NCBI GenBank assembly: GCA_951406725.2
Contig: OX597820.1
Span: forward strand, 35,898,001-35,962,000
Direction of reading: 5' to 3'
Length of the DNA stretch: 64,000 bases
Source of the DNA: Octopus vulgaris
Lineage: Eukaryota
The translations under genes and the position numbers were made by a program. This document shows, in pieces, positions 1-64,000 of this stretch; position 1 is the first letter of the stretch, and each line of letters opens with the position of its first letter. The notes under the pieces are model-generated. The model worked only from the letters and a program-made list of their open reading frames with translations, was not told where the DNA came from and ran no database searches.

Positions 1-259
1 CTGTACCAAACCTCAGTCGTAACCTTTCGCATACAGATACAAACGCACGTGCTGAACGAGCGCATACACTCATGCTCACGCACACACACACACACTCACA
101 CACACATGCACATACACTCTCACATACACACACACAGAGTCACACAAAGAAACTCCTTAGTATATTAATGTACCTAGTATAAACAGATACATAACGAAAT
201 GCGTTCACATATACACACAAACGTATTTCAACACATTACGCATACAAAGACCGAAAGAA

Positions 260-331
<72 letters not shown>

Positions 332-869
332 GCGTGCGTGTGTGTGTGTAGTGCATGAGATAAAAAGGGAGTATCCACATTCCTAATTACTGTAACCACA
401 CCTCATTATATTGTGTCGTTTTTGAATTGGGAAACTCGTCATGTGAAAACACCGAAAGCCTGGTGAACAACAGGGCAAACAGCAATCATCAAGATTCTCT
501 ATTATTTTCTCTTGTCCTATTCACTTGTTCTCTTTTCCTTTCATTCTCTTGTTCTGTTCTGTACGAGAATTTTTAAGTGGATGCTTGGTTTGCTAGAATA
601 GCAGCAAAAATTTTTCTTCTTTCTCTCTCTCTCTCTCAAATCACTTCAAGCCGCAATACTTTACGAATTTTTCCCATTGGCTACACCCTTTTTAAAGAAA
701 TTTTTTCGTGTTTTCGTGAGACATTAACTATCAAATATCAAGTCACGTGTCACCTGTTACGTGTTCTATTGCAATCAGAATTGTCTAATCTCAACTATAC
801 TTCACAGTTAGTTATTCTTCAAATATTGTCCCATTTTGCTTTATTCGTTGCGTGATAAATTATTAACTC

Positions 870-1108
870 ACTGAAGTATCGTAGTACACGAAAGTGTCAC
901 CATACACCTAGAGATTATCAGCGGTACACCTAGAGATTATCCACCACACTGGAACATATCGTAGCACACCAAAAGATTGTCGGAGGCACAGCCGGATATT
1001 ATGAGTGGCACATAATGTGATACAACACACCCAGAGATTATCAGCAGCTCACTAAAGTTTCCCGACTCACTCAGAGATTACCGGCCGCTCACTAAATTAC
1101 CGCTCACA
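870..1108. repeat. Degenerate minisatellite, about 21-22 bp unit (ACACC-AGAGATTATC-like)
   Basis: Recurring 'acacctagagattatc', 'acacccagagattatc' and 'actcagagattac' units. Confidence 0.6.
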
Positions 1109-1182
1109 TAGTTCGGAAGCATTTTCCCGGCCACTATCTAGTAATACGTCCATGACAGCCACAAACACAACCACATATATTC

Positions 1183-1416
1183 AATTCTTTATTGCCCACA
1201 AGGGGCTAAACATAGACGGGACAAACAAGGACAGACAAAGGAACTAAATCGATTACATCGACCCCAGTACGTAACTGGTACTTATTTAATCGACCCCCCA
1301 AAAAATGAAAAGCAAAGTCGACCTCGGCGGAATTTGAACTCAGAACGTAACGGCAGACGAAATACTGCTAAGCATTTCGCCCGGCGTGCTAACGTTTCTG
1401 CCAGCTCACCGCCTTA
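1183..1416 (-). mobile_element. SINE family B (tRNA-like head, Meta-domain-like core), tail type 1
   Basis: Reverse complement reads AAGGCGGTGAGCTGGCAGAAACGTTAGCACGCCGGGCGAAATGC...GAGTTCAAATTCCGCCGAGGTCGACTTTGC...TTTAGCCCCTTGTGGGCAATAAAGAA; more than 15 copies in the window. Confidence 0.9.
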
Positions 1417-1524
1417 TATAGTGTGCACCCTACCATGATACCTTTTTCAAGTCTACCATTTTGTAATGAAAGTTTCCACAGTGAACCTCATCATGGATTT
1501 AGTGAGTCCATATGCGACATCCAA

Positions 1525-1795
1525 GAGGTGCTTGGCTTAGTGGTTAGGGTATTGATCGTAAGATTGCGGTTTCGATTACTGCACCGAGCAACGCGTTGTA
1601 TTCTTGAGCAAAACATTTCATTGTAGGTTACTCCAGTCCACTCAGCTGGTAAAAAGAACTAACCCTGCAACGGACCGGCGTCCGACCAGGGTAGTAGTGG
1701 GGGTGAGTGGATATATGCGCCTCGGAAACTGGGAAACCGGCCGTATGAGATTATATGAATCGGAGAATATGTCATGTACGACATCAAGAGCTTGA
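1525..1795 (+). mobile_element. Degenerate tRNA-headed SINE with CORE/V-like segments
   Basis: Box A-like TGGCTTAGTGG, box B-like GTTTCGATT, 'cttgagcaaaacattt' and 'gcaacggaccggcgtcc'; tail resembles 61525-61620. Confidence 0.65.
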
Positions 1796-2037
1796 CTACT
1801 GCTATTGATGCTTGGTTTTACTTCAATGCACTTTGAATTAGCTGATGGAGCACACTTGGATAGATCTAATCATACAACAGAGAGTCTGTTGTCAGTCCTC
1901 TTTGCCTTTTTAACGATGTGACTTATTGCTGATATGTGTTCAAGGGACCCAGAGTAGCTTGAGGCTCCCTCATTTTGACACTCATATCGGTGTACTTATT
2001 GCCTATAGATATCTTGTTAATATTTTGGCGGTGATGT

Positions 2038-2239
2038 GGGTGGCGAGCTGGTAAAATCGTTACCGCTCGGGGAAAATGCTTAACGGCATTTAGCCCATCC
2101 TAACGTTCTGAATTCAAAATCCGCCAAGGTCGACTTTGCCTTTCATCCTTTCCAGGTCGATAAGTTGATCACTGAAGTCGATGTAGTCTACTTACCCCGT
2201 CCCACGAAATTGCTGGCCTTGTGCCGAAATTTGAAACCA
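2038..2239 (+). mobile_element. SINE family B, tail type 3
   Basis: Family B head and core; flanked by near-duplicate aatattttggc(g/a)gtga (TSD). Confidence 0.85.
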
Positions 2240-2621
2240 ATATTTTGGCAGTGACAGACTAAAAAATTTTGCCCACGACATCTAATAGATCTCTTGAAAC
2301 TAGTCAATCCCTGCTGAGGTTTTTTTTTCTTTGGAGTCAAGACCTCTGTAGTAAGTATCCAAGGCCTTCAAAAGTATCTAAAGCCAGAAGTCCTGATTCT
2401 TCTAAATTTTTCGTAAATGCTTTGCTACCCTCCTATGCAGCAGTGAAGAGGCCTTGTAAGTCTTTCGCATGGTGCCAGATGATCCTGGAAAGAATTCTGT
2501 CAAATTTTTGCCACCACTGCTCTATCATTGATAAAAAAAAAGTGTGTGTATGTATGTATGTATGTATGTATGTATGTATGTATGTATGTATGTATGTATG
2601 TATGTGTGTATGTATGTATGC

Positions 2622-2652
<31 letters not shown>

Positions 2653-2738
2653 TGTATGTATGTATGGGCGTGTTTTTTTTTATTTGTTTGCTTATAGAGG
2701 GAGAGAAGAACATAAATAAATAAACAGGGGTTTATATA

Positions 2739-3115
2739 GGCGCAGGAGTGGCTGTGTGGTAAGTAGCTTACTTACCAACCACATGGTTCCGGGTTCAGTC
2801 CCACTGCGTGACACCTTGGGCAAATGTCTTCTACTATAGTCTCAGGCCGACCAAAGCCTTGTGAGTGGATTTGGTAGACGGAAACTGAAAAAAGCCCATC
2901 GTATATATGTATATATTTATATATTTGTATGTATATGTTTGTGTGTCTGTGTCTGTCTCCCAACATCGCTTGACAACCGATGCTGGTGTGTTTGCGTACC
3001 CGTCATTTAGCGGTTCGGCAAGAGAGATCGATAGAATAAGTCCTGGGGTCGATTTGTTCGACTAAAGGCTGTGCTCCAGCATGGCCGCAGTCAAATGACA
3101 GGGATAGAAAGAAAT
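2739..3115 (+). mobile_element. SINE family A (tRNA-like head, internal microsatellite, LINE-like tail)
   Basis: GGCGCAGGAGTGGCTGTGTGGTAAG...GGGTTCAGTCCC head; tail CCAGCATGGCCGCAGTCAAATGAC; about 14 copies in the window. Confidence 0.9.
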
Positions 3116-3225
3116 AAACGAGCATGGAAACAATGAGCAAACAGAAGCTTGAAGGTGTGTCCAGTCGTAATACAAAGGTGTCAAAGACATAAAGTAGCCA
3201 TGTGCCCATACGACATTGATCAATC

Positions 3226-3262
<37 letters not shown>

Positions 3263-3594
3263 ACATACATCCATACATCCAATCATACAAATATACGATC
3301 ATATAATCATATAATACTATATAGGAAGTACAGATAGGCAGACAGGGCAAAAACAGCAATAAAACATTCTGAGTTGTTTTTTCCTTTATAAATAAAAGAA
3401 TGAAAACTTGCATATTGCTTGCTATTTCCCGTGAAACAACAATGATGTGTTTGTGTGTATGTGTGTGTATTTCTTTGGGAGTTTACTACTTATAAAAGAA
3501 AATCAGTTTAGTATTATGTTTTGTGATTTTTAATAGATTTATGGGTGGGAAGGACAATACAAAGAGTATGTAACAATACACCAATAAATTAATA

Positions 3595-3663
<69 letters not shown>

Positions 3664-3685
3664 CAGCAGCAGCAACAGCAGCAGC

Positions 3686-3756
<71 letters not shown>

Positions 3757-3780
3757 TAGTAGTAGTAGCAGCAGCAGCAG
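3595..3780. repeat. (TAG)n/(CAG)n compound microsatellite
   Basis: Direct reading of the sequence. Confidence 0.95.
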
Positions 3781-4039
3781 CTGGCCAAGACCTTTGTATT
3801 ACGACTGGACACACCTTCAAGCTTCTGTTTGCTCATTGTTTCCATATTAATGGCCAAGACCGAGCATTGTGAGTGTTTATTGAGCAAAAACACCTAAGCT
3901 CCACGTGGCACCGGCGAGGCGGGGGCGGTAAATCCTGCTGTACTCTTTCACCACAACTTTCACTCTTTATTCCTACTTCTGCCACAAAGCAGAGGAACCA
4001 TGGTGTAACCCACTATGGTGTGGTAAACTTTCAGACCCT

Positions 4040-4340
4040 AGTCTAGATTGCGAACCCACTTTACCCAAGGATGGTTCAGCTCTCCACCCGTTAAAAAGCC
4101 ACCCTTTACGGAATGAGGATAACAACGAAAAAACAGAGTACAAGACAAACAATACAAGGAATTACCTTCGAAACACGCATTGAGTCGAACCAGGGGCAGC
4201 TGATGAAGGGGAATATTCCTTGTATTGATTGTCTTGTCCTCTGTTTTTTCGTTTTTAAAAAAAAGTCCGTTTCCGTGTTTGTTTTTATGTTTTCGTTTCT
4301 CGTTGTGTTCTACGTTTATTTGTGGTGTCCTGTACTCATA
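4040..4340 (+). mobile_element. Penelope-like terminal remnant with fold-back and hammerhead-like motifs
   Basis: About 39-bp inverted arms (4124-4162 / 4215-4253) enclosing CGAAAC...GTC...CTGATGA; T-rich tail ending in (TA)n. Confidence 0.5.
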
Positions 4341-4354
4341 TATATATATATATA

Positions 4355-4703
4355 TGACAAAAGCAACCGATAGAATATAATCGAACAAATAGACCCCGGG
4401 ACTTATTCTTTGTAAGCCTAGTACTTGTTCTGTCAATCTTTTTTGCCAAACCGCTAAGTTACGGGGACGTAAACACACCAAAGTCGGTTGTCAAGTGTTG
4501 GTGGACAACAAACACAGACAAATATATACATACATATATATGTATATACCACGGGTTTCTTTCAGTTTCTGGCTATCAAATCCACTCACAAGGCTTTGGT
4601 CGGCCCAAGGCTATAGTAGAAGACACTTGCCAAAGTTCCACGCAGTGGGACTGAACCCGGAACCATGTGGTTGTGAAGCAAGCTTCTTGCTACACAGCCA
4701 CTA
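4355..4703 (-). mobile_element. SINE family A
   Basis: Reverse-complement match to 2739-3115. Confidence 0.88.
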
Positions 4704-4904
4704 TGCATTTTATTTATACTTATCAGTTTATCATTAGAGGTTGCAATAGTGCCTTTTACTTGATTTGTTTTTTGTTTGGGGGGTGGGGCTTTCTTCCTCA
4801 TCTCCTGCATGTATAGGCGCAGACGTAGCTGTAAGATAAGGAACTTGCTTCCCACCCACGACGTTTCCGGATTCGATCCCACAGTATGACACCGAAGCCT
4901 GTCG

Positions 4905-4972
<68 letters not shown>

Positions 4973-4978
4973 TACATA

Positions 4979-5664
4979 CAGGGGTTGGACAAAATAATGG
5001 AAACACCTTAAAATTTCAAACAAATTTGTTATAATATGGGGTAGGACTGCTTTGGTAGTAATTACAGCTTGAATTCTACGAGGTATGGACTCGTACAAAG
5101 TTTGATTTATTTCCAAAGGAATTTTTGTCCATTCTTCAGCTAAAACAGTCTCCACTTCTTGTAGTGATTATGGTAGAGGATATTGGTGGCCAGATAAAAT
5201 GTTGAACTTCACTAGAATGTTCCTCGTGCCATTCAGTAACAACTTTAGCTATGTGAATTGGTGCATTATCATCCCAAAAGATTGCGTTTCCCTCTGGAAA
5301 CAGTTCCACAACCATAGGATGAATTTGATCAGATAAAATGCTTAGTCTTCACTATTAATTCTTCCATGAAGGGAAACCATTAGGCCGTCCTAGTTCCAAG
5401 ATATAGCCCCACCCCATATCATCACAGATCCTCCTCCATGTTTAACAGTTGGAAGAAGGAGGGTATGAGTCAAATGCTTCTTTTGGCTGTCTCCACACAT
5501 ATACTCGGCTGGTGGTCGGAAATAAGGTAAAGGATGACTCGTCCGAGAAAACAACATTCTTCCACCACTGCTCTAGGGACGAATTCTGTAGGTTTTTACT
5601 CCACTTTAAATGCTTTGCAACGTTTGTTTTTGAAAGTAGTGGTTTTCTGATTACAGCCCTCCCA
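4979..5664 (-). mobile_element. Tc1-like DNA transposon remnant (one end)
   Basis: TA followed by CAGGGGTTGGACAAAATAATGGAAACACC TIR; minus-strand peptide FWDDNAPIHIAKVVTEW...WPP and EEWTKIP...LYESIPRRIQAVI, typical of the Tc1 catalytic C-terminus; disrupted. Confidence 0.85.
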
Positions 5665-5984
5665 TGAGCAATGCCATCACGCTTCAGGACCAGTTACTGC
5701 AACAGCCTGGGTTTCAAGGGCCCACAGCTTTTCAATATTCTCCCAAAGAGTCTGAGGAACTTGCACAAAGTAGATGTAGGAGTTTTTAAATCAAAGCTGG
5801 ACCTCTTCATGCCGAGAGTCCCAGATGAACCTACCTCACGGCAAGAGGTGCAAATGAGGGTAGCTATATCAAACTCCATTCTTCACCAAGTGTCACATAT
5901 TAGAGGAGGCTCTTAGTAATGACAGTGTAGCAAAACGGTGGTGCATCAGCATGGCCGCAGCTCTGAGCTGAAACTAGCAAAAAA

Positions 5985-5985
<1 letters not shown>
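5665..5985 (+). mobile_element. 5'-truncated CR1/L2-group LINE 3' end
   Basis: ORF 5671-5916 (NSLGFKGPQLFNILPKSLRN...FKSKLDLF...VPDEP) matches the CR1/L2-type ORF2 C-terminus; 3' tail CAGCATGGCCGCAGCTCTGAGCTGAAAC. Confidence 0.75.
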
Positions 5986-6020
<35 letters not shown>

Positions 6021-6149
6021 ATATATTTGCATATATACATATATATATATACATACATTCACACACACATACATACATACATTCACTCACAAACGCAATA
6101 AGTCAAAGACAATGAGCGTGAGACAGGCAAGCCTATAGGCAGATAGAAT

Positions 6150-6236
<87 letters not shown>

Positions 6237-6369
6237 GTATTATAATGATGACACGGCCTGATATAACCCGATATATTAATTATCTCTTTTAATCTTCATT
6301 AGATTATAACTTAATGAATAAGACTTAATGAATAAAACGGGGACCTTAATTTAATCCTCGTCTTAACTC

Positions 6370-7350
6370 TAGTGGTGATGATGGCAATGGAATTGGTGGT
6401 GGTGGTGGTGTGTGTGTGTCTATGTGTGCGCTTTAAGTGGGGCTCAAATTTTAATGATATTTTAGAGTTTCAAGTTTTGGAGATCTGACTTCCGATCTAA
6501 ACAGTTGTCACGTGGCAGATAGTTATGTTTACGGTATTGTGGTCAGTGGTCGTTTTGCTATTGTGTGATGGTTGCAATAATGGTTGCTATAATTAGTAAG
6601 TAGTCTCGACGTTGGTAGTACTTAGTGGTAGGGACCGTAGTGGTGGTGGTGGTGGTGGTGGTGTTAGTGACGGAGCTGCTGCTGCTGCTGCAGCCGCTAC
6701 TGGAGGCTGTGGCGGTGGTAGTTGTAGTGATGATGGTGGTAACGAAGGCAGTAGTGGAGGTGGTGTTGGTGCTGATTGTGTTAGTGGTGGTGGTGGTGGA
6801 GCTAGTGATGATGATGATGGTGACGGTGGTGGTGGTGTAATTGATAGTGGTGATGATTTTGATAGTGATAGCGGCGGTTGATTTGGTTGTTGTGGGGGTT
6901 ATTGTGGGGTAATGGTGGTGGTGGTGGTGGTGGTGGTGGTGGTGGTGGGGGTCGTCGTCGTCGTCGTGGTGATGGTCGTGGCGGCAGTGATAGTAGTGAT
7001 GGTGGTGGTGGTGGTCACGGTAGTTGTTATGGTTATGATGGTGGCGCTTGACTCGGTTGTGGTGGGGTGATGGTGATGATGGTGGTGGTGGCAGTGGTGG
7101 TGGAGTTGTTGGTTGGATTGGTGACGATGGCGGTAATGATGGCGGTGGTGCTGGTGGTGGTATGATGACGGCGAGAAATGTTAGTAGTTTGGTGATGGTA
7201 ATGATGATGATGGTGATGATGATAATGGTAATGATGATCATGATCATGATCATCATCATCATCATCATCATCATAATCATGATTCAAGGCTGGTGATGAT
7301 GGTGGCAGTAGTGATGGTTGTGACGATAGCAGAGCTGATGGTGGTGATTC

Positions 7351-7402
<52 letters not shown>

Positions 7403-7895
7403 GGTTGTGGTGGTATAGGTGTGTCTGCTCCGCCTCGCTCAAACACCAATACACCCCGCACATTATTACACTTTAACCAGACATGTTGCTGAAATAGCTG
7501 GTCGGGTGGGGATGGAAGTTGCAGGAGTGGGGTGGGTTGATTTTTTTTTTTAGACTAGACGAATGTGAGTCATGTGCAGTGGTGGTGGTGGTGGTGGTGG
7601 TGTTGCTACTGCTGCTGCTGCTGCTGCTGCTGCTGGTGATGGTGTTGATGGTTTTGGAGGTGATGATGCTGATAGTGCTGATGGTGCTGATGGTGCTGGT
7701 GCTGGTACTGGGGGTAGTTTTGGTGATGGTGGTGCTGCTGGTGGTGGTAATGGTGGTCCTGTTGGTGGTGGTGCTGCTGATGCTGATGATGCTGATGCTG
7801 ATGATGCTGATGCTGATGATGCTGATGGTGATGGTGCTGGTGCTGGTGCTGATGCTGATGATGGTGATGGTGATGGTGACGCTGGTGCTGGTAAT
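6370..7895. repeat. Large G-rich compound trinucleotide tract (GGT/GAT/GCT/TAG)
   Basis: Direct reading; produces spurious homopolymer ORFs in all frames. Confidence 0.9.
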
Positions 7896-8379
7896 GGCCA
7901 CGGTAAGAGAGGAAAAGAAAGAAACCGAGGAAAAACTGGGTTCTGAGAAGGAGAGTAAAGAGCTATTCTGTTGTTGTACTTGTTGTAGTTGTTGTTATAG
8001 TTGTTCCTGCTGCTTTTATTGTTGTTATATCTTAACAAATGGAGACGGAGCTACTCGCGTAGCATCTTCCCCACCCCCCACTCCTTTTCCAGGATCTCCA
8101 AGACAGATAAAAAGTGCTGAAAGAACAGTAATAAGTCATTGGCTTATTAATGTAGGAAACCACATATCAAAGATATTGGGTTCGTCTTCGATCATAAACC
8201 TGTTCTGAAGGATTGAAATAGAGAGGACCCTAATTAAAACTAAAAGAAAAATTACCCAAGGATCCAGTGATAGTGTTAGTAAACTGGACCAGAACGGACT
8301 CCGAAAATAAAATGAACTGAAGGTTATGGCTTGAACGTCAGTAATCAAAAGCCTCCACGATCAGAACTAACTTAGTGTT

Positions 8380-8622
8380 ATATAACTGCTCCCAGTTGAG
8401 GCACAAGTCCAGCAGTTTTGAAGGGAAGGTGGTTAGTCGACAACATTGGCCACTTCCGCCCCTCCCACCTACATGACTGGTACTTTAGGTTTTTTTCGAC
8501 CCCGAATGGATGAAAGGCAAAGTTGATCTTTGTAAGGTTCGAACTCAGAATGTAAAAAGCAGTGACTAAATACCGCAAATATTTTGTTCGACGCTCTGCT
8601 GATTCTGTCTGTCCACCGACTT
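8380..8622 (-). mobile_element. Degenerate SINE family B
   Basis: cgaccccgaatggatgaaaggcaaagt core. Confidence 0.75.
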
Positions 8623-8624
8623 CG

Positions 8625-8908
8625 TAATCGTTGTCGTCAGCTTTTATCTCGTATCTGAGAATGTTGCTTCTTCTTTATAGTGATAGCGTTGATGACTCTG
8701 TAGACCAATTCTTGCACAGAAGAGTCGACAGCATTGACTGTATGGCAATGTTGGTGAAGGACGAGCTTTTCTCTCCTGTCGTTTGATTTCTTCCTTTTTC
8801 TTCTGGTGACTTCGAAACTTTTGGTTCGATGGTGATGGAATACCGCCCCTGGTACGGTCTCGGGCTTGTATTTCAAACGATTTAGGCCCAATTCCACGGA
8901 CTTGGCCA
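8625..8908 (-). mobile_element. RTE (BovB-like) LINE 3' end remnant
   Basis: Minus frame reads GIGPKSFEIQARDRTR...KEEIKRQERKARPSPTLPYSQCCRLFCARIGLQSHQRYH, the RTE C-terminal zinc-finger-like motif. Confidence 0.75.
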
Positions 8909-8918
8909 AAAACTAAAT

Positions 8919-9100
8919 AACCTTTCTATTATAGGCACAAGGCCTGAAATTTGGGGGTGGGGGTAGTCGATTACACCGACTTTAGTACTCAACAGGTACT
9001 TAGTTTATCGACCCCGAAAGGATGAAAGGTAAAGTTGACATCGGCGGAATTTGAACTCAGAACATAGCGACGGACGAAATACCGATAAGCATTTCGTCCA
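8919..9100 (-). mobile_element. SINE family B, tail type 2
   Basis: Family B core plus cctttctattataggcacaaggcctgaaattt tail. Confidence 0.85.
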
Positions 9101-9370
9101 AGGACTAAATAACGGCAATAACAATAAGTATTTTTATCGAGATGGGATTTTTGTATGCAACCCGGCGGAACTGGCTCTCAACGCTCTATTTTCACGGTGA
9201 ATGTATCGGCCACCTCGGGCACACAAAAGACCATTCTTGGAGGAGTTATGTCAGGAGTCGGCGGAATACCGTGAGAAGGACACACAACTATTAATTTGCT
9301 AATTAGCGCTATTATTAATATGGTAGTATGGTGGTGAGTAGGCAGAGTCGTTAACACGCCAGTCAAAATA

Positions 9371-9934
9371 TTGGGTTGTCCGGAAAGTTCGTGCCGATTA
9401 TTAAAGAAAAGAAAAAGGTCAATAAATACTTGCTATTACATTTTTAATCAACCAAATATGAACCATTTTGTTGCACAATGCGTCTCCATCTTTCCTTTAA
9501 CTTTCCTTTCTCTTCCCAGAATTGAGCTGGTTTTAAGGCAAAGAATTCATCAAGATATCTTTTTACGTCATCCAAGGAATTGAAAATTTTACCATTAAGG
9601 CTATTCTGCAGAGCCCTGAATAAGTGGAAATCCGAAGGAACAACATCTGGTGAATATGGAGTGTGGGGTAACACATCCCAGCCGAGCTGCAGCAATTTTT
9701 GTCTGGTTCCCAAAGCATCAAGTGCCGAATATTGAACTTTCTTACCTTCCATTTTAAAGGGTTACAGTATAAATATAGGTTATAGGAACATAAACCTTCT
9801 TCCACGAAAAAATAGCTTAAACTGTGCTCTAAATGGAGGTGTAGTCAAATCCTATTTTATGGACTCAACCATATTCAAAAATAAGTTGAAAGGTAAGCTA
9901 CTATAAATCGGCACGAACTTACCGGACAACCCAA
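9371..9934 (-). mobile_element. Internally deleted mariner (DD34D) element
   Basis: TIRs TTGGGTTGTCCGGAAAGTTCGTGCCGATT / AATCGGCACGAACTTACCGGACAACCCAA; TA duplication at 9369-9370 and 9935-9936; peptide LGWDVLPHTPYSPDVVPSDFHLFRALQNSL...RWRRIVQQNGSY. Confidence 0.93.
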
Positions 9935-10477
9935 TATTTAGCGGCATTTTGTCCCTCTGTAAATCTTTTTCAAATCATACGAACTCATACAAATACATAC
10001 GCTCTCTGACACTATTCCACAGCTCGCCCGCGCTCGCATCTCTCTCTCTCACTCTGTCTCCCCCCCACCACCACCACCTCTCCCTCTTTCTCCTCTCTCA
10101 CTCTTTCTTTCTCTATCTATCAATCTTCTCATGTTTTGTTCTATGTCATTTAGCTTCTGTTCAGAACTATCGAACACTACTAAGCATACTCTGATTCCTT
10201 CAAAAAGTGTTCGAACCCACAGTGTGTTTAAGGTAATAATGAATTTGAGAATATTACGTTCAGACAATCTGCAGAAAACATACAGAATATGTGAATATCT
10301 TAATATAAAATACATTTCTAAAACACAGTCGTGTTTTCGCATAAAATGTTTTACAAAAGTTTTATGTACAGTCTTCTCTTTTCTTTCAATTGTTTCAGTC
10401 ATTAAACTGAGACCATACTGCAGCACCGCCTTGAAGTGTTTACAGTCTATCAATCGATCCCAGTACTTGTTTTTATT

Positions 10478-10977
10478 TATACATACATACATATATACAT
10501 ACACACATACATACATACATACATACATACATACATACATACATACATGCATGCATACATACATACATACATACATACATACATACATACATACATACAT
10601 ACATACACACATACATACATACATACATACATACATACATACATACATACATACACACATACATACATACATACACACATACATACATACATACATACAT
10701 ACATACACACACACACATACATACATACATACATACATACATACATACATACATACATACATACATACACACATACACACATACATACATACATACACAC
10801 ATACATACATACATACATACATACATACATACATACATACATACATACATACATACATACATACACACACACATACATACATACATGCATACATACATAC
10901 ATACATACATACATACATACATACATACATACATACATACATACATACATACATACATACATACATACATACATACA
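10478..10977. repeat. About 500 bp (TACA)n microsatellite
   Basis: Direct reading of the sequence. Confidence 0.97.
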
Positions 10978-10979
10978 CC

Positions 10980-11225
10980 TCTGAACTACTCTGCATTATA
11001 ATCGGAAATGTAAGATCGTCTCTAATCTGATGAGGGAAGCTGAATTTAATCCAATTTTGATTGCTTCCAAGATGGCCGCATATTGTGATAAACTATATCT
11101 ACCAACATTATGATGGATTTCCGATCCTCCAGAAACAGCTGTTGGACACCTTTCTTCCTACCCTTTAATTTTTCTCTGTCGTTTGTATTCTTTGTAAATT
11201 GGATCTATTAATATAAATATCTATG
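10980..11225 (+). mobile_element. Penelope-like terminal repeat remnant with hammerhead-like core
   Basis: CTGATGA at 11027 and GAAACAGCTGTT at 11132 (palindromic stem III), followed by a T-rich tail. Confidence 0.5.
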
Positions 11226-11384
11226 TATTTACAGTTAAATATTCATCGTCTGAAAGTCTCCCCTTTTTGCTTTCTCTCATTTTGAATATATACACATATA
11301 CATATTTTATATTTCATACCCAGGCTAATATATCTGATATATTTAATCTGTTTATCCACATAATTGCCTACATACATACATACA

Positions 11385-11481
<97 letters not shown>

Positions 11482-11610
11482 GCATACAATCATGTACATG
11501 TGTGTTAGTGGGGGGCTGTTGTGTATGTTTCAGTTAATTAATCCCTCTAGTAATCAATCTATAAGTCTGCCTATATCGAGCCATCAATTATCTGTCTCTT
11601 GATACACACT

Positions 11611-11665
<55 letters not shown>

Positions 11666-11679
11666 CATATATATATACA

Positions 11680-11795
<116 letters not shown>

Positions 11796-12369
11796 CTTAA
11801 ACATACTGTGTATATATATATATATATATATTTATATATGTTTTCAATACACATATCAATTCTGGTATCTATATCTGACAATCTACGTTTATATTTATCT
11901 CTGGGCTTATCCGTCTATTGGCATGTATATGTTTTCGTTCACGCGCACACGCACACACATACGTCCACATACACACACACACACACATATACACATACAG
12001 ACAGGCATGTATACATACATTCATATATACAGTGTGTGTGTGTGTGTTTGAACATACACACCCAACGAACAACGCATCAATCTTTTGCGCCATTTCATCA
12101 GTCACCCTCAACACTCCTCGCAGACTTCCTGACACAGTTCTTTTTCTTCTTCTTCAGTTTCTCCTCCTTTTTTCTTCTTTGAAACAATAAGAATATTATA
12201 CTTTGGGAAAACTAAACTGCGAAGATTGATGCCAGCAGTAAGTTGAACCAATTCCAGCCTTGATGCGAATTGGCGGATTTATGTTCATTTTGAGTAGTGT
12301 GCCTGTGAGTGCATTTTGTGTATGTGTCTGCTTGAGAGTGTATATGTGATAAGTGCGTGTTTGTATGTA

Positions 12370-12430
<61 letters not shown>

Positions 12431-12828
12431 TAAAGAGATAGAGAATGAACATGTGCGTGTGTGTTTGTGTGTGTGTACTGTGCGGCTATCACTATGTGTG
12501 AGTGTGTGTGCGTACAAGTACGTAACTGTGTGTTTCCGCTCCTGTGCATGAGAAGTGGTGAGATGGGTATATATATATATATATGTGAGCGAGAGTATAA
12601 GTTTATATACGCATTGGCGCGTTTCTATTTTTATGTATGTATATATGTATATTTGCATGTACGTATTTTTGTATATGTATGAGTAATTACGTAAATAATA
12701 TGTAAGTATGGATGGATGGATGGATGGATGGATGGATGGATGGATGGATAGACGGATGGAGGGAGGGAGGGATGGATGGAGGGAGGGAGGGAGGGATGGA
12801 TGGATGGATGGAGGGATGGATGGATGGA

Positions 12829-13325
12829 TACTCTTTTACTCTTTTACTTGTTTCAGTCATTTGACTGTGGCCATGCTGGAACACCACCTTTAGTCGAGCA
12901 AATCGACCCCAGGACTTATTCTTTGTAAGCCTAGTACTTATTCTATCGGTCTCTTTTGCCGAACCGCTAAGTTACGGGGATGTAAGCACACCAGCAGTGG
13001 TTGTCAAGTGATGCTGGGGGACAAACAGACACACAAACATATACATACATATACATATATATATATATATATGAATGGCGGTACCCCAGCATGGCCACAG
13101 CTCGTGAGCTGAAACTAGGTAAAATAAAATAAAAAATAATATATATATATATATATATATACATATACGACGGACTTCTTCCAGTTTCCGTCTACCAAAT
13201 CCACTCACAAGGCTTTGGTCGGCCCGAGGCTATAGTAGAAGACACTTGCCCATGATGCCACGTAGTGGGACTGAACCCGGGACCATGTGGTTGGTAAGCA
13301 AGCTACTTACCACACAGCCACTCCA
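12829..13325 (-). mobile_element. SINE family A with a LINE 3' tail inserted in its internal (TA)n
   Basis: Family A on the minus strand; plus-strand ggcggtaccccagcatggccacagctcgtgagctgaaactag at about 13077-13120 matches the LINE tail at 5935-5977. Confidence 0.88.
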
Positions 13326-13469
13326 TGCATGTATGTATGTATATGTGTATTTGTCACTGCATCTATGAATCTATATATGTGTGTATATACACATATATAT
13401 CTGTCTGTCTATTCTTGTGTCAATATACATATATTTATCTCTACGTGTGTATATGCAACAGTTAAATAC

Positions 13470-13870
13470 TAAACTTCTGCTATGTTATACTGTATATTCT
13501 ATTTTCACAGTGCTTTTAATAGTTTGTAAATATAATTTCTTCATTATCTCCTTCCTGTCTTGTTCTGTGGAGCCCAACTTCTCAAAACTGATCATAAGGA
13601 ATTTAGCTATCCATCCAAACACCCTAATAACCACGTGCCTCGGTTGTTGTATCTGAGAAGCTTTCATTAGTTTGGTATGGATGTTTTCCTTTTATCTTCA
13701 GCTTCATGTTAAAGTCTGCTGAACAATTGATTTTTTACAACCGCGCACACTTCCTGTTCTCCTTTGTCTTATATCGGTCTGCTGTGCTTGCATTCTACAA
13801 AATCTTTGGCAGGAATATTCCACCAGTATTCTTCCATATTATGGCTGAATATATTCTTTCTATTTTTCCC
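13470..13870 (-). mobile_element. Degenerate RLE-type non-LTR retrotransposon C-terminus (family D)
   Basis: Minus-strand peptides EYWWNIP...CKHSRP...ISCSADFN and FEKLG...QTIKSTVKI; homologous to 53560-53990. Confidence 0.6.
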
Positions 13871-14077
13871 AGAGTTGCTGTGTGGGTTTTGGTCGCCAAT
13901 TTGTGCCAAATTAATTGTCCCTTAGTTTAAACGTAACATACTTTCGTCGACAAACCCGTAGTAACCGTCAGCAGTCTGTACGCCCCGAACGGATTGGCTA
14001 ACACAACATCATACCTCATAGGTATATACTGTCACGATGACAGTTTCAAACAGTCACATCCTAAAGGCTTGCATCTT

Positions 14078-14460
14078 TATTACTCTTTTGCTTGTTTCAG
14101 TCATTTGACTGTGGCCATGCTGGAGCACCGCCTTTAGTCGAGCAAATCGATCCCAGGACTTATTCTTTGTAAGCCTAGTACTTATTCTATCGGTCTCTTG
14201 CCGAACCCCTATGTTACGGGGATGTAAACACACCAGCAATGGTTGTCAGGCGATGTTGGGGGGACAAACACAGACACACAAACATATACACACACATATA
14301 TATATATATATATATACATATATACGACTGTCTTTTTTCAGTTTCCGTCTACCAAATCCATTCACAAGGCTTTGGTCGGCTCGAGGCTATAGTAGAAGAC
14401 ACTTGCCCTAGGTGCCACGCAGGGCGACTGAACCCAGAACCATGCGGTTCGTAAGCTACC
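14078..14460 (-). mobile_element. SINE family A
   Basis: Reverse-complement match to family A. Confidence 0.9.
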
Positions 14461-15121
14461 TGACTGCGCATGCACCTGCCAGCCTACTCTAATTAGACAC
14501 AAATGGCAACAGTTTGCTTTACATTCACTTTAAAATATAAGTTTTCAATCAGAAATTAACCAATTATGCAGGGTGTCCACAAATTACGTACATATGTATG
14601 ATGTAAATGTGCAATTATGTATGTATGTATGTATGTATGTATGTATGTATGTATGTATGTATGTATGTATGTATGTATGTACGTATGTATGTATGTATGT
14701 ACGTATGTATGTGGAACTTTGATGTGTAACCAAATGGCTCAGCACCAATCTTGAGAAATTAGTTCTCGAAAGCGGAAAGGAGAATGTTAATTAGAACACT
14801 ACTACAGATACAAGCCATCAATGAAATTGTTTCAATATGCTAAACTTTCAAAAACGTTTAGCATTTAAGTACATATGCACGTGTCAAGACATGCCTCTAT
14901 ATATGTGATCGCACATACATAATGCTAAACATACAGATCTGCGACCAAATATTTGCATATGTCAACTAGACCGTTGATGCTGCTGAAATTCCAGTGAAGA
15001 AGCCTTAGATGTAGATTAGAACTCGACTCCTTTCTTCATTGGTGAGAAATCTAGAAATAAGCTAGATGATAGCATATATACATACATGTATACACACACA
15101 CATCCATCCATCCATCCATCC

Positions 15122-15152
<31 letters not shown>

Positions 15153-16112
15153 CATACATACATACATACATACATACATACATACATGCATGCATGCATA
15201 CATACATAGATACATACATACATGCATGCATGCATGCATACATACATACATACATACATGCATACATACATACATACATACATACATACATACATACATA
15301 AATATGTACATAGATACATACATGCATGCATACATGCATGCATACATACATATATACATACATAGATACATACATGCATGCATGCATGCATGCATACATA
15401 CATACATACATACATACATACATACATACATACATACATACATACATACATACATACATACATACATACATACATACATACATACATACATACATGTTGC
15501 TTTGACAGTCTTCGAGTCCATGAAAGACGAATCCGCTATTTCTTGCTGATCAACCGACTCAGATGATTTGATTATAGTGATCAACTGTTTGTACTGTACA
15601 ATAGCTCACTCTCTCCATCAAATCGACATTTCCTTTACATCAAGTCGGCGTTCCCTTTTGTCCCACATGTCAGATTCGAAGTGATCGCAGAGTTAAGTGA
15701 AATTAGGTATTTTGCATAAGAACACTACGCAACACTCGCTCTGGGAATCGAAACCACCATCTTGCGATTGTGAGTGCAACATCCCAACTACTAGACCACA
15801 CACCCTTACTACATACGTACATACATACTAAGAATATGGGTGTGCAGGACCATCCGCTGATAAATAGATCAGGAAATCTTTCAGCTGATGCCATATTGGT
15901 TTCAAGTTTTGGCACAAGGCCAGTCAGTTCAGGGAAGCGGGTAGGTCGATTACAATTTTGCCCGGCGCACTAACTAGTCTGTCAGCTCGCCGCCTTAAGC
16001 TGACGTCATATTGTAGAGCTGCGCAACATCCCTGGGTGTCTAAACTCGGATCGCCAGCTAGGGAAAACTTCCCAAAGAGCTACTCACCAATTGTAAGGAT
16101 ACTATTTGCGTC

Positions 16113-16481
16113 AGGCGTGGCTGAGTGGTAGGAAGCTTGCTTCCCAACCACATGGTTCCAGGTTCATTCCCACAGCGTGGAACGTTGAGTTAGTATTGAC
16201 TACTATAAGCCTTGGCCGACCAAAACCTTATGAGTGGATTTGGTAGGCGGAAAAGGAAAGAAGCCTGTCGCATATATATGTATATATGCGTATATAGACG
16301 TATTTTAGGCGTAGGAGTGGCTGTGTGGTAAGTAGCTTGCTTACCAACCACATGGTTCCGTGTTCAGTACCACTGCGTGGCACTTTGGGTGTCTTCTACT
16401 ATAGCCTCGGGCCGACCAAAACCTTGTGAGTGGATTTGGTAGACGGAAACTGAAAGAAGCCCGTCGTATATATGTATATAA

Positions 16482-16512
<31 letters not shown>

Positions 16513-16748
16513 TGTGTGTGTGTATATATGTTTGTGTGTCTGTGTTTGTTCCCCAGCATCGCTTGACAACCGATGCTGGTGTGTTTACGTCCCCGTAACT
16601 TGGCTGTTCGGCAAAAGAGACCGATAGAATAAAGTACTAGGCTTACAAAGAATAGGTCGTGGGGTCGATTTTCTCGACTAAAGGCGGTGCTCCAGCATGG
16701 TCACAGTCAAGTGACTGGAACAAGTAAACGAGTAAAAGAATAAAAGAG
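16113..16748 (+). mobile_element. Two tandem SINE family A copies (head-only 16113-16270; full 16308-16748)
   Basis: Two family A heads and one tail. Confidence 0.9.
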
Positions 16749-17524
16749 TCCACAGATAAGCCTCAAAAATCGCTGAATGGTAGACGTTGACGAATAGAGC
16801 TGAAACGACATTCATTGGGTGCTAGAATCGTTTTAACCCTTTGCCTCCATAGAGCCCGGTTAAAGTAGAAGTGTTCAATAGTGCTGTTGATGTCAACATT
16901 TCCGGTAGTTGTTAATTATTAGCTACCATGTTTTAATATCAACGGCCCGGATCTCATATAGCGTCCAATAAACCCAGATATTGGTATGAGTGGTTGAATG
17001 GTGTGGGCGTAGCGAAATTAGGAAGCAAGAGGTTAAAGCTCTTGCTATACATAAAGGGAAGCGAAATATCCTCTGAGCTATTAAATATTGTTCGTTAAAG
17101 AGGAGAGACCACAAGTGTTTTTGTCCCTTGGCGTTGAGAATGATTGCTTATGCCATAGTGTAAGCGAATACGTGCATATGTGTGTGTGTGTGTGCATGCA
17201 CGAGTATGTGTGTGTGTGTGTTTATGCCTGCGTCTGTCTTTGTGTGTGAGTGTGAGTCTTTATGTGTGTTAGTGTTTGTGTGTGTGTGTGTGTGTGTGTG
17301 CGGGGGAGTGAATGAATTGTACATTTCTGCCAATATAATTAAGTGTATAATTAACTCGGAATTTTGATTAGACAATGCATAAACACACATATACATAAAC
17401 ATGCGTAAACACACAAACACGTACAGTACAAGCATATACATAATCATGTGTGCGTGTGTGTGTGTGTGTTTGTGTGTGTGTATATCCATATATATATATA
17501 TATATATACATACATATATATATA

Positions 17525-18206
17525 CGAGGGGAAGTCAAAAGTTATCCACACTTTCGCCATAACATATCTTTAATATTGTCATACTGCCTTCTGCGCTTGC
17601 GTATTTATAGTTGGTACTATTGTGGTCTCGTAACAGAAGTTTGAGCTTGATCGCGCCATCTTTCTTTTGGCTTTACATTATAAGCATGGCCGTTCCACTA
17701 ACAATATACACCAAAGAAGAACAAGGAGCAGTGATCCGATTTCTCAGGAAAAGAGGTGTACGATCAACAGTGCAAGATACAGTGCTTTGCTGACCAACAA
17801 ACTGAAGCCAGCAATCAGCATCAAACGCCGAAGCCTATAGTCGAAGAAAGTTTTGTCGTTGCATGACAATGCACGCTTACACACGGTCCTCATACCGTTG
17901 AAACCATTAACCAATTGGGTTTTGAGATGCTGGAACACCCAGATTTCGCGCCTTCCGGCTATCATGTCTTTGGACCGTTCATCGATTTCCTACAGATAAA
18001 GATGTGAAGGAAGCGCTGCATAAATGGTTGCACGACAAACCGCAAACCTTCTTCTTGGATGGAATATGCAAGTTTGTGAACCACTGGACCAAGTTCATCG
18101 AAAAGGAAGGAGACTATATAGAAGAATGATGTACTTGTATATCCTCAGCTATTGTGTAAATACATTGAAAACAACAAAAGTGCGTATATTTTTTGACTCT
18201 CCTTCG
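17525..18206 (+). mobile_element. Degenerate internally deleted mariner element
   Basis: TA then CGAGGGGAAGTCAAAA ... TTTTGACTCTCCTTCG TIRs; remnants YTKEEQGAVIRFL, LHDNARLH, LGFEMLEH, W...FIEKEGDY. Confidence 0.85.
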
Positions 18207-18317
18207 TGTGTGTGTCTGTGTGTGTGTTTGTGTGTTTGTGTGTTTGTGTGTGTGTGTGCGCGCGTGCGTGCGTGTGTGCGTGTGTGTTTGTGTGTGTGTG
18301 CGTGCGTGCGTGCGTGT

Positions 18318-18380
<63 letters not shown>

Positions 18381-19038
18381 TGTAGGACGGGCTTCTTTTA
18401 CTTTCCATATATCAGATCCACTCACCAGGCTTTAGTCGGCCTGAGGGTATATTAGAGGACGTTTGATAAAGGCGCCACGCAGTGAAACTAAACCCGGAAC
18501 AAGCAAACTTCTCACCCCACTCAACCATACCTGCGCCTATATCTGTATACACACACACATACACACACACATATACATACATACATACACACATACATAC
18601 ATACATACATACATACATACATACATACATACATACATACATACATACATGCATACATACATACAGGATTATGTACATGCAAATATATATACATACGTTT
18701 GTGGATACATATACTTACGTACATATAGTTACATACACACATAGTATAGCATGCATAGAGACATACGTGCATACAGACTTGTACACACGCACATATATAC
18801 ACACACGCACACACACACATACACATATACATGCATACATACATACATGCATACATACATACATACATACATACATACATACATACATACATACATACAT
18901 ACATACATACATACAAGCATCTATGCATATATATATATATGCATAATTACCGACCAACTGAAAAACAGGATCCTCCCGGATGTTAAAAATCCCTCAGATT
19001 ACATCATCATCATTAACGTCGTCGTCATCATCATCATC

Positions 19039-19097
<59 letters not shown>

Positions 19098-19480
19098 TGA
19101 TTTCTCTTCTCTTGCCTTCAGTCATTTTTTTTAAATACGATTCAGTGCGTGTGTATTTGTGTTTGTCTCTGGGTATGAGTGCGTGTGTGCGCGTGTGCGT
19201 GCCTTGATATGTGTGTATTTGTGTAAGTGTATGTGTATATGTATGCGTCTGTTTTGTGTGTATCTGAGCTATTGTCTTGTGTGTTGTTTGGGATGGGGTG
19301 TTGCAGTTCTACTTCTCACCTGCTTGCTATAATCTTGCTTACAGCTTCCTGACTCAAGCTCCCCATGGTTAAACTACAAAGTAATCAAGTGTATAAGACA
19401 TCCCTCTAGGTATACATCTCTCTCGCACCCTTCCTCTCTCTGTCTGTCTGTCTCTGTCTGTCTGTCTCTCTGTCTGTCTC

Positions 19481-19530
<50 letters not shown>

Positions 19531-19914
19531 TCTCTCTCTTTCTCTCTATCTCTCTCTCATCCCTTTTTCTTCAAAAATATCAGGCTAAGCCTCCCTGAAG
19601 CTACACACCATGACTGGGTCCATTATAGTCTACCAACTAATTTGGCAGGGGAACTCGGAACAGCAGTAGCCCAATGTCACACACACGCACACACATACAC
19701 ACACACACACACACACAATCATACTCATTCATACACTCACGCACACATATACACAGGCCGACATCGGTGATACTTAACAGCCCCTATTTCCTTGCTCCGT
19801 TGTCGACCTACATGAACAGTGTGCAAGTTCACATTGGTGGACATGCCTTGGTACTTGACCACTACTATCTCCCTTCAGTGCTAGCTGACTCATAAAATAA
19901 GTACAAGGCTAAAC

Positions 19915-20492
19915 CAGAGTATTTGAAACCTTCTTTTTTTATCTATGGACCCTTTGATTCCTATTTTACTTGGTGGAACCCTCCGAGACATTCGATGTTA
20001 AAAAGAAAATCAAGAGTGGCTGTGTGGTAAGTAGCTTGCGTACAAATCACATGGATTCGGGTTCAGTCCCACTGCGTGGTATCTTGGACAAGTGTCTTCT
20101 ACTATAGCCTGTATGTGTGTGTGTGTGTGTGTGAGTGTTTCTGTGTCTGAGTTTGTCCCCCCAACATCGCTTGACAACCGGTGCTGGTGTGTTTACGTTC
20201 TCGTAACTTAGCAATTCGGCAAAAGAGACCGATAGAATAAGTACTAGGCTTACAAAGAATAAGTCCTGTGGTCGATTTGCTCGACTAAAGGTAGTGCTCC
20301 AGCATGGCCACAGTCAAATGACTTAAACAAGTAAAAGAATAAAAGAATAGAAGAATGTTTTTATAATTAAATGTTATTATGGATTGTATAAAAATAACTG
20401 AAAATATTTTGTGTATTCTAAAAGGATAACCAATTTATTGCTCATAAATTCTAACAACAAAATCTTGTATGGATTCCGGTTGAAAACCTCTG
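19915..20492. mobile_element. hAT (Charlie-like) MITE carrying a SINE A insertion (20013-20347)
   Basis: Ends CAGAGTATTTGAAACC / GGTTGAAAACCTCTG; 8-bp TSD ggctaaac (19907-19914) / ggttaaac (20493-20500). Confidence 0.7.
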
Positions 20493-20561
20493 GGTTAAAC
20501 CCTTCAAAGCAGTGATCCAGCATAGCCGCAGTTAAATGACTGAAACAAGTGAAAGTGTTAA

Positions 20562-20683
<122 letters not shown>

Positions 20684-20738
20684 GTTCCGTGTGTGTGCGT
20701 ATACTGTTCCGCGTGTGTGTGTTATACTCTTCCGGATC

Positions 20739-20791
<53 letters not shown>

Positions 20792-20919
20792 ATGATCTAC
20801 AAGCACTCAAGCAAACTGAGTCCTCAACTTGTCCCATTTGCCAAAAGGTTTTGCAAGGCACCAACAGGCTTCAAGAGATACATTCGTATCCATAGAACAT
20901 GATTAACGCTTTATTTTAC

Positions 20920-21165
20920 TGAACCCTCATTTGTCGTTCACGACAGGGAGATAGATTTAGAAAGCAACTAATTTCTATCTTTAATCAATTAGGACTTAAA
21001 ATTATAGTAGCCACTAATCTCTCAATAGTTGATTATTTAGATGTTTCCATAGATTTAAACTCCGCCTCCTCCTCCTCCTCCTCCTCCTCGTATAAACCTT
21101 TCCATAAGCCTAATGAGAAACTCGCATATATAAATAAACAGTCTTGTCACCCTCCTGTAATATTT
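20920..21165 (+). pseudogene. Penelope-like reverse transcriptase fragment
   Basis: Translates DRFRKQLISIFNQLGLKIIVATNLSIVDYLDVSIDL...YKPFHKPNEKLAYINKQSCHPP, characteristic of PLE RT C-terminal motifs (FLDV...YKP..KP...YI...S.HPP). Confidence 0.85.
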
Positions 21166-21697
21166 TTTGAAAAATCGGAAAATTTCTTCTATTCCTGACT
21201 GATTTCATATCTTTCCAGACTTAAAATTTAAGGTCTAAGGAAGATATCTCTTTTACCTTTTTACTTATTATTTTTTATATTTTAGCTTCTGTTTTTCGTT
21301 TTCCGTATGTCGTTTTCCCTTGTTTACTGTCTACGTTTTCTATATGCTGCATTCTCAAGTTTTTCGAGTTTCTTCTATTATTCCATCCCTTTAGTTCGTT
21401 ATGATATGTGGTTTGGGCCTGAAGAATGTTTGAGTTTTCTCAACATATGAAACTATTAGTAGCGTTTTAACATATGTATGGTGACCTTTAAATAATATTC
21501 ATCTCTCACCAGATGGAGTACATTTTTTTGTTGAATTTTCTATTACGGATCAGTACATCATATATATATATATATATATATAGAATAAAACTTATATATA
21601 AAGAACGTGAAATTCACGAATTGACAAACACAGAAAAACGGACAGTAATTCAGAGCCTTCATTCTTCAGTCAGAAACCGATTCATCATGGCAAATTT

Positions 21698-21753
<56 letters not shown>

Positions 21754-21856
21754 CATATCAAAGGGAAATGGAATTTAATTAAAATTAAAATATTCAATCA
21801 AAATTTACATTTCCAGTGGTCTAACGTGCAAAAAACATTAGTCAAGATGACTATAT

Positions 21857-21982
21857 ATTAATCATACGATATAGTGTATATTTATACACATAAGGAATCC
21901 ACTTAACGTGAATTCAACGTGTTGAATTCACGTTAAGTGGATTCCTTATGTGTATAAATATACACTATATCGTATGATTAAT
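21857..21982. repeat. Perfect palindrome, 62-bp arms with 2-nt spacer
   Basis: 21857-21918 is the exact reverse complement of 21921-21982. Confidence 0.95.
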
Positions 21983-22036
21983 TATATATATATATAAATA
22001 TCCGAGTTTGTAGTTTGTATGACTGTGTATAGAACA

Positions 22037-22585
22037 ATATGTTAATCAATGAAATTCCTACTTCGGCTGAATTTCACGTTCTATTGTTTGCAATTTTTAC
22101 AATTCTAAAATTTTACAGAAATCTCATGCGTTATGCAATCATGAGGTGTATGTAGTGACAATCATGTTCCGTAGTTGATAACAGTTGTCAATTGTGGGAC
22201 ACGACTATCACTACGGAAACCTATTGATTGCATAACACATGAAAGTAATATATTTCTTTACTACCCACAAGGGGCTAAACACAGAGGGGACAAACAAGGA
22301 CAGACAAACGGATTAAGTCGATTACATCGACCCCAGTGCGTAACTGGTACTTAATTTATCGACCCCGAAAGGATGAAAGGCAAAGTCGACCTCGGCAGAA
22401 TTTGAACTCAGAACGTAACGACAGACGAAATACGGCTACGCATTTCGCCCGGCATGCTAACGTTTCTGCCAGCTCGCCGCCTTCACACATGAAAGTAATA
22501 GTTTATTTCAATATTGTAAAATTGTAAAAATTGCAAATAATAAAACGTGAAATCAGACTAATTTGGAATTTGATTGATTAACATG
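22037..22585. mobile_element. Fold-back MITE-like element interrupted by a SINE B
   Basis: Arm atgttaatcaatgaaattcc...tttcacgttctattgtttgcaatttttacaatt versus aattgtaaaaattgcaaataataaaacgtgaaa...ggaatttgattgattaacat; inner arms also pair. Confidence 0.65.
22251..22484 (-). mobile_element. Full-length SINE family B, tail type 1
   Basis: 16-bp TSD acacatgaaagtaata at 22235-22250 and 22485-22500. Confidence 0.95.
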
Positions 22586-22746
22586 TGTGTGTGCGTGTGT
22601 GTGTGTCTGTGAGTGTGTATGCATGCTTGTATGCATGTATGTATGTATTCATGCATGTGTGTGTAAATCTTGTCAATCAAACACCAACAACATACAGACT
22701 ACACGATACAGGCATCACCTGAGGTGGTTCGGATATGTAATGCCCA

Positions 22747-22900
22747 AGTTCAAATTCCGCCGAGGTTGACTTTGCCTTTCATCCTTTCGGAGTCGATAAA
22801 TTAAGTACCAGTTACGCACTGGGGTCGATGTAATTGCCTTAATCCCTTTGTCCTTGTTTGTCCTCTCTATGTTTAGCCCCTTGTGGGCAATAAAGAAATA
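22747..22900 (+). mobile_element. 5'-truncated SINE family B, tail type 1
   Basis: TSD ggatatgtaatg at 22731-22742 and 22901-22912. Confidence 0.9.
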
Positions 22901-23662
22901 GGATATGTAATGTCCGTGCGTCACTCGTTTTCTCGTTAAAATCCTTTATAGTCTGTAGCCAGGTCCATGATAGCAATATTATAGGCACCTGGGCAAATCA
23001 AGGCACTGACTCCTATAGTATTTATTTATTGCCAGCAAGTCACAGCATACATAGGTTAGAATGAGGCCGCCAGGCAACAGCTCAGTGTGCCAACACCTGA
23101 AAATGGCGCTGATCATAACCAATGTTTAATTGAAAAATAAAAGAAGTGGTTCAAGAGTACAGTGAGAAAGGATTATCAATCCATTAAAAATTGGACGATA
23201 TTCATTCCTGCCTGTCATTTTGGTTAGTGTCACTGTTTGAAGAACATTGAAGACATACACATGTACACACACTCATGCATATTGTATACCCGTGCTTCCA
23301 TCTATTCATCCATCCATCCATTCATCCATCCGGCCATCTATCCTTACATACACACATGAATCCTGAAAACCGACCAATCGAAAGACAGGGTGTACCCGGA
23401 TGAAGAAAGTTCTTAAGTATGCTTCATCACCACCATCATCATCATCATCATCGCACTACTCTCGTCACAATCACCACCAGAATTATCATCATCATCGTGG
23501 TCGTCGTCATCATCACCATCATCATCATTAGCAACAATAACAATAATAATGACACGACTTCTCCTTACCAGTTTCCTTCAGTCAGTTTGTTCCGTCCTGT
23601 TCGCAGCTGGAATTTATTAACGGAAATAATTCAAATGTTTTTATTTTTAAACATAGTAAAAA

Positions 23663-23872
23663 TAATCCTTTTTGTTGAAGGCAAAAGGCCTTAAATTTGG
23701 GGGGAGAGGTCTAGTTGATTACATCGACCTCAGTATTCAACTGGTACTTATTTTATCGACCCCAAAAGGATAAAATGCAAAGTCGGAATTTGAACTCGGA
23801 ACGCAAAGACGGACGAAATGCCGCTAAGCATTTGGCCTGGGGTTCTAATGATTCTGCCAGCTCGACGCCTTA
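23663..23872 (-). mobile_element. SINE family B, tail type 2
   Basis: Family B; head abuts (TAA)n. Confidence 0.85.
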
Positions 23873-23895
23873 ATAATAATAATAATAATAATAAT

Positions 23896-23935
<40 letters not shown>

Positions 23936-23942
23936 CAGTAAA

Positions 23943-24498
23943 TGCCCTGACGCAGTACCAGGCAGTGGCTCTCATGGCTTCTGATCTTAACTGATTGGAA
24001 GTGTTATCATGTACATTGTTTTGTCTTGGTATAAAAGATGGGCTACAGCAAATATTCTGCTCAATACCACAGATTTGCTTGTCAGTTGTTTGACCTTAAC
24101 CAGTTGAGCATGTCCCTTAGTGGCTGACGATATGTGCATCTCTGATCACGAGCAGAAGTAGTGGGGGAGCATCATAGCCATGTGTTGAGAGGGATTCTTT
24201 GGGGTTTGAATAGTTCACCTCTGGAAACATGGGTGGTTCTTTCAACATCCTTAAACAACCCTTATTCAGGGACCGTTTGAGCGGGATGGGCTACTCAACC
24301 TGAAGAAAATTCTAACTGGGCCCCACCTGCAAGGTCATGTGCTGTTTATCTTGATATGAGATCACCATGTCGCGCACATATGGTTGTGATGCATGTGCCT
24401 GGTGTACCTTTATCAGACGGGTAGTCATGATGGGTATATTGGGCTTCGTATATTTTATCCCAGTGTCACTTTGATGGCATGAACTGCTCTCTCACTCA
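23943..24498 (+). mobile_element. 556-bp TAA-embedded non-coding element, copy 1
   Basis: TGCCCTGA...CTCACTCA; same length as copies at 47694 and 49236 and near-identical in sequence; (TAA)n on both sides. Confidence 0.9.
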
Positions 24499-24524
24499 AT
24501 AATAATAATAATAATAATAATAAT

Positions 24525-24737
24525 AATTTCTACAAAAAGCACAAGGCCTAAAAATTGCGTAGTGGGGACTAGTTGATTGCATCGACCCAGGTGTTTCAAA
24601 GGTAATTAACTTATCGACCTCGAAAGGATGAAAGGCAAAGTTGACCTCGGTAGTATTTGAAATCAGAACCTGAAGACGGACGAAAAGCCGCTAAGCATTT
24701 CACCGTGTGCTAACGATTCTGTCAGCTCACTGCCTTT
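24525..24737 (-). mobile_element. SINE family B, tail type 2
   Basis: Family B lying between (TAA)n tracts. Confidence 0.85.
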
Positions 24738-24764
24738 AATAATAATAATAATAATAATAATAAC

Positions 24765-24796
<32 letters not shown>

Positions 24797-24800
24797 CAAC

Positions 24801-24832
<32 letters not shown>

Positions 24833-24844
24833 CGATAATAAAAC

Positions 24845-24899
<55 letters not shown>

Positions 24900-24920
24900 T
24901 AATAATAATAATAATAAGAA

Positions 24921-24951
<31 letters not shown>

Positions 24952-24956
24952 AAGAA

Positions 24957-25010
<54 letters not shown>

Positions 25011-25649
25011 CAACAACAACAACACAAAACTTTAATATCTACAACTTCCGTGAATACCTATCCTTTCCTTTCTCCCGGAGTATTCAAAAATGTAAACATC
25101 CTATTTATTGCAAAAACACTACAGTCTTCTCTGATCGGACATACGAATGATAATCTCTAGAAAATTTTAAAACTTTAATATCTACAATTTTGTGTGAAAA
25201 TTTTATCTTTCCTCTCTCACTGACTATCCGAATATGTAAACATACCTCTTATTGCAACAACACAATTAAATGCACGATAAAAAATAATTTTAAAAATTAA
25301 GGAGGTAAGCACCTGCTAATTTATACAAACTGCATTATTACAAAAACTGTAAACCACAACTAAAATTTTTTAAAAGAAAGAAAAATTTTTTTACAAAAAT
25401 TCATAAATTCAAAAATTGAACGATGTGAACATCTTATATATTTTTATTATTATTTCTATCAGTAATTAAAAATAGAAGGAGGTGATTTGGTTCTTTTCAA
25501 GGCCAAGGTCAGCGCTCACATTGATCGCTAGTAGTAGTAAACACATTTGATATCTGCTGACACCAAGGGTGTGGTAATAAAACTGAAGCACCTAATGGTG
25601 ACAGTGTTGCATCCGACAGGCTCAGAGACTCCAGCCGTCTGTTGTTATC

Positions 25650-25807
25650 CTGCAAGGGACCAGCACTCGCAGCGTAAATTGAACAAACAAATTAATGCTG
25701 TGTTCATGGAGTGTTACTACCTGAACAACCATGTAGACGAAAATGGTGTTCATCTTAGGGGATACCGACAACGTATGTATGATCGATGGATAGAAAGAGG
25801 TTTTTAG
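25650..25807 (+). pseudogene. R4/Dong-like ORF N-terminal fragment
   Basis: RKLNKQINAVFMECYYLNN...RGYRQRMYDRW resembles the KW..E.N..VMECY...GYR.RM...W N-terminal block of Dong/R4 ORFs (compare KWTREDNKEVLAAFY in the 29574-29909 ORF). Confidence 0.55.
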
Positions 25808-25864
25808 ACTCCACATTCGAGTTACCTCTATTTCCAGGTCTTTGCGCTTTCAAAGTTTCTCCGT

Positions 25865-26038
25865 TTTTCTTTTTTTTTTCTCGAGAAACAGTCATCTGTT
25901 GGTATTGATACATCGATTAGAAAGCATTTTTTTCTTGGTGATCTCTGATAACAACATCCGGACTATTGGCGTTAATTTCTCTATCTGTGTGAATTGACAT
26001 ATCCTATAACATGGTTGCTTTTTCATTTTCTGTCACCT
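25865..26038 (-). pseudogene. Dong-like RLE endonuclease fragment (family C)
   Basis: Minus frame DMSIHTDREINANSPDVVIRDHQEKKCFLIDVSIP, homologous to IQTDRKIDANRPDIIL...CLLIDMTVP. Confidence 0.75.
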
Positions 26039-26103
<65 letters not shown>

Positions 26104-26104
<1 letters not shown>

Positions 26105-29100
26105 TATGTTTGACTTTTGCTTTATATTTGTACAAGTTGGCTCCAAGTCTCACCCAGAGACCTCAAGAGACAACAGGGTTGGAAGTTCATGTTGTTGTTA
26201 TGCCTAGTGTGCCATATATTTGGGGGGTGGGGTGTTGTACTAATGAATATCTAAAAAAAAAAAATTTTTTTTTTTTTTAAACCGAAAATTATGTTTGTTT
26301 TAAACCTTGAGATTACATAGAAAGTATTTTGCGTAGGATATGAGCAGTTCCCATGAGCACTATCTTTTGAATTTCTGCCATTTTTGGGTTTCCTGGTATC
26401 TGAGTTAGGTAGCTATCTGCCCCTTTTGCTATCATTCCCAGGGCACCTATGACAACAGGTATTGTTTTAGTCTTCAGCTTCCACATTTTGCTGATTTCTA
26501 TTTCAGGATCTTTATATTTGCTCAGTTTTTGGTAGGTCTTGACAGATACGTTTGTATCGATTGGGACAGTCATATCAATGAGGAGGCATGTTCTTTGTTT
26601 GAAATCTTTCAATATGATGTCTGGCCTATTTGCATCTATCTTTCTGTCAGTTTGAATGGCGAAGTTCCAGAGGAGTGAGATGTGGTCATTTTCAAGCACT
26701 GGGGGTGGTTTGTGTTCCCACCAGTTTTTTTCATGGGGCAAATCCAGGTTTTTACAGATTACCCAGTGAATATATTGTGCAGCTCTATCGTGCCTGTTGA
26801 GATACTCTGTAGGCGCTAGAAGACTGCACTTGGAGACCACATGGTCAATGGTTTCATTTTGTTGCTTGCATACACGACACGTTGGACTGCTTCTGATCTT
26901 TAATATGTTGGCCTGGTAGTTTCTTGTTGGTAGGCATTGATCTTGAGCTGCTATGATAAACCCCTCTGTTTCAGATTTTAAGCCAGAGGCCATTAGCCAT
27001 TGATGGGTCAGGGCTTTGTCAACATCTGCATTATTTGCTCTCTTTGGGTATTTGCCATAGAGAGGTTTTTCTTGCCATTTATCATTTAGAATATCTAAGG
27101 CCGCAGATTTAGCACGGGTTTTCATGCGCTTAGCTTTTTCTGTGCCTGTTTCTTGTATGTCTATCTCTAATTCCGGAATTTGTTGTATTCGGAATTCACT
27201 TAGATATTCCTTTGCCTGTTTTGTTACTGAGTATGATGCTTTCTTGTTTTCATGTTTTGAGACAAGTTTTAACATCCAGTCCTCAGAGTTTTTCAGGTAG
27301 GTGTCTAGGCCAATTGTAGCAATCTTCATTGTTATTGCCAGTTGTAAAAGTCCGCGGCCTCCCTCTTTTCTTGGCAGATAAAGTCGTTCTGTATCTGCCT
27401 TAGGGTGGTGCATTCTATGCATTGTCAACAGTTTTCGTATTTTTCTGTCAAAATTACATATTTCAGTAATTGACCAGTTAACGATACTGAAACTGTAAGT
27501 CACGACTGGTATGGCTAATGCATTGATCGCTTCGATCCTGTTTCTCGCATTCAGCTCTGTCTTGAGTATTGCTCTTACTCTGCGATAGCATTCTCACCTG
27601 ATCCTTTCCTTCATCTCTGAATGCCTTATTCCTTCTCCTTCAATTACCCCTAGATACTTGTAGTTCTCTGCTGGGTCTAATTCTTTTATGACATTCTGCT
27701 GGTCAAGGTTAACGTTAGATGTTTCTGTCATTTTTCCTTTGATAAAGGTAGCTTTTGCGCATTTATCGAGGCCAAATTGCATTCTGATGTCATCACTGAA
27801 TTGTTTGACAATCGCTAGTAAGCCCTTGAGTTGTTGGTCATTTTTTGCAAAGAGCTTTAAATCATCCATGTAAATGAGATGATTTATATTTTTATCAAAC
27901 ATTTTATATCCGTACTGCGCATCATTGAGCAGTTTTGAGAGAGGTATTAAGGCTAAACAGAAGAGGAGCGGTGATAGTGAGTCACCCTGGAAAATGCCAC
28001 ATGAAATTTTTACATCACCAGCATTTAGAGATTCATTGTCACTGTTCAAAGTTAGTGTGGTTCTCCATGATCTCATACTTACAGACAAAAAGTTTCGCAG
28101 AGCAGGTGCTATCTTATACATTTCTAGGCATTTATTAATCCAGCTATGTGGTAGGCTATCAAAAGCCTTTTTATAGTCTATCCAGGCTATTGATAAGTTT
28201 TTGTGTCGTTTGTGACAATCTTCTAAGATAATCTTATTGATGAGTAGTTGATCTTTACAACCGTAGGATCCACGTCTACATCCTTTCTGTTCATTAGGGA
28301 ATATGCTGCTGTCTGTCAAAAAACTATAGGTATACTCCGTCAGGACAGATGTTAGTGTTTTATACATAGTTGTTAAGCAGGTTATGGGTCTATAGTTTTT
28401 GGGTTCATTTGTTTCTTCACTTTTTGGAAGCAGGAATGTTAACCCATTAACTAGCCAAGGAGGCATCCTACTAGGGTGTTGCAAAACATCATTGTAAAGT
28501 TCTGCTAGCAGTTCATGGCTCTCTGGGAAGGCATTCAACCAAAAGTTAGGGATTTTATCCTTTCCTGGAGACTTCCATTTGCTTGACCTCCTGAGAGCAG
28601 ATCTTATATCTTCTACCTTGACACCCTCCCACTTTTGCTCTTCTAAGGAGTCCAGTTCTTTAGATATTCTATCAATCCAGGGGCCTTTTTGCTGTGTGTT
28701 TTTTCTTCTGCCCAAATTTTATTCCAAAATCCCTGCACTTCTTCTTTTGATGGTACAGACTTTACAGTAACTGTTGTTTTTCCTATCTTCCTGTAAAAAT
28801 GTTTGGGATTATTTTTGAACATGTTGTTGTCCCTGTAGAATCTAATACGCTTTTCATACCTCGCTATGCGGGCAGCTTTAGCAGATACCTTTTGCTTGAT
28901 GGTTTCTATGGTGGCATCAATATCAAGTATAGTTTTCATATTATATTTTTTCATTAGTTTTGGGGTTTTTGCAGGTTTGGTAGTCTTATGAACCTTAAGG
29001 TTTTTCAAATATTCAATGTCAGATCTAAATAGTTTAATTTGTTGTTGCAAACGCTCTTGCCAAGAAGGCTTTTTGTGGAAATGTTGCCGTTTTCTAATCT

Positions 29101-30050
29101 TTTCACCACATAGGATCGTTGAGATTTTCGCGGATGCATAGTATAGGTGGTTGAGATCTGTGATATCAACATCATTAGCTGAAATTATATCCTTAAGTGC
29201 AAGCCGGATTTTACCAATTATTTTCATATTTTGGTTAGATTTGCGTATTTTAGGGAGTGTATCACGTTCATCCATACTGGTTTCTTTAATTTTCATCCAT
29301 TCAATCATGATTTGACTTTTTAGCTCATGTAGTTCTGTCGGGTCAATATTTGTGTGACTTTCTTCATCTATTTGATGTTCATCTGTCTTAGTGTTTATAT
29401 TTTGTTCAGGGAGTATTTCACTTTGCCTATCACTTATACTAACTCTTTCAATCCTTACTTCGTTTGTATTAGCTCTGAGCTGGTCTATAATTATTTCCTC
29501 TGTATTATCTTCTTTAGCTGCAGCTTCGTTCATTCTATCCGTTACTGCTTGTTTAATTTGATCAATCTCTACTTCAGTCAGTAATTTTTTTTTTTATAAT
29601 GTTTCTTCTGACGTTGGCAAGTTTGTTACTGTCTATGTAGGGTCTTACTTCAGGGTGTTTCTGTCTCCAGTTTATGTAGGTTTGTATAGTGTTCGATTTA
29701 TCTGTGGGGAAATATATGGCATGATAGAAGGCTGCAAGAACTTCTTTATTATCTTCCCTAGTCCATTTTTCCTTCTTTTTCTTTTGAGTGTTTGGTGACG
29801 AGCATGGATGGCCATCTGTTGGAATATTCCAGTTGCGGGGTACGTCCAGCTCCTGTGTGTCGGGAAGATTTGATCCAGTAGCTGATTTTTCAATCAGACT
29901 TTGGTTCAATTTTCGGGTACGTGGTCTTTTGTAATCCGCGCAATGACCAATGCGGTTTATTGTTTGATTTGTTGACCTTGAAGCATGACGAGCTTCGACT
30001 CTTACATTAAGAGACGGATCTGTCAGTTTAGGATTTTCTGCACGTAAACA

Positions 30051-30053
<3 letters not shown>
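26104..30053 (-). mobile_element. Near full-length R4/Dong-clade non-LTR retrotransposon (family A) inserted in (TAA)n
   Basis: Single long ORF remnant with RT and C-terminal RLE; about 210-bp 3' UTR ending ...AAACATAG(AAT)n; (TAA)n on both flanks. Confidence 0.95.
26313..30053 (-). pseudogene. Dong/R4 polyprotein: RT, CCHC knuckle, PD-(D/E)XK restriction-like endonuclease; three lesions
   Basis: Motifs YRPITCL, EQKG, IDYKKAFDS, GIFQGDSLSPLLF, YMDD, YKYLG, CRVC..ETIDHVVSKC, RHD, RPD..ID..P..K..KY. Frameshifts near 29590 (A-run) and 28680 (C-run); in-frame TGA at 27594-27596. Confidence 0.93.
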
Positions 30054-30108
<55 letters not shown>

Positions 30109-30127
30109 CATCATTATTATTATTATT

Positions 30128-30192
<65 letters not shown>

Positions 30193-30227
30193 TATCATCA
30201 TCATCATCATCATTATTATTATTATCA

Positions 30228-31335
30228 TTGCCTTTGCACAGCTTCTAACGCTGGAGATGTACTACAGTGTCAGCTGTTCACTACCAGTGAACTAAGGTAA
30301 CACCTTATTTTTCCAGCACCTTCCGGAGTATTCGAGCGGTTCTAAGCTGTGCTGTTTTCTGTAAGTGCTCCACCCTTATTGCAGCCCCTATTTGTTCCAT
30401 GTACTCCTCGAGTTTTTATTCACTGTTCCTAGGTCTCCGACAATTATTGGTACCACTACCACCTTTTTCATCGACCACAACAGCTTTGCCTCCCAAGCTA
30501 ACCTGTCATACCTATCTAGTTTTCTTTCTTCTTTATTGCATACCTTGTTGTTACCTGGACATGCTATATCTATGATCCAGCATAGCTTACTTTCTTTCTC
30601 AATTAAAACTATCTCTGGCTTCCTATTTTCTATCTCATGGTCGCACTGAATCATAAAAATCGCACAGGATCTTTACCTTATCATTTCTGCGTTTGTTATG
30701 ACAGTTCTCAAGGATCATGCGATTGATTAAGAATTGGTCTTTGCATCCATGTAAGCTTCACCGGCATCCTCTTTGTTCAGTGGGGAAAATATCGTTCTGT
30801 TCTATAAAATTATGTTTTCTCCACGAGAATGGATGTTAAACTTTTGTACGTGGTAGACAGGCATGTTATAGGCCGATAGTTTGGGAGAAATTTGGTTTCT
30901 TTATTCTTCGAGAGAAGGTAAGTAATCAGGTGTTTTCGTAGGATCTCTCATAATTTCATTTAACAACTGAACTAACTCTTCGTGTGCGCACGGGAACGAT
31001 GCGAGCCAGAAAATTGATACTCTATCATTAGCAGGAAATTTCCACTTATGAGTCTTCGTGAGTGTCATCCTTAGGTCTGCTATTGTGATATCCTCTCGTG
31101 CTTGTTCTGACAAATTTTGATAGAATCTTTCTGTGCGTCTAACCCAGTCTGCATTTTCATTGTATGTCTTTTCATCACTCCAAATATTTTTCCAAAAGTT
31201 TTCGACATCTTCCATAGGAGGAGGAGGGGTTTTCAACGGTTATTTTCTCCTTCCCTATTTCTCTGTAGAATGTTTGCGCATTGGATGTGAACAGCTTATT
31301 TTGCTTGGAAAACTCGTTTCTCTTCTCAAATCTTC
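30228..31335 (-). mobile_element. Deleted and degenerate Dong-like element (family B)
   Basis: FWKNIW...KWKFPANDRVSIFWL, NYRPITCL, EQRGCR, KPEIVLI...IDIACP; 3' end matches 50171-50506; flanked by ATT/ATC repeats. Confidence 0.85.
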
Positions 31336-31358
31336 ATGTTCTTTATTATCATTATTAT

Positions 31359-31390
<32 letters not shown>

Positions 31391-31984
31391 CTGCTGCTGT
31401 TGTTATTGTCACTGTTGTTATACTACTACTACTATTACTATACATGCTTTAAACTACTTTTATTCGAATATTTAATTAAGCGTGGGATTGTCATTTTCGC
31501 TAATGACTCAGAGAAAGAGAACAAGGATGTCAAAGTGAGGACGATACCGCTGAAGGAATTTCCTTTTTCCCACACTGCATTCAGCACCACTTTCTAATTC
31601 AAAACAGGATGTTATATAATATACACAAATGAAAATGCTTCACTGAATATATATTGATTAGCATACGCTTGTCGCCAAAAATGCCGACACTTTTATTAAT
31701 GATAGAAATCGGTGCATCAAAACAATAAGAGAAACCATTTATAAATGTCACCAACAGAGTAAAAATATGTACGTGCACAGTATTGAAGCAAGTGAATAAT
31801 CGTATACGGTTGTAGCGTGAAAGATTTTGTAGACTGGATACCCTTCTTGTCGCCAACCCTTACTTATTGCCAACTAAAATAATATTTTACTATGTCCAGA
31901 CATTTTTCATGAAAGGTTGCAAGCAGAAAGTCAGACACTCCTACAAGGAAAGCAGACAGTAAAACACACAAACACATGTGCACG

Positions 31985-32025
<41 letters not shown>

Positions 32026-32143
32026 CACACATGTATGTATGTATGTATGTATGTATGCATGTATGTATGTATGTGTGTGTGTATGTATGTATGTATGTAT
32101 GTATGTATGTATGTATGTATGTATGTATGTATGTATATACATG

Positions 32144-32217
<74 letters not shown>

Positions 32218-32560
32218 TAGATGTGACTGTGAGGTAAGAACCCTGCTCCCAACAACATGGATCAGGATTCACTCCCTGCAGTCCTACTGCCTGGCACCTT
32301 GGGCAAGTTTCTTCTACTATAGCCTCAGGCCGACCAAAGCATTGTGAGTGGGATTGGCAGGCGGAAACTGAAAGAAGCCCGTCGCATATATGTATATATA
32401 TATATATACATATGTATATATCTATGTGTGAGTGTCTTTGTGTCTGTGTTGGTCCCCCACCACCGTTTGATAACCGGTGTTGGTGTGTTTATGTCTCTGT
32501 GACCTAGCGGTTCAGCAAAAATGACTTATAGAATAAGTACTACGCCTTAAAAAAAATAAG
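32218..32560 (+). mobile_element. Degenerate SINE family A
   Basis: ggcaccttgggcaag...ggaaactgaaagaagcccgtcg. Confidence 0.8.
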
Positions 32561-33486
32561 TCAACAAGTAGAAAAGCACTCGATCAGCTAAGAGAGTAAA
32601 AGTAATCTTATGATAAAATACCACAAATCTTGTTAAATACAGTTACCTAGGGTTTCTTGGTCGAAATAATTTATTCTACCTTGTTTACAGCTTCATAAAT
32701 GGTGGAATGAATTATTTTTCAACCAGGAAACTCTGGGTACCAGATTTGTGTTTTTTTTTATTATAAGATTACATGTATATGAGTGTGTGATAGAGAGAGT
32801 AAATGATTGCATGTGCATGTATACATGTATGTATATATGTATGTGCATTGCATATAAGCTTGGATTTGGCTGTGCAGTCAAGGAGTTTGCCTTGCAACTT
32901 CATGGTTTTAAGTTCCATTCCACTGCTCTGCCCCAAATGAGAAAGTATCCTCTATTGTAGCTTTAATTCACCCAAAGCCTTGCTACTGAAATTTGGTACG
33001 ATGAAATTTCTGTGGAAGCATATTGGTCAGAAGAATCGTTTCCTGTTTGAGGCTGACGGATTTAATATTTCACTCGACGGTACCATTGGTGGACTAGAGT
33101 TTGTTGTATATATACAGACATACAAACACATACATACAGACAAACAAAAATACCCTATTGATGATGTTGAAATTCCAATGAAGGAGCTTTGAATCTAGGT
33201 TACAAACTGGGTCTTTCTCTATTGGCAAGAAACATTGAAATAAAACTGAATAACGACATACATGCATACATGCATACATACATACATACATACATACATA
33301 CATACATACATACATACAAACATACATACATATGGACATATGTAAAAACATATACACATACAACAGACACATGTACATACACACATACATATGCACATAC
33401 GTAAACATGCATACACACATACATACACAAATACATACACATGATAGTTGTCTACTCCTTATGCAGAGTTTGACCACCTCTTGTAC

Positions 33487-33935
33487 TTACTCCTGAGATC
33501 CATCATGGCGTCTGATGTGGCCTTTTAAACCAGACAATGTATTGAAAAGACACCCACATCGATTGCATATCTGATTTCGACCACCAAGAGCTGCAGTTAA
33601 GTTCTGGCCTTTGTGGATCTTAAAATGTCTTTTGAGGCCTCCGTTAGCCTTGCAGACCTTATAGCATTCACGGCATTGAAAGATATGCACAGATATATAG
33701 ACAGAGTAGTTGGTGGAGGTTCGTTTTTCATGGGTCTGCAAATGAGATTTAAGCCCAGCAAAAAAAAAGAAAGAAAGACATGGTCTGTCACAAACTGTAC
33801 ACAAAAAAGGTTACTGAGATTCACCTTCTCGATCGCAACATTCTTCTTTAAATCTTTCTTGAGTCTTGCATTTGTCATCCTGGCCTAGGCAAAAGCTTTA
33901 ACTCTACTCCACACTTTCGTTTGCCATCGAGCTCA
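33487..33935 (-). pseudogene. RTE-like LINE C-terminus carrying three C2H2 zinc fingers (disrupted)
   Basis: RWQTKVWSRVKAFA*ARMTNARLKKDLKK, then after a frameshift CTVC..GLKSHLQTH, CREC..GLKRHFKIH, CNRC..GLKGHIRRH. Confidence 0.7.
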
Positions 33936-34632
33936 TACATACACGCACATAGTTATAAAGATTTTATCCTATTTTTGAATTGTAAATTTAACCGGAATAT
34001 ATTCAGTGCTGAATTTATTCTGAATAAACACGTGTACTAAGATGCAATTTGAAAAACCCACCTCTTTCATAGATATATAAGAGTGAACGACTCTATGTAC
34101 TATGCTGGATACATTTGATGTTCGCCTGGTTTGTTGATTTTTTGTTGTTGTTTTTTTATGTGTGTGAAATTGTGTTCTATTATATGCACGATTGACGAGT
34201 ACATCTAAGACGCCGACCTGTATAACATCAGAAAGTGGTCCGTGGTAGATTGCAGAAGACCACGCACATTTTTTGACTAAATACTTAAAATGGCTACAGC
34301 TATATGTAGATTTTGTGTTACGCTGTGAGAAATATCACGACCTGAACATCTTGGACATCACCAGTTGCACGCCGAACAAAATGCTTTTCGTCCATCTTTG
34401 CGTTATGTGTTCAAATACCGCTGAGGTCCACTTTGCGGGTCGATAAATTTAAGTGCCAGTTAAACATTGGGATTGTGTCTACAGTGGAAAAGATTATTGT
34501 TGCTGTTGTTGTTTCCATGTCGTTTTGTAGAAAATTCTTTACAAGCAACATATAGACGAAGAATAAATACAATACGCAAAAACAATTGACTTCAGGATTT
34601 GGTCCCAGAATGTAAATGAGCACGATGAATAT

Positions 34633-34830
34633 ATTAGTTTCAAATTTTGACACAAAGCCCGCAATTTCGGGTGAGTGAGCTAAGTCGATTACTCCGATCC
34701 CAGTGTTCAGCTGGTACTTTATTTCATCGACCCCTGAGAAGATGAAAGGCAAAATCCACATTGACGGAATTTGAACTCAGAACGTGAAGACCGACGAAAT
34801 GCTACTTAGCAATTTGCTCGGCTTCTGCCA
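34633..34830 (-). mobile_element. SINE family B, tail type 3
   Basis: Family B core with tttcaaattttgacacaaagc tail. Confidence 0.8.
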
Positions 34831-35353
34831 TTTCACCAACAAGACCTGACAATCTACTTTCCCGCTATTTTACAAACATTATTTTTTTTTCGACATTTTT
34901 AATATTTCCATGTTGTTTTATTGAAAATCCCATAAAACAAACACAAACACAGGTAAGAAGAATAAAGCACAATACATGGGAACGAAGGTGTGAAAACAAC
35001 ATCGACCGGACGTCGCTTGACGCCTTCTTTCAATTTTTTTGTTTTTTTTTAACATTCTAGCTTTATATTTACTCGCCTATCACTCTACTCTCTCTCTCCC
35101 TCTCTTTCTCTCTTTCTCACTCCTCGTTTATAAAAAGCAGTTGTATTTTCTCTATTATACTAAAAGCAGTAATCAGTGTGAAATTTCCGACTAAATAGCT
35201 ATAATTATCAACGCGTACATTAGGGTGTTGTTATGTGTGCGTGCGTGTGTGCATGTATGTGTGTGTGTGTGTGTGTGATAACTAAACAAGGACAGAGAAT
35301 AAGTTTATTTTTAGACAGGTGTGTGAATGCATGTATATATGTGCGTATTTACG

Positions 35354-35384
<31 letters not shown>

Positions 35385-36096
35385 GTATTGCGTTGACATA
35401 TATACATATAAGCTATAAATATATACAAATTCGACACACCTCTTTAAGAATAGATTCATTTCTCCGTCCTTGTTTAATTATCACATACACACGATATACA
35501 TACATACATACATACATACATACATACATACATACATACATACATACACACATACATACATATATATATATATGTATATATGTGTATGCATGTGTTGTTT
35601 ATGAAATATACATGTATGTGAATGCATGGGTGTAAAGGGATTCATGTGTATGTGCGTGTGATATTTAAACAAGGACGAAGTTAGTGTACTTTTAAATGTA
35701 TCAAAACTGTGCAGCTAGCCATCTTTCCATCGTTCCATACATACATACATACATACATACATACATACATACATACAAGCAAACATACATACACTGCTGA
35801 ACCCAAAATGAATGTGCCAGATCAATTTTTCAACAATTTTTAACTATTCGATCAATTCTCTTTTACCTACAAAGCAAGAACATGCAGAAATTAATATGAA
35901 ATATCAACCTCATCTTTTTATAAATCACCCTTGTTTTTTTTTTGTTTTTTTTTTTCCTTGCACCAAGAAGTACCAATATTTCACAGTTGCTCTTTCATAT
36001 TTCACAGTTCCTGAAAGGTTTTTAGAGTGTTTGTACCCGATATATTTCTATGTATTCTTTATGAAGTTCATAGTTAAGCAGTGGCCAATCCAGAAT

Positions 36097-37066
36097 GGGA
36101 TCCGGACAAAATCCCAATAGGACAAAAGCCCCATAGTTAAAGTTGGAAAGTGGACAAAAGCCCCTCAGACAACAGCCTCATGGTTATATTTTTCGGTTAC
36201 GTTTCCGTTTTTTTTTGTTGTTGTTTTTTTACTTGTTGCAGCCATTAGCATTTTAGCCGAATATATCGATCCCAGAATCTTTTTAGGTGAGGATTTCAAC
36301 CAGCACATGAAGTTAAACCTAGATGGTTTCTCCACATGATAGAAATAGCAGCCAAATCTTTACAATTTTTTTTTTATAATTTCACGTAAACAAAAACGGA
36401 AATCGCGATTGTAAAAAAAACATTTATTTTCCAAAATTCTAAATATTCGACTGAAAATCAATTTGTAGAATAGAATAACAGAACACAAGACTCTTTACTA
36501 CTCAATGTTCGTATTGTCTGAATTCTAACAAAAGAGAAAGTATTTATTTCAAAACATGTGTAAAAACATAAAAATTATATGAAATATCGTGTGAATGAAC
36601 TAGCCTTCAGCGCCATAATTCTGTTAGACATACAATGGCCAGAGAAAGTTCAAAAGGTCAGCCCATTCTCATTAATCTGTAAGTGCTGAGAAAAGAAAAC
36701 AAAAGACTTTAAATTTAAAATTTTAAATGCTGATTTTTCTGCGACTAAAAATTCTTCAAGGCGGTGCCCCAGCATGGCCGCATTCTAATAACTGCAACAA
36801 GTAAAAATAAAAAAAAATTTTGGCGTCGATACGTTGATCTAAAAATTCTTCGAGGTGATGCCCCAGCATGGCCACAGTCTAATGACTGAAACAAGTAAAA
36901 GGTGAAAAAAAAAACAAATAACCGAAAAACATAACCGTGGGGCTTTTCTCCGAGGGGCTTTTGCCCCCTTTCACACTTTAACTATGGGGCTTTTGTCTGA
37001 GAGGCTTTTGTCTGAGGGGCTTTTGTCCGTGGGGCTTTTGTCCGTAGGGGCTTTTGTCCTACACTC
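36097..37066. mobile_element. Non-autonomous MULE/MuDR-like element with subterminal tandem repeats
   Basis: GGACAAAAGCCCC units on the left and GGGGCTTTTGTCC units on the right, long imperfect TIRs, G...C ends, 9-bp TSD ATCCAGAAT (36088-36096) / ATCCAGAAC (37067-37075). Confidence 0.8.
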
Positions 37067-38091
37067 ATCCAGAACATAATTTTCAGGAAGTTCCTTGTTC
37101 TAACCAATGTTTGTTGATCTGGACAAAAGGAGAGGAACAGTACACTGCTGACAGAAAACGACTTAGTTAAGTGGGTTTTTTTTTTTTTTTACCTGGTATT
37201 ATCTTGTTTTTCGTTCGTTCTTTTTTCTTTGAGCAGTAACACACTCTCTCTCTCTCTCCCTCTCCCCCCTCTCTCTTTCACTCTATCCCTCACATACTCA
37301 CTCTCTCTGTTTCTTTCTCACACACTATTTCTGACTAACTGATTTTCTTTCGCTTTCTCTTTCTTTCATTTTCTCCTCTCACACACCTCTCCTTCACTCT
37401 CTCACGCTCCCTTACTCTCTTTGACTCACCCTCACTCCCCTCTCTCTCCCTCTCTCTCTCTCCCTCTCCCTCTCTCTCTCCTTGTAATATATTTTTAGAT
37501 AATCCAAAGCAGTCATTTTGACTCTCCATATTGTTTAACTTCTCAAAGATCCGCAAATGAAAATCTACCGCATCCCATGATTCCACCTCATTCCTGCTTG
37601 AAAATAACTAAAATACATTCAGGATCAAATTCTCACCAATTCTGGGAATGCAACTTCCTGGGGCAGTAAATTGGCAGAGTCGTTAGCGCATCGAACAAAT
37701 TGCTTCGCGGTAATTGTTCTGGCTCTCTACGCTCTGAGTTCAAATTCCACCAAAGTCCACTTCACTTTTTATCCTTTCTTATTGAATTCTTATTTCAAAT
37801 CCTGCCTTGGCTTACTCTGGTGGTAGATTTAACTCGTTGCCTGCTTCAATACCAGTACCTGGCGCGTTGTGTACCTTTAGCGGACACAACTCTGTTATGA
37901 GAATTCAGGCCAGGTTTTCTGTTTGATGATACCTTTAAATCTTTCTTGCGTCTTAATATGTGTCATCCGCCTCCTGCTAGTCTCAAGGGTGGGTTGTGAA
38001 GAGTCATAGGTACAGTTGTACTCTTCTGATAATTAAAAAAAATACTACCAAGTTTGGGTATTTTGCGTCTGTGTATGTTGTGTGTGTGTTT

Positions 38092-38158
<67 letters not shown>

Positions 38159-38234
38159 TACACAAGTAGGTAACTCTTACTGTGAGTATGTCTGTGTCAA
38201 TGTGAAACAGGGTATGTGTCGATGTTATATACAG

Positions 38235-38386
38235 GAGCAGGCGTGGCAGAGTGTGGTTAGAAGCTTGCTTCCCAACCACATGGTTCCGTGTTCAGTACCA
38301 CTGCGAGGCACCTTGGGCAAGTGTCTTCAGGCCGACCAAAGCCTTGGGAGTGGATTTGGTAGACGGAAACTGAAAGAAGTCTGTTG

Positions 38387-38421
<35 letters not shown>

Positions 38422-38609
38422 ATCCTCACCATCGCTTGACGACCGATGTTGGTGTGTTTACGTCCCCGTAACTTACTGGTTCGGCCAAAAACTCTGATAG
38501 AATAAGTACTAGATTTACAAAGAATAAGTCCTGGGTCGAATTGTTCGACTAAAGGCGGTGCTCCAGCATGGCTACAGTCAAATCACTGAAACAAGTAAAA
38601 GAATAAAAT
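38235..38609 (+). mobile_element. SINE family A
   Basis: Full head-to-tail match to family A. Confidence 0.88.
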
Positions 38610-38644
38610 AATATGTATATATGTGGCATATTTTGTAATGTTGT

Positions 38645-38877
38645 TATTTCTTTACTGCCTACAAGGGGCTAAACACAGAGAGGACAAACAAGCACAGACA
38701 AAAGGATTAAGTCGATTCTATCGACACCAGTGCGTAGCTGGTACTTTATTTAATCGACCCCGAAAGGATGAAATGCAAAGTCGACTTCGGCGGGATTTGA
38801 ACTCAGAACGTAACGGCAGTCGAAATACGGTACGCATTTCGCCCGGCGTGCCAACGTTTCTGCCAGCTCGCCGCCTT
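38645..38877 (-). mobile_element. Full-length SINE family B, tail type 1
   Basis: 16-bp TSD tattttgtaatgttgt at 38629-38644 and 38879-38894. Confidence 0.93.
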
Positions 38878-39351
38878 GTATTTTGTAATGTTGTGTGTAG
38901 TGAAATGCGTGTGTGTGTGTAGGCGTGTGTGTGTGGGTGTGTGTTTGTGTGTATGTGTGGAGGTGTGGTGGGAGGTTGGTAGGGTTAGGTGAGTGAACTT
39001 GCTAAAGCAGGAGTGTATGTGTCTTTGTGCGGATGTATATTGCTACAGGAAGATTGGTAATAATTTATCCACTGGGACTAATTTTTTGCGGTGCAAAGAT
39101 GTGTTGCTGCTCACGCAGACACCAGGATGTTGGAGAACCGACCTGGGACTATCGTAGGCGTGGTGTAATGATGCATGATTAGGCGAGTGGAAGTCGTGGG
39201 CTACAATTTATTAAATCATGCATGCATCATTAGATCGACGAGTGACCGCTGGTGGCTTCGCTAATGAGCCTTATGCGTTTGATACAGAGTTTTCGGACAA
39301 TGCAAAAATTATTTCCGTGCTATTGCCTTCCGTCGGATGTTTTTTATATTT

Positions 39352-39417
39352 ATGATGATGATGATGATGATGATGATGACGACGACGACGATAACGATGA
39401 TGATGATGATGATGTTG

Positions 39418-39448
<31 letters not shown>

Positions 39449-39680
39449 TGATGATGATGATGAGGATGATGATGATGATGACGATGATGACGATGATGAC
39501 GATGATGGTGACGATGGTGGTGGTGGTAGTGGTGGTGATAGTGGTGGTGGTGGTGGTGGTGGTGGTGGTGGTGGTGGTGGTGGTGGTGGTGGTGGTGGTG
39601 GTGGTGGTGGTTGTGATGATGATGGTGGCGATGATGATGACGACGGCGACGATGATTATTGTTGTTGTTGTTGTTATTAT
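39352..39680. repeat. (GAT/GAC)n-(GGT)n compound trinucleotide tract
   Basis: Direct reading of the sequence. Confidence 0.93.
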
Positions 39681-39681
39681 T

Positions 39682-39892
39682 AAGGCGGTGAGCTGGCAAA
39701 ATCGTTAGCACGCCGGGCGAAATGTTTAGCGGTATTTCGTCTATTGCTACGTTCTGAGTTCAAATTCTGCCGAGTTCGACTTTGCCTTTCGTCCTCTCGA
39801 GGTCGATAAATTAAGTACCAGTAACACACTGGTATCCGTGTAATCGACTCATCCTCTTCCACAAACATAACTACCCTTGTGACAATATTTGA

Positions 39893-39954
<62 letters not shown>

Positions 39955-40170
39955 AGGTGACGAGCTGACATAATCGTTAGCACGCCTGGCAAAATGCTTC
40001 GCAGCATTTCGTCTGTCTTTACGTTCTGAGTTCAAATTCCGCCGAGGTCGACTTTGCCTTTCATCCTTTTGGGTCGATAAATCAAGTACCGTTGCGTGCT
40101 GAGGTTGATGTAACCGACTGGCCCCCTCCCCACAAATTTCAGGCCTTGTACCTGAAAGTGGAAAGGATTA
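39682..40170 (+). mobile_element. Two SINE family B copies separated by (TAG)n
   Basis: Heads at about 39682 and 39953; the second copy ends in (ATT)n. Confidence 0.88.
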
Positions 40171-40320
40171 TTATTATTATTATTATTTTCATCAGATAAC
40201 AACTTATCAATTATAGCCATTTCTGAGAGAGAGAGAGGAGGGAAGAGGGGATAAATCTAATCTAGCATTTGACAGATACTTTATTTATTGACCCTGAGAG
40301 AATATATATATATATACATA

Positions 40321-41030
40321 CAGTGATCCCTCGCTACTTCGCGGTTCAACTATCGCGGATTCACGACTTCGCGGATTTTTAAAATATATATGTGTGAATA
40401 TAAAGTTAATCCAAACAAGAAAGCACAAAAAAACATAACAACGCGAGGACGTGGAACAAATGTAGTATTATTAGACGCTCAGGAAAGAAGGAAAGAAGGA
40501 TGGTTTAACGTTTCGAGCGGAGCTCTTCGTCGGAAACATAAGAGAAGGAAAGATCCAGAGAAGGGAAGACAGAGGAAAAAAATTGCCAACGGTACACACG
40601 CGGTCACATTTTGAATACGTAAAAATACATGTAAATAAAACTCATGTGGGATGCGTATGGAAGGAAGTGTGATAAAAAGAGAACTGATGAAAAATTTTTG
40701 TACTAAAATTAAGAGCGGTTAAGAGTTTCAATTAAAAGATCCATAGAGTCGATGTATTTTTTTTTTATATATAAATAGTATATAAGGTATATAATACAGT
40801 TCGAGGAAGTCCACTTTTCACGGCCAGTATATAAGGTATTAAATACTTTATATGCCATTTATATATTTAAAAAAAAACACATCGATCTCTATGGATCTTT
40901 TAATTGGAACTCTTAAACGCTCTTAATTTTAGTACAAAAAAAAAAATTTATCAGTTCTGTTTTTCTGACACTTCCTTTCATAAGTATCCCATATGGGTTT
41001 TATTTACAGGAATTTTTATGTATATTTATA
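40321..41030. mobile_element. pogo/Tigger-like TIR plus fold-back MITE body, interrupted by a Penelope-like end (40405-40615, minus strand)
   Basis: TA then CAGTGATCCCTCGCTACTTCGCGG; about 180-bp imperfect inverted arms at 40620-40798 / 40836-41020. Confidence 0.6.
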
Positions 41031-41427
41031 TTTATATTTCATAAATATTTTTTTTAATATTCATATATGTCGATATGTATTAATATATGTATGCGCATTT
41101 TAAGTCGAATTTATAACTGTATGAGTATGAATGCCTAATCTGAGTATAGTAGATAGTACTTTTCACAAATCGAAGTATTTAACAAATTACATTTATATTT
41201 ATAGTTTTTTGGAGCATGCAATATATATTGGGATAAGGAGTCGTGGTAAGTTAGATGAAAAGATAAATAAAAATAAATAAATAAATAAAAAATAAAAAAA
41301 AAATAATAAAATAAAATAAAAATAAAAATAAAAAAATTAAAAAAAAAAAAATATTATAAATATATATATATATATATATATATAGGTAAATATTCTCATA
41401 TATACACATATGTATAGTATCTACACA

Positions 41428-41463
<36 letters not shown>

Positions 41464-41792
41464 CATATATATACACGATATACATACATATCTACATACA
41501 CATAATACAGCCACATATACAAATTTATATATGAAATACCTTCTACATACACACGTATATATGCATAAATGCATATAACACATGTTATATCACAACACAT
41601 ACATATATACACAGAAAAATATATATTCATACACACATATCACAAAACAATGTCTATATACACATATACACTATATACATACACATACACATACACAAAA
41701 AAAAAAAAAACACCAACAATATACACATGTGTGACATATACATATACACATAATACAATCATGTGTTATAATACCTACACACACACACATAC

Positions 41793-41831
<39 letters not shown>

Positions 41832-42172
41832 CACATTCTATATTTTTTATCTATTATTACTTTGATCTTGACGCTGCAAGCTGGCAAATCAAGTAATAAA
41901 TGTAAATAAAATATAATTATTTATATATATATATATATATATTTCTGATAGTACGCATTCAGAAATCTTAGAGTAATTTCTCTATATATATAATTTCTAT
42001 ATAATAAATAATACTCTGCTATGATTAGTATACTTACTGGTTACGAATCACGGACCTAATATATATATATATATGTATGTGTGTGTATGTGTAGGTATGT
42101 ATAGGTACACATGTATGTTGTGTATGTATGTGTGTATATGTATGTATGTGACACATGTGTATATATGTATGC

Positions 42173-42211
<39 letters not shown>

Positions 42212-42812
42212 CATATGTAGGGTGTATGTATATATATGTAAATATTGTATATGGGATAGGGTTGTGTGTGCATGAGTGTATGTGGATGAATATATATTTT
42301 TCTGTGTATATATGTATGTGTGTCGTGGGTATATATATATGTGTGTATGTGATGCATGGGTGGTGTATGCATATATACGTGTGTGTAGTGTGGGTATTTG
42401 CATTGCATGTGTATAAATTTTATATGTGGGGGTGTATGTATGTGTATGTAGATATGTATGTATATGTGTTATGTATATGTGTTTTTTTTTTTTTTTTTGT
42501 GTATATATATGTGTGTAGATACTATACATAGTGTATGGTATAGTGAGCCATACCTATTCTCCCCCTTTTTATATATATATTTTTATATATATATTTTATA
42601 TATATTTTTATTTTTTATTATTTTTTTTTTTTTTTATTTTTTTTTTATTATTTTATTTTTTTTTTATTTATCTATTCTTTCATCAACTATGACTCTTCTT
42701 TTTAGTGCTAATGTATAATGCTACATTCTAAATAGCTTCTAGAATTTACCTCTATTAATAAATTAATTTTACTCTTATATTATACTTATTACTGTGGTTA
42801 ACCCATCACCGG

Positions 42813-42866
<54 letters not shown>

Positions 42867-43059
42867 CATACTTATATATATATATATATATACATACATA
42901 CTTATATATATATACATACATACATATATACACATATATATATACACATACACTCACACACCCACATACACAGAGTCGCATTTCTCTGTTCGTATTTACG
43001 TATGTTTGAAGGCAATCAGACCAAATTTTCATCATTTCGAGCTACTAACCCAATGAGTA

Positions 43060-43185
43060 TTTCTACCAAATTTACTGAAAATCCGTTCGGCCATTTTCCA
43101 GAAAATCCGTTCAGCCGTTTCCACAGACAATCAGACAAAGACTAGAAATTACACTCTGCTTTCACTTCCGCGCGCAGGGTAAAAA
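43060..43185 (+). mobile_element. Helentron-associated (HINE/DINE-1-like) 3' remnant
   Basis: accaaatttactgaaaatccgttc...acagac motif and terminal hairpin ACTCTGC..GCAGGGT followed by an A-run. Confidence 0.45.
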
Positions 43186-43340
43186 AGAGGGAAAGAATTT
43201 ATTCAAATTTCAACACAAGCTATAAGAGGGAGAATACAGCTACAAAGACCCCTAAAATTAAAAACACTACGATAAAAATATTTTTCTTGTTAATTGTTAA
43301 TTCAACATTGGAAAGGATTGAAATAAAAACAATGTAGAAG

Positions 43341-43405
43341 GGCGCAGGAATGGTTGTGTGGTAAGTAGCTTGCTACCAACCACATACTGAAAGAAACCCG
43401 TCGTA

Positions 43406-43476
<71 letters not shown>

Positions 43477-43710
43477 ATGTATATGTATGTGTATGTATTT
43501 GTGCGTCTGTGTTTGTCCCCCAACATCGCTTGACAGCCGATGCTGGTGTGTTTACGTCCCCGTAACTTAGCGGTTCGGCAAAAGAGACCTGTAGAATAAG
43601 TACTAGGCTTACAAAGAATTAGTCGTGGGGTCGATTTGCTCGACTAAAGACGGTGCTCCAGCATGCCCGCAGTCAAATGACTGAAACAAGTAAAAGAGTA
43701 AAAGAGTAAA
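43341..43710 (+). mobile_element. SINE family A (internal deletion in head)
   Basis: Family A head start, expanded (TA)n, complete tail. Confidence 0.88.
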
Positions 43711-45571
43711 ATGAAAGAATTTATCTGAAAACCCAATATAAAACAAATTATTTTGGACCTTGACTCGTCATCTGGTATGCTTCCGCTCATTGAAAACATT
43801 ATGACCTATACGTTCTTTAATTCTGAAAAAAATTTCCGACATCCTCCAAACAGCTAATGTCTTTTTATATAGCGCATCCTGCTTTCTACTCGTCACTCAG
43901 TTCAGAGATCACAACACCCCACAAATAGGATGCTACCACCAAGGTTAAGAACCTCTGATATGGAGAGTCAGACGACAACGACGATAATGGTAATGATGGA
44001 CGTGACCATGATCATGATGATGAAAATGATGTATAATAATGATGTATAATAATCGTGGTAATGGTGGTGGTGGTGGTGGTGGTGGAGGAAATGATGATGA
44101 TGATGATGATGATGACAACGACGGTGGTGGTGGCAGTGACTATTACGATGTTCTGTTTGTGTCAGTGTGTAAAACCAATAATTATTTTTCAAGTGCTAGT
44201 TACTGCAATTGTCATTGACGACAACCCTGAACTTAAGCCAACCAAGGCAGCCATGACATGTTCCATACAAACAAAATTGATTTATTTTATTCCAGTTTAC
44301 TTGTTTTAGTGGTTTTTTTATATATTTATCTATTTATTTAATTTAGTCGTTTATTTGTTTGCTTGTTGGAAGCTTTCCAATCTATTTAATACAGATCAAA
44401 AGAAATACAGAACTTTGTTAAGCTGACAGCCTCTCTAGTACAATTAAAGTTCACGACTGTTAATTAGCTTAACTTCCTAACAGTCACCCCAACGTAACAA
44501 TACAACAATAAATAAGAAAATATATAAATATTCAACGTAAAGAAAAGAAGACAACAAAATATCAGCTATCGTCTGCCTTTGGAAATGTGCCGTCAGTTTG
44601 AGGTGGGAAAGGCAGTGGTTTTCCAGCATTGTACTGAATGTATATATATTTTTAAAATTGTTATTTCCATTGATGTTACTTGCTTTGTACTCGTTGTCAA
44701 AATGATGAGTTTTTTTGTGTTTTTTTTTTTTTGCCATTTCAAGTTTAAGTTCAAATTCATATTTCTGCGATGAATTTTGCTTACTTCTAACTTTTCTTTT
44801 CTTTCATTTCACCTACACAACCACCACTACAACCTAGTGTTAAGCTGTTTACATCATTCGGCGAACAATTATTTATTTTCTTTGGAAGGAAATGTCCAAG
44901 CTAGGAAGAAAATACTGGCATATATTAAACTTTTAAGGCCCAAGAAGGCCGAAATGTGCCTGTTGGGACAATGTTTACCTCGTTCTGATATATTCTGCGT
45001 TATTAAGACAGTTACGAAGAAGTGATTTTTCTCTAATGTAAAAACCACAGCATTGTACCTTTCATGATTGTTTGGTACACAGATAGCCATTTTAACTTAA
45101 TGCTGTTTCAGTTGCATTCACCGGGTTTTATTCAGCACAACAATCTTTCTGTAAAATTATTGAAAGTATTGTTCATTGTTCTCTTTACACTGGAGAGTAT
45201 AAATTTCGTCTAGGCATGTGACAACTGAGTACAAATCATTGACAAGACCCAAAATGGTCGAAACATGTCTGACGTTCTCATGAGTCAGTTACAACAGGGA
45301 CCATGGTCGCCTCGCTCTGATAAATATTGCTTTTCATACATGCCTATGAGGAGATTTTCTTTTAGACAAAAACCATAGCATCACACCTTTCAATAGTGCA
45401 TATACATTTAATATGAAACGCAGATGGAGATTATAATTTTGATATAACTTTGAAATTTTTACGATTTTATTAATCTTGTGAAAGGCCATTAATCAGTTCT
45501 CTTGATGTGATAATATAGCGAGTAGTGTTCTGTCACAGACATCGTATCATATCGGTGACCAAGACTCAAAT

Positions 45572-46562
45572 CTAATCAAGGAGGTTGCAGTCTGGACAGT
45601 TAGGTGGCCAGATGTTAGGGGTGATGTGGTCGCAGAAATTGTCTGACAGCCATGACAGGGTTCTCCTGCTTGTGGGGCATGGTACAGAGTCCTGTTGCCA
45701 GACATAGAGTCCTCCAGCAGTCCTCTTCTTGACTCAGAGCAGCACTACCTCCTCTAGGCACTTAATGTAAGCCTCTATGTTGAATCTGCGGCTGCGTGGG
45801 AAGATGAATAGAGGCATAACATAGCCATCACCAGTGATCACTCCAAACACCATAATGTTGACTGGATGCTTGATCTTTATCATTCTCGGTACATGTTTTG
45901 GGGATACGGCAAGCCAACGGTTGTCCTGTATGTCCACCATCTGATCCTCGCAGAAATTTTTCTCGTCTAAGAAAAACCAAAGCATGTTCGGTCGGAGGGG
46001 ATGCTTAAGTTTGTTCAAAAGCTTCATAGCATAGTCTTTCCTCTTGTTCTTGATGGCTTGGGGTAAAAATTGGCACTTTCTCATCTTGTATGAGGAATTC
46101 CGAATGTCTTCATTCATCACCTGCTTCATAAAAAAAAAAACTTAAACACTCCCATGTAACTGGCGATGGACCTGATTGACTTGGAGGGATCATTGTCAAT
46201 CTGCCTGGACCTCACCAAGAAATTCAGGAGTTCTTTTCTTATCAGAACGATCTGAGTATGTTTTCCGAGCTACCGCACCTTCGTAATCACCATTAAACTC
46301 ATCAAAGTCTTTCCGAATCCTCTGCACTGTCCTCAGACTGACGCCGAAACACTCTGAAATATTCGTATTGGAGCTTCCAGCGCGAATGTCAAACAGTACA
46401 GCATGTCGTTTCCAAATTTCTGGCGGAGTGAATTGCGTCATGGTGCTGTTTTTCTCACAGACGGTACCCAACTGACCCTACTATACTGAGTAACTGACAA
46501 AATCAAAAACAATGTGCATGCACGAAATAAAAAATATAAAATAGCGACAATTTACCCATCGT
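45572..46562 (-). mobile_element. DD37D (maT) Tc1/mariner transposon remnant
   Basis: HTH-like N-terminus (GVSLRTVQRIRK), WFFLDEKNF, MVFGVI, and QQD followed 37 residues later by D (…WPPNCPDCNLLD); frameshifted, one TIR-like end near 46540-46562. Confidence 0.88.
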
Positions 46563-46594
46563 ATGTATGTGTGTGTGTATATATATATATAATA

Positions 46595-46683
<89 letters not shown>

Positions 46684-46698
46684 ATATATGTGTGTGTG

Positions 46699-46754
<56 letters not shown>

Positions 46755-46828
46755 CATATATATATATATATGCATATACGTATATATACATATATATATA
46801 TATTAATTAATATGAATATATATATCTA

Positions 46829-46874
<46 letters not shown>

Positions 46875-47133
46875 TATATTCATGCATACATATATACATA
46901 CATGCATATTTACATATATGATTTTATCAGTTATAAAATATATTTCTGTATGCATCAATGTATATATGCACCGTCCCTATCATCGTATTTACGTTTGCTT
47001 TTGCAATGCTGTTATGGGTTCGATGAGCCTTGAGACATTATTCTACATATTCTCTCTTTCCCCTCCCTTTTCGCATTCTCTCATTTTCTCTCTTCTCCCC
47101 ATCTATCTCTCTCTCCCTCTCTGTTTCTCTCTA

Positions 47134-47192
<59 letters not shown>

Positions 47193-47572
47193 ATTCTAGT
47201 TTATAAATCTCTCACACTTTCGCATTCCCTAACATGTAAACTATTGTTAACGTCTGTTCGGTCAACTGAGTGAAAATGCCATACGCAAATGTTATAGTGT
47301 AAAGAAAAAAGAATATTTGTTTATCAAGCTATGCACAACTTAACAGCCACTCTAACCTTATTAATTCTTTCAACTAGTTACGTAAATTAATATTCTCAAG
47401 CAGAAATAACCTTCAGAATCAGGAGGCTTTAAAAAAATAAGAAGGAAAAAAAAAGTAGGAGAGTAATTTTTCTCTTTCTCCGAATTCTAAACATTCCGAT
47501 AGGAGGTCAATGGAAAACAATTAAATAAATAAATAAACAACGACAACAACATCAACAGCAACAAAATAAGTA

Positions 47573-47630
<58 letters not shown>

Positions 47631-47693
47631 GACAACAACAACAACAACAACAATAATAATAATAATAATAATAATAGCAATAATAATAATAAA

Positions 47694-48249
47694 TGCCCTG
47701 ATGCAGTACCAGGCAGTGGCTCTCATGGCTTCTGATCTTAACTGATTGGAAGTGTTATCATGTACATTGGTTTGTCTTGGTATAAAAGATGGGCTACAGC
47801 AAATATTATGCCCAATACTACAGATTTGCTTGTCAGTTGTTTGACCATAACCAGTTGAGCATGTCCCTTAGTGGCTGACGATATGTGCATCTCTGATCAC
47901 GAGCAGAAGTAGTGGGGGAGCATCATAGCCATGTGTTGAGAGGGATTCTTTGGGGTTTGAATAGTTCACCTCAGGAAACATCGGTGATTCTTTCAACATC
48001 CTTAAACAACCCTTATTCAGGGACCGTTTGAGCGGGATGGGCTACTCAACCTGAAGAAAATTCTAACTGGGCCCCACCTGCAAGGTCATGCGCTGTTTAT
48101 CTTGATATGAGATCACCATGTCGCGCACATATGGTTGTGATGCATGTGCCCGGTGTACCCTTATCAGACGGGTAGTCATGATGGGTATATTGGGCTTCGT
48201 ATATTTTACCCCAGTGTCACTTTGATGGCATGCACTGCTCTCTCACTCA
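47694..48249 (+). mobile_element. 556-bp TAA-embedded non-coding element, copy 2
   Basis: Same ends and length as copies 1 and 3. Confidence 0.9.
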
Positions 48250-48269
48250 ATAATAATAATAATAATGAT

Positions 48270-48707
48270 AGTTTCAGATATTGGCACAAGGCCAGCAATT
48301 TCTGAGACGGGGTATGTCGATTAAATCAACCCCAGAGCTCAACTGGTACTTAATTTATCGACCTCGAAAGGAATGAAAGGCGAAGTCGATCTCGGCGGAG
48401 TTTTCACTCAGAACATAAGGGCAAACGAAATGCCACTAAGTAGTTTGCCTGGCGTGAGAACGATTCTTCTAACTCACCGCCTTAATTGTAATAATCTTTT
48501 CTACTAACGACACAAAGTCTGAAAATTTTGGGGAGGAGACTAGACGATTACATCGACCCCAGTGTTTTACAGGTACTTAAATTATCGACCCCAAAAGGGT
48601 GAAAGGCAAAGTCGACCTCGGTGGAATATGAACTTAGATCGTGCAGACGGACGAACTGCTGCTAAGTATTTTGCCCACCGTGCTAACGATTCTGTCAGCT
48701 CACCGCC

Positions 48708-48774
<67 letters not shown>

Positions 48775-49166
48775 TAATAATAACAATAACAATAATACAG
48801 CATTATCGCTGTGAAAACAACATCCATTCATGAATTTATTATTATTTTTTTTAATACATATTTTACCTATAAATTTGCATGTGTAATCTGGGAATACATA
48901 CAATGAGCTTCTCTGCCCTAGGTGTACGGAAAATACTCGGCGAGAAATGGAACAAAATTTGAAGAAAGAAGGGGAAAAAACAATAATAATAAAGGATTTC
49001 AAATTTTGGCACAAGGCCAGCAAGTTCGGGAGGGGAGGCTAGTCGATTACATCGACCCCAGTGCTCAACTGGTACTTATTTAATCTATCCCGAAAAGATA
49101 ACTTCAGCGGAATTTGAAGTCAGAACGTAAAACTGGCATGCTAACGATTCTGTCAACTCGCCACCT

Positions 49167-49167
<1 letters not shown>
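48270..49167 (-). mobile_element. Three SINE family B copies (48270-48484, 48493-48709, 48995-49167)
   Basis: All on the minus strand, interleaved with (TAA)n. Confidence 0.88.
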
Positions 49168-49235
<68 letters not shown>

Positions 49236-49791
49236 TGCCCTGATGCAGTACCAGGCAGTGGCTCTCATGGCTTCTGATCTTAACTGATTGGAAGTGTTAT
49301 CATGTACATTGTTTTGTCTTGGTATAAAAGATGGGCTACAGCAAATATTCTGCTCAATACCACAGATTTGCTTGTCAGTTGTTTGACCTTAACCAGTTGA
49401 GCATGTCCCTTAGTGGCTGACGATATGTGCATCTCTGATCACGAGCAGAAGTAGTGGGGGAGCATCATAGCCATGTGTTGAGAGGGATTCTTTGGGGTTT
49501 GAATAGTTCACCTCTGGAAACATGGGTGGTTCTTTCAACATCCTTAAACAACCCTTATTCAGGGACCGTTTGAGCGGGATGGGTTACTCGATCTGAAGAA
49601 AATTCTAACTGGGCTCCACCTGCAAGGTCATGTGCTGTTTATCTTGATAAGAGATCACCATGTCGCGCACATATGGTTGTGATGCATGTGCCTGGTGTAC
49701 CCTTATCAGACGGGTAGTCATGATGGGTATACTGGGCTTCGTATATTTTACCCCAGTGTCACTTTGATGGCATGCTCTGCTCGCTCACTCA
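49236..49791 (+). mobile_element. 556-bp TAA-embedded non-coding element, copy 3
   Basis: Same ends and length as copies 1 and 2. Confidence 0.9.
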
Positions 49792-49814
49792 ATAATAATA
49801 ATAATAATAATAAT

Positions 49815-50167
49815 AATCCTTTCTACTATAGGCATGAGGCCTGAAATTTGGCGGGGAGGGGGCTAGTCGATTACATCAATCTCAGTACTCAACTGGTACT
49901 TAATTTATCGATCCCGAAAAGTTGAAAGGCAAAGTTGACCTCGGCAGAAGTTGGACTTAGATTGTAAAGACGGACGAAAAGCCGCTAAACATTTTGCCAG
50001 CTCGCCGCTTCAATAATAATCCTTTCTACTATAGACACAAGGCCTGAAAATTTGGGCGGGGGGCAGTCGATCAGATCAACCTCAGTACACAACTGGTACT
50101 TAATTTATCGACCCCGAAAGGATAAAAGGCAAAGTCGACAACGGCGGAATTTGAACTCAGAACGTAG
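49815..50167 (-). mobile_element. Two SINE family B copies, tail type 2
   Basis: aataatcctttctactatag tails at about 49812 and 50014. Confidence 0.88.
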
Positions 50168-50170
50168 CAT

Positions 50171-50506
50171 GCCCAGCTGACAAGAAGGTATGCGATAAGG
50201 AAGAAAGAAAAGTTGAGAGATATGACAGGTTAGCTTGGGAGGTTAAGCAGTTGAGGTCGATGAAAAAGGTAGCAGTAGTACCAATAATTGTCGGAGCCCT
50301 GGGAACAGTGAGCAAAAATCTCGAGAATTACGTGGAACAAATAGAGGCTGCAATAAGGGTGGAGCATTTGCAGAAAACAGCACTGCTCGGAACCGCTCGA
50401 ATACTTCGGAAGGTGCTCGAAAACTAAGAGGTGTTACCTTAGTTCACTGGTAGTGAACAGCTGACACCGTAGTACACCTCCAGCGTTAGGAGTTGTGCAA
50501 AGGCAA
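50171..50506 (+). mobile_element. 5'-truncated Dong-like family B 3' end
   Basis: Encodes KEERKVERYDRLAWEVKQL...PIIVGALGTV...LQKTALLGTARILRKVLEN*; the 3' UTR matches 30228-30310; followed by (AAC/AAT)n. Confidence 0.88.
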
Positions 50507-51150
50507 TGATAACAACAACAACAACAACAATTATAATGACAATAATAATAATAATAATTGTTTCTTTATTAACTACTGATGGTTTACAAAAAATGTCGAG
50601 GACGTTACAGAACGGCACAATTTGAAATTTCGTGAAAGAGCGTATAAAGTGAAAAATAACAGTAACAATAAAGATATTAACAATGAATAATTCCCCCACA
50701 TACACAAACCCAAAAAGATAAATCTTCTGAAGGTTGCACGGGGAAATCTCACTAACCACGATTACCTTGACCATTATGGCTTTTCTTCTGAGGTTTTTAT
50801 TCTTCAATTTACAGGCGCATGTTCAGAGTAGGGCATTTCATTCAGGCTATGCTTTCCACTCTCATCCACCTTTGACAAATTTGCTGAAAGCAGCACTTCC
50901 CTCTGCCCCTTCACTTTACTTTCAGCAGAAACTTGAAAAAGTTAATGAGAAGCTTGTCCAAAGAGGAAGGTGTCTGTCTTCACAACTTTCAATCTGGTCA
51001 TTTTGCTAAGGTCACCTGACAGATAAACAGCGAGACGATCTTCACAATCGACACAGCTGATCGCCGGATCCATATTCGACATAAACCCCAAGCTGCTTGA
51101 CATAAACCCACAAGTGAGCAATGCTTGGGCACTGAACAATTATTATTATA

Positions 51151-51211
<61 letters not shown>

Positions 51212-51218
51212 ATTATTA

Positions 51219-51290
<72 letters not shown>

Positions 51291-51291
<1 letters not shown>

Positions 51292-51453
51292 TATGTTTGA
51301 CTTTTGCTTTTTATTTGTACAAGTTGGCTCCAAGTCTTACCCAGAGACCTCAAGAGACAACAGGTTGGAAGTTCATGTTGTTGTTATGCCTAGTGTGCCA
51401 TATATCTTTTTTTTTTGGGGGGGGGGGTGTACTAATGAATGTCTAAAAAAAAA

Positions 51454-51455
<2 letters not shown>
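51291..51455 (-). mobile_element. 3' UTR-only copy of Dong family A within (ATT)n
   Basis: Near-identical to 26104-26265; (ATT)n on both sides. Confidence 0.92.
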
Positions 51456-51486
<31 letters not shown>

Positions 51487-52283
51487 CAAGGTGGCGAGCA
51501 GGCAGAATGGCATTGGTATATTTATAAAAATAACATTTTAGAGCCGGTGACGAAATACGAACTCATGAACCCTCCAGTTTGTGTTCTGACTCCGTATCAA
51601 AAAGATCACCCATGTTTGATTAATTCTCAGAAAATCCGCAGCTTCACAGATTACTGTCAATGCCACCAATCCACTAGATAATAATTCATTAAAAGTATTG
51701 ATTACTTTCATTAACACGATGTCTCAAATTTACGGTGAAGGTCACTGTGGGCTATAATCAACAATGGTACTTGTCTGCTATGATATTTTATCAACACCCG
51801 CTGAGATATAACACTGGAAAGTTGTCATCGGTGTGATTAGAACCCACAACGCAATGATCCGTAACACACTCCGAGGCTTTAAATTTTTTTCTACGCTCCA
51901 ATGATTCTCTCGATCCGCTGTTCAATGCTTCATTAAGAATATTAACATAAAAACTTGTTTTGATGCACGACGACAAACTTGAAAACACAAACAAACACAC
52001 TCACACACACACAAACAGATATACGGACAGAAAGACAGAGAAATAAATAAGCAGACAGACAGGCAGACAGAGAGTAATTGTTTGCAAACACAAACAATAT
52101 AATATACTAGCTAAGAGGACAGCTTAAGAGGAATCAGTCCAAGGACAGCCCTAGAATTACCTATAAATCAATGAAGTAGTTAGTGTACAACGCTGAGCAA
52201 TTAACGAAAAGGTTAAGATGTAATACCGTAGACACATGCACATACACGCACACATATGTATATATATATGTATATATATATAC

Positions 52284-52384
<101 letters not shown>

Positions 52385-52643
52385 GTAATAATCCGACATG
52401 ATACTGCACAAGATAATAAAACTACAAGCAGCTTCAGTGTGTTGTTTTAATGTCAAGGTGACGAATAGATGCAGCGAATATGGCGCTATAAACAAACAAA
52501 CGCAAATTACTGTGAACGAACTCTCAAGGCCGATGTGGGGAAAAGGAAAGTATGACGACGTTTCAGACTTCTGATCTTCGTCAAGAAGAAAAAAAGAGGG
52601 TAAGAAGAAATTGGATGAGTGAAAATATGACGTTGCATCAGAC

Positions 52644-52682
<39 letters not shown>

Positions 52683-52710
52683 CATATGTATATGTGTGTG
52701 TGTGTGTGTA

Positions 52711-52748
<38 letters not shown>

Positions 52749-53149
52749 TATATATATGTATGTATGTTTAAATATATGTATGCTTATATAGCTGCATGTA
52801 TGTATGCATTTATATATGTATGCATGCATGTATATGTATGTTTTTTCTTGAGATTTATTTAAGATTTTTTTTCTTTTGCAGAATTCAAGCCAATCGCTAA
52901 CACAGTGAAAGGTTCTTTTGTTTAAGTCTAAACAACTCTTTGTGTTTAGTGGTTAGTGTGTAAATGTGTGTATGTGTGTATGTGCGTGTGCTCGCACGTG
53001 TTTGTGAGCGATAAACCTGCAACTATGAATGAGGTGTGCATGTAGGCTTCATTTCTGTTTTCATGTGTGTGTATACCTGTGTTGTATGCCTGTTATTGTA
53101 TTTAGTATAGGCGCGTTTTCGTCAGGCACCTCAAATGGAGAATCCCTGG

Positions 53150-53403
53150 AATGTTTTATAAAGTGTCACTTATGCCTCTAATCAATTGCATTTGAATATG
53201 GACCAATTTACTTCGTTTGTTCTTGGAGAACCTCGGCATTTTATGCTATCATTTAATTTTATGGATACATAACCTTGAACACCTATGAAAATAGGTACAA
53301 ATGAAAAAAGATATATAAACTGGGTATAAGAGCTGTAAATTTTTCCCTAGTTTTCCATAGATACAGCCTCTTTTCCAATTTTCGACAAAGCATTGTATGT
53401 ATG

Positions 53404-53437
<34 letters not shown>

Positions 53438-53990
53438 TGTATGTATGTATGTATGTATGTATGTATGCTTCCCTTTCTTCACTTTCTCCTTTTAATTTTA
53501 AAGTAAACTGTGACAAGCTATCTACATAAAGCAAGGTTGTGAAGGAAAGTATCTTGTTTTAATCATCATCCTTTAAATCTTAAGGTCTTGCAAATTTTTA
53601 TGGTCCCAGATATTGTGTTCATTTATAACATTTGAATCAAGGATTTGCATTCTCTCCTCAAGAACCCAAGTTCAGCCATATTTTGCTCAAGACGGGTTGG
53701 TATATATCCTGTTGTTCCAATAATAATAGGTATAAAGCTGAAAGTGTATCTTAGGTACTGGATTTGCAAACTGCTTACCAGTGATCCATAGATGTCCTCT
53801 TTCTCTTGTATTTTTCTAATAACATTGGTGTCCAGAGGGAAGTTATTTCCACAACAGAACATAGATTTTCTTTGTGGTTCCACACGACGATATCTGGCTG
53901 GTGGCTGTTTTAATTTTTAAGTTCTACCAATATTTTTTGGTCCAACGGTCTCAATATGGGGAACTTCGTTTGTAGGCATTTTCTTTTGAA
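53150..53990 (-). mobile_element. Two degenerate RLE-type non-LTR C-termini (family D)
   Basis: PLDTNVIRKIQEKEDIYGSLVSSLQIQY...FIPIIIGTTGYIP...ELGF (53623-53883) and IYGKLGKNLQLLYP (about 53300-53380). Confidence 0.7.
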
Positions 53991-54005
53991 TGTATGTGCA
54001 TATAT

Positions 54006-54395
54006 ACTCTTTTATTTGTTTCAGTCATTTGACTGCGGCCATGCTGGAGCACTGCCGTTTGTCGAGCAAATCGACCCCAGGACTTATTCTTTAGAAGACT
54101 AGTACTTATTGTATCGGTTTCTTTTGACGAACCGCTAAGTTACGGGGGACGTAAACACACCACCATCGATTGCCAAGCGATGTTGGGGGACAAACAGACA
54201 CACAAACATATACACACACATACATATATATATACATATATACGACGGACTTCTTTCAGTTTCCGACTACCAAATCCACTCACAAGGCTTTTTGTCGGTC
54301 TGAGGCTATAGTAGAAGACACTTGCCCAAGGTGCCACGCAGAGGGAATGAACCCGGAACCATGTGGTTGGTAAGCAAGCTACTTACCACACAGCC
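54006..54395 (-). mobile_element. SINE family A
   Basis: Reverse-complement match to family A. Confidence 0.9.
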
Positions 54396-54476
54396 AATGT
54401 ATGTACTTACATGAGTACGTCTGTATGTGTATATGCATATATATATGCATATATACATATATGCATATGTAGGTGC

Positions 54477-54508
<32 letters not shown>

Positions 54509-54514
54509 GTTTCT

Positions 54515-54561
<47 letters not shown>

Positions 54562-55570
54562 TGCACGTACGTACGTATGTATGTATTTATGTATGTATGT
54601 ATTATGTATGTATGTATGTATGTATGTATGTATGTATGTATGTATGTATGTATTTATGTATGTATGTATGTATGTACGTCACTACAACTGTCACTAATAA
54701 ACGAATATGGCTTGGTAACGTGTACCATGCTTTCGCTAATTATTTTTTAGACGCCTGTGTAGTCACGAGCAGACATAAACACCCGCTCAGCTCTATAGGG
54801 GAAGGGAGAGGGCCGCACCCTCACTCGAGCTGCTGCTTCAACTGAATAGATTGGTTCAACGGGAAATGAAAGTGCCTTGCTTAGGAGAACAACATGCCGC
54901 CCGATCCAAGAGTACAACTCGTAACTTTATAAAAGTGGGTCCAGTCCAATACCCTACCCACTGGGCTACGCAGCAAAGCACCAACACTATTACTCCTATA
55001 GCTGCTGCCACAACCACTTTCATTGTTACTAACCCTAACTACTACTACTACTGCTGTTGCTATTATTACTACTACCACTATTGCTGCTACTGTTGCTGCT
55101 ATTACTATTACTAGTACTCCTAGTGCTGCTATTACTACTACTACTGCTGCTGCCATTACTACTACTGCATCGAGTAGGGTGGGGGTATTTGGCAACGGTC
55201 CTTGTTAGATAGTTCCGCCGTTGCCAATCAAACTCCATTGAATTAAATGTTCTTAGACATTTCCGTCCAACTCTGACTCAATTACTTCAGAATTAATTAA
55301 TAGATATTCCTCCTTCATTCATTAACTGACGTCACGTGATCTGGTCACTGAACAAACGTAAAATCTCTTCTGTAAGACAAGCTCTGTGGGTGGCCGCTGG
55401 ATAGTTGGACAGTTAAGCGGTCGGACTCTAATGGTGGGTTTGAGAAGGAAAGTGATTTATCGTTTTCAAGGACATAGCTAGACTGGATTCGACTGGACTG
55501 GAGTGGAATCTTGATTGAACCGCACTAAATTGAAATAATCTGGTGATGTACGTATTGTCCATTGGGTCAT

Positions 55571-55938
55571 GTGGGGGCGCAATGGCCCAGTGGTTAGGGC
55601 AGTGGACTCTTTCGATTCCCAGACCGGGCGTTGTGAGTGTTTATTGAGCGAAAACACCTAAAGCTCCACGAGGTTCCGACAGGGGATGGTGGCGAATCCT
55701 GCTGTACTCTTTCACCACAACTTTCTCTCACTCTTACTTCCTGTTTTCTGTTGTGCCTGTAATTCAAAGGGCCAGCCTTGTCACACTCTGTGTCACGCTG
55801 AATATCCCCGAGAACTACGTTAAGGGTACACGTGTCTGTAGAGTGCTCAGCCACTTGCACGTTAATTTCACGAGCAAGCTGTTTCGTTGATCGGATCAAC
55901 TGGAACCCTCGTCGTCGTAAGCGACGGATTGCCAACAA
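55571..55938 (+). mobile_element. Full-length SINE family C (tRNA-like head, (CAA)n tail)
   Basis: GGCGCAATGGCCCAGTGGTTAGGGC head with TTCGATTCCC box B; 11-bp TSD cattgggtcat at 55560-55570 and 55939-55949. Confidence 0.9.
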
Positions 55939-56427
55939 CATTGGGTCATATCTCCTATCTGTCTTAAGACGCAGCGCAGTGTGCTTGAGTGTGCATGCGT
56001 ACGTTTTTTCAGTTTTTTCATTCACACATACGTTACATACATACATGCAAACATACATACTTACATAAGTATGTACGTGTGTATATACATAAACTTATAC
56101 GCGCACACATACATATAAATACATATTTACATACATGCCTACTTACCTATTTGCATGCATACACACACACACACATATATATATGCATGTATGAATATAT
56201 ATACAATATATATGTATGTATGCATGTATACATATGTATATGTATATATGTATATGCTTGTATACATATATATAAGTATGTATGCATATGTATGTATATA
56301 CATACATATGTGTGTGTGTGTGTATATATATATATATGTATGTATGTATACGAATAATTAAATATATATATTTATACATATAATAATATATATACACACA
56401 TATACATGTAAGCCTATATACATATAT

Positions 56428-56481
<54 letters not shown>

Positions 56482-56874
56482 CAACAGAAAAAGAGGTTGT
56501 GTATGACAAGGAGCGAGATATACGATATATTAACGTTTAAATCAATTCTGTTGCTTTTATGCTGTTAAAATGGGAAAAACTCCAATTGAAACGTACGTGA
56601 CTTCGTCGACCGGTGTCAGATCAGTCGTGCTAACGCTAAAATACTCACCCTGAATCCTCAATTGTCCTTGTACAGCGAAATTATTCAAACGCATTTGATG
56701 TCAAAATTGTCGATAACTGCCGCAGATCTTTTGTTGGCCAAAATTAGCTGTGTCACTAAATTTTAATTTTTATCTCCTTTGATTTCAGTGTTTCCATCTG
56801 GGTTTTGTTGTTGTTGTTTTTTTTAAATCGTTTTTAACGATGTAACAGAATGAGCACATAAAGCTATAAATAAT

Positions 56875-57308
56875 AATTTCAAATTTTGGCACAAGGCCAG
56901 CAATTTTGGGGGTGGGAAACTGGTACTTATTTTATCGATCCTTGTGTTCAACTGGTACTTATCTTATCGACCCTGAAAGGGATGAAAAGTAAAGTGGACC
57001 TCGGCAGAATTTGAATTCAGAACGTAAAGACGGACGAAATGCCGCTAAGTATTTTGCCCAGCATGCTAACGATTCTGCCAGCTCGCCGCCTTACATAAAT
57101 CCATAAATAATAACGCATAGAATTTCGGGTTAAAACAATTAGATGACAAGGCGCAGGAGTGGCCGTGTGGTAAGAAACTTGCATCCCAACCACATGGTTC
57201 CGGATTCAGTCCCACTGCGTGGCACCTTGGGCAAGTGTCTTCTATAGCCTCGGGCCGACCAGAGCCTTGTGAGTGGATTTGATAGACGGAAACTGAAAGA
57301 AGCCCGTC

Positions 57309-57372
<64 letters not shown>

Positions 57373-57532
57373 ATGTATGTATGTCTTTGTGTGTCTGTGT
57401 TTATCCCCCACCATCGCTTGTCAACCAACGTTGATGTGTTTAGAATAATTCCTGGGATTGATTTGTTCGACTAAAGGCAGTGGTCCAGCATGGCCGCAGT
57501 CAAATGACTGAAACGAGGTAAAAGAATAAAAG
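56875..57532. mobile_element. SINE B (minus, 56875-57092) and SINE A (plus, 57149-57532)
   Basis: Matches to families B and A. Confidence 0.88.
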
Positions 57533-57889
57533 ATGAGAAGTCGAAGTCCACTCGGGGGGTTTGAACATAATTCATTTTTTAAAATGACAGCCGTTCTACT
57601 ATTATAATAAAGCACCCACCGAGTGTTCTCAGTCCATTTTAGATGTTATGCTCTTACCGGCGAGAATTGTATACTGTTTACATTATAAGAATTTAGAAAC
57701 TTCGAAAGATATGAAATAAATCCTTTGTGACGATAGAAATTTTGTTTGTTTTGGAGGGGTTTTTGTCTTTCTTTCTTTTCGGTTGTGTACGAAGAAAAAT
57801 ATTAAAACTTGATCAAAAATAAACGCAAAAATCATCTTCTCTAACGCTGCATATATTATTAAATTCACTTTTACAAAAGATCTTTCTTT

Positions 57890-58142
57890 CATTTGCTTCA
57901 GTCATTAGACTGCGTTTGCTGAGGGTTTTAGCCGAAAGGATCGACTCTAATGCTTCATTTATAAGCCTAGTATATGCTCTATCAATCTCTTTTGTAGAAC
58001 CACTAAATTACAAGGACATAAACAAACCAACACAGGTTGTTAGGCGGTGGCAGGGGACAAACACAGAGACACACATATATATATACAAACATATACATAC
58101 ATACATGCAGACAGACAGGCGGACAGACAGACAGACAGACAA

Positions 58143-58228
<86 letters not shown>

Positions 58229-58384
58229 TATGGGCTTCTTTCAGATTCTCTCCATCAAATCCACTCACAAGGCTTTGGTCGACCCTGGGCTGTAGTAGAA
58301 GATACTTGCCCTCGGTGCCACGCAGTGGAACTGAACCCGGAACTATGTGGTTGTGAAGCAAACTTATTACCACACAGCCACGCT
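57890..58384 (-). mobile_element. Old SINE family A with (GATA)n in its internal microsatellite
   Basis: Family A head at the right end and a degenerate tail. Confidence 0.8.
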
Positions 58385-58774
58385 GAGCCGATGCTTTTGT
58401 TTCATATTACTACAGGTGGCTAGTTATTGGCAATATCAGTCAGAAAGTCATGGAGTATATGCACCGACTCTTTACGTTCATATCCTGCCATAGTCAATTT
58501 TTGCTTTTTATTCTTAGAGGTTCGACAAAAGGCTTCAAATGCAGAGCGAAACTGAAAGAGCGATGGACCTTATAGTATCTGTTTCGTTTTGGGGGGATGG
58601 GGGGTCTATGTTCAAATCCTACCGCGATCTACATGCGCTGTCTGACTCAGTTTTGTCGATCTTTGCCGTTATCAGATTTGTTTGCTCCTGAGCAGCTATA
58701 ATTAGCGCTTCGGCCTCGCGTTTCAGGTTTTCGTCATGTTAGTCATTATTATCATTATCATCCTTACTACTACT

Positions 58775-59300
58775 ATTCCAAGTGTCGCACGGAGACCTCA
58801 AATAGTAACAGCAAGTTGAACTTTTACTATCGGTGTCATTTATGATTAGCAATGATATATTGTAGGGGAATGGAGACCAAAATCTGAGATCTAAAGTTCT
58901 GTTAAATTTGTAATTGATATTTTAGTTTTAAAAGAATTTTAAGAGAAACGGATATTTTCGGGCTGACAGTGCTTTTCTTAGGATGTGGAACAGTACCCAT
59001 GAGAACAATGTTTTGAAATTTTGATACTTTAGAGTTTCCTGGTATTTGGCCATAGTAATCAACATTGCCATTTGGAATTATCCCCAAAGCTTCGATTATC
59101 ACATATACAGTTGTTATTCTTATATGTCACATTTTTGAGAGATTTATTTGAAGATCTTTGAACTTAACGTAATTTTTCAAATATTTTTACAGATATGTTT
59201 CAGTCTGCTGGGATTGACACATCTATAAGCAAACGTTCAGTTGACGTGATTTTTACAATATCTTGAAGCGTTTTAGTTGCTCGCATCGACTTGTTTCTAT
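58775..59300 (-). mobile_element. Old degenerate Dong family A-like 3' end
   Basis: IIEALGIIPNG...QIPGNSKVSKFQNIVLMGT resembles VIGALGMIAKG...QIPGNPKMAEIQKIVLMGT; 3' UTR motif ccaagtgtcgcacggagacctc. Confidence 0.75.
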
Positions 59301-59597
59301 ATATTTTAGAGTGAGACTTATCTTATTGATCTCTAGACATTGAACGATTTTCTAGTTAAGTTCTGACGTTAGCAGATACAAATCGAACGACACTTTTATA
59401 CATTATATTCACAAACACAGCTACTGGCACACAAAAACGTTAAAGATATGTGTGGTTGTGTAAATATATATATATAAGTATATACAGGTATAGATATATA
59501 TATATACATACACACACACACACACAAATATATATGTATGCATATACAAACATGTTTGTGTGTGTTCGTTTAATAATAAATATGTGCATGCATGAAT

Positions 59598-59708
<111 letters not shown>

Positions 59709-59871
59709 ATATATATATACATATATATATCTATATATATATAACATAACATTTAACTCAGCTCCACATTTAAAGTTTCATAGACGTATGTATGACACGT
59801 TCACTCTGTTGTAGATAGATAGATAGATAGATAGATGTTATATATATATTATATATATTATATATATATAT

Positions 59872-59922
<51 letters not shown>

Positions 59923-60000
59923 GTATGTATGTATATATATATACATATATATAATATATATATAAATAACAGTTTAACTCAGCTCCACATTTAAAGTTTC

Positions 60001-60093
<93 letters not shown>

Positions 60094-60901
60094 CAAACAC
60101 AGCCTGCCAAATTATGGTCACCGTGTGTTAGTTACCTCAAAACTGAAGTAGAAGGAACTTGCTCAAGATGCCGCACAGAGAGGGGGAAGCGGCACCTAAT
60201 AACACTTCTTGTTTGTGTAGCGAACATCTTAACCAAACGGCCATGACCCACATCTGTTTCAATCGTCTTTAAAATTTTGTTCTATTTATTTCGAACATAT
60301 TCTTTTCTACTCTAGACACAAGGTCCGAAATTTTGGGGAAGGGGGCCAGTCAACTGGTACGTAATTTATCTACCCCGAAAAATGAAAGGCAAAGTTGACT
60401 TCGGTGGATTTATCGAGCATATTGGAGCAAGGAACTAAAGTTTGACAACACGGCAACCACTCCAGAGTTTCAATTCTTTATCGTTACGACTCGTAGTAAC
60501 ACAATTTCATTTATATAGTCATAGTTAACGGATCTCCGTCAGTTTCGGCAATAAGGATGTAACTGTTCGATGAACTGAATTTCTTTTTTGCTGAATTACC
60601 ATGCAAGTTGCTGAGTATTCCACAGACACATGCATACCATTGCCGCGTTCCTTTAGAAATTGAGTGACAAAGCGTATGACAAGGCTATACCTTTGAATAG
60701 CTTCCGTACATTTTCTTCCTCCCCAATTTCACTCACAAGGTTTGGGTTGGCCGAAACAATGATAAAAGACACATGTCCAAGGTTCTGCGTAGTGGAACCG
60801 AACCCAGGACCTCGTGACTGTAAAGCAAACTTTTTTAATCACTCGGCCAAGCTGCGTCTACGAAGTATGTCTACATATTATTTTCAATACATTAGAGTGA
60901 C

Positions 60902-61375
60902 AAAGGCGACGAACTGACAGAATTGATAGTACCCCGGGCAAAATGCTTAGCGATATTTCGTCCATCTTTACTTCCTCAGTTCAAATTCCGTCGAGGTCGA
61001 CTTTGACTTTCATTCTTTCAGGATCTATAAAATAAGTACCAGTTGTACGCTGGAATCGATGTAATCGACTTATCCCCTACCCCGAAATTGCTGGCCTTGT
61101 ACCAAAATTTGAAATCAATACATTACAGTGGTGGATTGGGAAAATCGTTTGAATGTCGGACAAAATACTTTACGGTATTTGTTCCGGATTTTTCTTTTTC
61201 TATTCTGAGTTTCATTCCTACTGAGGTCGACTTTGTCTTTCATCCTTCCGGAGTCGATGAAATAAATTACCAGTCTAGTACAAGGGTCGATGAAATAAAT
61301 TACCAGTCTAGTACAAGGATCGATGTAATTGAGTAGCTCCATCTCCCTAAAAATGCTGGTCGAGGCCGAAAATCA
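60902..61375 (+). mobile_element. Two SINE family B copies; the second has a 33-bp internal duplication
   Basis: Family B cores; gtcgatgaaataaattaccagtctagtacaagg occurs twice. Confidence 0.82.
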
Positions 61376-61524
61376 AACAATTATTTACATACGTCGAAAT
61401 AATCTTTAGAGAAAATATATCTCCATACACATGTACAGCAACCGTAATTTCTACGTATATACACTATTGTTATCTTTCATACATCTATGAAATTATGACA
61501 TACATAAAACGATAAACATCGCCT

Positions 61525-61822
61525 TTTCAAGCCTAGCCAGACTCATGGGCCCGGTTTCTCGGTTTCTGTGGCGTATATGTTCCCCCCAGCTGGAAGGGAC
61601 GCCAGTCCATCGCAGCGTTACTCAAGAAACAGGAAGAGAGAGTGAGAGAAAGTTGTGGTGAAAGAATACAACAGGGGTCACCCCCACCCCCTGCCGGAGC
61701 CTCGTGAAGCTTTTAGGTGTTTTTGCTCTATAAACACACACAACTCCCGGTCTGGGAATTGAAACCGCGATCCTCCGACCGCGAGTCCGTTGCCCTATCC
61801 ACTGGGCCATTGCGCTTCCACA
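61525..61822 (-). mobile_element. SINE with family C head and V-domain-like alternative tail
   Basis: Head matches 55571-55745; tail GCGATGGACTGGCGTCCC...GAAACCGGGCCCATGAG. Confidence 0.85.
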
Positions 61823-61839
61823 TGACAAACATAGACATA

Positions 61840-62128
61840 TATATACTATCATAATTCCTGACGTACATACACTTTTATAATTTCTGTCATATGTTTCTGA
61901 TTATGATATACATATTATTATCATAATTTCTGTCATATATTTATGACTTTATAATACACATAGACTATCATAATTTCTAACGTACATACACTTTCATAAC
62001 TTCTGTCATATATTTGTGATTCTATGGCACATATAGACACACAATCGTGATTTCTGTAAGATATCGGTAACTATGACATATAGACGATCATACACAGTCG
62101 TGATTTCTGTATGATATCAGTGACTACA
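61840..62128. repeat. Degenerate AT-rich minisatellite (ATCATAATTTCTGTCATAT-like)
   Basis: Repeated cataatttctg and gtgatttctgt units. Confidence 0.6.
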
Positions 62129-62749
62129 ACTGTCAGTAGTGCAAAATACTTTCACATATTGACTATATATGTGCAATTGAAGAATTTCTTTTTTACTCAT
62201 TGGTTAATATTGGGTTAAATGAGTTTTGTTGCTCTGTTGTTTTATTTGTTGTCATTTTTTTTTCTAATTGCATTACCAAATGGAATCAGATGCACACTAA
62301 ACACAGACTTGTTTGTTTCCTTTAAAATAACAAATGGAGTTGTAAAATGAATAGTATTTTAGACTCGAATTATTTTCTACTCGCCTTTAATAAATGTTAA
62401 AACAAGGCAATTCCTTTATTAATGTGTTGTTTTCGTTGTTGCTAATTTACTCTGGGTCAACTCTGATTGAGTAGTCACGACCCAAGGCACTCCAACCGAG
62501 ACCATTCTGTCTTCTTCTTGACACATTAGAAGCAAGGTGTGCTTTGGGGTAAATTTGACTGCTATTTCTACCAGGTCAAGTATTCGCGTAGCCGATCGCT
62601 TTCTTGGCCCGTAAAACTTTATTCAAAATAGTGGGTTATATCTAGTACTGGATTTTGTTGAAGAGAGGCCCCAGGATTATGCAAGTAAGGCCCTTCCCAA
62701 ATATACACCTTAACCAGAAGCACTCCTGGGTTTTGAGGCTTCAGCCAGC

Positions 62750-63200
62750 CAGACCTATCGGGTAAATCCGGTACTGTCTCTAGCCAGGTTGTAACCCTAC
62801 CGAAATGTGACATCAACATCAGAATCAATGAGTTTAAAGGTTCTAATGGAGATAATGAGATAGATGCCGTTCTACATCTTGTATTTTAATCTTTATGCTT
62901 CGTTTTCCCTTTAGCATAATAGTGGTATATAACCACGTTATGCATGTTATCCAGGGTTGGATGTAGATGAAGCGAGGCCCTAGGCCATTCCACAAGTGAT
63001 GTCCCTCCCAAAAGACCTTTGATAATGTCAAAAATATTATACAACTCAGCCGAAAGCCTCCGAGATTTTGAAGCTCAGACTGTTAAGTCTACAAATAAAT
63101 TCAACAGCCCTCTAGATTTTTTAGCTCTAGGTTTCAGCTTGTTTAGATTGACAATTGCCCTGTCTACGACACACATGTAGTTCAACTCCTGTACGTGATG
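62750..63200 (-). mobile_element. Highly degenerate CR1/L2-like LINE C-terminus
   Basis: Minus frame ...SRRLSAELYNIFDIIKG resembles the RRL..DL...FKII.G motif; contains stops. Confidence 0.4.
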
Positions 63201-64000
63201 ATGTCCACAATTTTTATCCATCTCAGTAGTATATTTACTTGATCGGTAAGAATGTTGACGTCATGGTCACAAAATCGTGGGTTCGATTTCTGGACCAGGC
63301 GTTGTGTTGTGACTTGTCTTTGAGCAAGACATTTCATTTCCCGTTACTCCAGTCTACTCAGTTGAAAATAAGTACCAGCTTTAGTGCTAGTACCTCCCTC
63401 TATCCTCCGACTGTCACATTCTCGATGATCAGCAAGGAATCGAGCGCTGGGGAACCAAGAGGTTGTCTATGTCTGCTCGCGATTAAATAAGCGCCTAAAA
63501 CATCTAGCGAAAGTATGGTACGTATTACCAAGTCAAATTCACTCATGCGTGACGGCCATAACTGCATGCCGGCTACATTGTTATGCTTATGCTTATCTAG
63601 TGTTTACAAGTATGGTTTATAAATTATAGAGTATCAATGTTTCTAATTTTTAAAAATGTTGCTTAACTGTATGTTTGTGTAAATTAATATTTTTAGTGGA
63701 TGGAAATAAAACATGATAAGTCCGTTTACGTATGTGCATGTGTGTCTTAATACTTATATAATGCAAGTGTATGTAACTATCTGTATGTATGTGAATGTAA
63801 ATAAATTGTGCAGAAGAGTTTCTAAGAAACAACTGCTGTTGTTATTTATTCGAGAAACACTTATCTTTAACTGTACATATTTAAGTATATGCATGTATGT
63901 CAGAGTAAGTATGTGTGTGTGTGTGTGTGTATGTACGTACATGTATGTGCGTACGTATGAGTGCATATAAATACATCAATTTTCTCAAGCAGACGACACT

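Follow-up and report, generated by a model that had tools for sequence, protein, structure and literature searches.

The octopus genome carries a high-copy, non-coding repeat that prefers TAA microsatellites and was probably copied from RNA by target-primed reverse transcription (TPRT) with the enzyme of a Dong/R4-type LINE. Three copies lie in the window, i.e., the whole stretch of 64,000 nucleotides of Octopus vulgaris DNA analyzed here, at the coordinates and with the common ends given in a preliminary description. The three had identical ends and no internal indels, and their mean column identity was 97% in an alignment that took in flanks. Each was flanked on both sides by (TAA)n, with a sense-strand polarity equal to that of the Dong fragments in the window.

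23871..23933, plus strand: (TAA)n upstream of copy 1, target
23935..23940, plus strand: element nt 10-15 duplicated at the copy 1 5' junction; inferred template-jump type
23943..24498, plus strand: element copy 1, 556 bp; probable first base A at 23942
24499..24527, plus strand: (TAA)n downstream of copy 1, tail/target
47654..47692, plus strand: (TAA)n upstream of copy 2
47694..48249, plus strand: element copy 2, 556 bp
48250..48265, plus strand: (TAA)n downstream of copy 2
49169..49234, plus strand: (TAA)n upstream of copy 3
49236..49791, plus strand: element copy 3, 556 bp
49792..49816, plus strand: (TAA)n downstream of copy 3

As previously described, the element lacked an ORF (none of at least 150 aa), and no box B was seen; nor was there a tRNA (0 by ARAGORN) or any Rfam match at E ≤ 10. 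The extra bases at the 5' junctions had been regarded as variable, yet "gcagtaaa" at copy 1 is not random, in that GCAGTA repeats element nt 10-15, and other copies of the element showed the same duplication pattern at their 5' junctions.

Family size and ragged 5' ends

Exact matches in the genome numbered 13,423 for the 3' end of the element and 6,365 for its 5' end (0 for the reversed-pattern controls of both searches); the family comprises tens of thousands of copies. The preliminary description had missed this copy number, along with the 5' truncation of most copies and the sharing of the element's middle with a MITE-like family. Among 72 copies anchored at the 3' end, 25 started at nt 1-4 and 9 at nt 6-20, while 38 aligned only from beyond nt 25, at least 3 of these last being internal deletions rather than truncations. 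Conversely, 26 of the 30 copies anchored at the 5' end reached nt 554-556, and 2 more reached nt 552 after an internal deletion. A length of exactly 556 bp was therefore correct for full-length copies, for which the claimed defined 5' end was also borne out, but not for the family, in which many 3'-anchored copies start later. Likewise, the family is young only in part: divergence from the majority sequence had a median of 3.9% and ranged from 1.0 to 12.7% (58 copies). The polarity of truncation ruled out the minus strand as the sense strand, and the plus strand also folded better (z of -2.48, versus +1.03 for the minus strand).

Full-length copies often carried a tandem duplication of their own first 15-25 nt. 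Because 51 of the 90 copies starting at nt 1 showed the junction ATAAA, and an A also preceded TGCCC where the 5' duplication was not TAA, the true 5' end probably takes in one extra A, for a length of ~557 nt. Sequencing run X24 held almost no element (11 reads). No description of the family was found in the published papers searched.

Target, polarity and junctions shared with Dong/R4-type LINEs

TAA was found directly upstream of 51 of the 72 3'-anchored copies, versus 1,150 of 114,000 background positions (1.0%); the other 21 had no TAA directly upstream, and TTA polarity was seen in 1 of the 72. Of the 38 copies whose alignment began beyond nt 25, 23 still had TAA upstream. Downstream of 3'-complete matches, TAA was present in 146 of 159 and TTA in 0. 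Most copies were thus neither outside TAA nor in random orientation. After the element's end motif, the commonest junction phase was AATAATAAT (74 of 129 motif matches, many of which were of unrelated sequence); the same phase was found in 8/8 Dong A and 11/21 Dong C junctions, whereas the abundant tRNA SINE of this genome ends in ATTATT instead (5/10). A fixed 3' end, a ragged 5' end and 5' duplications together constitute the footprint of TPRT, and the proposal of a non-autonomous, TAA-specific, TPRT-type family with Dong-like junctions was supported.

The LINEs next to the element in the window were as follows.

26104..30053, minus strand: Dong/R4-type LINE of family A, 5'-truncated, with stops/frameshift; candidate carrier type
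50161..50505, plus strand: 3' fragment of Dong-type family B with a TAA-like tail
51291..51455, minus strand: Dong-type family A 3' UTR fragment between TAA runs

Elsewhere in the genome, four Dong A loci had open frames of 1,314-1,319 aa with near-identical C-termini. The Dong-type LINEs encode a single ORF with a reverse transcriptase domain (RVT_1, E 1.2e-28) followed at the C-terminus by what we take to be a CCHC motif and a PD..D..K nuclease, and they target TAA. Judged by these ORF motifs and this target, the neighboring LINEs are assignable to the R4/Dong clade; a search of the PDB returned 0 matches. Full-length Dong A copies also showed 5' tandem duplications. Since target, polarity and junction phase are the same, the 5' duplications are similar and intact 1,314-aa ORFs are present, Dong/R4-type LINEs are the likely carrier, a partnership that we infer from target and junction signatures. 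According to PMC3812793, Dong inserts in TAA in Bombyx, Anopheles and Biomphalaria.

In two cases (L104 and L195), a sense Dong coding fragment was fused directly to a truncated element; these fusions fit template switching, or they could be later deletions between neighbors. A further candidate chimera of the element with Dong A (L199) was left out, being probably a mosaic from assembly in which the two sequences interleave.

Composite head, body and tail

47694..47794 (copy 2), plus strand: head, nt 1-101, with a predicted hairpin at nt 36-59
47795..47963 (copy 2), plus strand: body, nt 102-270, common to an older ~480-bp MITE-like family at 75-93%; the same segment is at 24044-24212 in copy 1 and 49337-49505 in copy 3
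48148..48193, plus strand: predicted 3' hairpin, nt 455-500, with loop GGGTA; candidate recognition signal

An exact-pattern search for relatives of the body returned nothing, and a further search gave the MITE-like family. For the head, a 5S origin spotted by eye was dropped, as the shuffle test against the genome's own 5S was not significant (84, 85, 311 and 251 of 1000 shuffles). SINEs with an snRNA head (U1 or U2) are known as SINEU, and such a head was rejected as well, since shuffles scored as well as the genome's own U1 (134/300) and U2 (150/300) on the sense strand. No 7SL head was found through Rfam. With no small-RNA head and with T4 runs on the sense strand at nt 77 and nt 511, transcription by pol II appears more likely than by pol III.

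The 5' end had been described as folding, and the hairpin at nt 36-59 was indeed predicted with high pairing probability, but the TGCC/GGCA stem originally proposed appeared only when nt 1-70 were folded alone. The nt 455-500 hairpin had a z of -4.25 (-3.87 on the other strand) in a window picked after the fold was seen. Transitions keeping predicted pairs were commoner on the plus strand (0.027 versus 0.017, p 0.009; minus strand, p 0.97), which is weak evidence given the non-independence of the copies and the difference in base composition; the earlier suggestion of a structured RNA was not supported in the sense of strong constraint. Our own descriptor for an HDV-like ribozyme matched neither the element nor Dong A, so that it had no positive control.

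Proposed mobilization and RNA recognition

In the mechanism we propose, Dong protein would bind an ~557-nt RNA ending in (AAU)n, the (TTA)n strand would be cut by the restriction-like endonuclease (RLE), and the RNA tail would pair at the nick so as to prime cDNA. An early stop of synthesis would yield truncated copies, and run-off at the RNA 5' end with a template jump would yield 5' duplications. Because the element's tail has no detectable Dong sequence, recognition would go through the (AAU)n tail, perhaps with help from the shape of the hairpin at nt 455-500. More tentatively, and with less than even confidence, we suggest that Dong RLE elements may act in trans on RNAs with relaxed recognition of the L1 kind, by the (AAU)n tail alone or together with hairpin shape, and that an RNA of chimeric make-up, consisting partly of a DNA-transposon fragment and having neither a small-RNA head nor a LINE tail, could thereby have given rise to a microsatellite-specific family numbering tens of thousands.

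A possible but somewhat doubtful alternative, differing from this reading only in the mode of RNA recognition, is that of a stringently recognized passenger, whose last ~100 nt would come from an unsampled or extinct Dong lineage and in which the nt 455-500 hairpin would be the binding signal. A hairpin located ~50 nt ahead of the tail recurs in Dong families B, F, G and J; its loop is of the NGGTA type, and double-sided changes were seen in 4 of 6 pairs. The element too has its GGGTA-loop hairpin, ~75 nt before its tail; moreover, we sampled 17 Dong clusters, and 51 Dong-R4 families are listed for octopus in the supplement of PMC13282606. Against this, profile HMMs of Dong 3' UTRs (nhmmer) gave no element match, and a covariance model of families B, F, G and J gave none on the three copies at E ≤ 10, so that homology with the Dong 3'-UTR hairpins was rejected. 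Nor was there a shared tail with Dong 3' UTRs (84 UTRs grouped in 17 clusters; local scores of 14-20 at best), which extends to these clusters the earlier observation that the element's 3' end matches neither the Dong A nor the Dong B 3' UTR. The two top scores in one Dong comparison were neighboring element copies and were removed. Pairwise tests against 16 Dong representatives had a mean z near 0, with 1 of 10 tests reaching 9 of 250, and were not significant once corrected. A decayed Dong ORF end at nt 324-470 seemed colinear but vanished with profiles and multiple-test correction. None of the 72 3'-anchored copies ran on into a Dong ORF end, and a genome pattern that put the end of a Dong ORF close to the last bases of the element, which covered only short UTRs with one motif, returned 2 matches, both of them element copies. 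By eye only, the nt 455-500 hairpin resembles Dong 3'-UTR hairpins. Were a matching Dong tail to turn up, the element would be an ordinary, though uncatalogued, SINE-like family.

It is improbable that another carrier was responsible, namely, the enzyme of a Penelope-like element or of an APE-type LINE, with copies landing in TAA through pairing of the RNA tail. The inverted 5' parts of a few copies (L112, L285 and L047/L048) also fit Penelope-like enzymes, but inverted junctions occur in Dong C ends too (L047/L048), no hammerhead or other Rfam match was found, and nearly all copies had TAA of the same polarity on both sides rather than a two-armed arrangement. In favor of such a carrier, one copy (L076) was inserted in (ATAC)n and carried its own TAA tail. 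Of 488 sequences upstream of (AAT)n, 161 clustered with no other and a cluster of 2 could not be assigned, which leaves some room for another enzyme; yet the multi-member clusters tied to a coding element were all Dong-type, with no such autonomous family among them.

Much less probable still is an origin of the repeat from a longer LINE, as its 3' remnant, or from a DNA transposon (MITE). No copy passed nt 1 into shared sequence, and full-length copies abutted TAA. A MITE derivation could draw on the shared nt 102-270, but terminal inverted repeats were absent from the element, whose ends are not complementary; those of the MITE-like family fall outside the shared segment, and cut-and-paste transposition does not fit one-sided truncation. 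The solo LTR originally offered as an alternative could point to a TATA-like word at nt 88 and to ends of the form TG...CA, but it has a negligible chance of being correct: fixed ends on both sides, a 4-6 bp TSD and copies paired around gag-pol were not observed together or as a pattern of the family. It is rejected on the TPRT footprint (one-sided 5' truncation, intact 3' ends and 5' duplications), the probable true start at A, and the TAA-like sequence (with a few GAA/CAA variants) that directly follows complete 5'-anchored copies in place of an internal region.

Comparison with known systems

SINEs are defined in SINEBase as non-autonomous elements of <700 bp with many copies and a head that, over 60 nt, is at least 60% identical to tRNA, 5S or 7SL (PMC3531059). 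Size, non-autonomy and copy number agree with this (556 bp, no ORF of at least 150 aa, 13,423 3'-end matches), but the head had no tRNA, Rfam or significant 5S match. The element is a SINE-like composite passenger, closest to EhSINE1 of Entamoeba histolytica but apparently without a shared tail. EhLINE1 is an R4-type carrier, and a carrier of this type is likely for our element too. For E. dispar, the pairing of EdSINE1 and R4-N1_ED with the R4-type carrier R4-1_ED is reported in PMC3747384. Like the element, EhSINE1 is described in PMC2996970 as 500-600 bp long, with no ORF, no known small-RNA head and a polymerase given as unknown; according to the same source, it has ~70 bp of its 3' end in common with EhLINE1, makes target duplications and has no fixed target, whereas our element is microsatellite-specific and has no tail in common with the sampled Dong families.

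Drosophila R2 SIDEs and R2/R1 hybrid SIDEs resemble the element as non-autonomous, target-specific passengers with TPRT junctions and 5' template jumps, and are reported to be rare and to combine a carrier 5' ribozyme with a LINE 3' end (PMC3414825). The element differs in its MITE-shared body, its tens of thousands of copies and its want of detectable Dong parts: neither the Dong A 5' UTR and ORF nor the 3' UTRs of the 17 clusters matched it, and the label "SIDE-like" was abandoned. Bombyx Dong (R4 clade), DongAg and DongBg are reported to target TAA (PMC3812793; PMC3774820), and the element matches this genome's Dong-type LINEs in target, polarity and junction phase; unlike the element, Dong is autonomous. 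For Bombyx Dong, 5' self-cleavage by an HDV-like ribozyme is reported (PMC3774820); neither Rfam nor our descriptor, which lacked a positive control, detected one in the element.

Both EhSINE1 and R2 SIDEs are described as carrying a piece of the carrier's 3' end (PMC2996970, PMC3414825), and R2 is said to recognize its RNA stringently. An animal passenger that is high in copy number, has the target and junctions of Dong and lacks a detectable Dong tail would be a natural test of RNA choice by RLE-type enzymes, relevant to retrotransposon evolution and to R2-type tools for gene insertion, for which the RNA requirement is a main design limit. It also presents a DNA-transposon fragment held in common with the body of a retroposon. 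In its 3' end, the element is comparable to Alu/B1 with mammalian L1, a pair assigned to "relaxed" recognition in PMC3747384, where the passenger has no LINE-derived tail and only a simple-repeat 3' end in common with its carrier. Alu is given in that source as 7SL-derived, transcribed by pol III, dependent on an APE-type LINE and ending in poly(A), whereas the element has an (AAU)n tail and a likely carrier with a restriction-like endonuclease.

Copies, copy number, and divergence of the element

The three copies in the window bear out their first description: each is 556 bp long, with identical ends, no internal indels, and (TAA)n at either side, and searches of them for a long ORF, a tRNA, or an Rfam family found none.

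23943-24498, plus strand: element copy 1
47694-48249, plus strand: element copy 2
49236-49791, plus strand: element copy 3

A DNA search of the assembly (2.8 Gb, 227 contigs) with the element returned 1,819 candidates, and the 40 that were scored all span at least 545 of the 556 nt at 96 to 100% identity. Exact 22-base patterns gave 13,423 genome matches for the element's 3' end with its tail and 6,365 for its 5' end; the reversed patterns used as controls gave none. Since the exact 3' pattern was present in only 10 of 30 copies selected by their 5' ends, the true copy number is probably ~30,000 to 40,000, as a rough extrapolation. The 58 of 72 3'-anchored copies in which >150 bases could be aligned differ from the majority sequence by 1.0 to 12.7% (median, 3.9%). 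The dominant element variants of sequencing run X6 differ from those of runs X1 and X10 (e.g., ~93% versus 19% at 49486), and genomes of more than one kind therefore carry the family. Fragments of the element also form long tandem arrays, with units of ~68, 24, and 19 bases (G000:C1:30148149-30149000 and loci L017 and L102).

Integration at TAA repeats

The 3'-anchored sample (n = 72) was drawn from 30 loci and 40 stretches fetched among the first 100 matches listed, all lying in the initial 17 Mb of a single contig. Starts fall at nt 1 to 4 in 25 copies, at nt 6 to 20 in 9, and further 3' in 38, a group that includes at least 3 internal deletions. Thirteen of the 38 late starts fall at nt 75 to 129, in an AT-rich stretch (nt 75 to 130); possible reasons are microhomology to the flanking TAA or a transcription start at a TATA-like word. 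Among 30 5'-anchored copies, which include two pairs resembling segmental duplicates, 26 extend to nt 554 to 556, and 2 more end at nt 552 after a deletion. TAA lies upstream of 51/72 3'-anchored copies and of 23/38 late-starting ones, against a background of 1.0% of positions across a contiguous 400 kb; a tail cannot explain these upstream repeats, and TAA is therefore the target. A copy inside (ATAC)n (locus L076) bears its own TAA tail, so the element RNA probably carries (AAU)n. Another (L143) lies inside (GAA)n without a TAA tail; (GAA)n adjoins both element and Dong A copies (L143, L059, and L296), reflecting either target tolerance or later microsatellite change.

The first 15 to 25 nt are duplicated in many full-length copies. 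Extra bases at the 5' junctions, which the preliminary description had regarded as variable, do occur, except that those of copy 1 are not random and repeat the element's start. Because an A directly precedes TGCCC in most 5' junctions, the RNA probably begins one base further 5' than nt 1. End asymmetry, upstream TAA, and 5' repeats together match the pattern of target-primed reverse transcription, the origin originally proposed; the same pattern (5' truncation, TAA target, and duplicated 5' nucleotides) excludes a solo LTR.

Relation to Dong/R4-type LINEs

The element is quite probably linked to Dong as its carrier. TAA is the target of Dong elements (PMC3812793). The element has the same polarity as the Dong-type families and, like them, the junction phase AATAAT, whereas the abundant tRNA-derived SINE terminates in ATTATT; 5' duplications like those of the element also occur in full-length Dong A. 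A set of 488 sequences lying 5' of (AAT)n was taken from 1.29 Mb of mostly element-centered loci; 161 singletons and one pair were left unassigned, and every cluster tied to a coding element was Dong-type. At two loci, a sense Dong coding fragment is fused directly to a truncated element, which later deletion would explain equally well. The long LINE of the window (Dong A; 26104-30053, minus strand) has a reverse transcriptase domain and C-terminal motifs that we take to be a zinc knuckle and a nuclease motif; four fetched relatives have intact frames of 1,314 to 1,319 aa with near-identical C termini.

No comparison made detected Dong sequence in the element. Against seventeen Dong 3'-UTR clusters, scores were at chance level; the Dong A 5' UTR gave no match; and an apparent match to a decayed Dong ORF end was lost after correction. 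A genome-wide pattern of narrow scope, designed to match the end of a Dong ORF close to the final bases of the element, gave two matches, both element copies. A covarying 3'-UTR hairpin, a candidate binding signal with an NGGTA-type loop ~50 nt before the tail, is common to Dong families B, F, G, and J:

50419-50503 and 30231-30313 of the window: Dong 3'-UTR hairpins
loci L037, L191, L087, and L075: further examples from these families

A similar-looking hairpin is predicted at element nt 455 to 500; models built from the four families' hairpins gave no score on the element. An octopus annotation counts 51 Dong-R4 families (PMC13282606), so a partner of the element may lie outside the families sampled.

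One Dong A subfamily (including L305-L308) is very young, with dozens of equal-scoring copies, many having open frames of >1,200 aa, and a 5' UTR of ~900 nt with internal microsatellite runs. At locus L199, element and Dong A sequence are interleaved, and long imperfect palindromes occupy 40615-41023 and 41276-42676 of the window; both may be long-read assembly artifacts.

Head, shared body, and RNA

The head (nt 1 to 101) matched no tRNA, 5S, U1, U2, or Rfam sequence. Contigs aligned to the element diverge recurrently at nt 105 and nt 270, which led to a second family (743 genome matches to a 26-base motif):

L213-L232, e.g., the G000:C1:80697489 region: ~480-bp repeats, inverted repeats beginning CTGTGTAACA

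All 20 fetched loci contain part of element nt 102 to 270 at 75 to 93% identity, and 19 contain most of it. This family is MITE-like, because both terminal inverted repeats, 451 to 497 bp apart, occur in 8/20 loci, and older than the element; its copies are mostly ~80% identical to one another. The likelier direction of capture is that the element took nt 102 to 270 from the MITE.

The plus strand of the element folds better than shuffled sequences and the minus strand does not; variant patterns weakly favor pairing on the plus strand. A ribozyme descriptor search, with a descriptor that had no positive control, showed none in the element; Bombyx Dong has one (PMC3774820). Evidence against pol III transcription comes from two T4 runs and the absence of any small-RNA head.

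Known systems and neighboring SINEs

The element works in like manner to EhSINE1 (PMC2996970) and R2 SIDEs (PMC3414825) but shows no tail shared with the Dong families sampled, the feature that defines both, and its head is not of the kind that SINEBase takes as its criterion (PMC3531059). Searches of the published literature gave no description of the element, which may stand in repeat databases as an unclassified SINE.

A tRNA-only SINE of ~80 nt with an (AAT)n tail often forms head-to-head inverted pairs, tails outward (L053:1334-1422, L052, L108, L231, and L285), and at L285 is joined once head to head with the element; the 10-base word that it shares with element nt 16 to 25 is probably due to chance. 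A second, abundant tRNA-derived SINE often has (TTA)n at its 5' side:

23660-23870, 24530-24736, 48270-48708, 49810-50165, and others in the window, minus strand: abundant tRNA-derived SINE with (ATT)n tail

Runs of this SINE provide many TAA targets for Dong and the element.
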